Assembly: GCA_026396715.1 (NCBI GenBank)
Contig: JAPLWH010000006.1
Coordinates: 42,850 to 106,849, forward strand
Source of the DNA: Candidatus Kaiserbacteria bacterium
Lineage (GTDB): Bacteria; Patescibacteriota; Minisyncoccia; Phycocordibacterales; Phycocordibacteraceae
Reading direction: 5' to 3'
DNA length: 64,000 nt
Part shown: positions 1 to 64,000 of the stretch, piece by piece
How positions within the stretch are numbered: the stretch's first letter is position 1
Layout: every line of letters starts with the position of its first letter
Program-made: the position numbers and the translations under genes
Notes under the pieces: model-generated
What the model was told of the DNA's origin: nothing
Databases searched by the model: none
The model's input: only the letters and a program-made list of their open reading frames with translations

Positions 1-18
1 TATTGCCGAAATTAATAA

Positions 19-597
19 TCAGATGACCTTGAACTCGCGGAAGACGGATGCGAAGCGGGAGATGGTGCGGCGTGCGAGCTCTGCGGAGAGATTGAATGCG
101 GAACCTTCGTGCGCGATCTGATTGCGCACCTTGTGCGCCTCCCACGCATCTTGGAGCGTACTGAAGCGCGACGGGTCGACTGACTTCAGTTTCTCGCCGA
201 TACCAACGCCCGTATACCCTTGCTGCGAGAGCACGTCGTCGAGCATGATGTCTGCCTCGATGATTGCCTCGCGCCACTCGCTCGCGCTCGCTCCCTCGGC
301 AAGCATCTCGATATGCTTCCAGCGCGCATGCACTTCCCTACTTGCTTCCGGCGTAAGCAGGAGCGTGCTGTAAAACTTCTCTTCACGCTCGCGCAAATCA
401 AAGAGACGCACCGTCACATAGATAATGATGAACAGCCCGAGAACGGAGAGTGCGTACCCGATGCCGATAATCCAGAGCCAGAGCTGCGCGAGCCATGCCG
501 AAAGTCCAGAAAGGGTGGTCGAGCCGTAGCAGGCGCCATGGAAGCATTCGTACAAAAGACGGAACCAGTATTCGACATTCATCTGACCTCCGAGCAT
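19..597 (-). CDS. Hypothetical membrane-anchored protein with C-terminal HEPN-like motif (RNQIAH, Rx4H)
   Basis: 192-aa ORF; N-terminal hydrophobic helix (WLAQLWLWIIGIGYALSVLGLFIIIYVTV) followed by all-alpha C-terminal region containing KVRNQIAHEG, matching the HEPN Rx4-6H signature. Confidence 0.4.
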   Translation of the reverse strand: MLGGQMNVEYWFRLLYECFHGACYGSTTLSGLSAWLAQLWLWIIGIGYALSVLGLFIIIYVTVRLFDLREREEKFYSTLLLTPEASREVHARWKHIEMLAEGASASEWREAIIEADIMLDDVLSQQGYTGVGIGEKLKSVDPSRFSTLQDAWEAHKVRNQIAHEGSAFNLSAELARRTISRFASVFREFKVI

Positions 598-639
598 ATG
601 CTTCTAGTATAACCTGACGAAGGTATTTTTTTGAAAAAA

Positions 640-2067
640 CTACTGCGCTACCTGTACTGCGCTACCCGCTGCAAAGAGTATGTGCTCAGCCTGATGCGGC
701 GCCGTGAAGTGCATACCGATCGGCAACACTGTTCCCTCGCGAGCGACCGTACCCATGGGGACGGAAATCGCCGGCATACCAGTCAGGTTCGCGGTTACCG
801 TAAAGATATCTTCGAGATACATCGAGAGCGGGTCGCTCTTCTCGCCAAACTTGAATGCCGGGGAGAGCGTCGTCGGAAATGCGATGACGTCACATGATTC
901 AAATGCCTTGTCATATTCGCGGCGTAGCACCGCGCGGGCGGCATCCGCTTTGCGATAATACGCATCGATATAGCCGGAAGAGAGCACAAAAGTGCCAAGC
1001 AAGATGCGACGACGCGTCTCTTCTCCGAATCCCTCGGTGCGCGAGTCGATGTAATCATCGAGCAGGGTCGTCCCGCGTGCAGCGTGGCCGTAGCGGATGC
1101 CGTCGAGCCGCGCGAGATTCGTAGAAACCTCGGCGGGCATGATGATGTAATACGCCGCAAGCGCATGCGAGCTCGTCGGAAGCTCGATATCGATGAGAGT
1201 ATGGCCGGCCTCGGTAAGCTTGGCGAGTGTCGCATCGAAAGCGGCGAGCACGTCCGCACTCACGCCCTCAGCAAGCAAGTGCCGCGGAACCCCGATGCGA
1301 AGAGACTGCGGAAGTTTGCGCGTCTCATAGAGACCGTCCGAAATGGTGGTGGCATCGAGGATGTCTTTCCCGCGGATAGCTTCGTAGAGGATGCGCGCAT
1401 CTTCGACTGTTTTCGTGAGCGGACCGATCTGGTCGAGCGAAGAGCCCATCGCAATGAGCCCTGAACGAGAAACGGCGCCATAGGTCGGCTTCAAACCGAC
1501 AAGACCGGTCAATGCCGCTGGCTGACGGATGGAACCGCCCGTGTCTGAACCGAGAGCGGCGAGCGCGAGGTGCGCGGCTACCGCAGACGCAGAGCCGCCG
1601 GACGAGCCGCCGGGCACGCGCGAGGTATCAATCGGATTCAGCGTCCTACCGAACGCAGAGTGCTCGGTCGAAGAGCCCATGGCGAATTCATCCATATTGG
1701 TGCGCCCGAGGAAGAGAGCGCCTTGCGCCTTTAGTTTTGAAATAACGGTCGCGTCGTACGTCGCACGGTAGTTCTCGAGCATCTTTGACGCAGCGCTCGC
1801 GACCTTCCCTTCTATTAAAATATTGTCTTTGATCGCGAGCGGGATGCCGCAGAGAAGCGGCGCGTTTTCTCCCTCAGAGTCAATACGTTTTTGTGCAGCG
1901 GCAATCGCTGCATCATCGGCGGCAAAGACTTCCAGATATGCATTGAGTTCCGGATTCTTCTCCTCGATCGCTTTGATACAGGCGTCCCAGAGATCGCGTA
2001 CGGAAACCTCCCGCGCGCGAAGCGCGCGGGCTGCCTCGACTATCGTCAGCTCATTTAGTTTAGCCAT
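640..2067 (-). CDS. gatA: Glutamyl-tRNA(Gln)/Aspartyl-tRNA(Asn) amidotransferase subunit A
   Basis: 475 aa; amidase signature GGSSGGSASAVAA, N-terminal region typical of GatA. Confidence 0.93.
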   Translation of the reverse strand: MAKLNELTIVEAARALRAREVSVRDLWDACIKAIEEKNPELNAYLEVFAADDAAIAAAQKRIDSEGENAPLLCGIPLAIKDNILIEGKVASAASKMLENYRATYDATVISKLKAQGALFLGRTNMDEFAMGSSTEHSAFGRTLNPIDTSRVPGGSSGGSASAVAAHLALAALGSDTGGSIRQPAALTGLVGLKPTYGAVSRSGLIAMGSSLDQIGPLTKTVEDARILYEAIRGKDILDATTISDGLYETRKLPQSLRIGVPRHLLAEGVSADVLAAFDATLAKLTEAGHTLIDIELPTSSHALAAYYIIMPAEVSTNLARLDGIRYGHAARGTTLLDDYIDSRTEGFGEETRRRILLGTFVLSSGYIDAYYRKADAARAVLRREYDKAFESCDVIAFPTTLSPAFKFGEKSDPLSMYLEDIFTVTANLTGMPAISVPMGTVAREGTVLPIGMHFTAPHQAEHILFAAGSAVQVAQ

Positions 2068-2356
2068 GTTGAATGATCTGCTTTACCGACAACGCATCGC
2101 CTTCGCGCGCGGAGAACTGTGCCGCGAGTTTCTCGGTAAAGGCGCCCTGAGCGTGCGGCGCGCCGTCCTCGCGCATGACATTTCGCAATGCCTGCCCGCG
2201 CCGCAAGGCTTCGCCTTGCGGCGCTTCGACCGTCGAAATAGTATCGACGTACGCAAGTATCGCGTCGAATTCGCTCGTGAATTTCTCGAGCTCCGCGTCG
2301 GCGAGCTTGATCCGCGCGAGCGCTGCTAACTTCTTCACCTCCTCAGTCGTTGCCAT
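2060..2356 (-). CDS. gatC: Asp/Glu-tRNA amidotransferase subunit C
   Basis: Internal Met start MATTEEVKKLAALARIKL...; GatC-like ~98 aa; overlaps gatA start by 8 nt; ORF-track upstream extension rejected. Confidence 0.85.
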   Translation of the reverse strand: MATTEEVKKLAALARIKLADAELEKFTSEFDAILAYVDTISTVEAPQGEALRRGQALRNVMREDGAPHAQGAFTEKLAAQFSAREGDALSVKQIIQHG

Positions 2357-2369
2357 ATTTCGCACTCTA

Positions 2370-4385
<2,016 letters not shown>

Positions 4386-4427
4386 TCACTAGAACCCTGC
4401 TGAACCGCCGCGGGCGGCATTCTCGCA

Positions 4428-4922
4428 TTAGTAGCGGGCATTGAGACCGCGCGACACAAATCGTGCGCCGCTCGGCGCCGCCACTATCGCGCACGGAACG
4501 TCATAACCTTGCGAGAAAATATACGTCGATCCGACCGTAGCTACTACCGGCTTGTATACCGTGATGTCGGCACACCGCTTACCCGAGTCAAGCAAGAAGC
4601 GCGTCGTAGTAACCCACAGAGCCGCCGTGTGTGAAAGCGTTACCACCGAAACGGGCGCAGTCGCATCGCACATCATGACCGGCGCTGGCGCGGAAAGATT
4701 TTTATTGAAAGCGAAGGTGTTTAATTTTTGATCAGCATAGAGCGCGCATTCGAGCGCCGCATCAGCAACATAGAACGCATATTGCGATTCGATGGCCGAC
4801 GAAGCAAGCACCTGCTGCTTGTACCCGAGCGAACCGAGCGCAAGACCGAACGTGAGCATGACCGACATGAAAATGACGGCAATGAGGAGCGCAAACCCGC
4901 GTTGTTCTCTTTCTATTGCCAT
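4428..4922 (-). CDS. Pilus-associated minor pilin-like protein (N-terminal hydrophobic segment)
   Basis: 164 aa; N-terminal RGFALLIAVIFMSVMLTFGLALG resembles pseudopilin/PilX-like N-terminus; first gene downstream of three prepilin genes. Confidence 0.45.
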   Translation of the reverse strand: MAIEREQRGFALLIAVIFMSVMLTFGLALGSLGYKQQVLASSAIESQYAFYVADAALECALYADQKLNTFAFNKNLSAPAPVMMCDATAPVSVVTLSHTAALWVTTTRFLLDSGKRCADITVYKPVVATVGSTYIFSQGYDVPCAIVAAPSGARFVSRGLNARY

Positions 4923-5527
4923 GGCATGAGATGGTCATTGACCGTTACCGAATAGGAATTGTTGTGAAAACTCCACGATACGGTGGAGACGATACGTACA
5001 TCATTTGCCGAAACATCGACCGCCTGGATCGTGCGGGTATAGGGAGTCGGTACCGATCCCGCGATGCCGCTCTGCTCAGTGTAGATCCCGTTCGCCAGAT
5101 AGAGCGGCGCGCAGGACGCTCCCGAGCAGGGCTGGAGCGCGAAGCCGCTTCCGGAACCCATGCTCCGCGCCGGGTCAAGCGTGCAAGTCGCCGCGCGGCA
5201 CTGTGTGATAGATCCTGCGCTCGATCCGGTAAGAAAATCAGTCCATGCGGCGGTCGAGACGCCCGTGCCGCCCGCCTGATACGCAAGAAGATACTCATTG
5301 TCACGCATCGCGCGCGCGTACTCAATGCCCTCCTGAGCGAGATACGAAGCGGTCAGTTTCTGACGAGCCAGTTGCGCAGCGACGATCGCGCGACTCGCGG
5401 TAAACAGAGGCCCGGTAACCGCGAGCGTGACGATAGTGATAGCGACCATCGCCTCGATGAGAGTAAATCCGCAGAGCCGTGTTTGCTCCCTGCGCCCGTT
5501 CGCAAAAGAAAAAATAGAACTGCTCAT
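4913..5527 (-). CDS. Type IV prepilin-like protein (minor pilin)
   Basis: Prepilin cleavage/methylation motif CGFTLIEAMVAITIV; start set at internal Met (MSSSIFSF...) because ORF-track start gives an implausibly long leader. Confidence 0.6.
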   Translation of the reverse strand: MSSSIFSFANGRREQTRLCGFTLIEAMVAITIVTLAVTGPLFTASRAIVAAQLARQKLTASYLAQEGIEYARAMRDNEYLLAYQAGGTGVSTAAWTDFLTGSSAGSITQCRAATCTLDPARSMGSGSGFALQPCSGASCAPLYLANGIYTEQSGIAGSVPTPYTRTIQAVDVSANDVRIVSTVSWSFHNNSYSVTVNDHLMPWQ

Positions 5528-5583
5528 TTGTCTCGCTTGCTTGGTAGTGAACCCCGCTGAAGGATGCATGGATTTTTTCATAC

Positions 5584-6105
5584 TCATAGGTCGGAACCGC
5601 GCATGGTTGCTCCGGTCTGGACAGTAAAGGCTTCAGTCTTCCCGGGCCCCGAGGAGACCGTACCGGAAACGATGATGGTAACGCGCGACTGCTGATAGTC
5701 GCCTCGCCTCGCCGAGGGCGTGCCGAAAGAGTAAAACATGAGTGAAGAGATGGTTACCGATGCATCAGTAAGGGCGCGCTGGCTACCGCCCACCGTCTCT
5801 TGTATCGTCGATGCGGAAATGCCGTAGGAGACCGGCACTCCGTTCGCATTCGTGAATGAGAAGCTGCTGGCGCCTCCGGGACAGTCGCCGAGACCGCCGC
5901 AATCGTAGTTCGTGCCGGTACGGATATTGCGCGTCATCGCTTCGAGCGCGAATGAGAGGCTGTTGATGCCGGTCGTGATGCCTTGCGTCTGCCGGTTGGC
6001 GCCGATCATCATGAGATAGGCGCCCGAAGCGAGCAGCATGATAAGCGCGAACATTCCGACCGCGACGATGAGTTCGATGAGCGTATATCCTCGACGCATA
6101 GTCAT
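5584..6105 (-). CDS. Type IV prepilin-like protein (minor pilin)
   Basis: Motif RRGYTLIELIVAVGMFALIM; start at internal Met MTMRRGY; 4-nt overlap with upstream gene stop. Confidence 0.6.
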   Translation of the reverse strand: MTMRRGYTLIELIVAVGMFALIMLLASGAYLMMIGANRQTQGITTGINSLSFALEAMTRNIRTGTNYDCGGLGDCPGGASSFSFTNANGVPVSYGISASTIQETVGGSQRALTDASVTISSLMFYSFGTPSARRGDYQQSRVTIIVSGTVSSGPGKTEAFTVQTGATMRGSDL

Positions 6106-6752
6106 GGGCAGGAAGGCGCTTTCGCAGTTATCTCTCCCGACGCCGCGACTGAGATGAAACGGGTACCGCCTTGAGGCGAAGAGATGGTAAGGCACGCTTT
6201 CGTCCCTTGTATGTTTATGAACGGATCGGGATTCGGGCGCGCAAAGACAATATCGAGCGACGACAGCCCCCCGCCCTGCGCATAGGCGCACGACCAGCCG
6301 CCAAATGAGTAGGCGCAAAAATCGCTCACGATTATGTTATTCCCCAACACATAGTCCATGACTTTTTCTCCCGGATCATACGTGCAGTTGCCGGACTTCG
6401 CGTCGGGAGCACTTGCACCGGCGGCGGGCAGTCCGTGACAGTTCGAAGCGTTCGGGCCGGGAGACGTGTCGGCAAAGAGCGTAAATGACCCGGGTGATAT
6501 CTTCTGAAAATTAAGACCGTACCCTGCGCTCGTTACCCCGTTGACCGCTCGGCCGGCGAGCCCATAGGTTTCGGCTGAACGCAGCGAGAGCGCGATGTCG
6601 TATGCGGTATTCGCGAGGATGATCGTCTTATTGAAAGAACTCTGACTGGAGAGCGTGACCGTCGTTATGGTAACGATGATCGCCAGCACGACCATAAGCT
6701 CGGTCAGCGTGAATCCGGACACTAAGCCGCGACGAAGATGAAAGGATTCCAT
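6102..6752 (-). CDS. Type IV prepilin-like protein (minor pilin/pseudopilin)
   Basis: Motif SGFTLTELMVVLAIIVTI near N-terminus. Confidence 0.65.
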   Translation of the reverse strand: MESFHLRRGLVSGFTLTELMVVLAIIVTITTVTLSSQSSFNKTIILANTAYDIALSLRSAETYGLAGRAVNGVTSAGYGLNFQKISPGSFTLFADTSPGPNASNCHGLPAAGASAPDAKSGNCTYDPGEKVMDYVLGNNIIVSDFCAYSFGGWSCAYAQGGGLSSLDIVFARPNPDPFINIQGTKACLTISSPQGGTRFISVAASGEITAKAPSCP

Positions 6753-7480
6753 TGGGTAAAATAAGCGAGGAGAAAACCGGCGGCCAAAAAAGGCGCGAAC
6801 GGCACCTCAACCCCCATTCTAGAGCCTATGGGCCTCTGCGCCAACATGATTATCCCAACCAGAGATCCTATCCAGAACGAGAAGACAAATCCGGGGAACG
6901 CTGCGGGGCCGACGAGCAGGGCGAGACCGAAAGAAAGTGGAGCGTCCGCGAAGCCCATAGCGCGACCGCCGGATATGAAATGAATGAGTGCAAGACTGGC
7001 CGCAATAAGAAGTGCGGGAAAGAGCGTCGCAGAGAATGCGGCGAGTGATGGCGCGAGCAGGTATCCGGTTACTGCACTGGCCGCTATGAATGCGGCGAGG
7101 AGCCGGGACGGCAATATCTGGTGTGCAAGGTCGTAGAGGACGAGCGCCAGGATGAGAGAGATTGAAAGAAGCATGAATGGAAGCGCCGGGTCGAGACCGA
7201 GCACAGCGTATGCGAGCATGAAGAGGCCCCCCAAGAAAAGTTCGGTAAGGGGCGCAAGAGGCGACAGTCGCGCGCCGCAGCACTGCGCACAGGCGTGCGA
7301 TGCGACATACGAGATGATCGGCACAAGTGCGAAAGGCGAAAGCACCCTGCCGCATGCATCGCAGCGGGAGCGTCCGACAAGGATGCTCTGTCCGGTATTG
7401 AGACGCGCAACGATGACTCCCACGAAGCTCGCGTTGATTGCACCGAGTACGAACAGCACGAGCGCGATCGGGAAAAACAT
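6722..7480 (-). CDS. pilD: Prepilin peptidase (A24 family)
   Basis: 252 aa polytopic membrane protein; N-terminal CxxC...CxxC zinc-binding pairs (CDACGRV, CAQCCGA), multiple TM helices typical of PilD/TadV. Confidence 0.8.
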   Translation of the reverse strand: MFFPIALVLFVLGAINASFVGVIVARLNTGQSILVGRSRCDACGRVLSPFALVPIISYVASHACAQCCGARLSPLAPLTELFLGGLFMLAYAVLGLDPALPFMLLSISLILALVLYDLAHQILPSRLLAAFIAASAVTGYLLAPSLAAFSATLFPALLIAASLALIHFISGGRAMGFADAPLSFGLALLVGPAAFPGFVFSFWIGSLVGIIMLAQRPIGSRMGVEVPFAPFLAAGFLLAYFTQWNPFIFVAA

Positions 7481-7546
7481 GAAAGCATCATAGCAGAAAC
7501 CCGCGGCAAGCCGCGGGTTTCTGCTTCAAAAGAAGTATTCTCTGAA

Positions 7547-8032
7547 CTAGAGCGAGGTTGTGCACGAGCACGAAGTACTAGCCAATGAGGTAATGCCGCA
7601 ATGGCTGCCCTTGCTATCGACACACCAATATGTGGAATTGACGGTTTCCGGCCGCGATACCGCCGCTGCATATTCTGAACCGTTTGAAACGCATAAGGTA
7701 GCGCCGCCAGTGCCTGCGTCGACGAGCGCTGAAGCGATCGCTTTCACAATGGTCCCATCAAGGAAGACGGAACCGGTGCCGGAGGTCGTCGGGCATGACC
7801 CCGGCGTATTTGCCGTGCCGTTGTTGAACGTGCCGTAGGAATTGCTGTTGTCCGAAAGATAGAGCGCCGCCTGAGTGCCGACGGTGTTGAGATTCGCCTT
7901 CACGCCGGCGTCATTCCCTTTCGTGCGTGCCGTATTGAGGGAGGCGAGCACGACCGATGAGAGGATGCCGATGATGGCGATGACGACGAGAAGTTCGATG
8001 AGCGTGAACCCGCGCGAGAAGTTTTTATTCAT
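7547..8032 (-). CDS. pilA: Type IV major pilin (PilA-like) copy 1
   Basis: MNKNFSRGFTLIELLVVIAIIGILSSVVLASLNTAR; Ser/Thr/Gly-rich C-terminus with Cys pairs. Confidence 0.9.
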   Translation of the reverse strand: MNKNFSRGFTLIELLVVIAIIGILSSVVLASLNTARTKGNDAGVKANLNTVGTQAALYLSDNSNSYGTFNNGTANTPGSCPTTSGTGSVFLDGTIVKAIASALVDAGTGGATLCVSNGSEYAAAVSRPETVNSTYWCVDSKGSHCGITSLASTSCSCTTSL

Positions 8033-8038
8033 AGGAGA

Positions 8039-8506
8039 TTAGTTTGAAGCCGGGCAGACCGTAGCTGTACCGAGAGGGGTCGTGCTCTTTGAAGAACCTC
8101 CGGTCGAATCGACGCACCAGCTGCGCGTTTCAGAAGACAGCGGCGACGCGACTGCGTACGCGGTCGCGCTTGAATTACAGACGACAGTGGTGCCGGAACC
8201 GTTTGCGATCTCAGCGGCTTCAATCGCCTTCTTTATGGTCGTATCAGTGGTAAACATGGTGGTAGCAACGGTACAGGAACCAGTTGCGCTGGCATTATTA
8301 CCATAAGAATTATTACCGACGGAACCGCCATAGTAAATCTCTGCCTGGGTCTGGATGGTCGAGAGGTCGGACTGGATAGCGGCGTCATTGCCCTTGGAGC
8401 GAGCCGTGTTGAGAGAGGCGAGCACGACCGCTGAGAGGATACCGATGATGGCGATGACGACGAGAAGTTCGATGAGCGTAAAACCTCGGGAACTATTTTT
8501 GTACAT
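8039..8506 (-). CDS. pilA: Type IV major pilin (PilA-like) copy 2, tandem paralog
   Basis: MYKNSSRGFTLIELLVVIAIIGILSAVVLASLNTAR; ~85% nt identity to copy 1 over 5' ~130 nt. Confidence 0.9.
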   Translation of the reverse strand: MYKNSSRGFTLIELLVVIAIIGILSAVVLASLNTARSKGNDAAIQSDLSTIQTQAEIYYGGSVGNNSYGNNASATGSCTVATTMFTTDTTIKKAIEAAEIANGSGTTVVCNSSATAYAVASPLSSETRSWCVDSTGGSSKSTTPLGTATVCPASN

Positions 8507-8591
8507 AAAATATTGTATACGGTTAATGGATTGATTGTACGCCTAGAAGGGCTCTAATAAAAGCAAGGGTGTGGATAGCCCTCTGCTGCAG

Positions 8592-9797
8592 CTAGATGGA
8601 GCCTGCAAGATTATAAATCGGAAGCAGGATCGCCGCGAGCAATACGCCGACGCCGAGACCGAGGAGCACGACCATGGCCGGCTCGATGAGGCTGACGAGT
8701 GTGTCGACCGAATTCGTCACTTCGCGGTTATAGAATTTGGCGAGCGTCGTGAGTATCTTGCCGAGTTCACCGGTCTCCTCGCCGACTTTCGTCATAGCGA
8801 CCATGATGCCCTGTATCTCCGGATGCTTACCAAGAGAGTCGGAAATAGAGGCGCCTCCTTTTACGTCTGAACCGACCTCGGCGAGGATCGCCGCGTAGAC
8901 GGAATTCCCCACAACCGAACCCGCAATCTCAATCGTCTCGACGACCGAGACGCCCGAAAGGAGCATCGTCGCGAGATTGTCCGCAATGCGAGAAAGATAC
9001 AGCTTCTTATAAAGGTCGCCGATGTAGGGAACACTAAGCTTCACTCCATCTAGTACGAGCCTTCCACGTTCAGTCTGCCCCAACCTCCACAGATAAAAGA
9101 TGCCTGCCGCAAACGCAATGAACAAGAAGATGCCGTACTGCACGAGAAAATTCGAGAAGCCGATGATGATGCGAGTATAGATTGGGATCTCCTGACCTGA
9201 ATCAAGCAAGACGGCGCTAATCTTCGGAATGACGAGCGTGAGCATAAGCGCCATTACGCCGATGAAGACCACGACGACGAAAAGTGGATAGATGAGCGCG
9301 TTCTCGGCCTTACTGACCAAGTCGTAAGAACGATCGAGATAATCGGCAAGATAATTGAATGTTTCTGACAATTTTCCCGACTCTTCTCCCGCCCGAACCA
9401 TATTCACATAGAACACCGTAAAGACTTTCGGATGACGTGAAAGCGCCTTACTGATAGGACTTCCACTCTGAAGGTCGTCTCCCACGACAGAAAGAACGTT
9501 CGCAAGTGTCTTACTCTCGACCTCGGCAGCAAGAAGACGGAAGATTCTGAGGGCGGACACTTGCGCCTCAAAGAGAGTGGCTATCTGGCGTGACAGAATG
9601 ACAACATCTTTGTTGGATACCCTACTTAAAAATGCCAGACCAAGATCAAACAATGCGTGTTTTTCGGTAGATTCGATTACCGAGACAATGAGATTGCGCC
9701 GCTGCAGCGCGGTAACCGCAGTTTCCTGTGACGGAGCCTCGATAGTTCCGTCGCGCTCGTGCCCATCCTGATCGATAGCATGATAGGTAAAAAGCAT
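8592..9797 (-). CDS. pilC: Type IV pilus assembly platform protein PilC (GspF family)
   Basis: 401 aa; two T2SSF repeats, three TM segments. Confidence 0.9.
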   Translation of the reverse strand: MLFTYHAIDQDGHERDGTIEAPSQETAVTALQRRNLIVSVIESTEKHALFDLGLAFLSRVSNKDVVILSRQIATLFEAQVSALRIFRLLAAEVESKTLANVLSVVGDDLQSGSPISKALSRHPKVFTVFYVNMVRAGEESGKLSETFNYLADYLDRSYDLVSKAENALIYPLFVVVVFIGVMALMLTLVIPKISAVLLDSGQEIPIYTRIIIGFSNFLVQYGIFLFIAFAAGIFYLWRLGQTERGRLVLDGVKLSVPYIGDLYKKLYLSRIADNLATMLLSGVSVVETIEIAGSVVGNSVYAAILAEVGSDVKGGASISDSLGKHPEIQGIMVAMTKVGEETGELGKILTTLAKFYNREVTNSVDTLVSLIEPAMVVLLGLGVGVLLAAILLPIYNLAGSI

Positions 9798-9800
9798 ACG

Positions 9801-10862
9801 TTATAGATAGCGCTCGAAAGTCTTCGAATCCAACGAATGCTCATACGCATGCTCGACTGTTATTTCTCCTCGATGCACAAGGTCAGCGAGCGAACGATCC
9901 ATATCGATCATACCCTCCTGCGACGACGTCTGAATTACTGAGCTTATTTCATGCGTCCGCGCGTCGCGAATAAGCGTGCTGACCGCATTATTATTAATAA
10001 GAAGCTCATACGCCGGAATAAGCCCTCCTGAGACGCGCGGAATGAGTCGCTGCGAAAAGATACCGATAAGCGAACCAGCGAGCTGTACGCGCACTTGCGC
10101 CTGCTGCTCAGAGGGGAACATGTCAATGATACGGTCGATGGTCTGTGCGGCATTGTTGGTATGGAGCGTCGAGAGGACGAGGTGTCCGGTCTCGGCAGCG
10201 GTTACCGCTGAAGAAATGGTTTCGTAGTCGCGCATCTCGCCGACCATGATCACGTCCACATCTTCGCGAAACGCACTCTGAAGCGCTGTATGAAAATCGG
10301 ACGTGTCGATATGCACCTCGCGTTGATGGATGAGTGATTTTTTCGGCGTGAAGAGATACTCGACCGGATCCTCGATGGTAAGGATGTGCTCCGCGCGCGT
10401 GTCATTGACCCGATCGATCATCGCGGCGAGCGTCGTCGACTTGCCCTGCCCTACCGGCCCGACGACAAGGAAGAAGCCCTGTTCGCGTTGCGTGAACACT
10501 TCGAGGATTGGCGGGAGATTGAGTTCGGTAAAAGTATGAATGGTGCGTGGGATGAGCCGAAGTGCGAGCGCCGTCGTTCCCTGCACACGATAGCCATTGA
10601 TACGGAATCGTATATCCGCTTTGTGCGCATAAGAAAGGTCGATCGTCTGATTCTCTTGGAACGAACCCCAACGGCTCTCGGGCACGATACTCCGCAACAT
10701 GTCCTCTGTTTCCGTTTCCGTCAGTGCCGGATACTTGGTGAGCGGAATGAGCGCTCCGGAAACACGAATCATCGGCGACCCGCCCGCAAAAAGATGGAGG
10801 TCCGACCCACCCTCTTTGACGACGAGATCGAGCAATTCTGCAAGGTTGGTGTTAATGGTCAT
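9801..10862 (-). CDS. pilT: Twitching motility/retraction ATPase PilT
   Basis: 353 aa; Walker A GPVGQGKSTT, Asp box, His box typical of PilT. Confidence 0.9.
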   Translation of the reverse strand: MTINTNLAELLDLVVKEGGSDLHLFAGGSPMIRVSGALIPLTKYPALTETETEDMLRSIVPESRWGSFQENQTIDLSYAHKADIRFRINGYRVQGTTALALRLIPRTIHTFTELNLPPILEVFTQREQGFFLVVGPVGQGKSTTLAAMIDRVNDTRAEHILTIEDPVEYLFTPKKSLIHQREVHIDTSDFHTALQSAFREDVDVIMVGEMRDYETISSAVTAAETGHLVLSTLHTNNAAQTIDRIIDMFPSEQQAQVRVQLAGSLIGIFSQRLIPRVSGGLIPAYELLINNNAVSTLIRDARTHEISSVIQTSSQEGMIDMDRSLADLVHRGEITVEHAYEHSLDSKTFERYL

Positions 10863-10865
10863 ATA

Positions 10866-11258
10866 TCAATTTGATTTCCCTGCTTCGATAATGCGCATGG
10901 TTTCAGCGAATACTTCAGACGGGATTGCAGATGCCTTTATGATGTAGCCGTCGACCGCGAACTGTTTCGCTTTCTCGATATCGGAATCCTGACCCTGATT
11001 CGAGAGGATGATGATCTTTGAACCCTTTGCGAGCTGCTCCTTCCGTATCGCCTCAAGCGTTCCGAAGCCACCCATGCCAGGCATGATGATGTCGATAAGA
11101 ATTGCCTCCGGCACAAGAGCGCCTTCTTTTCGAAGAGTCACAAGGAGATCCTCGCCGCTCCCGAAGGCACTGACTTCGTGACCGGCATTTTTGAACTTGA
11201 CCGCGTAGAGATCGAGAAGGAATCGGTCATCGTCAACAAGATAGATATGGTAGGCCAT
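10866..11258 (-). CDS. Single-domain response regulator (CheY-like receiver)
   Basis: Start at MAYHIYLVDDD; conserved D..D, phospho-acceptor D in ILIDIIMPGMGG, K in receiver fold. Confidence 0.75.
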   Translation of the reverse strand: MAYHIYLVDDDRFLLDLYAVKFKNAGHEVSAFGSGEDLLVTLRKEGALVPEAILIDIIMPGMGGFGTLEAIRKEQLAKGSKIIILSNQGQDSDIEKAKQFAVDGYIIKASAIPSEVFAETMRIIEAGKSN

Positions 11259-11382
11259 TGTTGGATAGTATACCCCGTTAGGATATAAACCCTCTCTCAT
11301 CTAACCCACTCATTGTGGACAGTACAAAAATACCGGCAACGTATCCAAAAATAGAATATCTTACCGAGTCCGCCCCGCGCTC

Positions 11383-13176
11383 CTATCCAGCTGATTCCTC
11401 TTCATGAAAAAGCTCCCCGCCGAGAGTATCAATCTCCTCAAAAGGGATTTCTCCGGTCAGCGCCTTTACGATGGCATCCTCGCGCATCGTGAGCATGCCG
11501 CCTGCTCGCGCGACAGAGAATATTTTTTCCTCAACCGGATTGGTAAGGATTACCTCCTCAAGCTGCTTATTCATACGCAGCACTTCGAATACGCCGGTGC
11601 GACCGCGAGTGCCATTTGGGCATTCAGCCGTCGCGGTCGCATGATAAAATTCTTTAAACGGCGGCAGCGCGCGGCGATACTCCTCTGGCAGATCGGCAAA
11701 TTCTCGCTCGAGAGACAGCTTGATGCTGTTCGTGACCGGGATAGGCGTACCGCCGGGACAAAGCTTGCGGACTAGACGCTGCCCGATGACCGAGATCAGC
11801 GTCGGGGCGATGAGATACGGATCGACACCCATGTCGATGAGGCGCGGAATCGCCCCGGCGGCAGTATTAGTATGTATCGTGGAAAAAACGAGATGGCCGG
11901 TAAGCGCTGCCTGCACCGCGAGCACCGCGGTCTCTTTGTCGCGGATCTCACCCACCATGATGATATCCGGGTCCTGGCGCAGGATGGAGCGTAATCCGTT
12001 CGCGAACGTATATCCGATCTCAGGCCGCACCTGACTCTGTGACACATCAGCGATCTCGTACTCGACGGGATCCTCGAGCGAAACGACATTCGCTGTCTCA
12101 CGATCAAGCTCTGAAAGCATCGCATAGAGCGTCGTCGACTTACCTGAGCCGGTCGGCCCCGCGATAAGGATGATGCCGTACGGCACTTTCATCATGGCGC
12201 GGATATCGGCAAGATGCGCCTTACTAAACCCTCTCGATTCGAGAGTCGCTATCGCTTCTGACTTATCGAGAATACGCATCACGACCTTCTCGCCGTGTTC
12301 CGTCGGGAAGGTAGAGACGCGGAAATCGATCCGGCGGTTCTCAACCGTCGCCGAGAAACGGCCGTCCTGCGGCTTCCGCCGTTCATCGAGGCGCAATTTT
12401 GCAAGAATCTTGATGCGCGCGACAACAGCCTCATGCACCTTCAATGGCAATTTAAGCGATGTATGAAGATCGCCATCCATGCGGAATCGGACTCGAGTCT
12501 TCGTTGGCGTCGGTTCGATGTGCACGTCGGAAGAATGTCCCTCGATAGCGTACCGCAATATGGTCGAGACGATTTTCGTTACCGGTGCGTCTTCTTTCAA
12601 GGATTCGCTGGGGCCGGCCAAATCAAGCTCCTCTTCTCTATTAAGGGCGAGTGGTCCCTCCTTCGGCACAGAAGCGCCGGGTGCAGCAGACGCGTCGCGT
12701 GCGGGAGAAGTTGCGGTTGTCTCGTACTCGAAAAGAGCAGTACCCACTTCGCCCGAAAGATTCTTATACGCATCGAGCACGCGATCAAAATCATCTTTCG
12801 TAATAAGAAAAATCTTATACGGCATGCCGATCTGGCCCGAGATGAACTGCAACGCATCAAGCGCCTCTATATTATCCGGATCGGTAATGCCAACCTCGAG
12901 CGCACCCTCCGTGACGGCAAGCGGTACGAATCCATAATGACGGGCCGAGTCAATCGGAATGTAGCCGAACGCTTCATGCGATGCGGGAGGGTCGCCGAGA
13001 ATACGTGTCGGGAGGTCGTATGATTTTCCTACTTCCGCGATTGCATCAGAAATCGCCACTCCCTGCGCGGCGAGCGCCTCGGTAAGGGAGCGTTTCTTCG
13101 CCAGATCAGCCTCAACGCTCGCGCGGGCGCTTGCCGAGAGGAGTCCTTTATCGACGAGTAGTCCGAGAAGATTCAT
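11383..13176 (-). CDS. pilB: Type IV pilus assembly ATPase PilB (GspE family)
   Basis: 597 aa; N-terminal T2SSE_N-like domain, Walker A GPTGSGKSTTLYAM, tetracysteine-like motif region. Confidence 0.92.
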   Translation of the reverse strand: MNLLGLLVDKGLLSASARASVEADLAKKRSLTEALAAQGVAISDAIAEVGKSYDLPTRILGDPPASHEAFGYIPIDSARHYGFVPLAVTEGALEVGITDPDNIEALDALQFISGQIGMPYKIFLITKDDFDRVLDAYKNLSGEVGTALFEYETTATSPARDASAAPGASVPKEGPLALNREEELDLAGPSESLKEDAPVTKIVSTILRYAIEGHSSDVHIEPTPTKTRVRFRMDGDLHTSLKLPLKVHEAVVARIKILAKLRLDERRKPQDGRFSATVENRRIDFRVSTFPTEHGEKVVMRILDKSEAIATLESRGFSKAHLADIRAMMKVPYGIILIAGPTGSGKSTTLYAMLSELDRETANVVSLEDPVEYEIADVSQSQVRPEIGYTFANGLRSILRQDPDIIMVGEIRDKETAVLAVQAALTGHLVFSTIHTNTAAGAIPRLIDMGVDPYLIAPTLISVIGQRLVRKLCPGGTPIPVTNSIKLSLEREFADLPEEYRRALPPFKEFYHATATAECPNGTRGRTGVFEVLRMNKQLEEVILTNPVEEKIFSVARAGGMLTMREDAIVKALTGEIPFEEIDTLGGELFHEEESAG

Positions 13177-13304
13177 CCCGTTAGAAGCCGGCCACGATTA
13201 CGCGGCTTGCTCTGTGAGCGCACGACAGATGTATTTCGTATGTGTTCATGCTTCGTCTATTATTCTACTACACAGTGCGTACAGTCTCTAACAGGATTCA
13301 CTAC

Positions 13305-13595
13305 TTATTTTCCACCGATGCCCTGGATCGGGGCGAACGGATCGATACGACCGACTGATTCGGGAGAAATCTGCGTCGTGAGATCGACCAACGAATTAAA
13401 TCGTGCATCCGACAAAATACCGGTATTAAACGAGGTAGGAAGTCTGAGGATGAGTGCTCGGAATCGCACTTGCGCAGGATTCTCTGTCGTATTCGCGGTC
13501 AAAGGTAGCTCGTTCCCGGTATCGGTAAAGAAGTACCAATACGCGCCGGCCGCAAGAATGAGTGCGATAGTGATGAGTGTGATGTTTTGTTTCAT
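13305..13595 (-). CDS. Small membrane protein in pilus operon (possible PilP-like)
   Basis: 96 aa; N-terminal TM (ITLITIALILAAGAYWYFF); position downstream of PilO-like gene. Confidence 0.35.
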   Translation of the reverse strand: MKQNITLITIALILAAGAYWYFFTDTGNELPLTANTTENPAQVRFRALILRLPTSFNTGILSDARFNSLVDLTTQISPESVGRIDPFAPIQGIGGK

Positions 13596-13621
13596 AGGTC
13601 AAAAAATAGGACGTTCGAACG

Positions 13622-14188
13622 TTATCGGAGCCAGAAGAGGCGCAGCTTCATCTGATACGTATAGACACTCGTGTCGGACCCTTTTACGACGATATCCTGA
13701 ACGTCGAGAATACGCTGACTCTTCTCTATTCCAGTCAAGAACGTTTGCAGTGCTGCATACGTACCGACCGCGGAGAGCGAGAGGTCGATCGAACCAACCG
13801 GATTTGCATGTCCGATCGGCACTGCGCCAGACGCGAGAGCGCTTGCCGATTCCGCAGTAATATTCGTCGTAACGTCGATATTCGAAAGAGAGAGGCCTGA
13901 ACGCGACGCAAGCGCCGTAAGATCAAGGATAAGACCGACGTTATCGACCGAATCGGGCAAGAAGACGTTCAACCGAGCAAGACTTGCAGAATCGATAGTA
14001 TTAAGCGCGGACGCGAGTGTGTTCTGTTGTACCGCGTATGAATTCGCCGCAGCGAGCGCCTGATCGTTTGCGATAATAGCAGCTTTAGTCTCGGCTATCG
14101 TACCGGACCAGGCCGGCTGCACATAGGCGAAAAAGATGCCGAGAGCAACGAGGAAGGCGGTAAGCGGTAAGATGCGGTTACTTATCAT
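13622..14188 (-). CDS. PilO-like type IV pilus inner-membrane component
   Basis: 188 aa; single N-terminal TM, coiled-coil then periplasmic domain; operon context between PilN-like and PilB. Confidence 0.5.
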   Translation of the reverse strand: MISNRILPLTAFLVALGIFFAYVQPAWSGTIAETKAAIIANDQALAAANSYAVQQNTLASALNTIDSASLARLNVFLPDSVDNVGLILDLTALASRSGLSLSNIDVTTNITAESASALASGAVPIGHANPVGSIDLSLSAVGTYAALQTFLTGIEKSQRILDVQDIVVKGSDTSVYTYQMKLRLFWLR

Positions 14189-14835
14189 AATGGTGGCATG
14201 GTCGTAGATTCTTCAGGCACACTTGGTGTAAAAGCCTCCGATGAAAAAGCGATGAGTTTTGTATCGAGAGTTGCCGTAAGCGTAAAAGAAACCGAACCGT
14301 CTTTCGAATTTACCGCGATGCCTGAAAAGATAGCGTCCTTTATGCGGCCATCGGCGGCGAATGCAGTAGAAGCGGCAGCGAGCGCATTGAAGCTCTTTGC
14401 AATACCCGAGCCGTCGAGTTTTGCTCCCCCGAGCTCATTGAGTGTGAGATGCATCGAGGTAAAACGGACGGCTGAAGGCAGCAATGTCTCGATGAGCGAG
14501 AAGAAGTGTGAAAATGCGTCATGATTTGCAAGAAGGTCGGTACCTGAATTAAGGCGATCGCGCACCCGAATGAAATTCTCGACGGTTGCCGGATCAATCG
14601 CCGCTTCAGCCTTCATAAGCGCGACGTCCCGGGCGGCCTGACTACTCGCGAGAATGCGACCATAAAAAAATACTCCGATTGCAAGAAGCAACATGACCCC
14701 CAGCATCATGTACCCGAGAGAACCGAAGATGACGGAAAAATCGACGCGGAACCTGCGCGTGACCTCACCCATCGAGTGAGGAACAAATGATGTTGGTATC
14801 GTTGGGGGGAGCATTTCGTTTTTAGTATACGACAC
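14185..14835 (-). CDS. PilN-like type IV pilus inner-membrane component
   Basis: 216 aa; cytoplasmic N-terminus, one TM (YMMLGVMLLLAIGVFFYG), periplasmic remainder; 4-nt overlap with PilO-like. Confidence 0.5.
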   Translation of the reverse strand: MSYTKNEMLPPTIPTSFVPHSMGEVTRRFRVDFSVIFGSLGYMMLGVMLLLAIGVFFYGRILASSQAARDVALMKAEAAIDPATVENFIRVRDRLNSGTDLLANHDAFSHFFSLIETLLPSAVRFTSMHLTLNELGGAKLDGSGIAKSFNALAAASTAFAADGRIKDAIFSGIAVNSKDGSVSFTLTATLDTKLIAFSSEAFTPSVPEESTTMPPL

Positions 14836-14873
14836 TTATGCAAGCCTTGTGCACGGCATCTGTGCAAAACAAA

Positions 14874-15968
14874 CTATAGCTCATCAAGTTTCCGTAACGC
14901 GAGACCGACCGCGACCGCAAACTCGGGACCGATCTCCTCAAGGACCGGACGCATGAACGCCGGAGCTTCAGTTTTCCTAAAAGGATCTGCAACGTGTACA
15001 TCGATCGAGAAAAGGCGTTTCGCATACTCATCAAGCTCCTTCGTAACGCCGCCACCGCCAGTAAAGATGATTGAGGTGATCGATTTCTTGTGTGCTGTCT
15101 CATACTGTATGAGGACACGTCGCACTTCAGAAAAGATGCGCGAAAAGACGATTTCGGGAGCATGGGCGCCACCGTCTCCGAGACCCTCCTTCTTCTTCAG
15201 CTCTTCAGCAGCAGTAATAGAAATGCTGCCGGAAATCGCGATGGCGCGCGTAATATCCTGACTGCCTATAGCGATCGCGTGCGACAGCGCCACGACCCCA
15301 TGCTCGATGACGTAGACTTTTGTGGACGCAGCGCCGACATCAATTACCATGACCGGCTTTACCGGATCATCGACCACGGCACGGATGGTACTGAAGATCT
15401 CAATCTCGTAAAAACTCGCCGAAAGTCCCGCACCCACAACAACATTCTGAAGCATCGTCAGTTCATCATTATGGACTGCGACCAAGAGCACCTCGATACT
15501 CCCCTTCCGGGGTTCCTCTTGCGAATCCTCTGCGCCAAATTGGGCTTGATCCGCCGCAGGTACGACGAACCAGTCGAGCTGCACCTCGCTTATCGGCACA
15601 GGAATATATTTGCGCGCCTCGAGTTCAATGACCGTTTTCTGTTCTTGCGGGTCAGCGCGGTAGGGCAACTCGACGAGCGTGAGCAGCGAGCGAGCGAACG
15701 GTATCGATACGCCGCAGCTTGTCGTCGTTACTTTCGCCTCACGCAAGAGATCTTTGAGAGACTCGATAATCTGCTCGGAGGAAAGATTTGTCGCCTGTCC
15801 GGCATCGGCACCACCATATTGACCGAGCGAAAGCTCGCCGTAGGTCTCAAGAATCGCCTGTCCGTGTTCCTTGCGCAGCTGCACAATCTTTAAGGACGAT
15901 GAGCCGAAGTCGACGCCGAGTACGCTCTGTTCTTTCTTCTTCGAAAAGAATGATTCGAGGAATGACAT
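14874..15968 (-). CDS. pilM: Type IV pilus assembly protein PilM (actin-like ATPase)
   Basis: Start at MSFLESFFSKKKEQSVLGVDFGSSSLKIV; FtsA/actin-like fold motifs (DIGAASTKV); ORF-track N-terminal extension rejected. Confidence 0.8.
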   Translation of the reverse strand: MSFLESFFSKKKEQSVLGVDFGSSSLKIVQLRKEHGQAILETYGELSLGQYGGADAGQATNLSSEQIIESLKDLLREAKVTTTSCGVSIPFARSLLTLVELPYRADPQEQKTVIELEARKYIPVPISEVQLDWFVVPAADQAQFGAEDSQEEPRKGSIEVLLVAVHNDELTMLQNVVVGAGLSASFYEIEIFSTIRAVVDDPVKPVMVIDVGAASTKVYVIEHGVVALSHAIAIGSQDITRAIAISGSISITAAEELKKKEGLGDGGAHAPEIVFSRIFSEVRRVLIQYETAHKKSITSIIFTGGGGVTKELDEYAKRLFSIDVHVADPFRKTEAPAFMRPVLEEIGPEFAVAVGLALRKLDEL

Positions 15969-15982
15969 GCGATAATAGTACC

Positions 15983-16600
15983 ATGATGCCGCTACGGCAC
16001 TGGCTTGATTTCCTCTTTCCTCCTCGCGAGGATGAACGAACGCTGCGAGACATTTCCACCGACGATTTCCTCGCACTCGTAACGCCGCGGCTCGTACCCA
16101 TCACGCGACCAGAAACAGTCAGACTCTTCCCTTTCAATAACGCTTCCGTGCGCGCGGCGGTTCATGAGGCGAAATACCATGGTAGTGAACGCGCTTTTGC
16201 ACTCCTTACCGCTGCACTCAACGACTACCTGTGCGATGCTGATGATGGATTTACGAAACCCATCATCGTGCCGATACCGCTCGGGAAAGGTCGGTACCAG
16301 GAACGCGGATTCAATCAGGCAGAAGAGGTTGCGCGTCGCGTCGCGAACGAGCTCGGCATCGCGGTCGATTCCGCACTTCTCATACGCACGCGTGAGACCG
16401 CTTCACAAGTCTCGCTTCCCCGCTCAAAACGGGAAGAAAACATGCGCGGCGCGTTCAGGGCAACGCGCCGCGCCAATCCCGCGTACCTATATATAGTCAT
16501 CGACGATGTCCTCACCACCGGCGCCACCCTCCAAGCCGCCATCGACGCCTTACGGGAAGCGGGCGCCGAGCACATCCTCCCACTCGCCCTCGCCCATTAA
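15983..16600 (+). CDS. comFC: ComF family competence protein (phosphoribosyltransferase domain, ComFC-like)
   Basis: Start at MMPLRHWLDFLFPPRE; C-terminal PRTase motif YIVIDDVLTTGATL; divergent from pilM with 14 nt between start codons. Confidence 0.75.
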   Translation: MMPLRHWLDFLFPPREDERTLRDISTDDFLALVTPRLVPITRPETVRLFPFNNASVRAAVHEAKYHGSERAFALLTAALNDYLCDADDGFTKPIIVPIPLGKGRYQERGFNQAEEVARRVANELGIAVDSALLIRTRETASQVSLPRSKREENMRGAFRATRRANPAYLYIVIDDVLTTGATLQAAIDALREAGAEHILPLALAH

Positions 16601-16605
16601 GTTTC

Positions 16606-16630
16606 AACCGCCCAGAAATTCTGGGCGGTT
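16606..16630. terminator. Bidirectional hairpin terminator between convergent comFC and hypothetical gene
   Basis: aaccgcccagaa/ttctgggcggtt inverted repeat. Confidence 0.6.
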
Positions 16631-16640
16631 GTCTGCAAGA

Positions 16641-16949
16641 TCAAGAAAAGCAAGTCTGATTATGCGTCATCAATTCCTCAAGTGTGTACCACCCGGCAAA
16701 ACTTAAACACATCTGTATAGCGGAAAGATGGTTACCGGTCTTGCGCTGTTTCCCCGAAAGTTTCGCATATTCTTTCACCCCGTCACAAAGGAAGTGTGCG
16801 TGCGCGAGCCTTTCCTTCTTACTCAATGAGGCAAACGTGCGTTTCGGATCCATCCGAACTTTCGAAATGCCTTCTTTGCGCAGGCGTTCCTCGTACATCT
16901 CAATAAGAGCGGTAATCCTCTCTTTGGGCGTCGACTCCTTTTCGGCCAT
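16641..16949 (-). CDS. Hypothetical protein
   Basis: 102-aa ORF with plausible Lys/Glu-rich sequence; no recognisable motif. Confidence 0.35.
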   Translation of the reverse strand: MAEKESTPKERITALIEMYEERLRKEGISKVRMDPKRTFASLSKKERLAHAHFLCDGVKEYAKLSGKQRKTGNHLSAIQMCLSFAGWYTLEELMTHNQTCFS

Positions 16950-17070
16950 TACGGCCTCCTTTCATAAAAGGGTTTGCGTCTGCCGAGACCCTACCATGCC
17001 CGCGTACACAAACAAAATAGGCGTCCAGAACTCGCTCTCTTTCGCTAAATTTGGTACTGTGGCGGAATAC

Positions 17071-17161
17071 GGAGGGGTCGCATAGAGGCCTAGTGCGGCG
17101 GGTTGCTAACTCGCTATACGAGTAAAATCGTATCGAGGGTTCGAATCCCTCCCCCTCCGCA
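17071..17161 (+). tRNA. tRNA-Ser (anticodon GCU), long variable arm
   Basis: Acceptor GGAGGGG/CCCCTCC, anticodon stem GCGGG/CTCGC with loop TTGCTAA, long variable arm, T-arm GAGGGTTCGAATCCCTC. Confidence 0.8.
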
Positions 17162-17170
17162 AAATAACAA

Positions 17171-17192
17171 GCCGAGAGCATTAGCTCTCGGC
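17171..17192 (+). terminator. Hairpin immediately downstream of tRNA-Ser
   Basis: gccgagagc atta gctctcggc perfect 9-bp stem. Confidence 0.5.
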
Positions 17193-17205
17193 GACTATAT
17201 TTTGC

Positions 17206-17352
17206 GAGAATGGGGAGGGATTCGAAGAGACGGAGCGGGGTACCCGTTCAGCAGAACGGGTCGCGAGTCGCGGACACGACCAAAAGCGAGCGACGGCGAG
17301 CTTTTGAGTTGCGGACGAAAAGCGTACTCGCGGTCCCTCCCTTCTCTTCGAG
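17206..17352. repeat. tRNA-Ser 3'-end derived inverted/direct repeat segment
   Basis: 17213-17227 ggggagggattcgaa is the exact reverse complement of tRNA 17140-17154 ttcgaatccctcccc; tccctccc and ttcgaa pieces recur at 17337-17352. Confidence 0.5.
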
Positions 17353-17404
17353 CAAAAACCGCCACCCCTCAGGGCGGCGGTTTTTGCTCGCATACTAAAG
17401 CTGT

Positions 17405-18037
17405 TTACGCAGGTACCTCCGACGCGATCTGCCGCACTTCTTTCCCTGTCATGCGACCCTCCTTATCTACGCCGTAGATGACGATCGATCCGAACAGCAT
17501 CTCGATATTCTTCACGTCCTCCGGCGCGATGGTCTCGATATACGCCATAAGCGCACGGAGCGAATTGCCGTGCGCGACGACCAATACATTCTTCCCAGCT
17601 ACGAGCAGCGGAAGGATCGCCTTCTGATAGAACGGAATGACGCGTTCATACACCATTTTCAGCGTCTCACCATTCGGGACAGGACAATCCCACTCTCGCC
17701 GCACGCGTTCAAACTCCTCGTCTCCGATAAGTTTCTTCATATCCCATTTATTCTTCCCCGTATAGTCGCCGTAATCGCGCTCATTGAGTTCGCGCGCATG
17801 CTCAACCGGCACGTCGTGCAGTTCAAGCGCCATGAGCATGCACGCCAGTGTCTCAATGGTCCGCACCTGCATCGAAGAAAACGCTGTGTCGATAGAGATG
17901 CCCTGTATCGCATGCCCCATATCCGCTGATTTTTGAAACCCGTACGGCGTGAGCGGCACATTGCGCGTGCCGGTCCACAAACCTTTCTTATTCCATTCCG
18001 ACTCGTGATGCCGAGCGATAAGAAGTTTCCCCGCCAT
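17405..18037 (-). CDS. gpmA: Histidine phosphatase family phosphoglycerate mutase (2,3-BPG-dependent type)
   Basis: Start MAGKLLIARHHESEWN (RHGE motif), ...HGNSLRAL; ORF-track extension rejected. Confidence 0.8.
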   Translation of the reverse strand: MAGKLLIARHHESEWNKKGLWTGTRNVPLTPYGFQKSADMGHAIQGISIDTAFSSMQVRTIETLACMLMALELHDVPVEHARELNERDYGDYTGKNKWDMKKLIGDEEFERVRREWDCPVPNGETLKMVYERVIPFYQKAILPLLVAGKNVLVVAHGNSLRALMAYIETIAPEDVKNIEMLFGSIVIYGVDKEGRMTGKEVRQIASEVPA

Positions 18038-18038
18038 A

Positions 18039-19283
18039 TTATGCAGCCGCCAGACGATCTTCAATCTCAATCAGACGATCATACTTCACGACGCGCTCAG
18101 AATTTGTTGGTGCACCTGCTTTTATGTAGCCGCAGGAAAGACCAGCAGCGAAGTCTGAGATGAATGTATCCATCGTTTCGCCCGAACGGTGCGATGCGAA
18201 TGCTTTCCAGCCCGCGGCCTGTACGGCGCGCACGGCAGCAACACTCTCGCTAATCGTCCCAATCTGATTCGGCTTGATGATGCAGGCATTTGCCGCGCGC
18301 TGCGCGACCGCCATACTGATGCGCTCGACATTGGTTACCGTAAGGTCATCGCCGACAATGCTGAGGGTCCCGCCGAGTTTTCCCGTAAGCGCCGTAAACC
18401 CTTCCCAGTCATCCTCCGCAAGACCATCTTCGATCGAGATGAGCGGATACTTCTCCGCAAGGCCGACATACCACTCGATCATCTGAGCACTGTCGAGCTG
18501 GCGCTCGCCACCAGACCGAAGTACGTACCTCCTTTCTTCATAAAAACTACTCGAAGCGACATCGAGCGCGATTTTCACTTGCTCGGTCGAGTATCCCGCT
18601 TTTCCTATAGCAATGACGAGCAGGCCAAGAGCTTCATCATTCGTCTCGAGCGCGGGTGCGAACCCGCCTTCATCCCCCAACGAAGTGCTGCAACCCTTCT
18701 CTTCAAGAAGAGTCTTCAGTTCCGCCATACACTTCTTCGCAGCTTCAACTTGCTCACGCATACTCTTGAAACCGACGGGCGCGAGCATGCACTCTTGAAT
18801 GTCGATACCCTTCTGCGCATGCTTGCCACCATTGATGATATTGAAGAGTGGCATCGGAAGCGAAAAAGCGGTCCGCCCATCGAGCGAGCCGAGATACTCA
18901 TACAGCTCAATTCCCTGTTCCTGCGCCGCTGCGCGCGCAAAGGCAATCGAGATGCCGAGGATGGCATTGGCACCGAGACGACTCTTGTTCTTCGTACCAT
19001 CGAGCTCGCATAAAAAGGCGTCGAGACTCTGTTGTGTAAACTCTTTGCCGATAATTGCTGCCGCTATCTCTGCATGAATCTGCTCGATTGCCTTAGAAAC
19101 GCCGCGCGGATTTGTCGCGCCCGCACCGTCGCGCAACTCGACCGCCTCATGCGCGCCGACACTCGCTCCTGAAGGAACCGAGGCGACACCCTGTGCATTT
19201 TCAGTCTCAAGTACGACCTCAATCGTCGGTGTACCTCGCGAATCCAGCACCTCCCTACCCATCACTGCTTTTATTTTTATCAT
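18039..19283 (-). CDS. eno: Enolase
   Basis: 414 aa; MIKIKAVMGREVLDSRGTPTIEV..., canonical enolase motifs. Confidence 0.96.
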   Translation of the reverse strand: MIKIKAVMGREVLDSRGTPTIEVVLETENAQGVASVPSGASVGAHEAVELRDGAGATNPRGVSKAIEQIHAEIAAAIIGKEFTQQSLDAFLCELDGTKNKSRLGANAILGISIAFARAAAQEQGIELYEYLGSLDGRTAFSLPMPLFNIINGGKHAQKGIDIQECMLAPVGFKSMREQVEAAKKCMAELKTLLEEKGCSTSLGDEGGFAPALETNDEALGLLVIAIGKAGYSTEQVKIALDVASSSFYEERRYVLRSGGERQLDSAQMIEWYVGLAEKYPLISIEDGLAEDDWEGFTALTGKLGGTLSIVGDDLTVTNVERISMAVAQRAANACIIKPNQIGTISESVAAVRAVQAAGWKAFASHRSGETMDTFISDFAAGLSCGYIKAGAPTNSERVVKYDRLIEIEDRLAAA

Positions 19284-19391
19284 TTTAAATCAATATATGC
19301 ATAACGAATCCCGCCACTATAGCATCTCCGAAGAAACTAGATAAAAAGAAACGCCGACTTTCGCCGGCGGTTCTTTTTATCTAATGCACTA

Positions 19392-19628
19392 TTACATCCC
19401 TGCCCCTTCGGTAGCGCAATACCGACAATCATTCTTGTGAGTGAATACGAGCAGGATCGCCGAAACGCCGACGAGCAGGTAGACGAGTATCTCAACCGCC
19501 GGCCACGAGCCGAGGATGAGGTTCACGATGTTCCAGCTGCCGCCCAAGTACGATCCGAGCGCGATGAGACCCCAATTGAGGCCACCGACGATGACGAGGA
19601 CGAACGCTATGCTGTGCAGTACTTTCAT
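19392..19628 (-). CDS. DUF378-family small membrane protein
   Basis: 78 aa; IAFVLVIVGGLNWGLIALG motif typical of DUF378. Confidence 0.6.
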   Translation of the reverse strand: MKVLHSIAFVLVIVGGLNWGLIALGSYLGGSWNIVNLILGSWPAVEILVYLLVGVSAILLVFTHKNDCRYCATEGAGM

Positions 19629-19746
19629 ACGAGTGAAAAATGATTAAAGCGGTGCTTTGTGGTATCCGCTTCTTATAGTATGACCCTTTCTGAACGGATA
19701 AGGGGCGACCAAACGGCCCCCTGTGCAAAACGCAGAACATCTTACT

Positions 19747-19919
19747 TAGAGCGCTCCCGTCGCTTTTGCGATCTTAAAACCGACCCAAATGCCGACAAGG
19801 CCGCCGATAGCGCCCCAAAACGTGTACGCCATGAGCCCTCCATCCCAAAAAGCGGGCAGATAGCCACCGACGCTCGAACCGATGAACATACCTCCCCAAA
19901 TAAGACTTTTACTGCTCAT
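19747..19919 (-). CDS. Small (57 aa) membrane protein, translationally coupled to ABC ATPase
   Basis: MSSKSLIWGGMFIGSSVGGYLPAFWDGGLMAYTFWGAIGGLVGIWVGFKIAKATGAL; ATG overlaps ABC ATPase TGA stop; below ORF-track size cut-off. Confidence 0.4.
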
Positions 19920-20590
19920 AGCCGAGAATCCGAAACAATCCTTCCGTCATCGAGCTTGATGATGCGTTCAGCAAACTGCGCAAACTCGTCTTCATGCGTC
20001 ACCATGATGATCGTCTGCCCGCCCTCATGCAGCTCCTTAAAGATGTTCATTACGGTCGCGGAAGATTCTTTGTCGAGGTTCGCGGTCGGCTCGTCAGCGA
20101 AGAGCACGCCCGGCAAGTGTGCGATGGCGCGCGAGATGGAGACGCGCTGCTGCTCGCCGCCCGAAAGCTGACTCGGCAGATTATCGAGCCGCTTCCCGAG
20201 ACCGACGCGCTCAAGCGCCGTTGCCGCCTTTGCGTCTGCGGCGGTACGCGAAGCGCCCTGCATGTACAGCGGCAAGGCGACATTCTCAAGCGCCGTAAGC
20301 TCCGGCAGAAGCGCATAATCCTGGAAGACGTAACCGAATTCAGTGAGTCGGAACAGCATCTTCTCATGTTCACTCATCGAGTGTGTCTCTTTGCCATTGA
20401 TGAAAATTTCACCCGACGTCGGTTCATCAAGAAGCGAAATCTGATACAGGAGCGTACTCTTCCCTGCTCCTGAACGACCCATGATTGCGATGAACTCGCC
20501 GCTCTTCGCGGTAAAGTCGATGTCTTTCAACACTCGCGTTTCAAGCGGTCCGTCTTTAAATGTTTTTACGAGATTTTTTACTTCGATCAT
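19916..20590 (-). CDS. ABC transporter ATP-binding protein (MacB/LolD/FtsE-like)
   Basis: Walker A GRSGAGKST, signature LSGGEQQRV, Walker B LFADEPT. Confidence 0.92.
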   Translation of the reverse strand: MIEVKNLVKTFKDGPLETRVLKDIDFTAKSGEFIAIMGRSGAGKSTLLYQISLLDEPTSGEIFINGKETHSMSEHEKMLFRLTEFGYVFQDYALLPELTALENVALPLYMQGASRTAADAKAATALERVGLGKRLDNLPSQLSGGEQQRVSISRAIAHLPGVLFADEPTANLDKESSATVMNIFKELHEGGQTIIMVTHEDEFAQFAERIIKLDDGRIVSDSRL

Positions 20591-20726
20591 ACTAATGTGC
20601 GAATGTGTTCAAAAATCGCTCAGATGCAAGGCGCGAGTGAGGCGCGAACCGAGCCATAGTGAGACCTATGGTAAGGAAGCACCGGAGCGAGCAACGAAGC
20701 AGATGAGGATTTTGGGACATATTCAT

Positions 20727-21983
20727 TTAATTGCGGCCGAGGATAGAGTCAAGGGTATTCCTGCGTACAATCATGCGCGACGGCAAGTACCCCGCGATGA
20801 CCGTCGTAAGTATCAGGAGCCCAATACGCACCATCGTACCGTCAAGCGGCGCAACGAGGATGCCGTCGCTGAACGGGAAATCAATCGGGTGCGCCGCAAG
20901 CGCAGGCACAAAGATGCCGTAGAGCACGAGGAGTCCTATCGCAGAACCGATACTCGCATAGAAGAGCGACTGGAAGACGTACGCGATTTCGATCGCTTCA
21001 CCTGAAATGCCGATGCCCTTTAGGATGCCGATGAACTTCCTGCGCGTGATCGCATTGATGAAGATGACGATAAAGATTGTGATCGCCGCGACGACGAGCC
21101 CGATGGAACTGAAGCCATTTCCGAGCATCGCGAACGTGGTCTTGATATCGGCGACGCCGTTCGGGATGGCGTCGGTAAAGGTCTGAATTTTCGCTTTTTC
21201 ACCAATACCGCTCGCAAGCAGGAGCGCCTTGAAGGCGTCGGGATCCCCTCCGGGAACTAAATGAATGACGATCTGCGCGACATTCTGATCCGTGCGACCC
21301 GTGAGCGAGCGCAGTTCAGCGGCGGGTATGAAAATACTCGCCGCGAGCGGCGCAATCTTGCTTTTCACGACACCCTTCACGATGACCTCGCGCACGGAAC
21401 CGTTTATCGTAAGCCGCACCTTGGTGCCCGGAGCAACATCGGTCAACGGCGTCAGTCCCGGCTGGTTTCCGAAGGCATACTTCGCAAGCAAAAGATTGCC
21501 GACAAGAATCTGATCGTAATCCCCTTCCTCGAGATATGCCCCGTCGATGATGTGCGTCGCAAGTCCCGAGAACGCATTCTCGACTGCAGGATCGATACCG
21601 ATGACCTGTGCACCGGTGGCATTTGGCTTTTCCGTATCATTCGTACGCGTGAGATAGTTTGCTTCGATAGTGCCTCCCGCTTGGTACCGCTCGGTCAGCA
21701 TCGCCACTTGCGGCAAAGTCTTCACAAAAGCAACGACGCTCGGTGTGTCTTCGATATATTTTTTTGTTGTGAGCGCAGAGAGTATGACATCGCCCGTATA
21801 CTGCGTACGATAGCTTTCATTGATACCCTCGATGAGGCCAACCAAGATACCCGTCACAACAACGAGATTAAGAAAAGTGAGGAGCATCACGAAGACGATG
21901 AGCCCTGTCGTCCACAAGCTCGCACGGCGCAGCTGCCGAACGGCGAGATAAAAACCGACGCGGATATTGAGAAGAGAAAACAT
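20727..21983 (-). CDS. ABC transporter permease, FtsX/MacB-like
   Basis: 418 aa; N-terminal TM, large extracytoplasmic domain, C-terminal 3 TM FtsX fold. Confidence 0.85.
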   Translation of the reverse strand: MFSLLNIRVGFYLAVRQLRRASLWTTGLIVFVMLLTFLNLVVVTGILVGLIEGINESYRTQYTGDVILSALTTKKYIEDTPSVVAFVKTLPQVAMLTERYQAGGTIEANYLTRTNDTEKPNATGAQVIGIDPAVENAFSGLATHIIDGAYLEEGDYDQILVGNLLLAKYAFGNQPGLTPLTDVAPGTKVRLTINGSVREVIVKGVVKSKIAPLAASIFIPAAELRSLTGRTDQNVAQIVIHLVPGGDPDAFKALLLASGIGEKAKIQTFTDAIPNGVADIKTTFAMLGNGFSSIGLVVAAITIFIVIFINAITRRKFIGILKGIGISGEAIEIAYVFQSLFYASIGSAIGLLVLYGIFVPALAAHPIDFPFSDGILVAPLDGTMVRIGLLILTTVIAGYLPSRMIVRRNTLDSILGRN

Positions 21984-21986
21984 GCG

Positions 21987-23516
21987 CTAGTGCGCGGGCG
22001 AGAGCAAGATGACCTCCCCTGCCGAAAGCCCTGAGAGGATGTAGGCCTGCCCGAGCGCAGGAGAAGGCCCGACACTGACCGGATGGGAGCTCGCGGTACC
22101 ACGTTCGATAACCGACACGAACGAAGCACCGTCCTGCATGCCGACAGCACCCGATGGAATGACAATTGCGTCGTGCAATACGCCAGTCACAATAGTGACG
22201 TTCGCCGTCATGCCACTTCTGATCATCGAGTCCGCTTTCGTGAATGCGAGCGTCGTCTTGTACGTCGGCACACCGTCCCTTATCGTTTCCGCCGGATCGA
22301 CCGCGATGACGGTTGCGGGAAATGTCACCGCGGCGCCATACGCATCAAGCGTCGTCGTTGCTAGATTCCCGGGAGCGATGTGCGCGATAGCCACCTCAGG
22401 CACATACGTTTCAATTTCAAAAATACCATTGCTCTGCAGCGAGATCTCCGACGTGGTCGGCGCTATGATCTCGCCGACTTTCGCATCCATGCGCGTCACG
22501 ATTCCTGAAAACGGCGCGACAATGCGCGTAGCGACGACTTTCGCCCGCGCCGACCGAACCTCGGCGGCGGCGGCGGCGACCGCTGCCTCTTGCGCCGCGA
22601 TAGCGTCACTTGTCGAACCTGCCTGCTTCAAGGTAAGGGCGCTCTGCGCTGTATCGAGCGCGGCGGCGGCAGTCGTGAGCGCCGTCGCGGACGTATTCAC
22701 ATTCGTACGCGCAGTCGCAAGTGTCGTGCTGTACGAAGCAAGGGTCGCAATGGAGATCGCTTGATCTGGAACACCCTGATTAAGCGCTCGATTTGCATCA
22801 GCGAGCAGCGTCGTTACCTGAGCAACATACTTTTGCGACTGTATTGCCGCCGCGGCAGCCGTATCATTCGAGAGATTAGCGACGATCAGCGCCCATGCAA
22901 CAAGCCCGGTCTCGATGCTCGTGCGATCAGATTCGACGAGATTCTGCAACGCGACATTCGCGACGACAAATGAGAGCTTTGGATTCGTGCGCGGATTCGT
23001 GAAAAAGAGATCGACTCGATTGCGCACCGCATCATCGCTCGCCGTATACACATTCTGTATCGCATTACTGAGCGATGCTTTCGCATTTACTACCGCCAGA
23101 GAAGCGGAAGCGAGTTCTTCAGGTCGCGTACCCGCCACAAGCGCAGCGAGGTTCGCCTCAGCTTGCGCGAGCGCCGCCTGCTTCTGCGCAAGCGTCGCGA
23201 TAAGATCGCCGTTTTCTGTCTCTGCAAGGACCGTACCCGCAAGAACACGCTGTCCTACCTCCGCATACACACCCGCGATGCGCCCATTCGTTGCAAATCC
23301 GAGCGCGACGTCTTGAGCGGCTGTCACCGTACCCGACACGCGTACCTGTTCCACGAAATCACCCTGAGAAACAGTCAGGGTCGCTCCGAGATTCGGTCCG
23401 CGCCCCAGGTAGAAATAACCGACACCCGCAATGATGAGCACTGCGACAAGCGCATAGCGCCATTGCGGAAATAGTAAGCGCTCCAGAAAAGCATCCATTA
23501 CAGCCGAGTGTAGCAT
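21987..23516 (-). CDS. HlyD/MacA-family periplasmic adaptor (membrane fusion protein) with long coiled coil
   Basis: 509 aa; N-terminal TM, biotinyl-lipoyl-like region, very long Ala/Gln-rich coiled coil, beta-barrel C-terminus. Confidence 0.75.
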   Translation of the reverse strand: MLHSAVMDAFLERLLFPQWRYALVAVLIIAGVGYFYLGRGPNLGATLTVSQGDFVEQVRVSGTVTAAQDVALGFATNGRIAGVYAEVGQRVLAGTVLAETENGDLIATLAQKQAALAQAEANLAALVAGTRPEELASASLAVVNAKASLSNAIQNVYTASDDAVRNRVDLFFTNPRTNPKLSFVVANVALQNLVESDRTSIETGLVAWALIVANLSNDTAAAAAIQSQKYVAQVTTLLADANRALNQGVPDQAISIATLASYSTTLATARTNVNTSATALTTAAAALDTAQSALTLKQAGSTSDAIAAQEAAVAAAAAEVRSARAKVVATRIVAPFSGIVTRMDAKVGEIIAPTTSEISLQSNGIFEIETYVPEVAIAHIAPGNLATTTLDAYGAAVTFPATVIAVDPAETIRDGVPTYKTTLAFTKADSMIRSGMTANVTIVTGVLHDAIVIPSGAVGMQDGASFVSVIERGTASSHPVSVGPSPALGQAYILSGLSAGEVILLSPAH

Positions 23517-23624
23517 TTACTACTATGTGTACGCATCGGAACAGAAAAATACCGCGGCGCCTGCAACAGGCGCCGCGGTATTTTCGCTGAGGCGAAACAA
23601 GACTTGTGAGCTATTTCGAGATTA

Positions 23625-25292
<1,668 letters not shown>

Positions 25293-25598
25293 TTAATTCA
25301 AAATGCCGAGGATACCTGACTCCGAAAGGATGTAGTACTCCTGTCCTTCAATCTTCACTTCGTCGTAGCCATATTTGCTGAAAAGCACCGTATCGCCGAC
25401 CTGCACCTGCATCGGCACGCGCTTCCCTTCTTCAAACTTTCCCAGACCGACCGCGACCACTTCGCCCTTTGCCGGGCGCTCCTTATCCACCGTCTCGGGA
25501 ATGATGATGCCCGAGGCAAGCTTTTTCTCGCCCTCCTTCTCAGCCGGCTTTACGACAAGACGATCGCCGAGCGGCGTAATCTGAAATTTCTTTGCCAT
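25293..25598 (-). CDS. groS: Co-chaperonin GroES
   Basis: 101 aa; ITPLGDRLVVKPAEKEGEKKLASGIIIP. Confidence 0.95.
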   Translation of the reverse strand: MAKKFQITPLGDRLVVKPAEKEGEKKLASGIIIPETVDKERPAKGEVVAVGLGKFEEGKRVPMQVQVGDTVLFSKYGYDEVKIEGQEYYILSESGILGILN

Positions 25599-25680
25599 AG
25601 CGTTCTATATATACATGAATAAACGGCCCGTATCGCACAAGTACAGTGAGTATAGAGAAAACTCCCGTTCCCGCAAAGAC

Positions 25681-25709
25681 TTGACAGAAAGTATGACGTA
25701 TGCTATCCT
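25681..25709 (+). promoter_or_regulatory. Near-consensus sigma70-type promoter (TTGACA-17-TATCCT)
   Basis: TTGACA at 25681-25686, 17-nt spacer, TATCCT at 25704-25709; followed by GGAGG and ATG at 25756. Confidence 0.45.
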
Positions 25710-25755
25710 TTAAATCAGAGGTAATTCCTGGGTTCTAACTCAAGGAGGTGCTCTG

Positions 25756-25914
25756 ATGTCTTTCTTAGAAGTCACATTCGCCGCGGTCATCGTTTTAGCG
25801 ATACTCGCACTAGCGTCCAAGACGATGGAATCTTTTCGGGGAATGATTCATCGGAGCAAGTATGACAAAGCGAGATTCCCCTGTGCGAATAAAGACAGGA
25901 GTCTTGTTCACTGA
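25756..25914 (+). CDS. Candidate small membrane protein (52 aa)
   Basis: MSFLEVTFAAVIVLAILALASKTMESFRGMIHRSKYDKARFPCANKDRSLVH; SD caaGGAGGtg 8 nt upstream; own promoter; in groES–secG divergent intergenic. Confidence 0.3.
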   Translation: MSFLEVTFAAVIVLAILALASKTMESFRGMIHRSKYDKARFPCANKDRSLVH

Positions 25915-26040
25915 AAAGCAGTTTAGGTGAATCCACCAACGCGCCGCCAAAGAGAAGTCTTTGGCTGGCGCGTTTATTTTTATACCCGCTCTCCGTGTGC
26001 TTGCGCACCCTTCCCCGACCGTGCTATTCTTCGGACACAG

Positions 26041-26277
26041 ATGGAGGCACTCGTATCGGCACTACCGTACGCAGAAATTGTCCTCGGAATACTCCTCATC
26101 GTCGGCATCGTGCTCCAGCAGCGCGGCGCGACCCTCGGCGGAGCCTTCGGAGGTGATAATTTCGCGTCGACGTTTTACAAGCGCAGAGGCGCCGAGAAAT
26201 TTCTATTCAATGCGACCATCGCTATCGCGGTACTCCTCGTGCTTGCGGCGATAACGAACTTCCTTCTGGTAGGATAA
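26041..26277 (+). CDS. secG: Preprotein translocase subunit SecG
   Basis: Start MEALVSALPYAEIVLGILLIVGIVLQQRGA...GGAFGG; two TM helices; ORF-track extension rejected. Confidence 0.8.
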   Translation: MEALVSALPYAEIVLGILLIVGIVLQQRGATLGGAFGGDNFASTFYKRRGAEKFLFNATIAIAVLLVLAAITNFLLVG

Positions 26278-28001
26278 TGATCGATAGAAATCTTCCTCAG
26301 TGGAGAGAGCGCCTGCAACGTTCTTGGAGCGTTCCTTCATTCGAACGCCTCCAGGAGCGTATCCACGCACTCACCCCCGGCGACCGTGTCCTGTTTTATG
26401 CCCTTTCGATTCTTGTCGGCATTGCTTCTATTCTTGGACTCTATGCCCTCGAACGCTCGCTCCTCGCTGAGGTGCCCGCCTACGGCGGCAGTCTCGCCGA
26501 AGGAGAAGTCGGAAGTCCGCAATTCATAAATCCGCTGCTCGCCATTAGCGATGCTGATCGCGATCTTTCTGCGCTTGTCTATGCGGGACTCATGGGCCTT
26601 TCAGGATCGGGAGAACTCGTGCCGATGCTTGCCGAAAGCTACACACTCTCCACTGATGGAAAGACGTACACGTTCACCCTGCGCGCGAATGCGACATTCT
26701 CTGACGGAACACCCGTTACAGCGGATGACGTGGTTTTCACGGTTGAGAAAGCGCAAAATGCCTCACTCAAGAGTCCGAAATACGCGGACTGGTCTGGAGT
26801 AAACGCGAAAGAGGTCGATCCGCATACCGTACGCTTCACGCTCACCAAGCCCTACGCACCATTCCTCGGACTCACGACACTCGGAATCCTTCCTTCACGT
26901 CTCTGGAAGAACATTTCGAACGAAGAGTTTCCGTTCTCGACTCTTGAGACAAGTCCGGTGGGTGCCGGGCCTTTCAAGGTCGCGAGCATCTCGCGTGATG
27001 CGTCAGGACTCATCAAGAGCGTATCGCTCGTCGAGAATTCACACTACGTACTCGGCCGACCGTACCTCGACGATATTCGCTTCAACTTCTACGCACGAAA
27101 CGATGATCTCACGAGCGCACTCACGAGCGGCACCGAGGAGAGCGCGTATGATGTCTCGACGAAAGGAGCTTTGACCGCCCCGTACGCTCGCGTCTTCGGC
27201 GTCTTCTGGAATCCGGGCGAGAAACAGGTCTTTGCGCGCCTCGAAGTGCGCAAAGCGCTCTCACTCGCTCTTAACCGGCAAGACCTCATCGACACCGTGC
27301 TCGGCGGGTATGCAACGGCAATCATGGGACCGGTGCCGCCCGGTGAAAACGTGACGCAGGTGCCGGTCCCGCAATCGGAAAACCCGACGGCGGCGGCTGC
27401 AGCGGTACTGCAAGCATCCGGATGGATCTATGACGGAACGTCGCATGTCTGGAAAAATGCGGCGGCAAAGCAAACGCTCGACCGTATCACACTGCGTACC
27501 TCAAATGTGCCGGAACTGAAAAATGTCGCGAGCGCAGTGAAGGCAGACTGGGAAAAGCTCGGTATCAGCGTCGACATCGAGCTGTACGAGCCGGGCGACC
27601 TCTCGCAGAACGTCATCCGCCCGCGCAAGTATGAAGCACTCCTCTACGGCATGGTAATCGGCCGCGATCAGGACCTGTATGCGTTCTGGCATTCGCAAGA
27701 GCGCAATGATCCTGGACTCAACATCGCGCTCTATGCGAACAAGACGATTGACGCACTTCTTGAAGGTGCGCGCGGATCCATCAGCCAAGATACGCGCTCA
27801 AAAAATCTGCAGAAGATCGAGGATATCGTCGCGGCAGAATACCCTGCGGCATTCATCTATGCTCCGAACTTCACCTATGCCGTGCCGAACGATCTTAAGG
27901 GCGTCGTCTTGCCGCAGATCATCACTCCCGCAGACCGCTTCGCGACCGCCGCTTCGTGGTACCGGGAAACCGACGCTGTCTGGCCATTTTTCACCAAGTA
28001 A
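26277..28001 (+). CDS. ABC transporter substrate-binding protein, family 5 (peptide/nickel type)
   Basis: 574 aa; N-terminal signal anchor; SBP_bac_5-like core (LAESYTLSTDGKTYTFTLR...). Confidence 0.85.
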   Translation: MIDRNLPQWRERLQRSWSVPSFERLQERIHALTPGDRVLFYALSILVGIASILGLYALERSLLAEVPAYGGSLAEGEVGSPQFINPLLAISDADRDLSALVYAGLMGLSGSGELVPMLAESYTLSTDGKTYTFTLRANATFSDGTPVTADDVVFTVEKAQNASLKSPKYADWSGVNAKEVDPHTVRFTLTKPYAPFLGLTTLGILPSRLWKNISNEEFPFSTLETSPVGAGPFKVASISRDASGLIKSVSLVENSHYVLGRPYLDDIRFNFYARNDDLTSALTSGTEESAYDVSTKGALTAPYARVFGVFWNPGEKQVFARLEVRKALSLALNRQDLIDTVLGGYATAIMGPVPPGENVTQVPVPQSENPTAAAAAVLQASGWIYDGTSHVWKNAAAKQTLDRITLRTSNVPELKNVASAVKADWEKLGISVDIELYEPGDLSQNVIRPRKYEALLYGMVIGRDQDLYAFWHSQERNDPGLNIALYANKTIDALLEGARGSISQDTRSKNLQKIEDIVAAEYPAAFIYAPNFTYAVPNDLKGVVLPQIITPADRFATAASWYRETDAVWPFFTK

Positions 28002-28071
28002 TTCTACGCATCTATTTTCGTACGGGTTTCAGTTTCAATTAACAATCTTACCCGATTAACTACCTATCGTT

Positions 28072-30015
28072 ATGAATCCATCACCATCACCAGCCCCGGC
28101 ACCAGCCCCGACGCCTGCACCCGCTCCGAGACCGGAGCATGAGGCGCAACCGAGTCATGCTCGACCACACAGAAGTTTTGAGCGCGGCGACCGGCCGACC
28201 GGCCGCGGCAGCTCTCGTCCCGGAAGTGGATCACGCCCGGGAGGCGCAACTCGCCGCATCCAGCGCATACTCCGCCGCCCGACGGCCACCTCCTCGCGTG
28301 CCGTCCGCACGGTAGACTACTTCCCCGAAGCTCCGGGCCCGACGACCGTTCGCATCATTCCGCTCGGCGGCGTGGAAGAAGTCGGTCGCAATATGATTGC
28401 GGTCGAAGTCGGCGCAACCGGCGACATCATCGTCTTCGATGCAGGCTTCCAATTCGTCTCTGAAGAATCTTCTCCCGGAGTTGACTACATCCTTCCGAAT
28501 ACCCGGTATCTCGAGAAGAATGCCTCGCGCGTGAAAGGTGTCGTCATCACGCACGGACACCTCGACCACATCGGTGGTATTCCTTTCATTCTTCCCCGCT
28601 TCGGCACACCGCCCATCTACACACAGAAGCTCACCTCCGTCATGATTGCGCGGCGTCAGGAAGAATATCCGGACGTACCGAAATCAGAAATGATCGTCGT
28701 CGAAGTCGGCCAGACCGTCACCATCGGCTCGACCAAAGTGAAGTTCTTCCCGGTTACGCACTCGATTCCCGACTCGATGGGCGCTTCGGTAGAAACGCCG
28801 CAGGGTAACGTCGTGATATCAGGCGACTTGAAGCTCGACCATGATGACGGCATTCCTACCGCTCGCGAGAATAAGACCTGGGGCGATATCGGCAAAGACA
28901 AGAACATCTTCCTCGTCGCCGACTCCACGAACGCCGAGAAGGACGGCTTCTCCATTCCCGAGATACGCGTCATCCAGACGCTCGAAAACATCATCAAGAC
29001 GGTCTCGGGACGCCTCATCATCGGCACTTTCGCTTCGCAGTTCGAGCGCATGATCCACATCATGGAAACCGCCGAGAAGCACAACAAAAAGATCGTCCTT
29101 GTCGGCCGCTCGATAAAGACTAATCTCGAAATCGCCGAAAAAACTGGTCTCTTGAAAGTGCCCAAAAATACCTTCATACCCGAACAGGAGCTCAGTGACT
29201 ATCCGCCCGACAAGATCGTCATCCTCTCGACCGGCGCGCAGGGTGAAGAGTTCGGGGGACTCATGCGCCTTTCGACAAAACAGAACAAGTACATCACGTT
29301 GAACGAGCGCGACACTATCGTGCTCTCCTCGTCGGTCATCCCGGGCAATGAGATCGCCGTGCAGAAACTCAAGGACAACCTCTACCGCCACAACGTGACG
29401 CTCATCCACTACCGATCGAGTGACGTGCACTCGACCGGCCACGGCAATACGGGCGAGCTCGTCTGGATCAATAAGCAGGTGCACCCGGCGTTCTTTATGC
29501 CAGGCTATGGCTACCGCTCTATGACGACCTGTCACGCGAAAGCGGTCGAGCAGTCCGGCTTTCCGCGCGAAAACATCATCATCGCGGATAACGGCACCGT
29601 CATCGACATCGACGACGGCGTACGCATGAACGTGCACAAGCAGAAAGTGCCTTCGACCCCGATGGTCGTCGACGGCTTCACGATCGGTGACATCCAGGAG
29701 GTCGTCATCCGCGACCGCCAGTCGCTCGCAAAAGACGGCATGTTCGTCATCATCGCGAGCGTGAACCTGAAGACCGGAAAACTGCGCAAGTCGCCGGACA
29801 TCATCAGTCGCGGCTTCATCTACCTGCGTGAGTCACAAGACCTCCTGAATGAGGCACGTATCCTCATCAAGAAGACGATCGAAGATTCAACTGGCAATAT
29901 GAACCCTATCGACCTCGACTACGTGAAGAACAATCTGACCGACGTCGTCGCCGGATTCCTCTTCGCGCGCACCAACAAGGCGCCGATGGTCATCCCGGTG
30001 CTAATAGGAATGTAA
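28072..30015 (+). CDS. rnj: Ribonuclease J (metallo-beta-lactamase/beta-CASP) with ~100-aa Pro/Ala/Arg-rich N-terminal extension
   Basis: HxHxDH motif ITHGHLDHIGG, beta-CASP and C-terminal domain; N-terminus PSPAPAPAPTPAPAPRPE...GSGSRPGG low complexity. Confidence 0.9.
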   Translation: MNPSPSPAPAPAPTPAPAPRPEHEAQPSHARPHRSFERGDRPTGRGSSRPGSGSRPGGATRRIQRILRRPTATSSRAVRTVDYFPEAPGPTTVRIIPLGGVEEVGRNMIAVEVGATGDIIVFDAGFQFVSEESSPGVDYILPNTRYLEKNASRVKGVVITHGHLDHIGGIPFILPRFGTPPIYTQKLTSVMIARRQEEYPDVPKSEMIVVEVGQTVTIGSTKVKFFPVTHSIPDSMGASVETPQGNVVISGDLKLDHDDGIPTARENKTWGDIGKDKNIFLVADSTNAEKDGFSIPEIRVIQTLENIIKTVSGRLIIGTFASQFERMIHIMETAEKHNKKIVLVGRSIKTNLEIAEKTGLLKVPKNTFIPEQELSDYPPDKIVILSTGAQGEEFGGLMRLSTKQNKYITLNERDTIVLSSSVIPGNEIAVQKLKDNLYRHNVTLIHYRSSDVHSTGHGNTGELVWINKQVHPAFFMPGYGYRSMTTCHAKAVEQSGFPRENIIIADNGTVIDIDDGVRMNVHKQKVPSTPMVVDGFTIGDIQEVVIRDRQSLAKDGMFVIIASVNLKTGKLRKSPDIISRGFIYLRESQDLLNEARILIKKTIEDSTGNMNPIDLDYVKNNLTDVVAGFLFARTNKAPMVIPVLIGM

Positions 30016-30145
30016 ATCCGCAAAGCCGGATTTCCTCCCTACGCTTGCCTCGGACAAATGCATGCAGACATGCTTTGCCGCTCGGCTCGCTTGGCAGTAA
30101 GCTAAGCTCGACAGACAAAGCGTACCCAGCAAGTAAGGGGAGCGA

Positions 30146-30186
30146 CAGAACGCAGCGAGGTAATCCTCGCTGCGTTCTGCTTTTTG
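30146..30186 (+). terminator. Rho-independent terminator (15-bp perfect stem + T-run)
   Basis: cagaacgcagcgagg taat cctcgctgcgttctg cttttt. Confidence 0.7.
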
Positions 30187-30241
30187 CCCTTCACAAAGCT
30201 CATTCCAGAAGGTTAGATGGCCTCACCCGCACCAGCGCCCC

Positions 30242-30269
30242 TTGACTCTCAAACCAGATGCACTATAAA
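30242..30269 (+). promoter_or_regulatory. Near-consensus sigma70 promoter (TTGACT-16-TATAAA)
   Basis: TTGACT 30242-30247, TATAAA 30264-30269. Confidence 0.5.
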
Positions 30270-30285
30270 TGCATACAGACAGAAA

Positions 30286-30312
30286 ATACATTCTCAATTT
30301 TTGAGAATGTAT
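30286..30312 (+). promoter_or_regulatory. Perfect 12-bp palindrome (operator-like) between promoter and SD
   Basis: atacattctcaa ttt ttgagaatgtat. Confidence 0.6.
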
Positions 30313-30340
30313 CGCTCATTTCACAAAGGAGGATCTATCG

Positions 30341-30559
30341 ATGACTAAAGTAATTCCTGATCTGGAACCACCACCAACATTAACGTTCGCATGCACAGAA
30401 TGCGGACAAAGTTCCGATCGACCGCCTGGATCTGGAAGTATGATTGTTACCTGCAAAAAGCAGGTCGCCGGACCACCAGAGGCACCAGAACAAAATCGAG
30501 AATGTGGCAAAAGAAACGCCCTACAGCGTCTAGCCCCACCACTCCTGAAAACCGCCTGA
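30341..30559 (+). CDS. Small Cys/Pro-rich hypothetical protein (72 aa), possible zinc-ribbon
   Basis: SD aaaGGAGGat 7 nt upstream of ATG; CTEC...C...C; followed by hairpin 30563-30600. Confidence 0.4.
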   Translation: MTKVIPDLEPPPTLTFACTECGQSSDRPPGSGSMIVTCKKQVAGPPEAPEQNRECGKRNALQRLAPPLLKTA

Positions 30560-30605
30560 CCGTTTAACTGGGTGGAGACTTCATGTCTTCCACCCAGTTT
30601 TGCTT

Positions 30606-31412
30606 TTACTCTGCGAGCGAATACATCGTGCCTTTTTTCTGTATTAATTGTTCCCTACGCAACGCCTCCAGAGCTTCGAGTAATTGCACCCGTCGCGAGA
30701 CATCGAAAAGTTTCATAATGCTCGCTTGCGAAGCGACTTCTTTAGAAAGAAGCCGCAAAATGGCGCCACGCGACTCCCGCAAGGACCCAACAAATTTCGA
30801 TTGCTTTGCATACGTTGCGCTCTTCTTATTGAGCGAGATGCCTGAGCGTTTCAAGTGCGCTCCATAATCCATAAGCGCGCTATACCACTCTCGCGACCTC
30901 CCTTTCGGCAGCGCCTCGGCGAGGATTTTTTCTATCTCCACATCCGACACTTTTTTCTTATCTGAAAAAAAATGATGCGTGACTGCCGTGCGGATATTCG
31001 TTTCAATCACAACAACATCTTGATTGTACGCAAATGCCACCACAGCACGCGCAGTGTAGGGACCAACGCCCGGTAATCGCTCCAACTCTGTTGCAGAACT
31101 CACTTTCGTAATGGCAAGTTCTTTTGCGGCGGCGTGCAGCAGCTTCGCGCGACGATTGTAGCCGAGTCCCTGCCAGCTTTTCAGAACTTCAGAGAGCGGC
31201 GCGGCGGCAAGCCGACGCGCCGTCGGAAACTTCTTCAGGAAAGCGTTGTAAAAAGGAATCACTCGCTCCACTTGTGTCTGCTGCAGCATCACTTCCGAAA
31301 CGAGAATGCGGTACACGTCATGATTCTTCCGCCACGGCAAGTCATGCCGCCCCCGCGCGTGATAGTGCCGCCACACGATTATCCTGAACTCTTTCAATAC
31401 CATCGGCACCAT
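30606..31412 (-). CDS. HhH-GPD superfamily DNA glycosylase (MutY/Nth-like, apparently lacking Fe-S cluster Cys)
   Basis: 268 aa; helix-hairpin-helix LPGVGPYTARAV with catalytic D region; C-terminal extra domain. Confidence 0.7.
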   Translation of the reverse strand: MVPMVLKEFRIIVWRHYHARGRHDLPWRKNHDVYRILVSEVMLQQTQVERVIPFYNAFLKKFPTARRLAAAPLSEVLKSWQGLGYNRRAKLLHAAAKELAITKVSSATELERLPGVGPYTARAVVAFAYNQDVVVIETNIRTAVTHHFFSDKKKVSDVEIEKILAEALPKGRSREWYSALMDYGAHLKRSGISLNKKSATYAKQSKFVGSLRESRGAILRLLSKEVASQASIMKLFDVSRRVQLLEALEALRREQLIQKKGTMYSLAE

Positions 31413-31418
31413 CCTACC

Positions 31419-32087
31419 TCATTTCGCTTTCGGCCAACGGAGGGCGGAGGGCGGCCAGAGCTTTGTGAGGGGGTGCGCCAGGCAGTTATGCGGACGCGCG
31501 GAGCACACGTACCGGCCGTAAAGCACGAGGCCGTTATTCACATATTTCCAGTCTTTTTTAGGGATGAGTGCTTCGAGGTCTTTCGATATTTTCTTGAGAT
31601 CATTCTGGTCAGTGAGGTCGAGACGCTTCGCAAAGCGCTTCACGTGCGTATCGGTTGCAATGCCCTCCCAGATGCCGTAGAGGTCGCCGAGAATGACGTG
31701 CGCCGTCTTGTAACCCACTCCTGGAAGCGCGACGAGCTCTGACTCCGTACGCGGCACGGCCCCCTTGTGCCGCGTTTGTATTTCTTTGGCCGCACCGATG
31801 ATCGCTTTCGCTTTATTACGGAAGAATGTCACGGAAGAGATTTCTTTCGTAAAAACTGCCGCATCCGCTTTCGCAAAATCTTTTGGCGTCTTGTATTTCT
31901 TGAAGAGCGTCGCCGTCAGCTTATTTACCGCTTTGTCCGTACACTGCGCCGAAAGGATGACCGCAACGACAAATTGAAATGGTGTCGTGTGCACGAGCTC
32001 GCTTGCTGGCGTCGGATACGCTTTTTTCAGATACGCGACAATCTTCTTTGCTCGAAGTACGCGCTCGGTCTGTTTCGCCGGAGTCAT
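31419..32087 (-). CDS. nth: Endonuclease III (Nth)
   Basis: 222 aa; HhH LPGVGYKTAHVILG, catalytic K/D spacing; partial Fe-S Cys region. Confidence 0.85.
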   Translation of the reverse strand: MTPAKQTERVLRAKKIVAYLKKAYPTPASELVHTTPFQFVVAVILSAQCTDKAVNKLTATLFKKYKTPKDFAKADAAVFTKEISSVTFFRNKAKAIIGAAKEIQTRHKGAVPRTESELVALPGVGYKTAHVILGDLYGIWEGIATDTHVKRFAKRLDLTDQNDLKKISKDLEALIPKKDWKYVNNGLVLYGRYVCSARPHNCLAHPLTKLWPPSALRWPKAK

Positions 32088-32557
32088 TGCGCAAGAGTTT
32101 TTAGGTCCGCGATAACTGACGCCGCATGCGTTTTAGGCTTCACTTTTTCATACACCTTCGCGATCTCCCCTTCTGGATTGATGAGGAAGGAGGTACGGCT
32201 GATACCCATGTATGTTTTCCCCATGAACTTTTTCTCGCCAAAAACGCCATACTGTCCGACGACTTCTTTGTACTCATCGGCAAGCAGTGTAAACGGCAGT
32301 TCATACGCGCTCGCGAATTTCTTATGACTCGCGACGCTGTCGGTCGAAACACCAAGTACGACTACTCCTATCGCAGCAAAATCCTTGAATTGGTCGCGGA
32401 TGGTGCAGGCCTCAATCGTGCACCCCGGCGTATCATCTTTCGGATAGAAATAGAGCAACACCCACTTCCCCTGATAGTCGGAAAGCGTATGCGTCTTCCC
32501 CTCCTGATCAGGAAGCGTAAAGTCAGGTGCGCGCGTACCTATCGTTGGTAGTTCCAT
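32084..32557 (-). CDS. bcp: Peroxiredoxin Bcp (thiol peroxidase, 1-Cys/atypical 2-Cys)
   Basis: 157 aa; peroxidatic Cys motif DDTPGCTIEAC. Confidence 0.92.
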   Translation of the reverse strand: MELPTIGTRAPDFTLPDQEGKTHTLSDYQGKWVLLYFYPKDDTPGCTIEACTIRDQFKDFAAIGVVVLGVSTDSVASHKKFASAYELPFTLLADEYKEVVGQYGVFGEKKFMGKTYMGISRTSFLINPEGEIAKVYEKVKPKTHAASVIADLKTLAQ

Positions 32558-32672
32558 CCCGTTAGAAATAGGACGCGGACATGCGGTGCACGACCACGAA
32601 GTCTATTTGATTAGAATTGATAAAATCGACCTCCCAAAACTTCTGGATTTCGCGTCCGCGATTTCTAACGGG
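32558..32672. repeat. Imperfect inverted repeat (cccgttagaaat ... atttctaacggg) flanking AT-rich 88-nt core
   Basis: 32558-32570 vs 32661-32672 perfect 12-bp arms, GC-rich extensions partly complementary. Confidence 0.5.
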
Positions 32673-32686
32673 ATCCATCAACAAAA

Positions 32687-33862
32687 CTATAACAGCTCCG
32701 GTGTATGCTCCTCATGCGGAAAAGCGAAATTGAAGAAAATGAGAAGGAGTGCGCCAGCAGTAAAGATAGTGAAAAGAAGCACCGTAAGCGGACCGATGGT
32801 CGGTACGAGTGAGATGAGCGAGAGTGCGAGCATACCGATCACACCGTCGCGCCAGAGCACCGTCTCACGGCCGCGGAGACGTCGTGCCAGCACACTACCC
32901 AGCAAGATGCCCGCATAGAGAAAGGCAAACAAAGAGAGTAGTGCATACAAGATGAGGAGCAGAAAAGCGAGACCGATACCGACGAAGGTCAGCGCGAGCA
33001 ATACAATCAGTACCGGCGACGCGACGAGGATTGCAAAACCGAGCAGCATCGTAAGCAGCACGCTTCGTAACCGTTCCGCATGCGCGCGCTCGACGACCGC
33101 CTCCGCAAGCTTCGGGAACAGTCCGGCCAAAAGTCCAGTAAGAATGAGCGCTCCGAAAATACGCGCAAAGAGGAAGAAGCCAATGCTCACGATCGCGAGC
33201 GTGCGCGAGGTGCCAGCATCTGGCAGATACGACGCATTCGTGTACTCAAGACCACCGAGCGTCGTCACGGACGCGGGCAGCGTCGCAAGCTCTGGCGACT
33301 GATAAGAAAACTTTCCATGGATCGTGGTATTTTCCGCAAGCGTAACCCTACCGCTCGCGATAACATCGACATTACCCAAGAAATCTCCGGCGAGCGCGAC
33401 ATTATTGCCGTAAATGGTTACCGGACCCGCTGCACCATTGGACACGGTGGCATTTGCCGCAACAATGAAGACACTTCCTGCAACGCGAGCAGAATCATCC
33501 ACGGATACGCCGAGAGCCAAGAGATCTCCCGCGATCGGTTCCTCGATGAAGATACTCCCGCCGAGTGCCCGAAGATCGCCCATAACCCGCGCGCGCGAAT
33601 TGATTGAGCCAGCGACAAGCAATTCATCACCCTTGACGTTCGCGGCGGTGACAATCGAACCGCCGAGTGCCGAGAAATCGCCCGTGACGGGTGCCGTGAG
33701 TACGACAGATGCACCAGCAACATACGCATTCCCGGGTGACGAACTTGCCGCAAGTAATGAACGTGCGGCACTAAAAGATGCGGGAGCACTTGCTGCAAGA
33801 GCGCTTGCTGGCAAAAGAAGCGAGAGAGAAACAAGAGTAAGGGCTCGCCGCATAGTATCCAT
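32687..33862 (-). CDS. Secreted/membrane protein with bactofilin/DUF4097-like beta-helical repeats and C-terminal polytopic TM domain
   Basis: Start MDTMRRALTLVSLSLLLPASALA (signal peptide); ~8 tandem ~17-aa repeats (..GD..ALGGS..); 5-6 C-terminal TM helices. Confidence 0.6.
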   Translation of the reverse strand: MDTMRRALTLVSLSLLLPASALAASAPASFSAARSLLAASSSPGNAYVAGASVVLTAPVTGDFSALGGSIVTAANVKGDELLVAGSINSRARVMGDLRALGGSIFIEEPIAGDLLALGVSVDDSARVAGSVFIVAANATVSNGAAGPVTIYGNNVALAGDFLGNVDVIASGRVTLAENTTIHGKFSYQSPELATLPASVTTLGGLEYTNASYLPDAGTSRTLAIVSIGFFLFARIFGALILTGLLAGLFPKLAEAVVERAHAERLRSVLLTMLLGFAILVASPVLIVLLALTFVGIGLAFLLLILYALLSLFAFLYAGILLGSVLARRLRGRETVLWRDGVIGMLALSLISLVPTIGPLTVLLFTIFTAGALLLIFFNFAFPHEEHTPELL

Positions 33863-33864
33863 AC

Positions 33865-34317
33865 CTACACAATAAGAGGCGGCGAGCTTTGCGCGCTTCG
33901 AGACAGTGGCTCGATGAAACTCGCGCAAATGAGAATGACGAGCGCGATGAATGCGGACGCGAGGCAGTAGATGCAGAGCGCATTAATGACGAACACCTGT
34001 ATGAGTGTGAAATAGAGCGACGCGATGACACCGATAAGCGAAATGCCCTGCAGTGCGCGGCGCAGGAGCTGATCGAAAACGACAAGCTCGAGCGCCGCAA
34101 GCACGAAGAGGATGCTGTAAAAGATGATGCCGTACTCGGCGATCGGCACACCGAACAAATACGAGTACGGGCTCGCCACGACGATATTGCAGCCCGAGAG
34201 ATTGTTGATATCGCAGATAAGCGGCGCGCCACTTGTCTCATGCTGGGCGATATACGCGGAATCCGCGAGCCCGAGGAAAGAGAGAGCTAAGATGGCAATG
34301 ACGCCAGCGCGTTTCAT
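33865..34317 (-). CDS. Vitamin K epoxide reductase (VKOR) family membrane protein
   Basis: Start MKRAGVIAIL; 4 TM; CxxC redox motif CIYC; loop Cys pair (CDINNLSGC). Confidence 0.75.
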   Translation of the reverse strand: MKRAGVIAILALSFLGLADSAYIAQHETSGAPLICDINNLSGCNIVVASPYSYLFGVPIAEYGIIFYSILFVLAALELVVFDQLLRRALQGISLIGVIASLYFTLIQVFVINALCIYCLASAFIALVILICASFIEPLSRSAQSSPPLIV

Positions 34318-34368
34318 CCCTCTAGGATACGCGCTGTTTCCTCTCTCTGCAAATGCTATGCTTTCGAC

Positions 34369-34719
34369 ATGAAGGAACTGACGCCCGAGGAATATCGCGT
34401 GCTGCGCGAAGGCGGTACTGAAACCCCTTTCTCGGGAACGTATGTCGACCATCACGAAGCGGGCAGCTACGCTTGCAAAGCGTGTGGCGCACCCTTATTC
34501 AATTCAGATGCAAAATTCGACTCCGGCACCGGTTGGCCTTCTTTTACCGATCCGGCTGTCGCAGAAAACGTCGGCACGCGTCACGACAGAGAACGCACCG
34601 AGGTTTTTTGTAAGCACTGTGGTGGCCACCTCGGACACGTCTTCAATGACGGCCCCACGAAGAAAGGTGGTAAACGGTATTGTATAAATTCAGTGTGCCT
34701 GGATTTCAAGAAAGAATAA
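34369..34719 (+). CDS. msrB: Peptide-methionine (R)-S-oxide reductase MsrB
   Basis: 116 aa; CxxC...CxxC zinc site (CKACG, CKHCG), RYCINS active site. Confidence 0.92.
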   Translation: MKELTPEEYRVLREGGTETPFSGTYVDHHEAGSYACKACGAPLFNSDAKFDSGTGWPSFTDPAVAENVGTRHDRERTEVFCKHCGGHLGHVFNDGPTKKGGKRYCINSVCLDFKKE

Positions 34720-34816
34720 TCTTGCTTCGAAAATATATCGTCTACAAGCGACTATCACATAAAGACCGGTCTCGTATTTTGAACGATTTTTACTCTTTAG
34801 AAAACCGAGAGAAAAA

Positions 34817-35296
34817 TCAGATATGGCACACGACTTGACCAGGATGTTTCTCGGCGTAACGTTGGTGATAGTCTTCAGCTTTCCAGAATTCCTTCGCGGG
34901 CTCGACTGAGGTCGCGATTGTTCGCGGAAGATACTGCGGAGCGAGCTCTTTCGCGATATGCTCAGCGATCTCTTTTTGTTCCGGCGAATGGTAGAAAATG
35001 ACCGAGCGGTACTGCTCGCCCACATCCGGGCCCTGCCGACTCATCTGGGTCGGGTCGTGGAGCGTGAAAAACTTCTTGACCAACGTTTCGTACGAAACCT
35101 GTTCAGGATCAAATGAAATCTCAACCGCCTCGGCATGCCCGGTCATACCAGTGCATACATTCTCATACGTCGGCTGTTTAACGTGCCCGCCCGTGTAGCC
35201 GGAGACGACACTAGTAACCCCGGGCACTAAACGAAACGATGCCTCGACACCCCAAAAGCATCCCGCCGCAAACGTCGCCTGACCCAGTTTTTCCAT
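34817..35296 (-). CDS. msrA: Peptide-methionine (S)-S-oxide reductase MsrA
   Basis: 159 aa; active site GCFWG. Confidence 0.92.
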   Translation of the reverse strand: MEKLGQATFAAGCFWGVEASFRLVPGVTSVVSGYTGGHVKQPTYENVCTGMTGHAEAVEISFDPEQVSYETLVKKFFTLHDPTQMSRQGPDVGEQYRSVIFYHSPEQKEIAEHIAKELAPQYLPRTIATSVEPAKEFWKAEDYHQRYAEKHPGQVVCHI

Positions 35297-35354
35297 AGGA
35301 CTATGGTAGCATTACGGAAACCGGCAAGGATTCTGGTAGAATAGAGGGATTGCC

Positions 35355-35972
35355 ATGTCCCCCATCCCCTTCCTTTCCCACCTCATCGGCGGAGCCGTCG
35401 GCAGCTCAATCTACCTGCCGCTCGCAATAATCCTTGGCACGTTCATTCTGGAAGATCCAACTGCGGTCATCGTCGGCATGCTCGCGGCAAACGGCACCAT
35501 CGGCATTCCGATCGCGCTCATTTCGCTGTACGCTGGTATCATTCTTGGCGACGTCGGACTGTACTTCCTCGGCTGGTTCGCAAGTACGCACCCACGTCTG
35601 AAACTTTACGGAAATCATGAGTTGGCCCTCCCGCTTCGTGCCTGGCTCGAAACGCGCTTTGTGCTTACGATTTTCTGGGCGCGCTTTATACCCGGAAGCC
35701 GACTCCCTACCTATGCCGCAAGCGGATTCTTCCGTTCACCGCTTTCGACATTCATACTTACCGCCGTCGTTGCGACCTCAGTCTGGACGACCTTCCTTTT
35801 CTACACCTCGTATTGGTTCGGTAACATTACATCCGGATGGCTTGCGTACGAACGCTGGAGCATTGCGGGAGCATTCCTTCTCGCACTCTTCCTCATCGGT
35901 CGGCATAATCTGCTCGCCTATCAGACGAAGAAGAATGATCTGGGTACCGAAGCCGGTACTCGTGCGCAGTAA
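35355..35972 (+). CDS. DedA/VTT-domain family membrane protein
   Basis: 205 aa; VTT-like motif (F.RFIPGSRLP), multiple TM. Confidence 0.65.
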   Translation: MSPIPFLSHLIGGAVGSSIYLPLAIILGTFILEDPTAVIVGMLAANGTIGIPIALISLYAGIILGDVGLYFLGWFASTHPRLKLYGNHELALPLRAWLETRFVLTIFWARFIPGSRLPTYAASGFFRSPLSTFILTAVVATSVWTTFLFYTSYWFGNITSGWLAYERWSIAGAFLLALFLIGRHNLLAYQTKKNDLGTEAGTRAQ

Positions 35973-36438
35973 GTACAAGGAGAACGAAGTCGAAAAGCGC
36001 GAGTGCATAAAGCAATGATTCCTGTCGCGCAAAGCCGCGATACAGCTCGTACGCACCAAAGAGCAGGAGTGCGAACATGAACAACGGATACGCGATGCGC
36101 TTCCCGGCGAAAATGCCGATGACGAGCATCGTCTTTATCACACCATGAATGACGAGATACAGCGCGATGAAAAAATGAGGACTGACGGCGAATGACTGCG
36201 CGGCATTGAGAATGGCCGTCGCGATGAAGTCGTTCGGCTCTTGCGCGAGCTCGCCGCCTGTCACGAACGTGGCGACTCTTACCACAAACGAAGGTGACAC
36301 CGTCAGCACCAGCACCGCGGCGAGCACTTCGAGCGCGCCATGAATCGCTTTCAGCACGAGCGCGCCATCAAAAAGCCAGAGCAGGTCGCGCTCTATGATT
36401 TTTTTATCTGCCAGCGGCGTCTTGATTTCCATCCTCAA
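35893..36438 (-). CDS. DUF2127-like membrane protein
   Basis: 181 aa; 4 TM; convergent with DedA gene with 80-nt 3' overlap (true ends uncertain). Confidence 0.5.
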   Translation of the reverse strand: MRMEIKTPLADKKIIERDLLWLFDGALVLKAIHGALEVLAAVLVLTVSPSFVVRVATFVTGGELAQEPNDFIATAILNAAQSFAVSPHFFIALYLVIHGVIKTMLVIGIFAGKRIAYPLFMFALLLFGAYELYRGFARQESLLYALALFDFVLLVLTAHEYRLRYPDHSSSSDRRADYADR

Positions 36439-36453
36439 AGCGTATCACGAGTA

Positions 36454-36987
36454 TTATCCTATGCGGCCAGCGAGCACTTCGAGAGCCTTCGTGAGCAGCA
36501 CCTTCGTCGAGTCGTCAGTGATGTTCCCTTCTGCGTCGAACAGTTCGTGCGCCGGGCCGAGATACAGTTCCGGCTGGCCGATGACGTCCGCATCGAGATA
36601 GAGCATGATCTGTCGCAAGTGACTCTGCGCGACCGCGGTGCCGATCTTCCCTCCCGAGACGCCGGCGACGAGGACCGGCTTCCTTGCGAAAGAATTCTGT
36701 CCGTACGGGCGGCTGGCCCAATCGATCGCGTTCTTCAGCACACCGGGGATGGAGCGATTATATTCCGGCGTCGCGATGATAATGCCATCAGCTGCCGCAA
36801 TAGCGTCCTTGAATGCTTGCGCTACCGGGGGAAATGCACTTTCGTCGTCCTGATTAAAGAGCGGCAGCGTGCCGATATCCGCGAGCGCAATTTCCATGCC
36901 CGCTGGTGCGAGCGACTGAAAGGCGCGCACCAGCGCCGTGTTCGACGAACCCTTCCTCAGACTGCCCGAAATCGCGACTATGTTCAT
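36454..36987 (-). CDS. NADPH-dependent FMN reductase family protein
   Basis: Start MNIVAISGSLRKGSSNT; flavodoxin-like fold motifs; ORF-track N-terminal extension rejected. Confidence 0.8.
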   Translation of the reverse strand: MNIVAISGSLRKGSSNTALVRAFQSLAPAGMEIALADIGTLPLFNQDDESAFPPVAQAFKDAIAAADGIIIATPEYNRSIPGVLKNAIDWASRPYGQNSFARKPVLVAGVSGGKIGTAVAQSHLRQIMLYLDADVIGQPELYLGPAHELFDAEGNITDDSTKVLLTKALEVLAGRIG

Positions 36988-37072
36988 GTGTTCAAAATTA
37001 TTTACTAACGGCAGACTAAGATGAGCGTACCCTATCGCACAAGCAGCCTTGGTGGGGATAACGAAACAGCAG

Positions 37073-37774
37073 CTATCGAAGTGTCTCCTTCCAGCGTTTG
37101 TAGAGGGCGGCGGTGGCGCGGAGGTCGCCGGCATTGTAGCGGGCGATGTCGAAGTACTTCCCTTCTTTGTAGAGCGTCGCGACGTCGTCGCCGGTCGTGC
37201 CGCCCGCTTTGGGACTCTCTATACCGAGCGCGCGACAGAAGAGGTGCAGACTCTTGCGGAAGCGCGCGGCGCCGTAGAACGTGAGCTGGTCCATCAGGTC
37301 GATATGCGCGGCGCCACGCTGCATCGAGAGGTAGCGGTTGCTGAGCAGGTCTTTCGTCGGCACGACGCGGTGCACCATCGAGCGGATGGCGAGGAACGGC
37401 GCATCGAAGCCGCGACCATTGAAGGAAACGAACTCCGTGCATACATTCGCGACTTTCCAGAATTGCTCGAGCATCGCTTTTTCATCCATCGCTTCGTATT
37501 TGATGCCGTCTATTTCACTGTTTGCAAGCTCGGTGCCAGGAGCGGAAAAATAGACCGCGCCTTTTTCTTTCTCGGTATCGTACACGCCGATCGCGACGAT
37601 AAAACCAGTAAGCGGCGAGAGCCCCATCCCCTCTTTCAATTCTTTCATCTCATATTCGTATTCTTCTTCGCTCTTCGACGATTCACGCAAATACCACGAC
37701 AGATTGTGCTGCGTCGTCTCATCAAGCGCGTCCCACGCTTCGCCGACTGTCTCGATATCGAATACGAGTGCCAT
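37073..37774 (-). CDS. Predicted 3'-5' exonuclease related to PolB exonuclease domain (RNase H-like)
   Basis: Start MALVFDIETVGE (Exo I DxE), later FNGRGFDAPFL and YNAGD (Exo III-like). Confidence 0.6.
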   Translation of the reverse strand: MALVFDIETVGEAWDALDETTQHNLSWYLRESSKSEEEYEYEMKELKEGMGLSPLTGFIVAIGVYDTEKEKGAVYFSAPGTELANSEIDGIKYEAMDEKAMLEQFWKVANVCTEFVSFNGRGFDAPFLAIRSMVHRVVPTKDLLSNRYLSMQRGAAHIDLMDQLTFYGAARFRKSLHLFCRALGIESPKAGGTTGDDVATLYKEGKYFDIARYNAGDLRATAALYKRWKETLR

Positions 37775-37814
37775 GGGCACAGTATAGCCATTTCCCATAG
37801 CAAAGCGAAGGTAC

Positions 37815-37826
37815 TATAGTTCCCCC
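37815..37826 (+). promoter_or_regulatory. -10 box TATAGT 6 nt upstream of MmeI-like ATG (probable leaderless transcript)
   Basis: gtacTATAGTtcccccATG; no SD sequence. Confidence 0.4.
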
Positions 37827-40604
37827 ATGCTCACTTGGAATGAGATGCGTGATAGGGCGACCAAATTCGCCCGCGCATGGAGAGACGAGACGCGCGAGAT
37901 GGGAGAATACCAGACCTTTTGGAACGAATTCTTCGACATATTCGGCATAAAGCGCCGTTCTGTCGCTATTTATCAACAACAGGTGGAAAAGCTCGGTGGA
38001 GGACGCGGATTCATCGATCTCTTCCAGCCAGGGAAACTTATCGCCGAACATAAGTCCGCTGGGAAAGATCTCGATGAAGCATTCATGCAGGCGATCGAAT
38101 ACTCTGCAGCTCTTCCCGAAGACATACGCCCCCGCTATATCATCATCACTGATTACGCGCACATGCGCCTCTGTGACCTCGAAGGCGAAAACGGAGAGAC
38201 GGAAAAATATGAGTTTCCCCTCTCGGACCTTCCGAAGCATATTCGGCACTTCGCATTCATTCCCGGCTATGAGGTGCGCAAATACCGTGAGCAGGATCCA
38301 GTGAACCGCAAGGCGGTGCGCGTCGTGGTCAATCTGTATCAGACGCTCGCAAAAAGTAATTACCCGCGGGAACATCTTGGGCACTTGCTCGTACGGCTCG
38401 TCTTCTGTTATTTCGCAGACGACGCCGGCATCTTCCCGCCCGGCGAGCCATTCCGCTATTACCTGGCACTCGGGAGCAGTGAAGACGGCAACGATTTCGG
38501 CAGCCGTCTCGATGCCGTCTTTTCAACATTGAACACACCCGAAGAAAGGCGGCAAACAACGCTCGATGAGCGGCTCGCTGAATTACCCTATGTAAATGGC
38601 GGACTCTTCGCCGATTACCTCCCTGTCGTCTTCTTCAACCGCGAGATGCGCCGTGCGGTGCTTGATGCTTGCGAGTTCAATTGGAGCGCAGTTTCCCCGG
38701 AGATTTTCGGCTCAATGTTCCAGTTCGTACTCGAAACCGACTCGGGCGACACTCGCCATGACTTCGGCGCCCACTACACTTCAGAGAAGAACATCCTGAA
38801 AGTCATCGACGGTCTCTTTATGGATGAGCTGCGTACCGAACTCTCCACAGCTGGCAAAAACACGGCAAAGCTGAATGCGCTCTGGGAGAAAATCGCTCGC
38901 ATTACCCTCCTCGACCCAGCCTGCGGTTGTGGCAACTTCCTTGTCGTCGCCTATAGAGAGCTGCGCCGTCTTGAGCTCGAAATATTGAAGCGTCTCCATC
39001 CGCAACACGCTGAGCAAGTAGAAGGAGCGGGTCAAACGGCGCTTCCAATAGACATCCGCCATCTTTCAAAACTTTCTGTCGAGCGGATGTACGGCATCGA
39101 GCTTCTCCACTTCCCCGCAGAAATAGCGAAGCTCTCGCTCTGGCTTACCGACCATCTTGCAAACATAGAGCTGGGCGATTATTTCGGTGTACCATTTGTG
39201 AAGCTTCCCTTGACCGAATCCCCGCACATCAAAGAAGGCAATGCGCTCACGCTCGACTGGGAATCTATAGTCCCGAAAGAAAATCTCTCCTATATCCTCG
39301 GCAATCCGCCCTTTATAGGATCGCGCGTCATGGACGCGAACCAAAAAGCGGACATGCTTGCCGTCTTCGGAAAAATCAGAGAACTCGGCTTTCTTGATTA
39401 TGTAACTGCTTGGTATAAGAAAGCCGCCACGTATATCCAAAATACGCCGATTAAAGTCGGCTTCGTATCAACAAACTCCATCACGCAAGGCGAACAGGTC
39501 GGCATCTTGTGGGAGCAATTGCATGCGCTCAATATTCACATCCATTTCGCGCATCGTACCTTCAAGTGGAGTAACGAGGCACCGGGGAAGGCCGCCGTGT
39601 ATTGCGTCATCATCGGTTTCGCGGCGTTCCCTTCAGAGCGACCTCGACTTTTTGATTACGAAGATGTTCGCGGCGAAGCTCACGAAGTAAGTGTAAAAGA
39701 AATAAATCCCTATCTAGTCGCGGCACCAGAAAATGTCATTGTACGCAACCGCCACAAACCAATTTCAGAGGTACCCGAGATGTCATTCGGCAATATGCCG
39801 CGGGATGCCGGCGCATTTATTTTGAGCGAAGAGGAACGTGCAAATCTTCTTGCGCAGGAACCAGCAGCAGAAAAGTTTGTTCGCGATTATATGGGCGCGC
39901 AAGAATTTTTGCATAGTGAGAAACGCTACTGTCTCTGGCTTGTGGACGCAAAACCCGAAGAGCTTCGCGCACTCCCACTAGTCATGCGCCGTATTGAAAA
40001 CGTTCGCGCATTTCGCGAGTTAAGTGCCGCGGCTTCAACACGCAAAATGGCAGAAACGCCATCTCTCTTCGCGCAACGCACACAACCAAAAAGTGATTAC
40101 GTACTTATTCCGAGTACCTCGTCTGAAAATCGTCGATATGTTCCGATGGGCTTTATGCCCAAGGAAGTAATAGCCAGTAATAGTTGTCACACTATACCAA
40201 GTGCAACTCTCTATCACTTCGGCGTTCTTGAAAGCGAGCTCCATATGACCTGGATGCGTGCTATCTGCGGACGACTTGAAAGTCGCTATCGTTATTCTAA
40301 AGACATTGTCTACAACAATTTCCCGTGGCTGGAAAATCCTTCAACGGAAGTGAAGAAGGCGGTCGAAGATGCGGCACAGGCAATCCTCAATGTGCGTGCT
40401 GCGCACCCCGGCGCAACGCTTGCCGACCTCTACGACCCGCTCACGATGCCCACCGATCTCCTCGCGGCGCACCACGCGCTCGACCGCGCCGTCGACCGCG
40501 CCTACGACATTACCAAGCCCTTCCCATCCGAATCCGCCCGTCTCGAATTTCTATTTGAGAAATACCAAAAACTTCTGCAACGAACGCCTACAAAGAAAAT
40601 CTGA
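37827..40604 (+). CDS. MmeI-family Type IIL/IIG restriction-modification enzyme (endonuclease + N6-adenine methyltransferase + TRD in one polypeptide)
   Basis: 925 aa; N-terminus MLTWNEMRDRATKFARAWRDE...FWNEFFDIFGI matches MmeI nuclease domain; MTase motif I LDPACGCGNFLV, motif IV GNPPFIG; FVSTNSITQGEQV; C-terminal SRYRYS...FPW and LADLYDP motifs. Confidence 0.88.
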   Translation: MLTWNEMRDRATKFARAWRDETREMGEYQTFWNEFFDIFGIKRRSVAIYQQQVEKLGGGRGFIDLFQPGKLIAEHKSAGKDLDEAFMQAIEYSAALPEDIRPRYIIITDYAHMRLCDLEGENGETEKYEFPLSDLPKHIRHFAFIPGYEVRKYREQDPVNRKAVRVVVNLYQTLAKSNYPREHLGHLLVRLVFCYFADDAGIFPPGEPFRYYLALGSSEDGNDFGSRLDAVFSTLNTPEERRQTTLDERLAELPYVNGGLFADYLPVVFFNREMRRAVLDACEFNWSAVSPEIFGSMFQFVLETDSGDTRHDFGAHYTSEKNILKVIDGLFMDELRTELSTAGKNTAKLNALWEKIARITLLDPACGCGNFLVVAYRELRRLELEILKRLHPQHAEQVEGAGQTALPIDIRHLSKLSVERMYGIELLHFPAEIAKLSLWLTDHLANIELGDYFGVPFVKLPLTESPHIKEGNALTLDWESIVPKENLSYILGNPPFIGSRVMDANQKADMLAVFGKIRELGFLDYVTAWYKKAATYIQNTPIKVGFVSTNSITQGEQVGILWEQLHALNIHIHFAHRTFKWSNEAPGKAAVYCVIIGFAAFPSERPRLFDYEDVRGEAHEVSVKEINPYLVAAPENVIVRNRHKPISEVPEMSFGNMPRDAGAFILSEEERANLLAQEPAAEKFVRDYMGAQEFLHSEKRYCLWLVDAKPEELRALPLVMRRIENVRAFRELSAAASTRKMAETPSLFAQRTQPKSDYVLIPSTSSENRRYVPMGFMPKEVIASNSCHTIPSATLYHFGVLESELHMTWMRAICGRLESRYRYSKDIVYNNFPWLENPSTEVKKAVEDAAQAILNVRAAHPGATLADLYDPLTMPTDLLAAHHALDRAVDRAYDITKPFPSESARLEFLFEKYQKLLQRTPTKKI

Positions 40605-40606
40605 TT

Positions 40607-40834
40607 TCAACCGCGAGGCGGAAAATCATCGTTTCCATACGAGTTTCGCCATCCGATTCTGCCATTCTCATTCTGCACGAATAGTTCGGCCTCTTTATTG
40701 ATAGCGACTTCGCGTGCTCGTACAACCGCTTCCGCTTTCGTGTCATATATACCTGCAGCCCGTTCTGCTCCCGCGGAATGTACCTTCCAATCCTCGCCTG
40801 ATGGACTAACCCATACTTGCTTTTGCTTGCTCAT
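40607..40834 (-). CDS. DUF2188-family protein
   Basis: 75 aa; WKV...TKAEA...A..A....EL.V...G.I....SYGNDDFPPRG pattern. Confidence 0.6.
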   Translation of the reverse strand: MSKQKQVWVSPSGEDWKVHSAGAERAAGIYDTKAEAVVRAREVAINKEAELFVQNENGRIGWRNSYGNDDFPPRG

Positions 40835-40920
40835 GTTAATTCTGCATTACTTGATAATAAAACTCTTGTCTCTTCCTTCTTCGGTAACCGAATTGAGTCC
40901 ATTTTATTCCTCAAATATCC

Positions 40921-40973
40921 ACTGTCAATATCCCCGACATATATTTGACAGTAATTCTGACACTGCTACCATA
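40921..40973 (+). promoter_or_regulatory. 8-bp inverted repeat (actgtcaa-N16-ttgacagt) overlapping -35 TTGACA of putative promoter for HTH-Panacea gene
   Basis: IR 40921-40928 / 40945-40952; TTGACA 40945-40950, 16-nt spacer, TACCAT 40967-40972, ATG at 40979. Confidence 0.45.
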
Positions 40974-40978
40974 GACCT

Positions 40979-41761
40979 ATGACCACCGCACTTCTAAAAA
41001 AACTTCGGGAGGAACAAGCATTGTCACAAGATTCAATAGCGAGAGAGCTTGGTATTTCGCGCCCGACATATATCGCGATTGAACAAGGGAAACGCAAGCT
41101 TACCCTCTCTGAAGCGGAGTGTTTGGCACAGATGTTTAGTATCTCACTCGACGAACTTGTCTACGGGAAACGTCGCAAGGTGGATGTCGTCTTATCGAAA
41201 ACACCGGTACCAAAGAAGGTAGCTGCGGAAAATGGTATACGCATCAGCGTCCCAGCCGAGAATAAAGAGAAGTTCAAACAGGTACTGCTCTATATTCTTG
41301 AAAAAATCGGTAGCAAGCCGAATATCGGCATGACCGCCCTCTATAAAATCCTCTATTTCATCGACTTCGACTACTACGAGAAATTCGAAGAACAACTCAT
41401 GGGTGCTGTGTACATCCGCAATCATTATGGTCCGACTCCTGTTGCCTTCACAAAAATCGTGAAAGAAATGGAACGCGAGGGTACTCTTGCAGCAATCGAA
41501 ACAAAGTATTTTCAACATGAACAGAAGAAATTCCTTCCTCGCACGAAGCCAGAATTAAAACAACTTTCTGGTCAAGAAATTGCACATATCGATGAAACGC
41601 TAGCGCGGCTTGGCGACAAGAACGCTCGTGAACTTACCGAGCTGTCTCATCGCGATATCCCATGGATGTGCGTCAAAGATGGCGAGCCGCTTGAATATGA
41701 GTCCGTCTTTTATCGTTCAGATGAGACTTCACAACGTGATTATGGACCGGATCCGTTATGA
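40979..41761 (+). CDS. XRE-family HTH + Panacea (DUF4065) domain protein, antitoxin-like (PanA/SocA-like)
   Basis: N-terminal HTH (LSQDSIARELGISRPTYIAIEQGKRKLTLSEAECLAQMF); central ALYKILYFIDFDYYEKFEEQLMGAVYIRNHYGPTP matches DUF4065. Confidence 0.7.
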   Translation: MTTALLKKLREEQALSQDSIARELGISRPTYIAIEQGKRKLTLSEAECLAQMFSISLDELVYGKRRKVDVVLSKTPVPKKVAAENGIRISVPAENKEKFKQVLLYILEKIGSKPNIGMTALYKILYFIDFDYYEKFEEQLMGAVYIRNHYGPTPVAFTKIVKEMEREGTLAAIETKYFQHEQKKFLPRTKPELKQLSGQEIAHIDETLARLGDKNARELTELSHRDIPWMCVKDGEPLEYESVFYRSDETSQRDYGPDPL

Positions 41762-42125
41762 GGAAACGCTAGGGTTCGCTCATGACATCAAGAAGCTCCT
41801 TAAACGCTTCCGCTCACTCCGAGCAGATATAGAAGTAGCAAAACGCTACGCGTTAGAACCTTTCCATGCCGAGCCGCGCATAGACACGAATGCTATCGAA
41901 GAAATTTCGGGGTCATGTACGGAAGAAGTGCGGGCATGCAAAATAAAAAAATTCACATGCCGGGCAATCAAGGGGCGAGGTGTTATGAGCGGAATCCGCA
42001 TTACCTATGCGTATCACATCCGACAGAAGCGTGTGGTGTTCATCGAGATTTATTTCAAGGGCGACAAAGAGAATGAGGATCGCGCGCGGATTAAAGAATA
42101 TCTCGAGAGTATACTAGACGCATGA
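41742..42125 (+). CDS. RelE/ParE-superfamily (HigB/Gp49-like) toxin candidate
   Basis: 127 aa from MDRIRYEETLGF...; C-terminal GIRITYAYHIRQKRVVFIEIYFKGDKENEDRARIKEY resembles RelE/HigB core; 20-nt overlap with upstream gene, ATGA overlap with downstream. Confidence 0.45.
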   Translation: MDRIRYEETLGFAHDIKKLLKRFRSLRADIEVAKRYALEPFHAEPRIDTNAIEEISGSCTEEVRACKIKKFTCRAIKGRGVMSGIRITYAYHIRQKRVVFIEIYFKGDKENEDRARIKEYLESILDA

Positions 42126-43033
42126 ATGCAAAAGTGATTCGTGCGGCTACAGCACTAATTCTCGCGCTCGCGGCGGGCGCGATGGGATACACGGCGGGCG
42201 GGAGCGGAACGGAAAGTCCGAACATAAGCATCCCCGCTCAAACTATTGCCGCACCAACAGCAGGCACGACACGCGTGATTTACAGCCTCGATCAGAAACA
42301 GAATGATAAAGAACTCATCGCACTCATCAATGCCGCAGAGGACCACATCTACTTCGCGATCTACACCTTTACCCTTCCGACTATCGCCGACGCTCTCGTC
42401 AAAGCAAAAAAGCGCGGCGTCGATGTGAAAGGACTCATGGACTCCGAGCAAAGCGGCAACAGTTACGGCACTCCTATTACTGCAAAACTGCGTGACGCCG
42501 GTATTCCTCTCCTTGTAGAGCGACACGCAAGTGGCAACGGCATCATGCACATAAAACTCCTTGTGACGGAACAGGCGTACGCCTTTGGCAGCTATAACTG
42601 GACCAATTCCGCGACAACTCTCAACGATGAAATCCTCGAAATCGGTACCGACCCGGCACTGCGGCAGACGTACGAAAATATTTTGAAACGACTGTTTGAT
42701 GCCTATAAAGGCAACGCGGCCGCGGGAGCGGCCGCGAGTGTTTCTATCGGGACCATCGACTACACGCAAGCACCCGCGCACGTCGGCCAAAGAGCCTCCG
42801 TGCGCGGCACCCTCGTCAAAGCCTATACCTCCGCAAGTGGTACCGTCTTCCTCGATTTCTGCGAGAATTACAAAAACTGCCCCTTTTCAGGCGTCATCTT
42901 CGCCGACGATGTAAAAAAATTCGGCACCCTTTCTCGCTACAATGGGACCGCCATCACCCTTACCGGCAAAATCTCCTCCTACCAGGGAAAAGCCGAAATC
43001 GTCCTTTCTAATCCGAATCAAATCTCTCTGTGA
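42122..43033 (+). CDS. Secreted phospholipase D (HKD)-family nuclease (Nuc-like) fused to C-terminal OB-fold domain
   Basis: Signal peptide MNAKVIRAATALILALAAGAMG; single HKD-like motif HIKLLVTE...GSYNWT; C-terminal ~100 aa with OB-fold-like pattern (VRGTLVKAY..SGTVFLDF...ITLTGKISSYQGKAEIVL). Confidence 0.65.
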   Translation: MNAKVIRAATALILALAAGAMGYTAGGSGTESPNISIPAQTIAAPTAGTTRVIYSLDQKQNDKELIALINAAEDHIYFAIYTFTLPTIADALVKAKKRGVDVKGLMDSEQSGNSYGTPITAKLRDAGIPLLVERHASGNGIMHIKLLVTEQAYAFGSYNWTNSATTLNDEILEIGTDPALRQTYENILKRLFDAYKGNAAAGAAASVSIGTIDYTQAPAHVGQRASVRGTLVKAYTSASGTVFLDFCENYKNCPFSGVIFADDVKKFGTLSRYNGTAITLTGKISSYQGKAEIVLSNPNQISL

Positions 43034-43095
43034 GCAGATAAATCCGCGCTTATTGCGTACCCTACCCTTTTCATGCTATAGTACCCTCACTTCCA

Positions 43096-43665
43096 GTGGC
43101 TACTGAACGACTTCGCATAAATAACGAGATCCGCGCGCAAGAATTGCGCGTTATTGGTGCCCAAGGGGAGAATTTGGGAGTTCTTTCGCTTGACGCGGCG
43201 CTCGCGGCCGCAAAAACCGCCGGACGCGACCTCATCGAAATCTCACCTTCGGCCCTGCCGCCCGTTGCGAAAATCATGGATTATGGTAAATTCGAATACG
43301 AGCGTAGCAAGAAGGAAAAGGTAGCAAAAGCCAAGGTCAAAGTGTCTGAGACCAAGGAGGTCCAGATCAAGGTGGGCACCGGCGACCACGATATGGGGCT
43401 CAAGGCGAGAAAGGCCGCTGAGTGGCTCGCCGAGGGTCACCGAGTACGTGCCGAGCTCTTCCTCAAAGGCCGCTACAAGGGCATGGGAGAGGAGTTCTTG
43501 AAGGAACGCCTCGTGCGGTTCCTCAAGCTCATCCCGTATGCCTACAAAGTCTCTGAGCCCGTCGCGCGGAGCCCCAAAGGCTTTGCTGGGGTCATCGAAC
43601 GAGACCTCATAGCCCAAGCGAAACGTGAGAAAGAACAGAAACCACAAAATGAAAAACCCAGTTAG
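43096..43665 (+). CDS. infC: Translation initiation factor IF-3
   Basis: INNEIRAQELRVIG...DLIEISPSALPPVAKIMDYGKFEYE. Confidence 0.9.
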   Translation: MATERLRINNEIRAQELRVIGAQGENLGVLSLDAALAAAKTAGRDLIEISPSALPPVAKIMDYGKFEYERSKKEKVAKAKVKVSETKEVQIKVGTGDHDMGLKARKAAEWLAEGHRVRAELFLKGRYKGMGEEFLKERLVRFLKLIPYAYKVSEPVARSPKGFAGVIERDLIAQAKREKEQKPQNEKPS

Positions 43666-43695
43666 AAAGTCTCTCGGATTCGACTTCTAACGGGG
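43658..43695 (+). promoter_or_regulatory. Intercistronic hairpin infC–rpmI carrying CCCaGTTAGAA/TTCTAACGGGG arms
   Basis: cccagttagaaagtc tctcggatt cgacttctaacgggg; overlaps infC stop. Confidence 0.45.
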
Positions 43696-43709
43696 CAAGC
43701 AAACAAAAC

Positions 43710-43904
43710 ATGAAAACAAACAAATCTTACTCAAAACGAATACGAGTTACCCGCAACGGGAAGCTCATGGCGCGCGCAAAAGGCCAGAACCATTTCAATG
43801 CGAAGGCGAGCGGTTCCGAGCGCAACGGCAAGCGCCGTCCAGTCGCGATCAAGCTGACGATGAAGGTCCGCCGCCGTTTCCTTCCGGGCACGGGCGCTAA
43901 GTAA
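43710..43904 (+). CDS. rpmI: 50S ribosomal protein L35
   Basis: 64 aa; MKTNKSYSKRIRVTRNGKL. Confidence 0.9.
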   Translation: MKTNKSYSKRIRVTRNGKLMARAKGQNHFNAKASGSERNGKRRPVAIKLTMKVRRRFLPGTGAK

Positions 43905-43953
43905 TTAATCTTTCTGTAATCATTTTCGTATGACAAGAATCAAAGGAGGAGTA

Positions 43954-44277
43954 ATGGCGCAGAAACGCCGCAAGAACATTCTCGAACGCGCCAAGGGCTA
44001 CCGCGGCATCCGCTCGAAGAAGGAACGCTACGCGCACGAAGCGCTCATGCGCGCTGGCCGCTACGCGTTCGCCCACCGCCGCGACAAAAAGACCGACTTC
44101 CGCCAGGTCTGGATCGTTCGGCTGAACGCCGCTGTCCGCGAGACCGGCCACAAGTCCTACTCCACATTCATCGCGAAGCTCAAGAAGTCCGGTTTTGCCC
44201 TCGACCGCAAGGTCCTCGCTCAATTCGCCTCCGACCATCCGGAAATTTTCGCCCGCATCAGCAAGCAAGTCGTCTAA
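43954..44277 (+). CDS. rplT: 50S ribosomal protein L20
   Basis: Start MAQKRRKNILERAKGYRG preceded by aaaGGAGGag SD; ORF-track upstream start lacks SD. Confidence 0.88.
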   Translation: MAQKRRKNILERAKGYRGIRSKKERYAHEALMRAGRYAFAHRRDKKTDFRQVWIVRLNAAVRETGHKSYSTFIAKLKKSGFALDRKVLAQFASDHPEIFARISKQVV

Positions 44278-44283
44278 GTAACC

Positions 44284-44316
44284 AAAAAACCGCCCCGGAA
44301 GGGGCGGTTTTTCGTT
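44284..44316. terminator. Bidirectional rho-independent terminator
   Basis: aaaaaaccgcccc ggaa ggggcggttttt. Confidence 0.75.
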
Positions 44317-44323
44317 TCGGAGT

Positions 44324-44545
44324 CTATTCGCCGCAGTAGGAAAATCGCGGCACTCGTTTACCATTAAACTCAACCTCTTCAAGAAACATCGCGAGCGGTC
44401 TGACCCAGAGCTTTGACATCTCATTTTCGTAGAGCGCTTCGTACACGACCATGTCTTCCAGCGTCTCGCTGTGCTTCGCCGCGCCAAGTACCCGGTACTT
44501 CTTTCCACTTTTATAGTGTTCGTACACGCCGAGTTTTAACTTCAT
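44324..44545 (-). CDS. DUF1653-family protein
   Basis: 73 aa; YEHYKSGKKYRVLG...VVYEALY...WVRPLAMFLE pattern. Confidence 0.55.
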   Translation of the reverse strand: MKLKLGVYEHYKSGKKYRVLGAAKHSETLEDMVVYEALYENEMSKLWVRPLAMFLEEVEFNGKRVPRFSYCGE

Positions 44546-44557
44546 AACCTGACTATA

Positions 44558-44989
44558 TCACTGCAATTTATCTTTATAGAGCTCAAGAAACTTCGGGTAT
44601 TGGGAGTGCAGCGGTGCCGGGAGCGCATCGAGCCTGAACCATCCAATCTCATCAAGCTTGTGCGGCTCGCCATTTTTTACCTTCGACGGGTCTATGAGCA
44701 CTTTGAAATCTAAAGCAATCCAGTGAGTCTTTTTCCCATCATGTTCACGATGTACATCGCGGAAACCGAGAAATTCGTGGGCGAGCACCCCTGTGGAATA
44801 TTCCTCGGCAATTTCCTTGCAAAGAGTGTTTTCCACAGTATCGCCAAACTCTAATCCTCCCCCGCCAGGGTCCCAGGTCCCCTGTTCATCGCGGCACGCA
44901 AGACCTCGTTTACTCAAAAGAAAATTCCCTTTGCCATCGTGACAGGTAAATACAATAGTTACTCCCGTAAAATCTTCTCCTTTCTTCAT
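44558..44989 (-). CDS. NUDIX hydrolase
   Basis: Nudix box GGGLEFGDTVENTLCKEIAEEYS. Confidence 0.8.
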   Translation of the reverse strand: MKKGEDFTGVTIVFTCHDGKGNFLLSKRGLACRDEQGTWDPGGGGLEFGDTVENTLCKEIAEEYSTGVLAHEFLGFRDVHREHDGKKTHWIALDFKVLIDPSKVKNGEPHKLDEIGWFRLDALPAPLHSQYPKFLELYKDKLQ

Positions 44990-45029
44990 GGGTAAACTAT
45001 ATCAGAATGAGTGTCTTTCACAGCAACAT

Positions 45030-46052
45030 TCATTCGGGCAATAGGTCTTTTATTTTATCGGAGTACAGAGTATAGGCGCGGACGAATGAATCGTCGACAT
45101 GTGCATAGAGGATGCCCGTACCCGGACCAGTCTCCACGAACTGGCTCGCGAACGTAATCGTCTTTGCTTGGCTATCGCGAATAAAAGGCTCGGGCGATAC
45201 CCAGTCTATTTCCCCGCGTTCGTAGTCGTAGATGAAAAGCCCGACGGAGAACATACCGTATTTGATTTTATCGCCAAGCTTCTGATTCGCTTCGCGACCA
45301 TTCATGATACCGAGCAGTTTTCCTTCGCCAACATCAATAGATGATTTCGGCAAAAGAGGCCCCGGAGACGCGTGCCCTGCGATCCAAGGAATATCGTGCT
45401 CGGCGGGATGGAAAACAGTATTCCCATACTTCCATGGCCCACCCATATCTTCTGCTATCGCTACACGCACGGTTGAATGCCTACCTTTTGGCTCACGATC
45501 TCGCGACTCGATGAGGTTATAGCGAACGCCCTTTGCATTGGTCGGCGCGATCGAAACCTCTTTCGCGTTCGCATTCATCGTTTCATTCTGCAAGAGGACA
45601 GGCTCTGTCATTTCGAGAGAATGCAGATCTTTCCCGACCGCGTGACCGAGATGTATCCGGATTTTGTCTTTCGATTCTGGCGGCTTAATGGGAATAGTGA
45701 AATAGACATGAGTGAGTTCGGTCTTTTCATCAATCCAAATATCAGGATCCTCGAGACCGATGCACTCCCACCCTTCCGGAGTGAGTTTCCTAAGTATTTC
45801 TTTCTCATTTTTAATCTCGAGCCGGTCGCCGACCGTAAAATGGTCGAGAGAGTCTCTGGAGACAGTGTAGAGCTGACTCCGGTCGACATACCCCTTTATC
45901 TCAACATCGCCTTCTCGACTCGTGATGCAGCGGATGACTCCCTCGCGGTAGTTTGAACGCGGATCAAGACTGATAGCCATCACATGACTGAAACGGGCAT
46001 CGGTTTCAACCGCCTTACCCGGATGTTCGAAATATGCTTTTTGTTTTTCCAT
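45030..46052 (-). CDS. Hypothetical protein, possibly beta-propeller glycosidase-like (GH130/DUF377-like)
   Basis: Start at internal MEKQKAYFEHPG (upstream 94 codons would overlap MBL gene); MAISLDPR motif; weak family assignment. Confidence 0.35.
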   Translation of the reverse strand: MEKQKAYFEHPGKAVETDARFSHVMAISLDPRSNYREGVIRCITSREGDVEIKGYVDRSQLYTVSRDSLDHFTVGDRLEIKNEKEILRKLTPEGWECIGLEDPDIWIDEKTELTHVYFTIPIKPPESKDKIRIHLGHAVGKDLHSLEMTEPVLLQNETMNANAKEVSIAPTNAKGVRYNLIESRDREPKGRHSTVRVAIAEDMGGPWKYGNTVFHPAEHDIPWIAGHASPGPLLPKSSIDVGEGKLLGIMNGREANQKLGDKIKYGMFSVGLFIYDYERGEIDWVSPEPFIRDSQAKTITFASQFVETGPGTGILYAHVDDSFVRAYTLYSDKIKDLLPE

Positions 46053-46074
46053 AGTTATGACAAATGAATTCGAA

Positions 46075-47466
46075 TCAAATCTTCTTGACCGAATCCTTCG
46101 TAATCTCCCACGTCTGACCGAGTTCGGGGGCGACGGCGCGAGCGCCGAGGTAATCGTGGATGCGCTGCGCAAGGAAGCGCTCGGCTGCGGGCTCGCCGAT
46201 GGCAGTAAAGATGACTTTCGGGCGTTTCTCGGCAAGGGCGGCTTCAGCAAATGCGAGGAGCCCATCGCGATCGGCATGCGCCGACCAGCCCTCCAAGTTT
46301 TCGACCGTCGCTTTAATTCGCACCTCTGCACCATTGAGACGCACGCTCGATGCGCCCTCCATCATCCGCCGCCCCGGTGAGCCTGGCGCCTGGTACCCGA
46401 CGATAATGAGCGTACTGGAGGGGTCGGGCAGGTACCGCGCCTCCCAACGGCCGATGCGGCCGCCATGGCTCATGCCGGCTCCAGCGATGATGATCTTCGG
46501 ACCGGACACCTTTTCGATCGCTTCTGATTCTCCGCGTGAAAGCGTGTTTTTGAGGAAGGGAAACTCAAAGACACTTCCCTCTCGCTTTATTTCATCCTCA
46601 GTTTCCGACTTGAAGTACGTCGGTCCCCATTTCTCATAAATCGCCGTCACTTTAATTGCGAGCGGTGAATCGAGAAACACGGGAATTTTTGGAAGCTCGC
46701 CTGCATCAAAAAAATTAGAAAGTTCATAGAGCATGAGCTGTGTACGCTCAAGCGAAAATGCCGGAATGAGGATGGTGCCGCCTTTGGTTATCGCGCGCTT
46801 GAGCGTGTCGCGCAGCGCCTGCACGCGCTCGGCTGCAGGAGGATGAAGGCGATCACCATAGACGCTCTCCATGACGAGCGCGTCCGCATCCGGTATCGGC
46901 TCCCAGTTTGGCAATAACGGCGAGGGCGAATTGCCAATGTCGCCCGTGAGTGCGACCGTAACGCCTTCGTCGTCAGTAATGCGCACGCTCGCCGAGCCGA
47001 GGATGTGCCCGGTATTGCGCAGGTATACGGAAAGCCCCGGCGCAACCTCTCTTTCCGTATGATACTCAAGCGTTTCAACGAGCGAGAATGTCTTATCGAC
47101 GTCCTGCTCCTCGTAGAGCGGCCGCGCGCCGCGGCGCTTTGCTTCTTCTCCAAGGATGCCGACCGAGTCCCGCAAGATGAGTTCCGCGAGGTTCTTCGTC
47201 GGCAGCGTCATGTATATCTTCCCGCGGAAGCCATCCCGCACGAGCTTCGGGATGCGGCCGACATGGTCGAGATGCGCATGCGTGAGAATGAGTGCATCGA
47301 TCGTTGTCACATCGTATGGAAATGGTCCATAGATATGAGCCTCGACGAAGTCGCCACCTTGCTCGATGCCGCAGTCGACGAGCACTTTTCCGCGAGCGCC
47401 TTCGATCAAGAAATTGGAGCCGGTTACCTTCCCCGCTCCGCCGTAGAAACTAAGTCGCAATGCCAT
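46075..47466 (-). CDS. Metallo-beta-lactamase fold RNA-metabolising hydrolase (beta-CASP family)
   Basis: 463 aa; HxHxDH ILTHAHLDHVGRIP; beta-CASP motifs; KH-less. Confidence 0.8.
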   Translation of the reverse strand: MALRLSFYGGAGKVTGSNFLIEGARGKVLVDCGIEQGGDFVEAHIYGPFPYDVTTIDALILTHAHLDHVGRIPKLVRDGFRGKIYMTLPTKNLAELILRDSVGILGEEAKRRGARPLYEEQDVDKTFSLVETLEYHTEREVAPGLSVYLRNTGHILGSASVRITDDEGVTVALTGDIGNSPSPLLPNWEPIPDADALVMESVYGDRLHPPAAERVQALRDTLKRAITKGGTILIPAFSLERTQLMLYELSNFFDAGELPKIPVFLDSPLAIKVTAIYEKWGPTYFKSETEDEIKREGSVFEFPFLKNTLSRGESEAIEKVSGPKIIIAGAGMSHGGRIGRWEARYLPDPSSTLIIVGYQAPGSPGRRMMEGASSVRLNGAEVRIKATVENLEGWSAHADRDGLLAFAEAALAEKRPKVIFTAIGEPAAERFLAQRIHDYLGARAVAPELGQTWEITKDSVKKI

Positions 47467-47484
47467 GGGTAAAATGTACCACGG

Positions 47485-47527
47485 CCACGGAAAAACCCGT
47501 CACGCATTGTGACGGGTTTTTCCGTGG
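47485..47527. terminator. Perfect 19-bp stem hairpin flanked by A-run and T-run (bidirectional terminator)
   Basis: ccacggaaaaacccgtcac gcatt gtgacgggtttttccgtgg. Confidence 0.7.
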
Positions 47528-47716
47528 AGCCATTCCCTAATAGCAACTTAATTGTGCCAGGTGGGTGCCTGAACGGCGGCTCTCGGATTTCCTTACGGAA
47601 TTCACCAGGCCGCCTAAATGCTAAGCTCCCGAGAATACGGCAAGTTGCGTTTTTAAGAACAGCTCCACAGACAAGTATACCCCCCATCGCGCCCAAGGTC
47701 TGTGGAAAACTCGAAA

Positions 47717-48322
47717 TTACCCAAGGATACCCTTCATATCTACGTCATACAGTGTCGCTTCGTGCGGCACGCGATAACTGATGATTTCTCCAGGCGCGAA
47801 CCAAAGCGGAATCTCCATCAAGGCCTCCGGAACCGTTCCCGACGCGTGAATAAGGTTACGAATCGCGCGGCGGTCCGTATCCGCCACCTGATACGAATCG
47901 AGGACGAAATCGCCGCGGATCGTGCCGATGCCGGCGCTGCGCGGCTCCGTCCCGCCCGTAACCTTCCGTACCGACTCGACCGCATGAGCGCCCTCCCACA
48001 CCATTGCGATGACCGGGCCGCTCGTCATATAAGTCTTCAGATTCTTGACGACTGCCTCTGCTACCTCGAACGGGTCGCTCGACGGCGGCGTCTCCCCTTT
48101 GCTCACATAGCTCGCAATCGCTTTCTCGCCGACGGTTTTCTTCCAGTTCGGATCAAGGAGATAGTGCTTCTCGATCAACTCCTCCGTCGGGACGAGCATC
48201 TTGAGCGCGACGAGCTTGAGACCCATGCGCTCGTACCGCTTCATGATTTCGCCAATGAGCGCGCGCTGGATGCCGTCCGGCTTCACGATAACGAGCGTTC
48301 GTTCTGTTTTCGGGTGTGCCAT
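47717..48322 (-). CDS. ndk: Nucleoside diphosphate kinase (long form)
   Basis: TLVIVKPDGIQRALIGEI; catalytic His region HASG. Confidence 0.88.
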   Translation of the reverse strand: MAHPKTERTLVIVKPDGIQRALIGEIMKRYERMGLKLVALKMLVPTEELIEKHYLLDPNWKKTVGEKAIASYVSKGETPPSSDPFEVAEAVVKNLKTYMTSGPVIAMVWEGAHAVESVRKVTGGTEPRSAGIGTIRGDFVLDSYQVADTDRRAIRNLIHASGTVPEALMEIPLWFAPGEIISYRVPHEATLYDVDMKGILG

Positions 48323-48391
48323 GGTTTAAAAATTAAAACGCCGCGGCGTTGCTCTTCATAATACAATGAATCATCCTCATGCGAATCTGTT

Positions 48392-48937
48392 GTGTTACAT
48401 CCGCAACGTCGTACAATGAGTCCCATGGACATAGCCGCTCATGGTCTCTATGGAGGAGCCGGATTCGTTACTAAATCGAAAAAATCATTCTGGCTCGCTT
48501 TCTGGTGGGGCATCTTCCCCGACCTCATAGCCTTCGGTTTATTTTTCCCGGTCTTCCTCTATACGTACGGGCTTGATCGGCAGCAGATCATGCGAGTGGA
48601 GCCGCCGACATTGGACATCATCCCTCAGTACGTCCACACGATTTATAACTATTCGCACAGTCTCATCATCTTCGCACTCGTATTTGGACTCGTATGGATA
48701 CTCTTTAAGCGCCCAGTCTATGAGATGCTCGCGTGGGGCCTGCATATCCTCATGGATATCCCGTCGCACAGCGATGCATTCTTTCCGACACCCTTCCTCT
48801 ACCCTCTTTCTTCATTCCACATCAACGGCATCGCATGGGGCACCCCCTGGTTCTTCTTCAGTTATTGGGGAATCGTCCTCTGCATCTATGCGGCCATATT
48901 CCTCCGGCGACGCGCACGCGCCACTCTCCGCACCTGA
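48392..48937 (+). CDS. Membrane-bound metal-dependent hydrolase-like protein (YdjM/DUF457-like)
   Basis: 181 aa; MDIAAHGLYGG start region, His-rich motifs (HSDAF), 4-5 TM. Confidence 0.45.
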   Translation: MLHPQRRTMSPMDIAAHGLYGGAGFVTKSKKSFWLAFWWGIFPDLIAFGLFFPVFLYTYGLDRQQIMRVEPPTLDIIPQYVHTIYNYSHSLIIFALVFGLVWILFKRPVYEMLAWGLHILMDIPSHSDAFFPTPFLYPLSSFHINGIAWGTPWFFFSYWGIVLCIYAAIFLRRRARATLRT

Positions 48938-48951
48938 ACCGCGCTTTCAAT

Positions 48952-49719
48952 CTATAGCTTCGTCACAACAAGCGGACCGTTCTTTTCTATCAAAATAGTG
49001 TGCTCGAAGTGCGCAGAAAGGGAGCCGTCTTTTGTCCGATATGTGTAGCCATCGGGCGCGAGAGTAACCGCTGCTTTGCCTGCAGTTGAAATAGGCTCGA
49101 GAGCGAGCACCATTCCCTCCAAGAGTACCGGACCTTCTCCCGGGCGACCGAAGTTCGGAATGAACGGCTCTTCGTGCACCATGTCCCCCACCCCGTGCCC
49201 GCCGAGCTCTTTAACCACCTTGAAGCCCGCACGCTCAATCTCTTTCTGAATAGCGTATGAAATATCGCCCATGTGATTTCCAAGAACCGCTTGCGCGATA
49301 CCCTCCGTGAGCGCTTGCTCGGTCGCAATGAGGAGCCTCTCCGTCTCCTCGCTCACAACGCCGACCGGCACTGTGATAGCCGCGTCGACGATGATGCCCT
49401 TGTGCGTCAGCCCGAGATCGAGCCCGACGATATCGCCTTCTTTCAACGTCTTTATCGACTCATTCGGAATGCCGTGCACGACCTCGCTGTTTATCGAAAC
49501 GCACAACGTCGCCGGGTACGGACGTTGCGCCCCTTCAGGTGTGTATCCGAGGAAACACGGCTCATCGCCACCATCACGGATCATCTGCTCCGCAGAATCA
49601 TCGAGCTCTTCTGTCGTCACGCCGGGCGCAACTTTTGCACGCAGCATCTTAAGCACGGCAGCGAGACGCTTCCCCGCTTCGATGAGATTCGCGCGCTCAG
49701 TGTCATTCGCAATAGTCAT
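48952..49719 (-). CDS. map: Methionine aminopeptidase type I
   Basis: 255 aa; metal ligands D..D..H..E..E pattern; HGIP motif. Confidence 0.95.
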   Translation of the reverse strand: MTIANDTERANLIEAGKRLAAVLKMLRAKVAPGVTTEELDDSAEQMIRDGGDEPCFLGYTPEGAQRPYPATLCVSINSEVVHGIPNESIKTLKEGDIVGLDLGLTHKGIIVDAAITVPVGVVSEETERLLIATEQALTEGIAQAVLGNHMGDISYAIQKEIERAGFKVVKELGGHGVGDMVHEEPFIPNFGRPGEGPVLLEGMVLALEPISTAGKAAVTLAPDGYTYRTKDGSLSAHFEHTILIEKNGPLVVTKL

Positions 49720-50288
49720 CAGATTTTTAAGATACTTCGCACTTCTGCCGCGATGATTCCCGGCGGACGATGCCCGTCGATATCCGTAAGGAGACCCTGG
49801 TCGCGAAGATAGCTGATTGCACCATCGGTACTCTCGTAATAGGCTTTGAGCCGCGTTGCGACCGCATCAGGATGATCGTCGGGACGTGACCCATTCTCGC
49901 GTCGCAGGGCTATGCGCCCATGCACCTCCTCGTCTGGAACAACAAGGTGAAAGATGCGGAACGGCCGACCGAGCCACCTGAGCGAGTCAGCGACAACCTC
50001 AGCCTCTGTTGGCGTACGACTCGTACCATCAAAAATAACGGTCCCGTCGTCGGGAATCGCGAAAAGAGTCTTCAGATATGAATACACCGCAATCCAGCTC
50101 GGCGCGAGATCGCCGTTATCCATAGTCTCTTTGAGCTTATGCCCCGCGGCAGTACCGGCCGCGATAATCTCACGCATAACACCGCTTGTACCGACCACGG
50201 GCCAGCCCGTCACGTCAGCGAGCAGTTTCGCCTGTGTCCCCTTCCCGCTCCCGGGCTTCCCGATAAAAAATACGATTGGCTTTTCCAT
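49719..50288 (-). CDS. adk: Adenylate kinase (short, lid-less)
   Basis: P-loop GKPGSGKGTQA. Confidence 0.85.
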   Translation of the reverse strand: MEKPIVFFIGKPGSGKGTQAKLLADVTGWPVVGTSGVMREIIAAGTAAGHKLKETMDNGDLAPSWIAVYSYLKTLFAIPDDGTVIFDGTSRTPTEAEVVADSLRWLGRPFRIFHLVVPDEEVHGRIALRRENGSRPDDHPDAVATRLKAYYESTDGAISYLRDQGLLTDIDGHRPPGIIAAEVRSILKI

Positions 50289-50317
50289 CCGCTTACTCTA
50301 GCACTTTCACTTTAAAA

Positions 50318-51613
50318 TTAATATTCGCGGAGCGAGACTTGGGCATCGATTTTGTGGGCGAGGTCGAGCGCGACCTGGACGGCGATGAGGAGTGCGGTGC
50401 CGCCGAGCACGATCGTCGTGACACCCGTGATTCCCTGAATAATCGAAGGAGATATCGCAAGAAGACCGAGGAAACACGCGCCAGGGAGCGTGATGCGATT
50501 TACCACATTGCTGACGTATTCCTCTGTCTCGCGACCTGGACGGACGCCAGGGACAAATGCGCCGGTCTTCTGGAGATTCTCCGCGACGCGATGCGGCTCG
50601 AACGTGACGGCGGTGTAGAAATACGTAAAGAGCACCACGAGGACGAAGTACGCAGCACCATACTTCCATGGATCAGAGAGGAATGCGGTGTACCAGAGCG
50701 CGGCGCTTGAAGCGAATGAGACATGCAATGCTCCAAGCATCGAGAGCGCCATCTGCGGCAAAAGAAGAAGCGAAAGTGCGAAAATGATTGGAATAACGCC
50801 AGCCTGCAAGAGACGGATCGGGAGATAAGTTGCGGCACCCTGCGACATCGCCGCACCACGCATCGCGCGCGCATAGGCAATCGGAATCGAGCGCTCTGCG
50901 TCGGAAACGACAACGACCGCGTAGATCATGAGGAGTGCAAGAAGCGTAAAGGCGAGGTACGCGGGAATATTTGCTGCAGTTGCGGCGAAGAGTGCCTGCG
51001 AGATGCTCGAAGGCACGCGTGCAAGGATACCCGCAAGAATGATGAGCGAGATGCCGTTACCGATGCCGAATTCAGTCACGAGCTCGCCGAGCCACATGAG
51101 CAGCATTGAGCCAGCAGCGATGAGTGCAATATTCGCGACAAGCGCTACCGTGCCCAAGTGCGCGATGACACCCTGCCCTTCAAGCAAAAACAAGAAGCCG
51201 ATGCCCTGCAAAATAGCGATAGGAATCGTGAGTAAGCGACTCCAGCCGATGAACTTCGCGCGGCCCGCCTCACCCTCTTCAAAGTACGCCTGCTTCACTT
51301 GCGGGAAGATGATGGTGCCGAGCTGCATGATGATCGATGCCGTAATGTACGGACCGACGCCGAGCATCACCACAGAGAGATGCGCGAGCCCGCCGCCCGA
51401 GAAAATATTCAAAAGTCCGAAGAACTGATTGTTTGCAAAGAAAGATGCGAGTGCGCCCTTATCGATGCCCGGGATAGGTATCGACGCAAGTAAACGAAAC
51501 AGTCCGAGTGCGCCAACGAGGAAGAAAATACGAAAACGTATTTCAGAATCCCCGAACGCGAGCTTCAGCTTGTGTAGGAAAGAATTAAGCATGGATTGTA
51601 CCGCCGGCCGCAA
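50318..51613 (-). CDS. secY: Preprotein translocase subunit SecY
   Basis: 431 aa, 10 TM, conserved SecY motifs. Confidence 0.95.
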   Translation of the reverse strand: MRPAVQSMLNSFLHKLKLAFGDSEIRFRIFFLVGALGLFRLLASIPIPGIDKGALASFFANNQFFGLLNIFSGGGLAHLSVVMLGVGPYITASIIMQLGTIIFPQVKQAYFEEGEAGRAKFIGWSRLLTIPIAILQGIGFLFLLEGQGVIAHLGTVALVANIALIAAGSMLLMWLGELVTEFGIGNGISLIILAGILARVPSSISQALFAATAANIPAYLAFTLLALLMIYAVVVVSDAERSIPIAYARAMRGAAMSQGAATYLPIRLLQAGVIPIIFALSLLLLPQMALSMLGALHVSFASSAALWYTAFLSDPWKYGAAYFVLVVLFTYFYTAVTFEPHRVAENLQKTGAFVPGVRPGRETEEYVSNVVNRITLPGACFLGLLAISPSIIQGITGVTTIVLGGTALLIAVQVALDLAHKIDAQVSLREY

Positions 51614-52037
51614 GAATCGCGGCGCGCGCGACGCCGGAAAGCGTACAACCCTTCACAACAAGCGCTTTCGTTACGGCGCCGGCGCCCAAAATCTTTACGA
51701 CTGGAGCGCGGCCCTTTGCGCGGCGCACGAGATCGCGTGCAAGAAGCGATGCTGGAGACACCGTCTCCCCTGCCTTGTACACCGCCTCGATTGCAGAAAG
51801 ATTCACTGCGGAAACAGGGATGCGATTCGTGCGGACAGTGCGCGCGCGATTCTTACCGTGACCACGGAGTTTCGGCAACTTCTTGATGAGATCGCGAGAC
51901 TCTGGACGGATCTTGTGTCCGGCGCGGGCCGTCTGGCCCTTACCGCCACGACCGGAAGTCTTACCGCGCTTGCCACCGCGACCGACGGGCGGATTCTTCT
52001 TGTTCTTGGTGCGAGGAGAAAAGGTGTGAAGTTGCAT
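51585..52037 (-). CDS. rplO: 50S ribosomal protein L15
   Basis: Start MQLHTFSPRTKNKKNPPVGRGGKRGKTSGRG; upstream extension rejected. Confidence 0.9.
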   Translation of the reverse strand: MQLHTFSPRTKNKKNPPVGRGGKRGKTSGRGGKGQTARAGHKIRPESRDLIKKLPKLRGHGKNRARTVRTNRIPVSAVNLSAIEAVYKAGETVSPASLLARDLVRRAKGRAPVVKILGAGAVTKALVVKGCTLSGVARAAILAAGGTIHA

Positions 52038-52047
52038 ATATAAAAGA

Positions 52048-52683
52048 TTATGCGGTACGGCTTGTCGTGAGCGAAGTCGAACGAAGCTTCTTGAGCGCTG
52101 CGACCGTCGCACGAGCGATGGTGAGCTTGTTCTTGGAACGAGTGTGAATCTTCGTCACAACGTCCGTCACGCCGGCGAGGTCGAGCACGGTACGCACTGC
52201 CGAACCAGCAACGAGACCGCGACCCTTCGAAGGGATGATCTCGATCGTGGACGACGCGTACTTCGTCGAAACCTGGTGCGGGATCGAGCCGGAAGCCGTG
52301 CGCGGGACGATGAAGAGATGCTTCTTCGCATCGCGGGTCGCCTTGTCGATCGCGAGCGCCGTGTCGATACCCTTACCGAGACCGACGCCGACACGACCCT
52401 TGCGGTCGCCGATGACGATCACGAGACTGAAATTGAAACGACGTCCGCCGGCCATAACGCGGGCCACGCGACGCGCATCGATCGTAACCTGCTCGAACTC
52501 GCCGCGTTCGCGCGGTGGGCGGGCGCGACCACCAGCACGCGGAGCGCGTCCGCGCATTGGACCGCGACCGCCCGTACGCGGAGCAGCGATAACAGCCGCA
52601 GCTGCGACCGGAGCCGCCTCGACAACAACCGCCGGTGCGCCTTCAACTTCCTGTATGATCTCTGGTTCCATCGGAGTAGTCAT
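52048..52683 (-). CDS. rpsE: 30S ribosomal protein S5 with Ala/Pro/Arg-rich N-terminal extension
   Basis: S5 core FEQVTIDARRVARVMAGGRRFNFSLVIVIGD... Confidence 0.9.
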   Translation of the reverse strand: MTTPMEPEIIQEVEGAPAVVVEAAPVAAAAVIAAPRTGGRGPMRGRAPRAGGRARPPRERGEFEQVTIDARRVARVMAGGRRFNFSLVIVIGDRKGRVGVGLGKGIDTALAIDKATRDAKKHLFIVPRTASGSIPHQVSTKYASSTIEIIPSKGRGLVAGSAVRTVLDLAGVTDVVTKIHTRSKNKLTIARATVAALKKLRSTSLTTSRTA

Positions 52684-52688
52684 GAGTA

Positions 52689-53039
52689 TTAAAATGCGAG
52701 GCCGCCGGCGCGCGCAGCATCGGCAAGCGTCTTTACCTGCCCGCCGTAACGATAGCCGCCGCGATCGAAGACGATCGTCGCGATGCCGGCTACTTTCGCC
52801 TTCTTTGCGATTGCTTCGCCGACCGATGCGGCCTGAATCGACTGGGAGCCCTTGAACTCGCGACCGTGGGATGCGGCAAGCGTCTTCCCTACCGTATCGT
52901 CGATGAGCTGTGCCGAGACAAATCGGTTGCTACGAAAAACTGCGAGGCGCGGACGCTCCGCCGTACCTTTGACCAGCGCGCGGATACGCGCGTGACGACG
53001 CTTACGGAGCTGACTATTTGTTGTAGGTGTTTGTTTCAT
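52689..53039 (-). CDS. rplR: 50S ribosomal protein L18
   Basis: 116 aa; RPRLAVFRSNRFVSAQLIDD. Confidence 0.9.
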   Translation of the reverse strand: MKQTPTTNSQLRKRRHARIRALVKGTAERPRLAVFRSNRFVSAQLIDDTVGKTLAASHGREFKGSQSIQAASVGEAIAKKAKVAGIATIVFDRGGYRYGGQVKTLADAARAGGLAF

Positions 53040-53059
53040 AAAATATATACAGCGCTGCG

Positions 53060-53593
53060 TTAGACAGCCTTCTTGCCCTGCTTACGACGGATGACTTCGT
53101 CGTCATACCGGATACCCTTTCCGAGATACGGCTCCGGCGGCTTCACGCGGCGAACGTTCGCGGCGAACTGTCCGACCGACTCCTTGTTCGAGCTCTCGAG
53201 CTTGATGGTATTCTTTTCTACCGTCGCAGTCACCTCTTCAGGAACCTTAAGTGTGACCGTGTGTGAGAAACCGACCGTAAGGACGAGATCGCTTCCTTTG
53301 AGCTCGACGCGGTACCCGACACCTTCGAGGATGAGCTTCTTCATGAAGCGAGTCTCGACGCCAGCAACCATATTTTTCACGTGTGATGCAAACGTTCCGA
53401 CAAGCACCCGACCGAGGCGAGAACGATCCTTCGAGGTGACGAGAACGCCGCCCGTAGCGTCGACCGCAATATCGATTGAAGGGTGCACGCGCTTGGTCAG
53501 CGTACCTTTCGTACCCTTAACCGTCAGCGTACCTCCCGCTACCGAGACGTCGGACTTTCCTATCGCTATTGATTTTTTTGCAAGTCGGCTCAT
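53060..53593 (-). CDS. rplF: 50S ribosomal protein L6
   Basis: 177 aa; MSRLAKKSIAIGKSDVSV. Confidence 0.9.
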   Translation of the reverse strand: MSRLAKKSIAIGKSDVSVAGGTLTVKGTKGTLTKRVHPSIDIAVDATGGVLVTSKDRSRLGRVLVGTFASHVKNMVAGVETRFMKKLILEGVGYRVELKGSDLVLTVGFSHTVTLKVPEEVTATVEKNTIKLESSNKESVGQFAANVRRVKPPEPYLGKGIRYDDEVIRRKQGKKAV

Positions 53594-53598
53594 ATAAA

Positions 53599-54003
53599 TT
53601 ACCAGATTTCGAAAAGCTCTTCGCCGCCGAAACGATTCTTGCGCGCCTCGGCATCAGAAATGATACCAACCGACGAAGAGATGATGCGTGCGCCCGTACC
53701 GCCCTTTACCCGGTGTGCGGCAGTAAAGGGAGCGTAGAGACGACGACCCGGCTTTGAGATGCGCTTCACGCCGCGCAAACGAGCGTGACCGTGTTCATCG
53801 AGCGCGAGTGTCGCCGTAAAACTACGCTTCACTTCCTCCCCTTCCTTTATCTTTGTCTCGACGTGGGCGAGGAAACCGAGCTCGCGGAGCTTCTTCGCAA
53901 TAGCGACGAGGTGCGACGAGTACGGTACGACAACCTCACTCTTGCCGACGAGTGCGGCATTCTGGAGACGGATTATGAAATCGCCGACGCGGTCAGTTAC
54001 CAT
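53599..54003 (-). CDS. rpsH: 30S ribosomal protein S8
   Basis: 134 aa; DFIIRLQNA motif. Confidence 0.9.
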
Positions 54004-54266
54004 GATGCTTTCTTTACGCCCGGAATCTTGCCTTCGCGAGCAAGCTCGCGGAACTGGATGCGGGAGAGGCCGAAGACCTGCATGTAGCCGCGGGAACGAC
54101 CAGTGATCGCACAGCGGCTCTTCAGCCGTACTGGCGAGGAGTTTCTTGGGAGCTTCTGAAGGCCTTCGGAATCGCCAGCCAACTTCAAAGCAGCACGCTG
54201 TATTGCGTACTTCTTTACGAGTTTCGCCTTTTTGGCGTATCGCGCAAGCTGGGATTTCTTTGCCAT
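53997..54266 (-). CDS. rpsN: 30S ribosomal protein S14
   Basis: 89 aa; [15 protein letters not shown]. Confidence 0.88.
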
Positions 54267-54291
54267 AAGTTTTTAAGTAATCTTGCTTCCT

Positions 54292-54343
54292 GCGCTCGCT
54301 CGGGGAAGAGAAGTAGAACCTTCTCTTCCCCTCGCTCGCTGGG
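54292..54343. repeat. Intergenic repeat element copy A: GCGCTCGCTCGG – 12-bp hairpin – TCGCTCGCTGGG
   Basis: ggggaagagaag tagaac cttctcttcccc flanked by direct CGCTCGCT(C/G)GG repeats. Confidence 0.55.
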
Positions 54344-54383
54344 AAGTAAAAAATAAAGCTCCGAAGAGCGTGCTGTTAAGATA

Positions 54384-54944
54384 TCAGCGTTTTACGCCTG
54401 AGTCAACGATAAGCGGCATGCCGAGGTGACGGAAGAACGCTTCTGCCTCTTCCGGCGACTTGGCCGTGGTAACGATCGTGATAGCAAATCCGAAGACATC
54501 CTTGAGATCCTCATCGCTCGTCTCTGGGAATATCGTGTTTTCCTTGATACCGATGGTGAAATTGCCCATATCGTCGATTGCCGACGCTTTGAGGCCGCGG
54601 AAGTCGCGGGTGCGAGGAAGTGCGATGTGGATGAGCTTATCGAGGAAGTCGTACATGCGTGCACCGCGGAGCGTTACTTGGAGACCGACCGTATCGCCTT
54701 CGCGCACCTTGAACGATGCAATCGAAAGACGAGCGGCGCGCGGCGCTGCCTTCTGTCCGGTGATCTTCGCGAGACGATCCTGGATGATCTCGAGCTGCTT
54801 CTTGTCGCGCTTCTTGCCGACGCCCGAGGAGACGACGATCTTCTGTATGCGCGGACCCTGCATCGTGCTTGTGTAGCCGAACGTCTCCGCAAGAGCGAGG
54901 TAGGAAGTCTGTTGGCGCTGTTTGGTAATGGAAGACATATGCAA
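54384..54944 (-). CDS. rplE: 50S ribosomal protein L5
   Basis: 186 aa; L5 core IVVSSGVGKK... Confidence 0.9.
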   Translation of the reverse strand: MHMSSITKQRQQTSYLALAETFGYTSTMQGPRIQKIVVSSGVGKKRDKKQLEIIQDRLAKITGQKAAPRAARLSIASFKVREGDTVGLQVTLRGARMYDFLDKLIHIALPRTRDFRGLKASAIDDMGNFTIGIKENTIFPETSDEDLKDVFGFAITIVTTAKSPEEAEAFFRHLGMPLIVDSGVKR

Positions 54945-55181
54945 TTATTTCTTTACGCCTTTGGCTGATTCGACACGCATAACGTTTGAGGCATTGATCG
55001 GGCGCGGGCGCTCGACGATGCGACCGATCTCTCCTGCCCGACCCTTCTGGTGGCGCTTGAAGAGCGCAACCCCTTCGACAACGACCTTGTTCTCTTTCGG
55101 CAATGCGCGAGCAATGACGCCGGACTTACCCTTGTCCTTGCCTGCGATTACTTTTACCTTATCTCCTTTTTTTACATGCAT
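54945..55181 (-). CDS. rplX: 50S ribosomal protein L24
   Basis: Start [21 protein letters not shown]; upstream extension rejected. Confidence 0.88.
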
Positions 55182-55191
55182 ACCAGAAAAA

Positions 55192-55569
55192 TTAAACGAC
55201 TTCAGGTGCGAGCGACACGATAGAGTGCCAGCCGAGCTCGGAAAGCTCGCGTGGTACTGGACCGAAGATTCGGTTCCCTTTTGGACCCATCTCCTTACCC
55301 TGCTTCTCGATGAGCACGACCGCATTCTCATCGAAGCGGATGTACGAGCCGTCCTTGCGACCAAAGGGCTTTACCTGGCGTACGACGACCGCACGGAAGA
55401 TATCCTTCTTCTTGACCGCCTTGCGCGGCTCAGCCGTCTGTATCGAGACAACGACGACGTCGCCGATCTCCGCGTAACGGCGCTTGGATCCGCCGAGCAC
55501 TTTGAAAACGCGGGCGATCTTTCCGCCTGAATTGTCTGCGACCATGACGATGGATTGAGGCTGCAACAT
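55192..55569 (-). CDS. rplN: 50S ribosomal protein L14
   Basis: [17 protein letters not shown]. Confidence 0.9.
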
Positions 55570-55570
55570 A

Positions 55571-55846
55571 TTAGTTGGTGTCGTTCTCTACGGAGATCGT
55601 CTTCGTAGGATCGATAGCGAAATGCTTCAGTTTCGAGATCGGGCGCGTCGCCACGATAGTGACCGTATCCCCCACCTTGACCGTATTGCCTGGGTCGTGC
55701 GCGAGGAACTTCTTCGAGCGAACGAAGTATTTCTTGTACTTCGCATTCTTCACGTAGCGGTCGACCTTGACCGTAGCCGTGTCTTTCATGGCCGTCTTTA
55801 CGACGACACCGACGAATGCTTGAGGGCGGATGATTTTTTGTTCCAT
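55571..55846 (-). CDS. rpsQ: 30S ribosomal protein S17
   Basis: Start MEQKIIRPQAFVGVVVKTAMKDTATV. Confidence 0.88.
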   Translation of the reverse strand: MEQKIIRPQAFVGVVVKTAMKDTATVKVDRYVKNAKYKKYFVRSKKFLAHDPGNTVKVGDTVTIVATRPISKLKHFAIDPTKTISVENDTN

Positions 55847-55850
55847 AAAA

Positions 55851-56051
55851 TTATGCAGTCGTGAGGACACGAGCGTGCTGCTCGGTAAGCGCGCGGGCAA
55901 TCTTCGCACGGAGCTTCTTCGGAGCGTTCGAATCCTTGGCGCGGGCGCCGGCAGCAGAAAAGCGAACCGTGCGGAGTTCGGCGCGCGTATCGGCGAGGAG
56001 CTTCAAAAGCTCCTGGTCAGTCTTGGTCTTCATAGTATCTTTTTTTGTCAT
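55851..56051 (-). CDS. rpmC: 50S ribosomal protein L29
   Basis: 66 aa; TDQELLKLLADTRAELRTVRF. Confidence 0.88.
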   Translation of the reverse strand: MTKKDTMKTKTDQELLKLLADTRAELRTVRFSAAGARAKDSNAPKKLRAKIARALTEQHARVLTTA

Positions 56052-56072
56052 AGAAATAGGAAAAAAGCAATA

Positions 56073-56495
56073 TTAGCGGCGCGCGATGATAGACGTCGTG
56101 ACTGGAAGCTTCATGCCCGCCTGACGCAAATGCGCGCGCGCAATGTCCTCAGGAACGCCATCGAGCTCGAAAAGAACGCGACCTGGACGCACTTCAAAGA
56201 CGTAGTGTTTCGGATCGCCCTTACCGCTACCCATGCCCACTTCTGCCGGCTTGGCGGTCACCGGACGGTCCGGGAAAATACGAATCCACATCTTGCCAGT
56301 CTTCGAAATCGCGCGGGCGAGCACTTTGCGCGCCGACTCGATCTGATTGCTCGTGACACGCGCATTCGAGAGCGCCTTGAGCGCAAACGAACCGAACGCG
56401 ATAGTCGTACCGCGCGTCTCCGGGCGCGACAAGCGCTTCTCGCTCTTGCGCTGCGTCTGCCACTTGCGATGTTTTACTTTTTTAGGAAACAACAT
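56073..56495 (-). CDS. rplP: 50S ribosomal protein L16
   Basis: Start MLFPKKVKHRKWQTQRK. Confidence 0.9.
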   Translation of the reverse strand: MLFPKKVKHRKWQTQRKSEKRLSRPETRGTTIAFGSFALKALSNARVTSNQIESARKVLARAISKTGKMWIRIFPDRPVTAKPAEVGMGSGKGDPKHYVFEVRPGRVLFELDGVPEDIARAHLRQAGMKLPVTTSIIARR

Positions 56496-56505
56496 AGCAA
56501 AATGA

Positions 56506-57222
56506 TTATGCAGCGTGTGCTGGCACCGTATCCGGCATACGTACCGGCGCCTTCTTGTCCTGGTACACATTGCCACGGTAGATCCACACCTTGATGCCGA
56601 TGACGCCGTACGGCAGGTACGCCTGCTCGTGCGCGAAATCGATATCAGCACGGAAAGTCTGAAGCGGGATGCGTCCCTTCTTCAACTCCTCCTTGCGACT
56701 CATTTCGGCGCCGCCGAGGCGGCCCGAGATCGCGATGCGTACGCCTTCGACCTCGCGTACCGCAATGACCTTCTCGACTGTCTGCTTGAGCACGCGACGG
56801 AACGGCATGCGCTTCTCGAGCCCTTCCGCAATCATGTAGGCGACGACGGCAGCATCCGTCTCCGGCTGGCGCACTTCGTTTATGTCGAACTTGACCTGCT
56901 TGCCAGCAGCGAGTGCGTGTCCGGAAGTCTTCCGAACGAGGTCAGTAAGTTCCTTGCGCAGCTTGACTGCGTTCTCGCCGGAGCGGCCGATTACGAGACC
57001 TGGGCGCGCCGTCGAGAGGATGATGCGCAGCTCGTTCGCTGAACGTTCAATCTCGATACCGCTCGTATAGGTTCCGCGCAGCTTTTTCGTAAGGAAACGG
57101 CGGATCGTCTCGTCTACCTTGATGTTCTCGCGGTAGGTCTTCTTGTCGGCGGCGAACCAACGACTCTTCCAGTCCCGGATGATGCCGAGACGATGTGCGA
57201 AAGGATGTACGATGTGTGTCAT
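56506..57222 (-). CDS. rpsC: 30S ribosomal protein S3
   Basis: 238 aa; KH domain, GRSGENAVKLRKEL. Confidence 0.92.
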   Translation of the reverse strand: MTHIVHPFAHRLGIIRDWKSRWFAADKKTYRENIKVDETIRRFLTKKLRGTYTSGIEIERSANELRIILSTARPGLVIGRSGENAVKLRKELTDLVRKTSGHALAAGKQVKFDINEVRQPETDAAVVAYMIAEGLEKRMPFRRVLKQTVEKVIAVREVEGVRIAISGRLGGAEMSRKEELKKGRIPLQTFRADIDFAHEQAYLPYGVIGIKVWIYRGNVYQDKKAPVRMPDTVPAHAA

Positions 57223-57227
57223 AGCAT

Positions 57228-57647
57228 TTATTTCGAAGCTGGTGCTGCCCCAAGAGTCAGCTTAACCGCGCTCTTTCTGCGGCGAATAAGCGACGCGCGT
57301 CCGAAGGCGCGCGGCATGTACTTCTTCAAGATGCCGGCGCTCTCAACGATGATCGACTGCACGCGGAGCGTGTCGACATCTTCGCCTGATACCTTCGCAT
57401 TCGCGATGGCGCTCTGGAGGAGCTTCATGATTGGTTCCGCAGCGCGCTTCGGGAGGAACTCGAGTGCGACGAGCGCGTCCTGTACCTTCTTGCCTTTTAT
57501 GAGCTCAGTCACGAGACGGACCTTGCGCGGCGTCTGATTATGACTCTTGAGGGTTGCGTAGGCCACCCCATTAGATATGGCAACGGCACTTGCCTTGCTC
57601 ATGCGGGAGTCCGCTGCTTTCTTTGTTGTAAGTTTGGTTGTGGACAT
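57228..57647 (-). CDS. rplV: 50S ribosomal protein L22
   Basis: 139 aa; L22 core with N-terminal extension. Confidence 0.88.
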   Translation of the reverse strand: MSTTKLTTKKAADSRMSKASAVAISNGVAYATLKSHNQTPRKVRLVTELIKGKKVQDALVALEFLPKRAAEPIMKLLQSAIANAKVSGEDVDTLRVQSIIVESAGILKKYMPRAFGRASLIRRRKSAVKLTLGAAPASK

Positions 57648-57670
57648 AAAAATCTAACGGGGCGCGTATC

Positions 57671-58024
57671 TTATTTCTTTGCAGAAGGAGCTGCGGCAGC
57701 GGGAGCCTTCGCGGCCTTAGCGGAAGCAATCTCAGCCTCCTGCTTCTTGGTCTCCATCTCCTTCTGCATCTTGCCTCCGTGACGGAGGAACTTCTTGGTC
57801 GGCGAGAATTCACCGAGGCGATGCCCTACCATATCCTCAGAGACGAGGACCGGGAGGTGCTGCTTGCCATTGTGAACACCCAAGGTAAAACCAATCATTT
57901 CGGGGCTAATCTGGCTGCGGCGCGCCCACGTGTTTATCACTCCGGAGGTAGCCGGTTTTGCATTCATGACCTTCTTCAGGAGTTTGATGTCCACGAAGGG
58001 TCCTTTTTTGAGTGAGCGTGCCAT
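57671..58024 (-). CDS. rpsS: 30S ribosomal protein S19 with Lys/Ala-rich C-terminal tail
   Basis: Start [19 protein letters not shown]; ...[10 protein letters not shown]. Confidence 0.9.
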
Positions 58025-58060
58025 AAGCAATGAAAAGCCCGCTATGCGGGATAGCTGAAA
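58025..58060 (-). promoter_or_regulatory. Short hairpin + U-run immediately upstream of rpsS start (leader attenuator-like)
   Basis: minus strand: agctatCCCGCatagcGGGCttttcattgcttATG. Confidence 0.35.
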
Positions 58061-58135
58061 GATACAGGAAGCAGTCTGCAGAGTCAACAGTACCGCTCCA
58101 AATGACCCTCATAAATACTAGTCCGTTTCAGAACG

Positions 58136-58163
58136 TTGACATATCGTGTATGCATAGTATAGA
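58136..58163 (+). promoter_or_regulatory. Plus-strand sigma70-like promoter TTGACA-16-TATAGA antisense to S10 operon
   Basis: TTGACA 58136-58141; TATAGA 58158-58163; terminator 58229-58264 about 70-100 nt downstream. Confidence 0.4.
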
Positions 58164-58228
58164 AATTACACGGCCATTTACCGCACCATTCACGCCGTTT
58201 CATGACTTCTCCATACTCCACAAGACAA

Positions 58229-58264
58229 AGAAAAACCCCGCACTTTCGTGCGGGGTTTTTCTTT
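58229..58264. terminator. Bidirectional terminator between rplB and rpsS
   Basis: aaaaaccccgcac tttc gtgcggggttttt. Confidence 0.7.
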
Positions 58265-58272
58265 ATATTCGC

Positions 58273-59121
58273 TTAGCCCTTTCTCTTCTTCCCTACCTTT
58301 CTGCGCGTCACGATAAACATGTTTGAGTATTTCTTCGGCGTGCGAGTCTTCTGACCCTTACCAGTAGGCTTGCCCCACTTACTCTTTGCGCGGCGCAAAC
58401 CGCGACCCTGCTTGCCTTCGCCACCTCCGTGCGGATGGTCAACCGGGTTCATCGCCGTACCACGAACGGTCGGACGGATACCCATCCAGCGACTGCGACC
58501 TGCCTTACCGATAACGACAAGATTGGACTCCTCGTTACCAACCATACCGATGGAAGCCCACGCAAGGTCGGACACTTTGCGGATTTCGGTCGACGGAAGC
58601 TTTACCTGCGCATAGCCTGCATCGTGCGCAACGACTTCAGCGAAGTTACCTGCGGAGCGGACGAGGACAGCGCCAGCGCCTGGGGAGAGCTCGATATTGT
58701 ACACAAAAGTACCGACTGGAATCGCGCCGAGAGGAAGGCGGTTAGCTGGCGTCAGCGGCGCATTCTCGGCGACGATGAACGAATCGCCGACGTTCACACC
58801 CTTCGGCAAGATGACGTAGCGGCGCTCGCCGTCGCGATAGAGCGCGAGCCCGATAAATGCGGTGCGGAACGGATCGTATTCGACAGTCTCGATCTTCGCT
58901 GGGATGTTCTTCTTATCGTACTTGAAATCCACCGCGCGGAGACGGCGCTTGTGGCCGCCGCCCTGGTGACGCGTCGTGATGCGACCGAACGCATTGCGTC
59001 CGCCCTGGCTCGACTTCTTCTTCAAGAGCGGCTTGTGCGGCGCGTGACCCGACAACAGCTCCTTGTACGGAAGCGTGGTCATGAAACGACGACTCTTGGA
59101 TGTAGGCTTGTACGTTTTCAT
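58273..59121 (-). CDS. rplB: 50S ribosomal protein L2
   Basis: 282 aa; HPHGGGEG motif. Confidence 0.95.
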   Translation of the reverse strand: MKTYKPTSKSRRFMTTLPYKELLSGHAPHKPLLKKKSSQGGRNAFGRITTRHQGGGHKRRLRAVDFKYDKKNIPAKIETVEYDPFRTAFIGLALYRDGERRYVILPKGVNVGDSFIVAENAPLTPANRLPLGAIPVGTFVYNIELSPGAGAVLVRSAGNFAEVVAHDAGYAQVKLPSTEIRKVSDLAWASIGMVGNEESNLVVIGKAGRSRWMGIRPTVRGTAMNPVDHPHGGGEGKQGRGLRRAKSKWGKPTGKGQKTRTPKKYSNMFIVTRRKVGKKRKG

Positions 59122-59130
59122 ACGGAATAA

Positions 59131-59496
59131 TTAAGCAAATTGCATGGTATCGCCGGCGTTGAGATACACGTAGGCCTTGCGACGATCCGAGCGCATGCCC
59201 ATGCCGCGCTTCGTACGCATCGTCTTCGGCTTTCCCTGCAGATTCAGGGTACGGATCTTCCTTGGTGCTACGTTGTAGATCTCTTTGATCGCGCTCGCAA
59301 TCTCGGCCTTCGTCGCGCGCAACGCTACATCAAAGACGTACACGCTCTTCTCGGTCCCGACGAGCGCCTTCTCAGAGAACCACGGCGCGCGAATGATATC
59401 GTGCGCGGCGCCATGTGCCGTCGCCGTCGTGCGGGCGCGACGGACCTGAGAGACTTTCTCCTTCTTTTCTTTCTTTTTGTTGCCGAAAATAGCCAT
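59131..59496 (-). CDS. rplW: 50S ribosomal protein L23 (Lys-rich N-terminal extension)
   Basis: 121 aa; L23 core. Confidence 0.88.
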   Translation of the reverse strand: MAIFGNKKKEKKEKVSQVRRARTTATAHGAAHDIIRAPWFSEKALVGTEKSVYVFDVALRATKAEIASAIKEIYNVAPRKIRTLNLQGKPKTMRTKRGMGMRSDRRKAYVYLNAGDTMQFA

Positions 59497-59501
59497 AGTA
59501 T

Positions 59502-60272
59502 TTATTTAGATTTCGCCTGCCCTGAGCCTGCTCGCGGTGAGCTTGTCGAACCCGTCGAACGGACGCGGGCACTGAGCGCCTTGAACGCCGCCTCCGGCTT
59601 CTCAATGATGAGATACTTGTGCGCGAGTACGTCGACCGGATTAATGTTGCGCAGCTCTTCCGTCATGATATTCCCGAAATTCTTGAAGCTCTTAATCGCC
59701 GCCGCGTCGTAGGCGGAAAGTGCGACGAGCGCGGCATTCTTCTTCTTTGCGACGAGCTTCTCGGCCTTTGCCCCCTTTGCGAGCGCGATGATAGATGCTT
59801 TTGCGAGCGACGTCTTCGGCGCTGCGAAAGAGAAGGTGTCAACCAAGATGATCTCGCCGTCCTTTGCCTTCTTCGAGAGGACCGAGAGGAGAGCACCGAT
59901 GCGCATCTTGCGGTTGATCTTCTCACTGTAGTCGCGCTCGGAGCGCGGACCGAAGGTCACGCCGCCGTGGCGCCAGATCGGAGAACGGTTGGAGCTGTGA
60001 CGCGCCTGGCCAGTACCCTTCTGCTTCCATGGCTTCTTGCCGCCGCCCGACACTTCGGCACGGTCTTTCGTATTGGCGCGGTTCTGACGTGCATTTGCTT
60101 GCATCGCGGTCGTAACCTGGTGCACAAGGTCACTCCTCCATGGTGCGCCGAAGATATCTTCGGGAAGCGTCATCATCGAAACCTCTTTTCCTTCCATAGA
60201 GAAGACTGGCACCTCGATTGGTACGTAAGCAACTTTCTTTTTCATGATCTTTGCAGTAGTCATAGTATTCAA
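59502..60272 (-). CDS. rplD: 50S ribosomal protein L4 with C-terminal extension
   Basis: 256 aa; GGGKKPWKQKGTGQAR motif. Confidence 0.9.
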   Translation of the reverse strand: MNTMTTAKIMKKKVAYVPIEVPVFSMEGKEVSMMTLPEDIFGAPWRSDLVHQVTTAMQANARQNRANTKDRAEVSGGGKKPWKQKGTGQARHSSNRSPIWRHGGVTFGPRSERDYSEKINRKMRIGALLSVLSKKAKDGEIILVDTFSFAAPKTSLAKASIIALAKGAKAEKLVAKKKNAALVALSAYDAAAIKSFKNFGNIMTEELRNINPVDVLAHKYLIIEKPEAAFKALSARVRSTGSTSSPRAGSGQAKSK

Positions 60273-60273
60273 A

Positions 60274-60888
60274 TTATGCGGAGACTACTTCAAGAAGCGT
60301 ACCGCGGCGACCAGGCACCGCACCACTGACGATGATCCTCCCTGCGGCAACATCGACCACGAGTACCTTGAGGTTCGTGACGGTTATGCGATCCGTACCC
60401 ATACGGCCGGCCATGCGCATACCTTTTGCGACGCGACCGCCCGCGCGACCGCCGCCGCCGCCAATCGATCCCGGAGAGCGCTCCGTGTGCTTCTGACCGT
60501 GCGTGCGCGGGCCGCCATGGAAGCCATGGCGCTTCACCACACCAGCGAAGCCCTTACCTTTCGAGAGGCCCGAAACCTGCACCGTGTCGCCAACCGAGAA
60601 GACCGACGCGTCAATCGTTGCACCGACCTCGGCAGCAGTATCGGTGCGGAACTCGCGGATAGCCTTGTAACCCTTACCTTTCGTGTGTCCGAGTACCGGC
60701 TTGCTGATGTTCTTCGTCCTGCGTACGCCCTGTCCGACCTGCACCGCCGCATAGCCGTCCTTGCCCGCAGCCGTCTTTATCTGAGTGACGGTAACCGGGT
60801 CAGCCACGAGGATAGTTCCCGCGCGCGCAACGCCGTCTTCCCCGAAGATACGGGTCATACCTTCTTTTGTAGCGAGGATGAATTTCAT
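60274..60888 (-). CDS. rplC: 50S ribosomal protein L3
   Basis: Start MKFILATKEGMTRIF; upstream extension rejected. Confidence 0.9.
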   Translation of the reverse strand: MKFILATKEGMTRIFGEDGVARAGTILVADPVTVTQIKTAAGKDGYAAVQVGQGVRRTKNISKPVLGHTKGKGYKAIREFRTDTAAEVGATIDASVFSVGDTVQVSGLSKGKGFAGVVKRHGFHGGPRTHGQKHTERSPGSIGGGGGRAGGRVAKGMRMAGRMGTDRITVTNLKVLVVDVAAGRIIVSGAVPGRRGTLLEVVSA

Positions 60889-61027
60889 TTTTTTAAAAGC
60901 AAATCGCGCAACAGCAAATCGCGTTGCGCGAGATGCCATAGGTCCTCCGTGAGATGCCGCGAAGTGGCTATCTCTCTAGGGTACGTAGCTTTAAGGGCAC
61001 TCTACACGAGCCGTCCAAAAGATGCAA

Positions 61028-61065
61028 GAAAAGCGAAACCGCCCCGTAAGGGGCGGTTTCGCTTT
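61028..61065. terminator. Perfect 17-bp hairpin between rpsJ and rplC with A/T-run flanks
   Basis: aaaagcgaaaccgcccc gtaa ggggcggtttcgctttt. Confidence 0.7.
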
Positions 61066-61104
61066 TCTTGGCAGTCTTTGTTAAAGCCTTCGACTTCGCT
61101 CAGG

Positions 61105-61512
61105 CTAAACCATCTTTACGTCAATCGTCACGCCGGAAGGGAGATTGAGGTTCGTGAGGGCCTCGATTACCTTCGGCGAGGGATTCAAGATGTCGACGAG
61201 GCGCTTATGAATGCGCATTTCGAACTGCTCGCGTGCATCTTTGTAGACGAACGTCGAGCGGTTCACTGTCCAGCGCTTGATCTCGGTAGGAAGCGGAACC
61301 GGACCGACGACGGTCGCATCGAAGCGAGCGGCGGTGTCCATGATCTGCTTCACGGAGAGATCGAGAATTTTGTGCTCATAGGCGCGGATGCGGATGCGGA
61401 GTTTGTGTTCCGTTGGAACGGCCGCGGTCGCTTTCTTCGTGACGCGCTTGCCCTCCGTAGCTTTAGCGGAGGAGGGTTTCGCTTTCGGTTTTGCTGCTGT
61501 CGCTGGTGCCAT
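61105..61512 (-). CDS. rpsJ: 30S ribosomal protein S10 with Ala/Lys-rich N-terminal extension
   Basis: S10 core KLRIRIRAYEHKILD. Confidence 0.9.
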   Translation of the reverse strand: MAPATAAKPKAKPSSAKATEGKRVTKKATAAVPTEHKLRIRIRAYEHKILDLSVKQIMDTAARFDATVVGPVPLPTEIKRWTVNRSTFVYKDAREQFEMRIHKRLVDILNPSPKVIEALTNLNLPSGVTIDVKMV

Positions 61513-61538
61513 ATGAGTAGGGATTCTCGGATGAGAGC

Positions 61539-62738
61539 TTACGCCGTAATCTTTGTTACGACGCCAGCGCCCACCGTCTTGCCGCCTTCGCGGATAGCGA
61601 AGCGCTGCTGTTCCTCAAGCGCGACCGGAGCAACGAGCTTTACCATGAAGGTAACCGTGTCTCCCGGCATGACCATCTCCTTACCCTCCGCGAGCGTTAC
61701 CTCGCCCGTCACGTCCGTCGTGCGGATGTAGAACTGCGGCTTGTATCCGGAAAAGAATGGCGTGTGACGGCCTCCTTCGTCCTTGGAGAGGATGTAGACC
61801 TCGGCGTTGAAGTCCGTATGCGGCGTGACCGATCCGCTCTTCGCGAGGACCTGTCCGCGGTGCACATCTTCCTTCTTCGTACCGCGGAGCAAGATGCCGG
61901 CATTGTCGCCCGCCATACCCTCAGTAAGCTGCTTGTTAAACATTTCGATGCCGGTAACGGTCGTCTTCGCCGTCGGCTTGATACCGACGATTTCGACTTC
62001 CTCGCCAACCTTCACGACACCGCGCTCGATACGGCCGGTAACGACGGTACCGCGACCTTCGATCGAGAAGATGTCTTCGATCGGCATGAGGAACGGCTTG
62101 TTGACCTCGCGCTCTGGCTGGTCGAAGTACGTGTCCATCGTGTCGATGAGGCTCTTGACCTTCTGTGCCCATTCGTCGCTGACTTCCTTCGACTCAAGCG
62201 CCTTGAGGCCCGAACCGCGGATAATCGGCGTCGATGCACCGTCGTAGCCCTGCTTCGTGAGAAGCTCGCGGATTTCCTCTTCGACGAGGTCGATGAGGTC
62301 TGCCTCGGCTACCATGTCCACCTTGTTCAAGAAGACGATGAGCTTCTTAAGACCCACCTGCTTCGCAAGGAGGATGTGCTCGCGCGTCTGCGGCATCACG
62401 CCGTCAGTCGCAGCAACCACGAGGACTGCACCGTCCATTTGGGCGGCACCCGTGATCATGTTCTTGATGTAGTCAGCGTGTCCTGGCGCATCGATGTGCG
62501 CGTAGTGACGCTTTGGGGACTCGTACTCCGAGTGGTGGAGCGCGATAGTGATACCACGCGCCTTCTCTTCCGGTGCGCTGTCAATTTTGTCGACGCCTTC
62601 GACGCGAGCTGAGTAGCCCTCGCCAGTGAGCATCGAGAGCACATGCAGGATACCTGCGGTGAGCGTCGTCTTTCCATGGTCCACGTGGCCGATGGTGCCG
62701 ACATTCATGTGCGGCTTGCTGCGGTTAAATTCTGCCAT
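61539..62738 (-). CDS. tuf: Elongation factor Tu
   Basis: 399 aa; [15 protein letters not shown], NKxD. Confidence 0.97.
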
Positions 62739-62794
62739 AATTATCGAATTACGTTAGTAAATCACGAATAAAGAGGATTCTTACGAACCTCTTC

Positions 62795-62856
62795 CTGTCA
62801 TCGCTCGCTCGGAAAAGATAATGAGGACATTCTCTTTTCACTTGCTCGCTCGACAG
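62795..62856. repeat. Intergenic repeat element copy B: TCGCTCGCTCGG – imperfect hairpin – TGCTCGCTCGACAG
   Basis: gaaaagataatg agga cattctcttttc with flanking CTCGCTCG direct repeats and ctgtca/cgacag outer inverted ends. Confidence 0.5.
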
Positions 62857-62994
62857 TAATCCGACGCGAGTCGGAACAAACTCTACAGCTTGCCGACTCA
62901 CAAAAAGCAGACAAGCCAAAGAGCGACGCCAAGATGCGTTAAAGGCACTATACGAGAAGCGTCTGTGGAATGCAACCTGCAGCGGGGACAAGGG

Positions 62995-63040
62995 AAAGAA
63001 AACCGCCGCAGCCAGGAGGCTGCGGCGGTTTTCTTTTGTG
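62995..63040. terminator. Bidirectional terminator in fusA–tuf intergenic region
   Basis: gaaaaccgccgcagcc agga ggctgcggcggttttctttt. Confidence 0.75.
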
Positions 63041-63077
63041 AAAAGTTATTTGCGAGACGCGATGATGTCGGCGGCGA

Positions 63078-63116
63078 CCCCATTAGAAACGCTCGCCGAC
63101 TCACGTTCTAACGGGG
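63078..63116. repeat. Hairpin with CCCaTTAGAA / TTCTAACGGGG arms immediately downstream of fusA stop
   Basis: cccattagaaacg ctcgccgactca cgttctaacgggg. Confidence 0.45.
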
Positions 63117-63140
63117 CGTGCGTTGTTCGGTGTAGTTATC

Positions 63141-64000
63141 TTATTTGCGGCTTGCAATAATATCTGCTGCCACATTATTAGGAACTGTATCGTAATGGTC
63201 GAATTCCATCGTCATCGAACCGCGACCTTCAGTCATCGAGCGGAGTGTCGTGGTGTAGCCGAACATCTCGGAGAGCGGCACTTTGGCATTCACGACCTTG
63301 TTCATGCCGCGTTCCTCCATACCCTCAATCTGCGCACGCTTGCCCGAAAGATTTCCGGTAATGTCGCCCATGAATTTGTCCGGCACGACAACTTCGATAC
63401 GCATGACCGGTTCGAGGATGACCGGCTTCGCCCTCTGCGCCGCTTCCTTGAACGCCATCGATGCGGCGATCTTGAATGCTATTTCGGAGGAGTCCACGTC
63501 GTGGAACGATCCGTCGTAGAGGTCGATCGAGACATCGACCATCGGGAAGCCCGCGAGGAAACCGCGTGACATCGATTCGCGCATACCCTTCTCCACTGCT
63601 GGGATGTATTCCTGAGGGATCGCGCCGCCTTTGATGCTGTTGATGAATTCGAAGTGGTCCTCACGCGTAATGTTCTTGGAGATCTTAGCGCCCTCCTCGA
63701 TCGGCTCCATCTTCTTCATCTTGATCTTCACGTGGCCGTACTGACCGCGACCGCCGGTCTGCTTAATGTACTTCCCTTCTGCTTCAGCAGAACCAAGAAT
63801 CGTCTCGCGATACGCCACCTGCGGCTTCCCTACGTCTGCAACGACATTGAACTCGCGCTTCATACGGTCGACGAGAATTTCAAGATGCAGTTCACCCATG
63901 CCGGAAATAATAGTCTCGCCCGTCTCTTCGTCAGTCTTGATGCGGAAGGTTGGGTCTTCGTCCGCGAGCTTTCTGAGCGCGACGCCCATTTTCTCCTGGT
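63141..64000 (-). CDS. fusA: Elongation factor G (C-terminal part; gene continues beyond window)
   Basis: EF-G domains IV–V sequence ([11 protein letters not shown]...), ORF open at window edge. Confidence 0.93.

Follow-up and report, generated by a model that had tools for sequence, protein, structure and literature searches.

The recurrent motif CCCGTTAGAA in the stretch of DNA analyzed here (64,000 nucleotides, called the window below) marks the ends of a miniature non-coding insertion element, as its 11-bp terminal inverted repeat YCCCGTTAGAA, which often continues to ...AAAT. Its copies are very probably mobile insertions, and a family of miniature non-coding mobile elements bounded by this repeat is likely the best overall explanation of the data. 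The family is new, and its kind is already known (MITE/REP-like), with some unusual features. The family is multi-copy in the source genome (seven copies in 64 kb), the nearest relatives have almost none of it, and the copies in the window are insertions that close relatives are without.

The exact motif occurs five times in the window, at 13177 and 32558 on the plus strand and at 32663, 43685, and 63106 on the minus strand, compared to an expected 0.05, and none of 100 shuffled sequences reached five. With up to one mismatch allowed, there are 11 matches versus 2.55 expected. The recurrence described in the initial annotation is thus real, and all of its coordinates proved correct when rechecked against the sequence. 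The term “palindromic motif” needs some adjustment: the 10-mer alone is not a palindrome, but each exact copy is one arm of an inverted pair. Inverted arm pairs no more than 160 nt apart number six in the window and 0.33 in shuffles. The TTCTAAC at 25733, which had been counted as another site, is a mere 7-mer outside the family; eight are seen versus about eight by chance (64,000 x 2 / 4^7), and six of the eight lie inside elements.

There are six clear copies and one decayed copy in the window. Inverted ends of 11–13 bp are found at 32557/32673, 13176/13296, and 57566/57662, as well as in 124 hairpins elsewhere, and element lengths range from about 27 to 120 nt. The window copies are conserved at their ends only, with internal sequences unrelated to one another. 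The individual features are as follows:

11273–11369, minus strand: probable seventh copy, decayed, lying between the stop of pilB and the start of the response-regulator gene
13176–13296, minus strand: pilB start-codon element, 121 nt, with an arm pair, a target duplication, and an empty site in relatives
32557–32673, minus strand: bcp start-codon element, 117 nt, with perfect arms TCCCGTTAGAAAT / ATTTCTAACGGGA
43657–43695, plus strand: infC-rpmI hairpin copy, 39 nt, CCCAGTTAGAA ... TTCTAACGGGG, one arm imperfect
57566–57666, minus strand: rpsS-rplV junction insertion, about 100 nt, of which the element copy is 97 nt (57566–57662)
63047–63079, minus strand: displaced second fusA tail (last 10 codons plus stop), read directly from the sequence
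63078–63116, minus strand: fusA hairpin copy, 39 nt, CCCCGTTAGAACG ... CGTTTCTAATGGGG on the minus strand, one arm imperfect

The 97-nt copy at rpsS-rplV and the decayed copy at 11273–11369 were absent from the initial annotation.

At pilB, the proximal arm TCCCGTTAGAA (13176–13186) and the degenerate distal arm CTCTAACAGGA (13286–13296) are bracketed by a 4-bp target duplication, TTCA (13172–13175 and 13297–13300; TGAA on the other strand). The motif does sit directly 5' of the pilB ATG (CAT at 13174–13176), as had been claimed, but it is not a solo motif, since a second, degenerate arm at 13286–13295 makes it part of a 121-nt element. The motif also adjoins the bcp ATG (CAT at 32555–32557). 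Here it is indeed the outer arm of an upstream inverted-repeat element, which spans 117 nt (32557–32673). The bcp duplication is TCCA (32553–32556 and 32674–32677; TGGA on the other strand), and the terminal base of the element is the A of the ATG. The empty sites read TGA-GTA-ATGAATCTT (stop, 3 nt, ATG) at pilB in relatives L221 and L222 and TAG-8 nt-ATGGAA (stop, 8 nt, ATG) at bcp in L205, L209, and L212; TGAA and TGGA each occur once in them. Both inserts lie between the first and second bases of the start codon, with the last base of the element restoring ATG. The motif touches these start codons because the element inserted at A|TG with a 4-bp duplication, and not as a conserved translation signal. 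Another relative, L219, carries the same pilB element with both arms intact and the TGAA duplication.

The rplV copy has the arms CCCCGTTAGAT (57662–57652) and ATCTAATGGGG (57576–57566), and the annotated rplV ATG (57647–57645) lies inside it. Its final G and the native TG form a GTG (57566–57564) directly before the conserved L22 start, (M/V)AYATLK. In L213, L214, and L218, the junction is TAA-CAT-ATGGCCTAC (stop, 3 nt, ATG) without the insert, which is common to L216 and the window. L22 is 139 aa long here and 112 aa in its closest homologues; 27 of the N-terminal codons may come from the element. No clear target duplication is visible at this copy.

The hairpins that the motif was said to form between infC and rpmI and past the fusA stop are both confirmed, at 43657–43695 and 63078–63116, each with one imperfect arm and neither with a clear target duplication. 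The first (fold −14.8 kcal/mol, z = −2.9) holds the infC stop codon TAG (43663–43665) within its left arm; in L205, L209, and L211, the spacer is 18 nt and the IF3 tail is different. The second (−22 kcal/mol, z = −4.0) lies 24 nt downstream of the fusA stop and has one G-U pair, on the minus strand. It is missing in 78 of 80 relatives, including L125, which has an identical EF-G tail, while L166 has a diverged counterpart. At its foot begins the second fusA tail, which differs from the live one (63141–63173) at eight positions, all eight synonymous. The same duplicated-tail arrangement is present in L166, and larger versions bracket gene cassettes in L143, L145, L152, and L160. The decayed copy has a right arm TCCTAACGGGG (11283–11273) and a degenerate left arm ACTCGGTAAGATAT (11369–11356); in L219 and L221, just about 12 nt separate the pilB stop from the conserved GTATACTAT...ATGGCCTAC. 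Counted against the mobile-element explanation are the lack of a clear duplication at the infC, fusA, and rplV copies and the setting of the fusA copy, a more intricate arrangement that includes a duplicated gene tail.

Four loci (bcp, pilB, rpsS-rplV, and infC-rpmI) are empty in close relatives, with a precise 4-bp duplication at bcp and pilB, and only two exact motif copies are found in about 517 kb of sequence from the closest relatives. The shared, diverged copies in L219 (pilB) and L216 (rplV) show inheritance after a single insertion event. These comparisons bear on the proposal of a conserved leader or processing signal, in which a host-encoded RNA hairpin would regulate pilB, bcp, rpmI, rplV, and fusA through leader function, processing, or translation. 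In its favor are the motif's contact with three start codons and one stop codon, the stability of the hairpins as RNA (the bcp copy folds at −49.6 kcal/mol, z = −6.1), and the G-U pair that the fusA copy keeps on the transcribed strand. However, orthologous junctions in close relatives do without the motif, their genes being just 3–18 nt apart; the flanks carry target duplications; and in other phyla the same ends adjoin unrelated genes, mostly in non-coding DNA. No promoter-like or terminator-like site was seen in the bcp copy. Rfam searches gave a tRNA alone for the window at the gathering threshold and two weak off-target matches outside the elements for eight element-rich loci at E <= 1; with no covariance-model match on the elements, membership in a described structured RNA family was rejected. 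A host signal is thus extremely improbable. Expression could still be affected secondarily, because each of these starts now lies at the foot of a strong stem.

The “dispersed palindromic element (REP-like)” of the initial annotation stands in the sense of a REP/MITE-type dispersed palindromic repeat, but “genome-specific” does not, since the arms recur as hairpins in over 120 genome stretches belonging to at least five phyla besides this one. A scan of a genome collection returned more than 120 perfect hairpins, in Omnitrophota, other Patescibacteria, Planctomycetota, Nitrospirota, Desulfobacterota, and others, as well as some viral contigs. In 67 of the 124 analyzed, an exact 4-bp direct repeat lies at positions −5 to −2 and +2 to +5, compared to at most one in any other register. 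The duplication has the consensus YNNR and at least 14 different tetramers, most commonly TTTA/TAAA or TTCA/TGAA; TTTA, TTCA, and TTGA dominate. The outermost pair (−1/+1) is complementary in 92% of copies. Flanking 6-mers agree at five or more of six positions in 54 elements versus 9.7 with randomly paired flanks. Identical elements of 31 nt and 38 nt are found repeatedly, at sites that differ between genomes and phyla.

The elements would be mobilized in trans by an enzyme that recognizes the stem base or terminal repeat and cuts the target with a 4-bp stagger, in a MITE-like, cut-and-paste or copy-in transposition. A DDE-type mechanism with a 4-bp staggered cut is about an even call. Elements of 27–38 nt are too short to synapse both ends as bent double-stranded DNA, which favors hairpin or cruciform recognition over a classical DDE mechanism. 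Neither a transposase nor an autonomous element bearing such ends was seen in the ten large window ORFs or among the recurrent neighbor proteins of 120 loci, and no autonomous-element candidate among inverted arm pairs 150–5000 nt apart in 1.4 Mb of loci. A literature search found no paper carrying the element sequence.

Single-stranded hairpin DNA moved by an HUH/Y1-type enzyme, as in REP/REPIN-RAYT or IS200/IS605-derived palindromes, could be considered instead of a DDE-type MITE. Conservation is confined to the stem base, while the loop varies freely in sequence and in length (5–35 nt and more), and units as small as 31–38 nt are found at different positions from genome to genome. Two sub-families always carry the loop in one orientation with respect to the asymmetric T-rich duplication (11 of 11), which is not predicted by identical ends and a symmetric mechanism. 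In the commonest class, a ...TTAC flank abuts the stem, and TTAC is the target of IS608. Nevertheless, the 4 bp next to the element vary and are repeated at its other side, and target duplications are not known from IS200/IS605 or REP elements. The GTAG or CGTC tag is absent, no Y1 transposase is among the recurrent neighbors of 120 loci, and a 51-nt family occurs in both orientations. An HUH/Y1 origin is unlikely.

Even less likely is that the arms are sites of a tyrosine (Xer-like) recombinase, with TTCTAACGGG-(6 bp)-CCCGTTAGAA as the true site and the flanking repeats as a shared attL/attR crossover core. The 10-bp inverted arms around a 6-bp center (G-TTTA-C) resemble a dif/lox layout, and core identity would account for the covarying flanks and the fixed orientation. 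Copies also tend to adjoin arm-like native sequence, such as GTTCCTAAT at fusA and CCCTGCTGAA in the infC spacer (ACC-CTG-TTA-GAA for pilins is a constructed example of codons for T-L-L-E, not observed sequence), and relatives show a recombination hot spot at the 3' end of fusA. But a duplex DNA circle of 33 nt is impossible, and abutted arms around 6 bp are not seen in the loci, where the nearest spacings are 18–23 nt. Positions −6 and +6 agree in just about 40% of copies, which makes the repeat 4 bp and not 6, and no recombinase gene is linked to the elements among the neighbors in the loci or the window ORFs.

Returning to the mobile elements, in this very compact genome with spacers of 3–8 nt, just the gene-border insertions would survive. 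Recurrent A|TGRA insertions in start codons may be tolerated because the last base of the element (A or G) restores an ATG or GTG. Where elements have entered coding sequence, they gather at one specific conserved position, the GFT codons of prepilins: in-frame copies immediately precede the N_methyl prepilin motif in L032, L055, L079, and L123, and L067 has a weaker match. Those at GGG-TTTA-CC in the other phyla are presumably tolerated because the duplicated G|FT cleavage site would let the extended leader be removed. A tentative and rather doubtful extension is that the mobile unit is the hairpin itself, about 27–38 nt at its smallest, moved by an enzyme that reads nothing but the conserved stem base; the DNA would probably be single-stranded or cruciform, and the target cut staggered by 4 bp. 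The cross-phylum spread would then come partly from ends that mimic and home into the universally conserved prepilin leader (GGG-TTTA-CC..TTAGAA), where the duplicated G|FT site makes insertion harmless. If true, few known mobile DNAs would be smaller, safe-harbor targeting of a new kind would be involved, and the elements could rebuild start codons.

A very compact Patescibacteria genome thus still carries an expanding selfish-element family, which has remodeled gene borders by rebuilding three start codons, supplying one stop codon, and possibly extending L22 by 27 residues. The same ends in Omnitrophota, Planctomycetota, Nitrospirota, Desulfobacterota, other Patescibacteria, and some viral contigs suggest spread across phyla among uncultured groundwater and sediment organisms, and the prepilin leaders are a tidy case of tolerated coding insertion. 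For annotation, the copies account for unusual N- and C-terminal extensions and for long “intergenic” gaps and can mislead start-codon calls. The mobilizing enzyme, once identified, could prove to be a transposase acting on very short hairpin substrates.

Among known systems, piggyBac has CCCTAGAAAG... ends and a TTAA target. As in piggyBac and IS1380, the ends here begin CCC...GGG and a T..A tetranucleotide is duplicated over 4 bp, a resemblance that is a lead only. In prokaryotes, piggyBac has its relatives in the IS1380 transposases (PMC10140906). TTAA is rare here (1 of 67 duplications), in contrast to piggyBac, and no piggyBac/IS1380 transposase was found. An IS200/IS605-derived element, inserting 3' of a fixed tetra- or pentanucleotide without duplication, was rejected on account of flanks duplicated on both sides in at least 14 tetramers.

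REP/REPIN sequences mobilized by RAYT are likewise 20–40-nt palindromes with a conserved stem base, a variable loop, and high copy number, mostly extragenic. The two REP super-families are defined by a GTAG or CGTC tetranucleotide tag (PMC3733652). By this tag the family is not REP/REPIN, since the YCCCGTTAGAA ends have neither. The copies here differ also in their 4-bp flanking duplications and in lying, in some cases, in frame inside genes, and no RAYT (Y1 transposase) gene was seen among the neighbors in 120 loci.

Rickettsia palindromic elements (RPEs), likened here by description only, are also in-frame palindromic repeats tolerated in protein genes, where they add peptide segments; Ogata et al. 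reportedly described them in 2000 inside Rickettsia protein-coding genes. They are 100–150 bp long and known from Rickettsia only. Comparable here are the leaders of prepilins, and possibly also the N-terminus of L22 and the C-terminus of IF3. Unlike RPEs, most copies are non-coding, and the coding ones cluster at the prepilin GFT codons.

Bacterial MITEs, such as the Correia elements of Neisseria, RUP, ERIC, and MITEAba12, measure about 100–300 nt, while many copies here are far smaller (27–51 nt). The 10–11-bp ends are shared here by several phyla rather than by a single genus; such near-identity is unusual for MITEs and speaks against a MITE reading. Some sub-families here show an orientation bias. 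A further difference is that we know of no cognate insertion sequence for this family. What the two share is the short, non-coding, many-copy form with terminal inverted repeats, a short target-site duplication (of fixed length here), presence/absence polymorphism between relatives, and insertion at gene borders that affects start and stop codons.

The 64-kb window has five exact matches to the 10-mer CCCGTTAGAA (13177+, 32558+, 32663-, 43685- and 63106-) compared to 0.05 expected from dinucleotide-preserving shuffles, which bears out the initial annotation of a recurrent motif. With up to one mismatch there are 11 sites compared to 2.55 expected, and inverted pairs of arms no more than 160 nt apart number six compared to 0.33 in shuffles. 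Every exact copy in the window is an arm of such a pair. The settings listed for the motif on first reading were each confirmed on the sequence, and the scan for inverted pairs added a copy between rpsS and rplV (57566-57662), as well as a degenerate partner arm (13286-13295) for the copy at pilB. The TTCTAAC at 25733, also proposed as a member, is an isolated 7-mer at chance level: about eight are expected in 64 kb by arithmetic and eight are observed, six of them inside elements. It is not a member of the family. The genes and copies concerned are as follows.

11383-13176, minus strand: pilB, in a type IV pilus cluster
32084-32557, minus strand: bcp
43096-44277: infC-rpmI-rplT
Also in the window: the S10/spc ribosomal operon, tuf and the 3' part of fusA
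13176-13296: pilB copy, one arm decayed, ~120 nt class
32557-32673: bcp copy, perfect arms TCCCGTTAGAAAT / ATTTCTAACGGGA, ~120 nt class
57566-57662: third long copy, across the rpsS-rplV junction
43657-43695: 39-nt hairpin in the infC/rpmI gap, with the infC stop codon within its left arm
63078-63116: 39-nt hairpin, 24 nt past the fusA stop
11273-11369: probable seventh copy, decayed, in the gap between the pilB stop and the start of the response-regulator gene

The window copies are alike at their ends only, and their interiors are unrelated to each other. As RNA they all fold stably (z = -2.9 to -6.1) except the pilB copy with its decayed arm (z = -1.1). Rfam matched only a tRNA-Ser in the window and none of the elements, and a scan of the bcp copy for a promoter and a terminator found neither. 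The bcp copy lies between direct repeats of 4 bp, TCCA on the plus strand (TGGA in the sense of the gene), and the pilB copy between repeats of TTCA (TGAA in the sense of the gene).

The window copies are insertions. To determine this, DNA of relatives was retrieved by way of Bcp, L22 and PilB homologues, and the junctions were compared one by one; four contigs with an identical bcp were the same strain and uninformative for the comparison, and look-ups of the exact tuf and rplT proteins gave no record. In three relatives (loci L205, L209 and L212; Bcp identity 85-88%), the bcp junction reads TAG (stop of the upstream gene), 8 nt, ATGGAA, and exactly at this point the window has the 117-nt element and a second TGGA. 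The pilB site is empty in L221 and L222 (TGA-GTA-ATGAATCTT), while the element flanked by TGAA is present in the window and in L219. Both arms are still intact in L219, so the insertion is older than the split of the two, and the distal arm in the window decayed later. At rpsS-rplV, the empty site of L213, L214 and L218 reads TAA-CAT-ATGGCCTAC, and the window and L216 have about 100 nt inserted between the A and the TG. The infC-rpmI spacer is 18 nt in relatives compared to 44 nt, including the hairpin, in the window; the IF3 tail of the relatives also differs. A signal of the host, the conserved leader offered as one reading of the motif, is very improbable, since the orthologous junctions of relatives lack the motif.

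At bcp, pilB and rplV alike, the insertion point lies between the first and second bases of the start codon, and the last base of the element restores ATG at the first two and GTG at the third. The spacers in the source genome are only 3-8 nt, so insertion almost anywhere else would break a gene. ATGAAT and ATGGAA contain, on the opposite strand, tetramers of the form YNNR, the consensus of the duplicated targets. The hits on start codons would thus combine selection with target preference, and the terminal A or G of the element would re-make the start codon so that the insertion survives. The AUGs now lie at the foot of strong predicted stems, and secondary effects on translation are plausible. 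The rplV element also holds an in-frame ATG (57647-57645), leading gene callers to a 139-aa L22, while the nearest homologues (97% identical) have 112 aa and begin MAYATLK. Between the window and L216, synonymous changes in the 27 extra codons are about as many as non-synonymous ones, which is weak evidence that the extension is translated. The neighboring S19 (rpsS, 57671-58087) has an Ala/Lys-rich C-terminal extension of ~45 residues, the C-terminal part of which aligns in L213, L214 and L218, where S19 is called at 75-145 aa. This extension belongs to the clade itself; the element did not give rise to it.

The element had been thought specific to this genome. However, a hairpin scan with the pattern CCCGTTAGAA-N5-35-TTCTAACGGG, using one genome per species, found the same arms in at least 120 stretches from other genomes in several phyla. 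Among the matches listed are metagenome-assembled genomes of Omnitrophota, many Patescibacteria lineages, Planctomycetota, Nitrospirota/Thermodesulfovibrionia and Desulfobacterota, and other groups are represented by one match each, among them a bin labelled Aenigmatarchaeota. In many of the 8-kb loci there are several copies. An exact 4-bp direct repeat at -5..-2 and +2..+5 flanks 67 of 124 hairpins, and any other register is seen at most once. The bases of the outermost pair (-1/+1) complement each other in 92% of copies (C:G ~80%, T:A ~12-16%), and flank 6-mers agree at five or more of six positions in 54 copies compared to 9.7 with randomly paired flanks. Since the flanks covary and the duplication keeps a single register, these matches are real elements and not chance hairpins. 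The YNNR tetramers, with reverse complements merged, are most commonly TTTA/TAAA (29), TTCA/TGAA (9), TTGA/TCAA (7) and CTCG/CGAG (6), followed by ten others. The TGGA and TGAA of the window match this pattern, and its outer pair is the minority T:A.

Near-identical 31-nt and 38-nt elements occur at differing sites in differing genomes, the former in three phyla, which indicates that these very small units are themselves mobile. Across 517 kb of DNA from the nearest relatives the exact motif is found only twice, once in a typical 29-nt element that duplicates CTTG (L130), and this scarcity points to an expansion of the family specifically in the lineage of the window. A few copies with typical 4-bp duplications are also found in predicted viral contigs from IMG/VR (L223, L226, L229 and L230), where 10 stretches carry the short hairpin and two the long form. 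Viruses could carry the elements between phyla.

Insertion, a 4-bp duplication, 11-bp conserved ends, variable interiors, multiple copies and expansion within a lineage make this a MITE-like non-autonomous element. It would be moved in trans by an enzyme making 4-bp staggered cuts. No transposase was found among the ten large window ORFs, which include an MmeI-type restriction-modification enzyme, enolase, ligase and similar, or among the recurrent neighbor proteins, whose largest clusters across loci are histidine kinases, ABC ATPases, response regulators and DUF1559 pilin-like proteins. No convincing autonomous element emerged from 1.4 Mb of loci searched for inverted arm pairs that lie 150-5000 nt apart and have matching duplications.

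The orientation of the loop bears on how the element transposes. It stays the same with respect to the T-rich flank in all 11 members of the 31-nt (L065, L119, L101, L052, L063, L071) and 38-nt (L007, L018, L027, L061, L113) sub-families, whereas in a 51-nt family it takes either direction (3:2). A classical double-strand DDE model is strained by this bias, and also by the 27-38-nt units, which are too short to synapse both ends as duplex DNA. The pattern of conservation would suit an enzyme that recognises the base of the stem in a hairpin or cruciform, as HUH enzymes do at the ends of REP or IS200/IS605 elements, but copies of the element carry duplicated targets, and REP and IS200/IS605 elements are not known to make any. 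Those systems also carry GTAG/CGTC tags, by which REP palindromes are defined (PMC3733652). A tyrosine recombinase site, with 10-bp arms around a 6-bp core, would account for the orientation and for copies that adjoin arm-like native sequence. It is nevertheless unlikely, since positions -6/+6 agree in only ~40% of copies, making the repeat 4 bp and not 6, and abutted arm-core-arm sites were not seen in the loci. Three other candidates were rejected: translational bypass or hopping, with direct repeats on both sides of a TAG-holding hairpin, as a general reading, since most copies have no long open frame on either side; an integron attC site, as the core/inverse-core polarity is the wrong way round; and a transcription-factor operator, as the half-site spacing runs from 5 to >95 nt.

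Most copies outside the window lie in non-coding stretches, but some prepilin-type genes of Planctomycetota and Omnitrophota (L032, L055, L067, L079, L092 and L123) carry the element in frame, for example as ...RRGFT|PLE...FLTGFT|LIELLVV. The Pfam N-terminal methylation motif begins directly past the insert in four of five inserted genes tested; in L067 the match is weak (E = 0.0037, below the cut-off). The duplicated TTTA is that of GGG-TTT-ACC (G-F-T), and in the frame of the pilin the left arm translates as T-P-L-E. It is possible to construct a codon set, ACC-CTG-TTA-GAA (T-L-L-E; not observed in pilins), that is one base off the arm. The extended leader would still be cleavable at the second G|F, which may be why these insertions are tolerated. 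The pilin genes of the window (4428-8506) contain no copy of the element, and they encode GFTLIE with codons unlike the arm.

The copy at fusA has a more complex setting. The last 10 codons and stop of this gene are present twice (63141-63173 and 63047-63079), differing at eight sites, all synonymous, and the hairpin lies between the two, its right arm TTTCTAATGGGG running into the displaced tail. The same layout is seen in L166 with a diverged hairpin, and longer duplicated tails bracket 0.6-2.2-kb cassettes in L143, L145, L152 and L160; in L125, where the encoded EF-G tail is identical, both the second tail and the hairpin are missing. The arrangement looks like recombination-mediated integration of DNA bearing a fusA tail. 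Across the clade (window 63047-63173 and the five loci with duplicated tails), the 3' end of fusA is an insertion hot spot, where the last 10-30 codons recur as a second or third copy 0.1-2.2 kb downstream, with mostly synonymous differences and visible crossover points. The bracketed cassettes encode HicA/HicB-like pairs, an HTH gene and a 198-aa membrane protein.

Other features of the window were also observed. Upstream of tuf (~62790-62950, minus strand) is a strongly conserved non-coding block, TAACGCATCTTGGCGTCGCTCTTTGGCTTGTCTGC...GAGTTTGTTCCGACTC.CGTCGG, common to L125 and visible in L129, L131, L141 and L174, despite differing intergenic DNA around it; the block is without an Rfam match and could be a leader or small RNA not yet described. 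The 3' end of tRNA-Ser(GCT) has a perfect 15-nt inverted copy (17140-17154 / 17212-17226) 57 nt downstream of the gene, which may be an integration remnant or part of a terminator. Between an RNaseH-like gene and a PLD gene, positions 37827-42121 hold the MmeI-type enzyme (925 aa), an HTH + Panacea (SocA-like) antitoxin gene and small ORFs. Since the two flanking genes are adjacent in L205 and L209, this block looks like an inserted defence islet.

Literature searches, both for the sequence of the element and for MITEs of CPR or Patescibacteria, found no relevant work. Bacterial MITEs follow the same logic but are larger and have a known parent IS. The REP-like dispersed palindrome of the initial annotation holds for size, shape and dispersal, as for REPs and REPINs, but the REP tag differs and the element duplicates its target, which REPs are not known to do. 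Rickettsia palindromic elements are tolerated in frame in genes, as this element is in prepilins. The CCC...GGG ends of the element and its 4-bp T..A duplication resemble those of piggyBac/IS1380, a possible lead. IS1380 transposases are related to piggyBac (PMC10140906). Set apart by these descriptions, the element is filed as a new family of a known (MITE/REP-like) kind, although its tiny mobile units, identity of ends across phyla and targeting of prepilin leaders would, if confirmed, be more unusual than that label suggests.

What the first reader, a model, noticed from the sequence alone, without database searches (positions are those of the whole stretch)
30016..30605. Compact self-contained module: promoter – perfect 12-bp operator palindrome – SD – 72-aa Cys/Pro-rich ORF – hairpin
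The region after rnj has lower GC. Two terminators bracket a ~110-nt segment (30041-30186), which could be an sRNA. A near-consensus TTGACT-16-TATAAA promoter follows, then a perfect palindrome atacattctcaa-ttt-ttgagaatgtat, a strong SD and a small ORF with CxxC…C…C (zinc-ribbon-like). This looks like a tightly repressed small gene of foreign or regulatory origin.
Basis: seen in the sequence. Interest (0 to 1): 0.5.

Follow-up and report, generated by a model that had tools for sequence, protein, structure and literature searches.

The report
Orphan small zinc-ribbon gene, conserved promoter
A real, stand-alone gene for a tiny (72-residue) cysteine-rich protein that protein databases have almost entirely missed sits after the RNase J gene of an uncultivated groundwater-type bacterium (Patescibacteria); its promoter and leader are nearly invariant across relatives while the protein itself varies strongly, and the eye-catching 12-bp palindrome is a peculiarity of this one genome rather than a conserved repressor site.

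Summary
The exception is the first of the two "terminators", which is only a 5-bp hairpin with no T run.

The 72-aa ORF (30341-30559) is a real gene. An ORF in the same frame, with the same Shine-Dalgarno sequence, ATG and terminator, sits in the same rnj-glycosylase slot in ten related Patescibacteria contigs. dN/dS is 0.2-0.5. Most orthologues carry a classical CxxCG...CxxCGK zinc ribbon. The window's allele has a 14-residue insertion splitting the second knuckle.

The family matches no Pfam, NCBIfam, PHROG, PADLOC or PDB family above threshold. Among 1.84 billion representative proteins only one homologue had been called.

A 48-nt promoter core (30241-30288) shows 0-2 substitutions in nine of ten modules, although synonymous divergence in rnj reaches 1.0-1.4. 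The coding region falls into three alleles that are 38-45% identical. Allele type disagrees with the flanking genes in three short contigs (L081, L082, L085).

The perfect palindrome is not conserved. Relatives have a 6-bp stem or none, so it reads best as a lineage-specific leader hairpin, not an operator.

The "sRNA" segment is the rnj 3' UTR. It holds one copy of a dispersed ~85-nt hairpin repeat followed by the rnj terminator.

Biochemical function is unknown. Interest is moderate.

The parts
28072..30015 (+). rnj (RNase J, 647 aa), the upstream neighbour. It is not part of the module but anchors its conserved position.
   Evidence: Pfam RNase_J_b_CASP, RNase_J_C and Lactamase_B. 74-97% identical to RNase J in 80 Patescibacteria MAG loci.
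30016..30031 (+). Weak 5-bp hairpin (ATCCG-CAAAGC-CGGAT).
   Evidence: Read from the sequence. Not reported by the terminator scan. It pairs in the minimum-free-energy fold of the 3' UTR.
30025..30110 (+). One copy of a dispersed ~85-nt imperfect-hairpin repeat (TTYCTCCCTRCGCTYGCC...stem-loop...GCTCGCTTGGTAGTAA), lying in the rnj 3' UTR.
   Evidence: nhmmer and covariance-model hits: four copies in the window, and copies beside rnj in L001, L015, L032, L038, L050, L058 and L059. In the RNAalifold consensus, 8 of 14 pairs keep pairing through changes on both sides.
30146..30185 (+). Intrinsic terminator of rnj: a 15-bp perfect stem, a 4-nt loop and a T5 run.
   Evidence: -29.7 kcal/mol. An orthologous hairpin with compensatory changes is present in relatives.
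30241..30288 (+). Near-invariant promoter core: -35 TTGACT (30242-47), a 16-nt spacer, -10 TATAAA (30264-69), an inferred transcription start near 30275-30277, and the first ~12 nt of the leader (ACAGACAGAAAATA).
   Evidence: 0-2 substitutions in 48 nt in 9 of 10 modules, although rnj dS reaches 1.0-1.4. Unique in the window. One of 3 sites in the 64 kb matching at least 10 of 12 consensus positions.
30286..30312 (+). Perfect inverted repeat, 12 nt per arm with a 3-nt spacer, in the leader. As RNA it forms a 12-bp hairpin of -12.2 kcal/mol. It is specific to this genome.
   Evidence: Relatives have only a 6-bp TCTCAA/TTGAGA stem (L010, L083, L084) or none (L001, L081, L082, L085, L015, L043). 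No other copy in the window or loci.
30316..30340 (+). Conserved ribosome-binding region TCATTTCACAAAGGAGGA plus an 8-nt spacer.
   Evidence: TTTCA[CT]AAAGGAGG is present in 8 modules; alignment. The leader hairpin does not occlude the Shine-Dalgarno sequence in the minimum-free-energy fold.
30341..30559 (+). CDS of the 72-aa orphan zinc-ribbon-type protein, allele type A. Ligand candidates are Cys18, Cys21, Cys38 and Cys55. A 14-aa insertion (Q41-E54) splits the second CxxC knuckle. The conserved C-terminus is LLKTA.
   Evidence: ORF. Orthologous ORFs in the same frame in L001, L010, L015, L043, L081-L085 and L032. Alignment A3. dN/dS 0.2-0.5. Other frames are not conserved. AF2 gives five beta-strands at pLDDT 58.
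30566..30609 (+). Intrinsic terminator of the small gene: an 11-bp perfect stem (14 bp with one bulge) followed by TTTTGCTTTT. It abuts the stop codon of the convergent glycosylase gene.
   Evidence: -25.2 kcal/mol. 73-95% identical across modules, and AACTGGGTGGAGAC / TCC.CCCAGTTTT is invariant in the five aligned modules. On the minus strand no T run follows the hairpin (sequence).
30606..31412 (-). Convergent HhH-GPD DNA glycosylase gene, the downstream neighbour. It is the first gene seen of the glycosylase-nth-bcp cluster.
   Evidence: Pfam HhH-GPD 1.1e-18. Synteny conserved in all module-bearing loci.

Best explanation
Bases 30241-30609 are a monocistronic transcription unit of about 330 nt. 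It belongs to a small clade of Kaiserbacteria/Paceibacteria-like Patescibacteria.

Inferred mechanism:
- A housekeeping-type (sigma-70-like) promoter starts transcription near 30275-30277.
- A ~65-nt leader with a strong Shine-Dalgarno sequence drives translation of a 72-aa soluble protein.
- The gene's own intrinsic terminator ends the RNA at about 30605-30610.

The protein has a single Cys4 zinc-ribbon-type core between a Pro/acidic N-terminal tail and a Pro-rich C-terminal tail ending in LL[KR][ST]A. I infer that it is a small zinc-dependent adaptor that binds a protein or a nucleic acid. Its partner is unknown.

Selection acts in an unusual pattern:
- The promoter core, ribosome-binding region and terminator are under strong purifying selection.
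- The coding region has diverged into at least three alleles. I infer that these are swapped between lineages by homologous recombination through the conserved flanks.

The perfect 12-bp palindrome is a lineage-specific extension of an ancestral 6-bp leader stem. I infer that a single templated (quasi-palindrome) mutation produced it. If it acts at all, it acts as an RNA hairpin on the 5' leader, affecting stability or processing, rather than as a repressor operator.

The upstream 'sRNA' segment is the rnj 3' UTR. It carries a REP-like dispersed hairpin repeat and the rnj terminator.
For: The gene is real:
- The ORF, Shine-Dalgarno sequence and ATG are kept in frame in 10 other contigs, and the stop sits just before a terminator hairpin. 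All length differences are multiples of 3, including a 42-nt indel.
- The second Cys of each knuckle, the Gly after each (CG) and Arg27 are invariant. The third Cys, the Pro of the RP motif, the G-S pair, the PL.P motif and the C-terminal L...A are conserved in at least 90% of sequences. The position of the first Cys shifts by one residue in allele type B (CxC instead of CxxC).
- dN/dS is 0.22-0.54.
- The antisense and +2 frames are open only because the CDS is T-poor (16-21% T). The antisense frame has no conserved start codon, and the +2 frame is interrupted in L015, L083 and L085.

It is an orphan family:
- Nothing above threshold in Pfam, NCBIfam, PHROGs, PADLOC or PDB.
- Word-indexed searches of 5.8 billion proteins and an exhaustive HMMER search of 1.84 billion representatives find only P0001, a JGI hypothetical protein from the same locus type.

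The regulatory DNA is constrained:
- The 48-nt core has 0-2 substitutions in 9 of 10 modules.
- Promoter plus leader is 82-100% identical among the nine modules other than L043, and the terminator is 68-95% identical across all modules, against CDS identities of 52-62% between allele types.
- Synonymous divergence in the rnj tail is 0.25-1.4.

Alleles are discordant with their flanks:
- L001 vs L082: CDS dS 1.66 against rnj dS 0.25.
- L010 vs L085: CDS dS 0.12 against rnj dS 0.88.
- L081 has L083-like flanks (rnj tail 99% identical; the spacer upstream of the promoter is nearly identical by eye in the alignment) but an L001-like leader and CDS (92% identical).

The palindrome is lineage-specific. 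Against L010, the changes cluster in the right arm (CGTAAC to ATGTAT), and they make it the exact complement of the left arm.

The position is fixed: the module lies in the same gene context in every module-bearing locus examined.
Against: - There is no expression evidence at all: no RNA-seq, transcription-start mapping or proteomics. The promoter, transcription start and translation are inferred from sequence and conservation.
- The -10 hexamer lacks the usually conserved final T.
- In the window's allele the second zinc knuckle is split by 14 residues, so zinc binding by this particular protein is uncertain. AF2 confidence is low (pLDDT 58).
- GC3 is 0.34, atypical for this genome.
- The clearest evidence for allele swapping rests on short, low-coverage metagenome contigs (L081, L082, L085), which could be assembly chimeras joined at the conserved ~50-100-nt segments.
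- Among the long contigs (window, L001, L010, L015, L043), allele type could simply track phylogeny.
- A perfect 27-bp symmetric site just downstream of the start is also what a newly acquired operator would look like.
- The biochemical role is not established by any test here.
Confidence: 0.65

Rival explanations
1. One reading: the 12-bp perfect palindrome is the operator of a dimeric repressor, which sits at about +9 to +35 and keeps a small regulatory gene tightly off.
For: The symmetry is perfect (12 nt per arm, 3-nt spacer) and far beyond chance: 0 of 100 shuffles. It lies immediately downstream of the inferred transcription start. A shorter TCTCAA-N3-TTGAGA core is shared with L010, L083 and L084.
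Against: The long palindrome is absent from all nine other modules. The left half-site is lost in L001, L081, L082, L085 and L015, even though their promoter core is identical or nearly so. There is no second copy or half-site cluster in the 64 kb or in the 85 loci. The one near half-site, at 35155, lies inside msrA. No DNA-binding regulator is encoded next to the module. Twenty-seven bp is long for a simple operator.
Confidence: 0.12
2. The locus is a non-coding RNA gene or cis-regulatory RNA. Under this reading the conserved parts (the 5' 50 nt, the ribosome-binding region, the terminator) are the functional RNA, and the ORF is incidental.
For: The non-coding flanks are much better conserved than the ORF. 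GC3 is atypically low. Gene callers almost never call the ORF.
Against: A start codon, a Shine-Dalgarno sequence at the correct spacing and an open frame ending just before the terminator are all maintained across three alleles whose synonymous divergence is saturated. Indels are in-frame. Cys, Gly and Pro positions are conserved and dN/dS is below 1. No conserved leader structure exists. There is no Rfam match other than a chance hairpin hit.
Confidence: 0.05
3. The module is a horizontally mobile or foreign cassette, for example phage-derived or a defence/anti-defence gene, that has landed in the rnj-glycosylase spacer.
For: GC is lower and GC3 is 0.34. The module is absent from the L002 and L069 loci, which share the same flanking genes, and in L053 the same slot holds a different small ORF. 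Allele type is discordant with the flanks. The CDS evolves rapidly.
Against: The module is always at the same chromosomal slot in the same orientation. It has no terminal repeats, integrase or transposase. No homologue was found in phage genomes, plasmids or viral contigs, and there were only sub-threshold hits in PHROGs and PADLOC. The low GC3 persists across orthologues despite saturated dS, which argues for a maintained property rather than a recent import.
Confidence: 0.15
4. The protein is a highly divergent ribosomal protein bL31, or another zinc-ribbon ribosomal protein. That would explain the strong, conserved, monocistronic expression signals.
For: Type-B alleles resemble the bL31 N-terminus in Cys spacing (SCxCG, then 16-17 residues, then CSKC, starting at residue 2-3). 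There are weak hits to bL31 in NCBIfam (4 members, best E 0.035) and in PDB (E 0.044-1).
Against: The score is 13 bits against a curated cut-off of 70. The hhalign probability is 3%. The hallmark HPF[YF]TG and GRV[DE]RF motifs are absent. Three alleles 38-45% identical among genomes whose RNase J is 83-99% identical are unlike a ribosomal protein.
Confidence: 0.03

Closest known systems
Small one-domain C(P)XCG zinc-finger micro-proteins of Haloferax volcanii (e.g. HVO_2753, HVO_0758; PMC11241148, PMC10716476, PMC6562870)
   Same: Size is similar (under about 75 aa). Both have a single domain built from two C(P)XCG-type knuckles about 16-20 residues apart (types B and C: CPCG/CxxCG ... CxKCGK). 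Both have stand-alone genes and mostly unknown partners. Some archaeal members do not bind zinc (title of PMC11241148), which is relevant to the split knuckle in the window's allele.
   Different: No detectable homology: HVO_2753 gets 18 bits against a cut-off of 80, and only for the distant L032 member. The host is bacterial (Patescibacteria). There are Pro-rich tails and a conserved LL[KR][ST]A C-terminus. The window's allele has a 14-aa insertion in the second knuckle.
Prophage-type small zinc-binding proteins: ECs_2282 family (NF047912), YnfU family (NF038384), Lar restriction-alleviation family (TIGR03655)
   Same: These are about 50-60-aa proteins with CxxC...CxxC. They give the best-scoring named families for some alleles (24.3 bits, E 2.2e-5 for L043).
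   Different: All scores are below the curated cut-offs (37, 36 and 39.6 bits). The window protein itself gives no hit. The genomic context is not a prophage, and there are no phage homologues.
Ribosomal protein bL31 (rpmE), zinc-binding type
   Same: Similar length. The N-terminal zinc-ribbon Cys spacing resembles that of type-B alleles. The gene is monocistronic with a strong promoter, ribosome-binding site and terminator.
   Different: Profile-profile probability is 3%. The HPFxTG and GRVDRF motifs are absent. The coding sequence is hypervariable.
Polymorphic small-gene loci with conserved flanks that are exchanged by homologous recombination (e.g. streptococcal comC and staphylococcal agrD pherotype alleles); comparison from general knowledge, as an analogy for the evolutionary pattern only
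   Same: Discrete, deeply diverged alleles of a very short CDS lie between highly conserved flanking DNA. In the short contigs L081, L082 and L085, allele type is discordant with the neighbouring genes.
   Different: There is no signal or leader peptide, no processing, export or sensor genes nearby, and the protein is a cytoplasmic-looking zinc ribbon. The discordance rests on short metagenome contigs.
REP/BIME-like repetitive extragenic palindromes (for the 30025-30110 element)
   Same: Short (~85 nt), intergenic, multi-copy imperfect hairpins with covarying stems.
   Different: The sequence is unrelated and there is no Rfam family. In relatives the copies cluster immediately on either side of rnj. 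No associated transposase was examined.

Membership tests
Cys4 zinc ribbon (generic fold class) | Two CxxC-type knuckles about 15-20 residues apart | tested here: inconclusive
   Met in orthologues of types B and C (CPCG/CxxCG, then 16-19 residues, then CxxCGK). In the window protein the first knuckle is intact (C18-x2-C21) but the second is C38-x16-C55 because of a 14-aa insertion.
Cys4 zinc ribbon (generic fold class) | Beta-hairpin 'ribbon' fold that places the four Cys around one metal | tested here: inconclusive
   AF2 gives five short beta-strands, with Cys18, Cys38 and Cys55 in strands and Cys21 in the loop between the first two. Mean pLDDT is 58 and pTM 0.35 from a 2-sequence alignment. 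This is too weak for a fold search.
Cys4 zinc ribbon (generic fold class) | Stoichiometric zinc binding | not testable with these tools
   Needs purified protein (ICP-MS or a PAR assay).
Any curated protein family (Pfam, NCBIfam, PHROGs, PADLOC) | Score at or above the family's curated threshold | tested here: not met
   For the window protein the best hits are DUF7848 at 13.8 bits (cut-off 24.5) and Zn_ribbon_TFIIS at 11.6 bits (cut-off 21). NCBIfam gives no hit for the window protein, and ECs_2282 reaches 24.3 bits (cut-off 37) for L043. PHROGs and PADLOC give only weak, scattered hits.
Ribosomal protein bL31 | Profile match, HPF[YF]TG motif after the second knuckle, and a C-terminal GRV[DE]RF domain | tested here: not met
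   13 bits against a cut-off of 70. hhalign probability 3%. The motifs are absent from alignment A3 and present in A7.
Sigma-70-type promoter | -35 and -10 hexamers at 16-18 nt spacing | tested here: inconclusive
   TTGACT (5 of 6), 16 nt, TATAAA (5 of 6), 10 of 12 overall. It is one of 3 such sites in the 64 kb. It lacks the final T of the -10 hexamer, so the stricter scan does not list it. No transcription-start data exist.
Sigma-70-type promoter | Conservation of the hexamers in orthologous positions | tested here: met
   Both hexamers are invariant in all 10 modules found with the pattern, and the core has 0-2 changes in 9 of them. The distant L032 module has TTGACG, 16 nt, TATAAC.
Repressor operator | The symmetric site is conserved at orthologous promoters | tested here: not met
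   The 12-bp arms are found only in the window. L010, L083 and L084 have a 6-bp core, and six other modules have none.
Repressor operator | Further copies of the site in the genome (a regulon) or an adjacent cognate regulator | tested here: not met
   No second copy in the 64 kb or in the 85 loci. The neighbours are rnj and DNA-repair genes. The rest of the genome could not be searched.
Intrinsic terminator | GC-rich hairpin followed directly by a T run | tested here: met
   30146-30179 followed by TTTTT. 30566-30599 followed by TTTTGCTTTT. The scan did not list the second because its loop is longer than the scan allows. Not met for 30016-30031 (a 5-bp stem with no T run).
Independent small RNA gene (30041-30186) | Own promoter, own terminator, and conservation as a unit or a match to a known RNA family | tested here: not met
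   No promoter-like site lies between the rnj stop codon and the element. No Rfam match at E up to 10. Only the 85-nt repeat part recurs elsewhere, in both orientations relative to genes. A terminator is present, but it serves rnj.
REP-like dispersed repeat (30025-30110) | Multiple intergenic copies with a conserved imperfect hairpin | tested here: met
   Four copies in the window at 67-79 bits and nine in related loci. Of 14 consensus pairs, 8 show changes on both sides that keep the pair.

The most novel reading that the evidence does not exclude
The module is a polymorphic locus under balancing or frequency-dependent selection in an ultra-small episymbiotic bacterium. In this reading a strongly and uniformly expressed zinc-ribbon micro-protein exists as deeply diverged alleles that are shuffled between lineages through near-invariant promoter and terminator 'handles'. 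That pattern would point to a role in conflict or recognition, such as a phage, host or self/non-self interaction. A thiol-zinc redox-switch role is another option, given the neighbouring oxidative-damage genes glycosylase, nth, bcp, msrB and msrA. Either role would be a new functional class of small protein specific to the Candidate Phyla Radiation.
Probability: 0.15. Interest if true: 0.7.

Novelty: new variant of a known kind. Interest (0 to 1): 0.42.

Why it matters
Small proteins of Candidate Phyla Radiation bacteria are almost unexplored, and this case shows how thoroughly they are missed. One homologue had been called among 1.84 billion representative proteins, although the gene is present in at least ten public contigs.

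The locus also gives a rare, clean look at a Patescibacteria promoter and leader under strong purifying selection. That makes it useful as a reference for promoter and ribosome-binding-site architecture in organisms that cannot be cultured.

The contrast between near-invariant expression signals and a hypervariable coding region, which may also be exchanged by recombination, is a testable signature of a conflict or recognition function.

For the scan itself, the case is a caution. The most eye-catching feature, a perfect palindrome, is the least conserved part of the module.

Tried and rejected
1. Rfam search of 29500-31200 at E up to 10 and of the whole window at gathering thresholds. It returned only chance miRNA-like hits on the hairpins and one tRNA-Ser.
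2. Search for a regulon of the palindrome or its half-site. There are no further copies, and the one-mismatch half-site at 35155 lies inside msrA.
3. A LexA/SOS-box lead (CTAT-N8-ACAG and ATGCA-N6-ATGCA overlapping the -10 hexamer). There is no other copy in the window. The paper describing the Patescibacteria LexA motif is not held. The secondary source (PMC7739468) cites that paper among cases in which LexA evolved to recognise a direct-repeat motif but gives no sequence. Left untested.
4. Protein homology by single sequence and two profiles, exhaustive HMMER, PDB profile search and four family libraries. Apart from the single homologue P0001, these returned only generic zinc-finger noise. 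P0002 and P0003 are multi-repeat proteins, not relatives.
5. The bL31 hypothesis: rejected.
6. Phage, plasmid or viral origin: no hits.
7. A conserved leader RNA structure or Shine-Dalgarno sequestration: minimum-free-energy folds differ between modules, and the Shine-Dalgarno sequence is not sequestered by any conserved pairing.
8. An antisense or +2-frame gene: these frames are open only because of T-poor composition and are not conserved.
9. A short upstream ORF (ATGCATACAGACAGAAAATAA). It overlaps the -10 hexamer and has no Shine-Dalgarno sequence, so I dismissed it from the sequence.
10. Fold search: not run, because the AF2 model is too low in confidence.
Full report
**What is in the sequence.**
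- The window comes from a Patescibacteria (Candidate Phyla Radiation) genome. Its RNase J (28072-30015; Pfam beta-CASP and RNase_J_C) is 97% identical to that of a MAG labelled Candidatus Nomurabacteria. It is 74-93% identical to 79 other MAG loci, variously labelled (Kaiserbacteria, Paceibacterota, Parcubacteria, Saccharibacteria and others).
- GC drops from 0.54-0.60 to 0.46-0.50 downstream of rnj.
- The listed features are all present: a strong terminator at 30146-30179 plus T5; TTGACT, 16 nt, TATAAA at 30242-30269; a perfect inverted repeat (12 nt per arm, 3-nt spacer) at 30286-30312; AAAGGAGGA 8 nt before the ATG at 30341; a 72-aa ORF ending at 30559; and a hairpin at 30566-30599 followed by TTTTGCTTTT.
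- The palindrome is far beyond chance. None of 100 shuffles matched even with three mismatches allowed.
- The promoter-like site is one of only three in the 64 kb that match at least 10 of 12 consensus positions. It lacks the final T of the -10 hexamer, so the stricter scan does not list it.
- The 'first terminator' (30016-30031) is only a 5-bp stem with no T run.

**The ORF is a real gene.**
- The protein has no family hit and no homologue by word-indexed search. No gene with exactly this product is on record.
- DNA comparison with the 80 rnj loci nevertheless found the module downstream of rnj in L001, L010, L015 and L043.
- A scan of metagenome contigs for the conserved promoter pattern added L082-L085. 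A profile search added P0001 on contig L081. An HMM over all six-frame ORFs of the loci added a distant member in L032.
- In every case an ORF of 57-74 codons starts at a conserved ATG behind the same Shine-Dalgarno sequence. It stays open in the same frame and stops just before the terminator hairpin.
- Length differences are multiples of three, including a 42-nt indel.
- The second Cys of each knuckle, the Gly that follows it and Arg27 are invariant. The third Cys, the Pro of the RP motif, a G-S pair, a PL.P motif and the C-terminal L...A are conserved in at least 90% of sequences. The first Cys shifts by one position in type-B alleles.
- dN/dS is 0.22-0.54.
- The antisense and +2 frames are open only because the CDS is T-poor (16-21% T). 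The antisense frame has no conserved start, and the +2 frame is broken in L015, L083 and L085.

**What the protein is.**
- Alleles of types B and C carry a classical zinc-ribbon signature: CPCG or CxxCG, 16-19 residues, then CxxCGK.
- The window's type-A allele (shared with L001 and L081) has a 14-residue insertion between the two cysteines of the second knuckle. Its zinc binding is therefore inferred, not assured.
- AF2 on the two admissible sequences gives five short beta-strands, but only pLDDT 58.
- Pfam, NCBIfam, PHROGs, PADLOC and a PDB profile search return only sub-threshold, generic zinc-finger matches.
- A resemblance of type-B N-termini to ribosomal protein bL31 was followed up and rejected. 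It scores 13 bits against a cut-off of 70, hhalign gives 3% probability, and the HPFxTG and GRVDRF motifs are missing.
- An exhaustive HMMER search of 1.84 billion representative proteins finds only P0001. A profile of all ten members against 5.8 billion proteins also finds only P0001.
- There are no relatives in phage genomes, plasmids or viral contigs.
- This is therefore an orphan, lineage-restricted family of zinc-ribbon-type micro-proteins that gene callers almost always miss. Its GC3 of 0.34, against 0.57-0.74 in neighbouring genes, is probably one reason.

**Evolutionary pattern.**
- The module always lies in the same context: sbp, rnj, the module, then the glycosylase, nth and bcp genes on the minus strand.
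- It is missing in L002 and L069, which share the same flanking genes. In L053 the slot holds a different small ORF.
- Synonymous divergence in the last 130 codons of rnj is 0.25-0.46 among the window, L001 and L082. It is 1.0-1.4 between the window and L010, L015, L043 and L085.
- Against that background, the 48-nt promoter core (30241-30288) has 0-2 substitutions in nine of ten modules.
- Promoter plus leader is 82-100% identical among the nine modules other than L043, which is the outlier at 70-76%. The terminator is 68-95% identical.
- The spacer upstream of the promoter and the centre of the leader are poorly conserved.
- The CDS is only 52-62% identical between allele types, with saturated dS.
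- The islands of conservation coincide with functional boundaries: -36 to about +12, the ribosome-binding region and the terminator. That argues for purifying selection on the expression signals rather than recent transfer of a long tract.
- Allele type is discordant with the flanks in several contigs. L001 and L082 share identical promoter and leader and have rnj dS 0.25, yet their CDS dS is 1.66. L010 and L085 have rnj dS 0.88 but CDS dS 0.12. L081 has L083-like flanks but an L001-like leader and CDS.
- This suggests allele replacement by homologous recombination through the conserved flanks.
- The caveat is that the clearest discordant contigs (L081, L082, L085) are short, low-coverage metagenome assemblies that could be chimeric. 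Among the long contigs, allele type could simply follow phylogeny.

**The palindrome.**
- It is not conserved. L010, L083 and L084 have only TCTCAA-TTT-TTGAGA. L001, the closest relative with the same protein allele, has no comparable inverted repeat, and neither do L081, L082, L085, L015 and L043.
- Minimum-free-energy folds of the leaders share no structure, and the Shine-Dalgarno sequence is not sequestered by any conserved pairing. In the window the hairpin (-12.2 kcal/mol) ends 13 nt before the Shine-Dalgarno sequence.
- There is no second copy in the window or in the 85 loci.
- Relative to the L010-type leader, the differences cluster in six adjacent bases of the right arm. Together they make that arm the exact complement of the left arm.
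- That is what a single template-switch 'quasi-palindrome correction' would produce. This step is inference from established mutational mechanisms.
- I therefore read the palindrome as a lineage-specific leader hairpin that at most affects mRNA stability or processing.
- The operator model is not excluded for this one genome, but it lacks every comparative feature expected of an operator.

**The 'sRNA' segment.**
- Bases 30025-30110 are one copy of a ~85-nt imperfect-hairpin repeat.
- A covariance model finds four copies in the window (5476-5560, 30025-30110, 54276-54359, 62785-62869), all on the + strand.
- It finds nine copies in related loci, eight of them immediately beside rnj. Copies upstream of rnj are in the - orientation and copies downstream are in the + orientation. 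L059 has both.
- Eight of the 14 consensus pairs keep pairing through changes on both sides.
- There is no promoter between the rnj stop codon and the element, and no Rfam match.
- The segment is best described as the rnj 3' UTR: a REP-like repeat followed by the rnj terminator. Processing of this UTR into a stable RNA cannot be excluded without expression data.

**Mechanism, and what is shown versus inferred.**
- Shown: the sequence features; conservation of the ORF and its signals; orphan status; fixed position; lack of conservation of the palindrome; the repeat family.
- Inferred: that the promoter is used and where transcription starts; that the protein binds zinc and acts as a small binding adaptor; that alleles are exchanged by recombination; and that the palindrome arose by templated mutation and acts at the RNA level.
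- The neighbouring genes are all concerned with oxidative damage: HhH-GPD glycosylase, nth, bcp, msrB and msrA. A thiol-zinc redox role is therefore a reasonable hypothesis, but nothing here tests it.

**Verdict.** This is a real but ordinary-sized discovery: a new, unannotated family of small zinc-ribbon-type proteins in a narrow Patescibacteria clade. It has unusually conserved expression signals and a hypervariable coding region. Its regulatory interpretation (operator, tight repression, foreign origin, sRNA) is mostly not supported.

Noticed in passing
window 5476-5560, 30025-30110, 54276-54359, 62785-62869 (all + strand); L001 3579-3665(-), L050 3817-3902(-), L032 3044-3129(-), L059 1990-2076(-) and 4039-4118(+), L038 5885-5971(+), L015 5894-5977(+) and 1738-1822(-), L058 1725-1806(+): A dispersed ~85-nt imperfect-hairpin repeat (TTYCTCCCTRCGCTYGCC...covarying stem...GCTCGCTTGGTAGTAA) with no Rfam family. 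In relatives, 8 of 9 copies lie directly beside rnj: inverted when upstream, forward when downstream. L059 has both, so its rnj mRNA could carry complementary 5' and 3' ends. The orthologous copies may reduce this to two ancestral insertions, so the association with rnj is not established.
   Followed up: partly
window 30606-35296: A cluster of oxidative-damage genes surrounds the module: HhH-GPD glycosylase (30606-31412, -), endonuclease III-like nth (31419-32087, -), peroxiredoxin Bcp/AhpC-TSA (32084-32557, -), MsrB/SelR (34369-34719, +) and MsrA/PMSR (34817-35296, -).
   Followed up: partly
window 30341-30559 and orthologues: The small ORF has GC3 of 0.34 (0.32-0.53 in orthologues) against 0.57-0.74 in neighbouring genes, and it is T-poor (16-21% T). 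As a result nearly all frames are open. The bias persists despite saturated synonymous divergence and is unexplained.
   Followed up: partly
window 28072-28350: RNase J carries a ~90-residue low-complexity Pro/Ala/Arg/Ser-rich N-terminal extension (PAPAPTPAPAP...), with local GC of 0.68. Its length varies between relatives: matches to the query begin anywhere from residue 1 to 79.
   Followed up: no
L053 5920-6180 (minus strand); L002 5880-5960: The same rnj-glycosylase spacer holds a different small basic ORF on the opposite strand in L053. In L002 it holds only a single bidirectional terminator. The slot appears to turn over small genes.
   Followed up: no
window 30606-31412 vs L001/L082: Between the window and its closest relatives the glycosylase gene is much more diverged (about 74% nucleotide identity) than rnj (about 92%) on the other side of the module. 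This suggests a recombination boundary at or near the module, or very different constraints on the two genes.
   Followed up: partly
window 40928 (-) and 58136 (+): These are the only other sites in the 64 kb that match the sigma-70 consensus at 10 or more of 12 positions (TTGACA-16-TAAAAT and TTGACA-16-TATAGA). Near-consensus promoters are rare in this genome.
   Followed up: no
window 30258-30273: A direct repeat ATGCA-N6-ATGCA (also readable as the inverted repeat ATGCA-N7-TGCAT) overlaps the -10 hexamer inside the near-invariant core. It could be a regulator site. It is unique in the window, and its left copy varies (ATGCT or ATGCC) in L015, L043 and L083.
   Followed up: partly

Follow-up and report, generated by a model that had tools for sequence, protein, structure and literature searches.

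The locus between a flavin reductase gene and the infC-rpmI-rplT operon raises the question of whether its genes form a single defence island and whether three of them, a Panacea antitoxin, a RelE-like toxin and a secreted nuclease with overlapping reading frames, constitute a toxin-antitoxin (TA) system of a new kind. A sequence-only reading of the window, the whole stretch of 64,000 nucleotides analysed here, had proposed a six-gene island and such a trio. All six open reading frames are present, and profile searches uphold five of the six domain calls, the toxin being without a match. The features discussed below are as follows.

36454..36987, minus strand: NADPH-dependent FMN reductase (PF03358, E 1.4e-44; GC3 0.71), native left flank
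37073..37774, minus strand: PolB-like 3'-5' exonuclease (PF10108, E 8.5e-22), native, outside the insert
37780..37826, plus strand: 47-bp leader of the MmeI cassette, CAGTATAGCC...GCGAAGGTACTATAGTTCCCC, conserved at the left end
37781..37786, no strand: left copy of AGTATA, the 6-bp direct repeat that marks the insertion junction, read in the window sequence
37827..40604, plus strand: MmeI-family single-chain Type IIL/IIG restriction-modification (RM) enzyme (five MmeI Pfam domains; GC3 0.57), assigned as foreign
40607..40834, minus strand: DUF2188 small protein (PF09954, E 2e-17, 63.4 bits), assigned as foreign
40835..40978, no strand: putative divergent promoter/operator region (36% GC; promoter scan; inverted repeats)
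40979..41761, plus strand: PanA antitoxin, XRE-type HTH and Panacea (DUF4065) domains (HTH_3 E 2e-11; SocA_Panacea E 1.3e-16)
41742..42125, plus strand: predicted toxin of RelE/HigB fold from a family without a Pfam model (fold and weak profile matches)
42108..42113, no strand: right copy of the 6-bp repeat AGTATA, placed by alignment to empty sites L093, L094, L102, L110 and L159
42122..43033, plus strand: PLD nuclease with a single HKD motif, Nuc/NucT type (PLDc_2, PF13091, E 2.5e-22, 79.6 bits), native
43096..43665, plus strand: infC (IF3; IF3_N and IF3_C domains), starting with GTG and heading the native infC-rpmI-rplT operon

The genes for the MmeI enzyme, the DUF2188 protein, PanA and the toxin very probably form a foreign, horizontally acquired block, set into the ~20-bp spacer of two divergent native genes in a Kaiserbacteria-type CPR/Patescibacteria genome. 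Gene order across 83 related loci is VKOR, p205, (p181), (FMN reductase), (PolB-like exonuclease), PLD, infC, rpmI, rplT, and at this site none of the 83 carries any of the four genes. One of these loci (L159) has the FMN reductase, exonuclease and PLD genes in the same order as the window without the insert, and the cassette is also absent from the closest relative (L093), whose flanking proteins are 90-94% identical.

Comparison with the empty sites resolves the junctions to the single base. Relatives have one CACAGTATAC between the start codons of the exonuclease and PLD genes, with AGTATA in single copy. In the window the insert occupies 37787-42107 (4.3 kb) between these two genes, its left end reading CAGTATA-GCC against CAGTATA-CTGG in the target, so that AGTATA ends up flanking both sides, and the native spacer restarts at 42108 with AGTATACTAGACGC, followed by the PLD ATG. 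The true start of the exonuclease gene is at 37774 (MALVFDIE, as in relatives) rather than 37798, the extension to 37798 being inserted DNA. Neither within nor adjoining the insert was a recombinase or transposase found; integration would have proceeded by recombination at a 6-7-bp core, and the 6-bp repeat could be microhomology instead of a target-site duplication or an att core.

The insert also differs in composition. Its GC content is 49.9% against 55.2% for the remainder of the window (the background had been put at ~60%, where the measured window value is 55%), which is within the lowest 1% of 4.3-kb windows; the top ten tetranucleotide outlier windows all overlap it, and GC3 is 0.43-0.57 within it as opposed to 0.60-0.78 in native neighbours. 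The compositional check proposed for 37-43 kb thus holds for GC and tetranucleotides in 37787-42107, but not for the exonuclease and PLD genes, with their native-like GC3 (0.72 and 0.60, respectively). This bears on the reading that all six genes are one accessory or defence island, the exonuclease and PLD genes having been acquired together with the MmeI and TA genes, which we consider quite improbable. The exonuclease, FMN reductase and p181 genes are variably present among relatives, which makes the stretch ahead of PLD a plastic one, and the exonuclease weakly matches a Cas-associated DEDDh model (E 9e-5). Its orthologs, however, are 69-90% identical and lie divergently ~20 bp from PLD, in fixed position and orientation, in 12 of the 83 related loci, all 12 without the cassette, and the insertion junctions fall between the exonuclease and PLD genes, not outside them. 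Many related loci have an FMN reductase ortholog, 70-78% identical, in the corresponding place. What stands of the island proposed earlier is its horizontally acquired, defence-type character; by synteny, junctions and composition only four of its genes are foreign.

Even harder to credit is a cassette that was here ancestrally and has since been lost by deletion from every relative sampled. A region prone to gene gain and loss would permit it, but the absence extends to all 83 relatives including the closest, AGTATA is single copy in all empty sites, the 3' end of the toxin gene has been replaced by spacer sequence, the composition is deviant, and other genomes carry a homologous cassette at another locus. 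Horizontal acquisition is the reading followed below.

The nuclease of the supposed trio belongs to the native flank. Its gene, here called PLD-OB, immediately precedes infC-rpmI-rplT in all 83 related loci, none with TA genes, and infC is 82-92% identical in relatives. At least 757 PLD homologs exist; the best 120 are 72-86% identical, and the best homologs listed all come from Kaiserbacteria/Paceibacterota-type genomes. Read directly, the HxK(x)4D(x)6GSxN motif takes the form H143-I-K145-LLVTE...GSYN, with E in place of D. Profile matches are to Nuc (1BYR, E 2.7e-15) and also NucT, and Foldseek matches the model to Nuc (TM 0.77 on target, E 6.5e-10). The N-terminus (MNAKVIRAATALILALAAGAMGY) is basic and then hydrophobic. 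A C-terminal OB fold, called in the sequence-only reading, is probable but weakly supported: tRNA_anti_2 matches at E 0.0019, under the Pfam cut-off, and the AlphaFold model has a beta1-3/helix/beta4-5 barrel topology there (pLDDT 70-84; whole-model mean 65.7). The protein also bears a weak resemblance, at E 4e-11 to 1e-5, to DrmC and DpdK, which are PLDs of defence systems. Membership in DISARM was considered, as secondary matches to DrmC (PLD) and DrmMI (MmeI) were obtained, and rejected, since the DrmA/DrmB core is missing, with no helicase or DUF1998 genes within 34-46 kb, and the PLD gene is core-syntenic.

The ATGA overlap of the toxin and PLD genes (42122-42125) is present as had been described, but is an insertion scar rather than evolved coupling. 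Toxin codons 123-127 (SILDA) and the stop codon consist of the repeat copy and native spacer; because the toxin reading frame crosses the insertion junction into native DNA, the overlap is a junction artefact. Integration would have fused the toxin frame to five native codons and let its stop land on the PLD start codon, and the replaced C-terminal tail could impair the toxin. The proposal that PanA, the RelE-like toxin and the secreted PLD-OB protein are an evolved, translationally coupled tripartite TA system, with the nuclease as effector or accessory, is therefore highly improbable, despite the real overlap, the likeness to DrmC and DpdK, and the fact that Kurata et al. (2022; PMC8832971) permit three-gene PanAT architectures with accessory nucleases. 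The overlap is made by native spacer DNA, the best structural and sequence relatives of the PLD protein are Nuc and NucT instead of defence PLDs, its gene keeps its place by infC in relatives that have no TA, and a PLD-OB homolog was found near the toxin at 0 of 80 other toxin-family loci; the novel trio claimed at the outset is thereby contradicted.

What the toxin gene is regularly found with is the antitoxin gene. At 79 of 79 other loci with upstream DNA, drawn from up to 80 species genomes, an HTH-Panacea antitoxin gene lies directly upstream of the toxin gene, overlapping or abutting it, and the PanA orthologs at these loci are full-length and 48-57% identical. No conserved third gene surrounds the toxin loci, no flanking ORF cluster being common to more than five related loci, and the large genes closest to them have mostly housekeeping roles; tripartite or three-gene TA types (TAC, paaR-paaA-parE, PanAT with an accessory) were rejected on this ground. 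Since PanA is upstream in 79 of 79 cases and PLD never nearby, the window pair is a two-gene PanAT module, and sequence and gene order mark it as a predicted type II TA operon. Kurata et al. (2022; PMC8832971) look for a conserved two-gene architecture with the genes no more than 100 nt apart in at least two species, together with a Panacea domain, and the window pair has all of these, its Panacea domain (PF13274) scoring 61.9 bits against a cut-off of 25.7. The same work already lists HTH-PanA architectures along with PanT clusters of RelE/YoeB/ParE-like type, and such clusters (e.g. T28) figure there as untested predictions.

The overlap of 20 nt between the PanA and toxin genes (41742-41761) was confirmed in the sequence, as was the AT-richness of the intergenic stretch upstream of PanA. 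A promoter scan finds TTGACA-16-TAAAAT on the minus strand, pointing to the DUF2188 gene, and TTGACA-16-TG-TACCAT on the plus strand, which stops 6 nt upstream of the PanA ATG; both -35 boxes fall inside an inverted repeat, ACTGTCAA/TTGACAGT, and the block TGTCAATA...TTGACA...GACACTGCTA.CATAGA..TATG is kept in L169, L170 and L179. PanA probably represses its own near-leaderless promoter by way of the TGTCAA/TTGACA inverted repeat, and probably neutralises the toxin through direct binding.

The toxin has no match in Pfam, NCBIfam or PADLOC, even at E<=10; curated RelE, ParE, HigB, YoeB, YafQ and Gp49 models match none of 32 close family members, and among 78 diverse members two reach ParE_toxin or RelE, both under the cut-offs (E 0.0025-0.0065). 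The family nonetheless comprises 738 clusters at 50% identity, mostly in CPR/Patescibacteria MAGs. Its RelE/HigB-like character, as assigned earlier, comes from the fold and from weak HigB-2 profile matches, not from these databases. In the AlphaFold (AF2) model (pLDDT 88, pTM 0.85) the protein has a beta-alpha-alpha-beta4-alpha arrangement, of the RelE type in which helices at the N-terminus pack against an antiparallel sheet of 4-5 strands, and the top 25 PDB matches in Foldseek are all RelE-superfamily toxins (probability 0.89-1.0, best E 5e-4), with moderate TM-scores of 0.5-0.7 and rmsd of 4-6 A; on this model the toxin is of RelE/HigB fold. Against the PDB the family profile finds only HigB-2, at E 0.011 when built from 32 sequences and at 2.6e-4 when built from 78 diverse ones, over the C-terminal 45 residues only. 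R86, Y104 and K106, the only near-invariant residues over the 78 diverse members, are candidate catalytic residues.

The RelE/ParE fold is common to RNase and non-RNase activities (PMC10440598), and the toxin might be a ParE-like gyrase poison or another non-RNase member instead of a ribosome-dependent mRNA endonuclease. One of the 78 family members does match PF05016 ParE_toxin weakly (E 0.0025), and PfiT is among the fold matches, at rank 20; the leading matches, however, are all mRNases (HigB2, RelE, YoeB, YafQ, HP0892, HP0894), the sole PDB sequence match is HigB-2, to whose identical residues R86, Y104 and K106 align, and three such near-invariant residues fit an active site in which basic and aromatic side chains abound, so that we regard a non-RNase toxin as unlikely. 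Going by its fold neighbours and the three residues, the toxin, once freed, would most likely cleave ribosome-bound mRNA.

The MmeI-family call is upheld throughout. The five Pfam MmeI domains, MmeI_N (PD-ExK nuclease), helical spacer, gamma-class N6A methyltransferase, target recognition domain (TRD) and C-terminal domain, are above cut-offs, PADLOC REase_MTase_IIG scores 1146 bits, residues 2-924 align with residues 3-910 of 5HR4 (E 1e-274), and the catalytic motifs are intact (IDLFQPGKLIAEHKS, D-x9-ExK; DPACGCGNFL, SAM motif I; GNPPFIG, motif IV). Enzymes of this family methylate one strand of an asymmetric site and cut unmodified DNA ~20 bp away (20/18 nt), and the cassette enzyme would be expected to do the same. 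Its leader holds a promoter-like TTCCCA-17-TATAGT (promoter scan), and a near-identical 47-bp leader abuts the ArgRS gene in L169, L177 and L179. The DUF2188 protein, whose domain call was likewise confirmed, matches the PADLOC candidate PDC-S16 (E 9e-27, positions 1-75 of 75). Its gene is found beside PanA only in L014, L018 and L078, adjoining RM genes in L018 and L078 and a contig end in L014, and the homologous cassettes of L169 and L179 lack it; judged by this distribution it is an optional passenger, and its association with defence comes from the literature alone.

In L169 the MmeI, PanA and toxin proteins are 78%, 69% and 65% identical to those of the window and are encoded in that order too, with ArgRS on one side and SHMT on the other. 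All close MmeI homologs examined have a RelE-superfamily TA pair behind them, the independent genomic contexts numbering five (a small sample), and the linkage persists though RM and TA alleles have been shuffled relative to each other. There is a slender chance that in Kaiserbacteria-type CPR this MmeI clade is coupled to the RelE-fold pair functionally, beyond physical linkage. By analogy with PrrC/EcoprrI, the Panacea antitoxin might sense inhibition or loss of the restriction enzyme and release the toxin, acting as a guard or second-line abortive defence; alternatively, the PanA HTH might control the RM gene.

The feature is an ordinary horizontally acquired defence cassette with components of known kinds, and with regard to the original claim the value of the analysis is mainly corrective, the seeming new tripartite system being an insertion scar. 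CPR bacteria largely lack CRISPR, and the recurrent MmeI and TA linkage is a lead on whether TA modules stabilise or back up single-chain RM enzymes there. A model of the toxin family would let hundreds of "hypothetical proteins" be annotated. The insertion also puts a presumably autoregulated TA operon immediately ahead of the infC operon and a conserved, predicted-secreted PLD nuclease, a naturally occurring example of how, in a streamlined genome, a mobile cassette may rewire the expression of core genes; PLD may at present be expressed by read-through from the TA operon.

Compared with known systems, the PLD protein resembles Nuc (Salmonella pKM101) and NucT (Helicobacter pylori) in PLD-domain sequence and fold and in its putative N-terminal export-type hydrophobic segment, but has a probable additional C-terminal OB-like domain and is encoded by a chromosomal core-syntenic gene beside infC in Kaiserbacteria. 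With PanAT systems (Kurata 2022 PNAS, PMC8832971; Ernits 2023, PMC10440598) the pair shares an HTH and Panacea antitoxin just upstream of an overlapping small toxin gene, in a two-gene architecture conserved over many species; it differs in that its toxin family has no Pfam model and is found nearly entirely in CPR/Patescibacteria MAGs, names absent from part of the supplementary data of PMC8832971. The toxin shares the fold of Vibrio cholerae HigB-2 and RelE-superfamily mRNases (5JA8, 5JA9, 8A0X, 1WMI), and its motif GxGxxSGxRxIY...IYxK aligns with identical R, Y and K, although identity is merely 12-18%, Pfam RelE, ParE, Gp49 and HigB models do not match, and its partner is an HTH-Panacea protein rather than HigA-2, with the antitoxin gene first. 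The RM enzyme is homologous end to end with MmeI of Methylophilus methylotrophus (5HR4), sharing the PD-ExK, SAM-binding and NPPF motifs and an identical GRLESRYRYS, whereas the window clade is consistently trailed by a RelE-superfamily TA pair, an association that to our knowledge has not been reported for MmeI. In PrrC-EcoprrI and in RM and TA/Abi linkages of defence islands a toxin module is likewise linked genetically to an RM system; PrrC, however, is an anticodon nuclease whose gene lies inside a Type Ic hsd operon, whereas in the window a PanAT pair follows a Type IIL gene, a linkage known from gene order.

The region between the FMN reductase gene and the infC-rpmI-rplT operon, which the sequence-only reading took for a six-gene defence island, holds four foreign genes set between two native ones. 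The locus is an ordinary, horizontally acquired cassette of an MmeI restriction-modification (RM) enzyme, an optional DUF2188 gene and a PanAT toxin-antitoxin (TA) pair. All six open reading frames lie where they were first placed, and HMM searches upheld the domain calls for every one except the toxin candidate:

37073-37798, minus strand, PolB-like 3'-5' exonuclease (PF10108, E 8.5e-22)
37827-40604, plus strand, MmeI RM enzyme (all five MmeI domains; PADLOC Type IIG model, 1146 bits)
40607-40834, minus strand, DUF2188 gene (DUF2188, E 2e-17; PADLOC candidate family PDC-S16, E 9e-27)
40979-41761, plus strand, PanA, the HTH-Panacea antitoxin (HTH_3; SocA_Panacea, E 1.3e-16)
41742-42125, plus strand, toxin candidate, 127 aa, without HMM match
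42122-43033, plus strand, PLD-OB gene (PLDc_2, E 2.5e-22)

The MmeI protein (37827-40604) aligns over its full length with the crystallised enzyme 5HR4 (E 1e-274), its D-x9-ExK, DPACGCGNF and NPPF motifs being intact. The 20-nt overlap of PanA and toxin and the ATGA overlap of toxin and PLD-OB are both present in the sequence, while the exonuclease start belongs at 37774, not at 37798, according to the alignment of relatives.

By synteny, the exonuclease and PLD-OB genes are native. Homologs of PLD-OB number more than 757; the best 120 show 72-86% identity and, where named, come from Kaiserbacteria/Paceibacterota. In all 83 related loci PLD-OB stands directly upstream of infC-rpmI-rplT. The conserved order in these loci is VKOR, p205, (p181), (FMN reductase), (exonuclease), PLD, IF3, L35, L20, with exonuclease orthologs (69-90% identical) divergent from and adjoining PLD in 12 of the 83. 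One of them, L159, has FMN reductase, exonuclease and PLD-OB as in the window, lacking the four genes in between. MmeI, DUF2188, PanA and the toxin are missing from this site in all 83. The neighbourhood is itself variable in Kaiserbacteria (L086-L168), with p181, FMN reductase and the exonuclease gained or lost, and in at least ten relatives an additional 0.5-1.5 kb separates PLD from infC (e.g. L109:1695-2081, L149:9903-11375 and L127:9909-11122), mostly ORFs without Pfam match and one PemK/MazF toxin. Downstream, infC begins with GTG at 43096, as fits IF3 autoregulation, for which non-ATG starts are typical. At about 46.4-47.8 kb (L001:7598-8989), a beta-CASP/metallo-beta-lactamase (MBL) protein has a precomputed Pfam match to Anti-Pycsar_Apyc1; the match probably goes no further than a generic resemblance among MBL folds, in an RNase J/CPSF-like enzyme conserved in relatives.

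Both its sequence profile (1BYR, E 2.7e-15) and its fold place the PLD domain with Nuc and NucT. The C-terminal OB fold proposed for the protein has weak support, from a tRNA_anti_2 match (E 0.0019) and a beta-barrel topology in a moderate AlphaFold2 model (pLDDT 65.7). Most plausibly PLD-OB serves as a housekeeping nuclease, either secreted or anchored in the membrane, a role that agrees with nucleotide scavenging in Patescibacteria (CPR bacteria). A perfect 9-bp GC-only hairpin within the gene (42715-42736, CGCGGCCGCGGGAGCGGCCGCG) codes for the alanine/glycine linker (AAAGAAA) joining the PLD and OB-like domains, a linker whose residues do not vary among homologs.

The junctions of the insert can be read against the spacer of relatives, which runs from CAT (the complement of the exonuclease start) through nnCACAGTATACTGGACGC to the ATG of PLD. 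In the window, native sequence extends to …CACAGTATA at 37786 and returns at 42108 as AGTATACTAGACGC-ATG, leaving 37787-42107 as foreign DNA flanked by a direct repeat, AGTATA (37781-86 and 42108-13). An empty site would read exonuclease, CACAGTATACTAGACGC, PLD, and a circular form of the cassette would have the junction …CTCGAGAGTATAGCCATTTCC…. The toxin takes codons 123-127 (SILDA) and its TGA stop from the repeat copy and the native spacer, and it is because its 3' end reads into this sequence that it overlaps the PLD start. Toxin homologs end 2-12 residues past a conserved YL; as their tails vary, the toxin with its replaced tail is probably still functional. Composition bears out the foreign segment that had been suspected: the insert has 49.9% GC against 55.2% in the rest of the window, falls in the lowest 1% of 4.3-kb windows, is the strongest tetranucleotide outlier, and has GC3 values of 0.43-0.57 as opposed to 0.60-0.78 in its native neighbours.

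As to how the cassette arrived, its left end (CAGTATAGCC…GCGAAGGTACTATAGTTCCCC-ATG) is nearly identical in the related contigs L169, L177 and L179, where it adjoins ArgRS, so that the element end has CAGTATA in common with the target. The junctions, CAC-AGTATA-GCC and GAG-AGTATA-CTAG, resemble an attL/attR pair, the outcome to be expected had a circular form integrated at a 6-7-bp core. An equally possible origin is illegitimate recombination mediated by microhomology, for which the short AGTATA repeat could serve. No recombinase was found at the insert, and terminal inverted or longer direct repeats around it, the 6-bp AGTATA apart, are chance-level matches only. A tRNA-targeted island was ruled out, since the surrounding 30-50 kb is free of tRNA genes.

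The intergenic stretch 40835-40978 is AT-rich as first described (36% GC), against a window average of 55% rather than the roughly 60% then assumed. In it lie the region's two best promoter-like sites, TTGACA-16-TAAAAT facing DUF2188 and TTGACA-16-TG-TACCAT stopping 6 nt before the PanA ATG. This distance between -10 box and start codon is kept in all four loci compared (window 40979, L169, L170, L179), for which reason PanA is probably translated from an mRNA with little or no leader. Together the two -35 boxes make up an inverted repeat (ACTGTCAA/TTGACAGT), and the block TGTCAATA…TTGACA…GACACTGCTA.CATAGA..TATG, kept in L169, L170 and L179, would be the operator expected if PanA represses itself through its HTH. 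The insertion left PLD with only about 14 bp of its former upstream sequence; expression of PLD, and possibly of infC, may now rely on transcripts that run on out of the TA operon.

Whether PanA, toxin and PLD-OB form a three-gene system, as had been proposed, was decided by toxin relatives elsewhere, one genome per GTDB species being scanned, which yielded 496 stretches, of which the best 80 loci were analysed. These are mostly from Patescibacteria, with a few Proteobacteria, Nitrospinota and Spirochaetota MAGs. A full-length HTH-Panacea protein, 48-57% identical to the window's PanA, lies directly upstream of the toxin in 79 of the 79 loci with upstream DNA. No PLD-OB homolog occurs near the toxin in any of the 80, and all-vs-all clustering of flanking ORFs revealed no conserved third gene, the largest clusters covering five related loci (e.g. 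RecG). Toxin and PanA are on these grounds a self-contained two-gene PanAT module, and the trio is an artefact of insertion. The nearest large neighbours of PanAT pairs are mostly housekeeping genes (tRNA synthetases, UvrD/PDDEXK, DnaJ), which rules out mainly defence neighbours and any defence-island rule; an RM or methylase neighbour is present at about 5-7 of some 75 loci, making some enrichment of these plausible. DUF2188 is an occasional cassette passenger: an HMM search placed it beside PanAT in 3 of 80 other loci, excluding it as a regular partner, and rejected a 70-aa ORF at its position in the related locus L012. It adjoins RM genes in L018 and L078, and is described in the literature as defence-associated and of unknown function. 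The toxin is absent from PLSDB plasmids, two phage records match it at 28% identity, and its only viral-contig relative (IMG/VR, L174:2771-3713) is a 44%-identical toxin after a Panacea-only PanA (197 aa, without HTH); no close MmeI or PanA relatives were found on viral contigs. Carriage of the toxin by phage or plasmid is close to nil.

The RelE/HigB-like assignment of the toxin holds by fold, has weak family-profile matches behind it, and fails by curated models. Pfam, NCBIfam and PADLOC give no match to the toxin even at E<=10; 32 close family members gave only noise against Pfam, none matching a curated RelE/ParE model, and among 78 diverse members two reach ParE_toxin or RelE, both below threshold. 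An exhaustive profile search gave 738 clusters at 50% identity (E<=1e-3). At 90% clustering there are 356 homologs, mostly from CPR/Patescibacteria where an organism is named; Pfam domains are absent from all of them, and JGI labels a few "RelE". An AlphaFold model from 32 homologs (pLDDT 88, pTM 0.85) has a beta-alpha-alpha-beta4-alpha topology, and its top Foldseek matches in the PDB are exclusively RelE-superfamily toxins (HigB2, archaeal RelE, YoeB, YafQ, HP0892, HP0894; probability 0.89-1.0, best E 5e-4). The sole PDB sequence match of the family profiles is V. cholerae HigB-2 (E 0.011 with 32 sequences, 2.6e-4 with 78 diverse ones), aligned over GxGxxSGxR-IY…IY-K with R, Y and K identical; in the diverse family only R86, Y104 and K106 are nearly invariant. 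The modelled toxin folds like a RelE/HigB toxin yet lies outside every described sequence family, and we infer that it acts as an mRNase, ParE-like activity being a minority alternative. A sister subfamily of 110-113 aa (L175:8854-9186, L177:9116-9451, L179:8600-8941), 31-40% identical and without Pfam match, has the C-terminal motif SLRVVYAY…FIEIYFKGDKENE in common with the toxin, and in L077 a complete PanAT pair is followed, 1.9 kb downstream, by a second, partial toxin copy (L077:4666-4815; 58% identical over residues 72-121). The domain also occurs in residues 129-209 of the 210-aa protein P0431 and ends the 3,334-aa protein P0450 (residues 3216-3330, E 1e-22), which suggests its use as a polymorphic-toxin-type C-terminal module.

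The cassette recurs. In L169 (1503-5482), MmeI (78% identical), PanA (69%) and toxin (65%) keep their order between ArgRS and SHMT, without DUF2188, and in L170, from a related genome, PanA and toxin occupy the same site without MmeI. All four close MmeI homologs examined, picked solely for the length of their contigs, are followed by a TA-type pair: HTH-PanA and then a 110-111-aa protein in L175/L176 (MmeI 85% identical; L175:5001-9186) and L177/L178 (82%; L177:5001-9451), HTH-PanA and a 113-aa protein in L179 (80%; 5001-8941), and a Pfam HigB_toxin and an HTH/M78-peptidase protein in L180/L181 (74%; L180:5001-9379). A distant MmeI (48% identical) in L012 (2024-6372) has the same arrangement, and MmeI followed by a RelE-superfamily TA pair is found in five independent genomic contexts. 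Identities are incongruent between the modules, L177 and L179 having MmeI 92% and PanA only 61% identical, L175 and L177 PanA 87% and MmeI only 76%, which indicates shuffling with linkage kept. Seen from the toxin, MmeI is a rare neighbour (about 2 of 80 loci), and the association is thus specific to this MmeI clade. The literature yielded nothing specific on an MmeI-TA or MmeI-Panacea link; the linkage might reflect functional coupling, although we consider this quite unlikely. At L180:3559-4887 (also L181) a large serine recombinase, divergent, adjoins the 74%-identical MmeI; this type may mobilise such cassettes, though none comparable lies near the window insert. At L175:1774-4976 (also L176), T4SS-like genes (PrgI, TraC-like, TraG P-loop) adjoin the cassette with the 85%-identical MmeI, a possible sign of a conjugative or ICE-like setting.

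The sequence-only reading thus rightly spotted a foreign segment and named its domains well, erring in the gene count and the trio. Two points are of modest interest: a large RelE/HigB-fold toxin family in CPR bacteria that has no Pfam model, and the recurrent MmeI-TA linkage. The components of the cassette otherwise belong to known kinds, PMC8832971 already cataloguing HTH-PanA architectures and RelE/YoeB/ParE-like PanT clusters as predictions.
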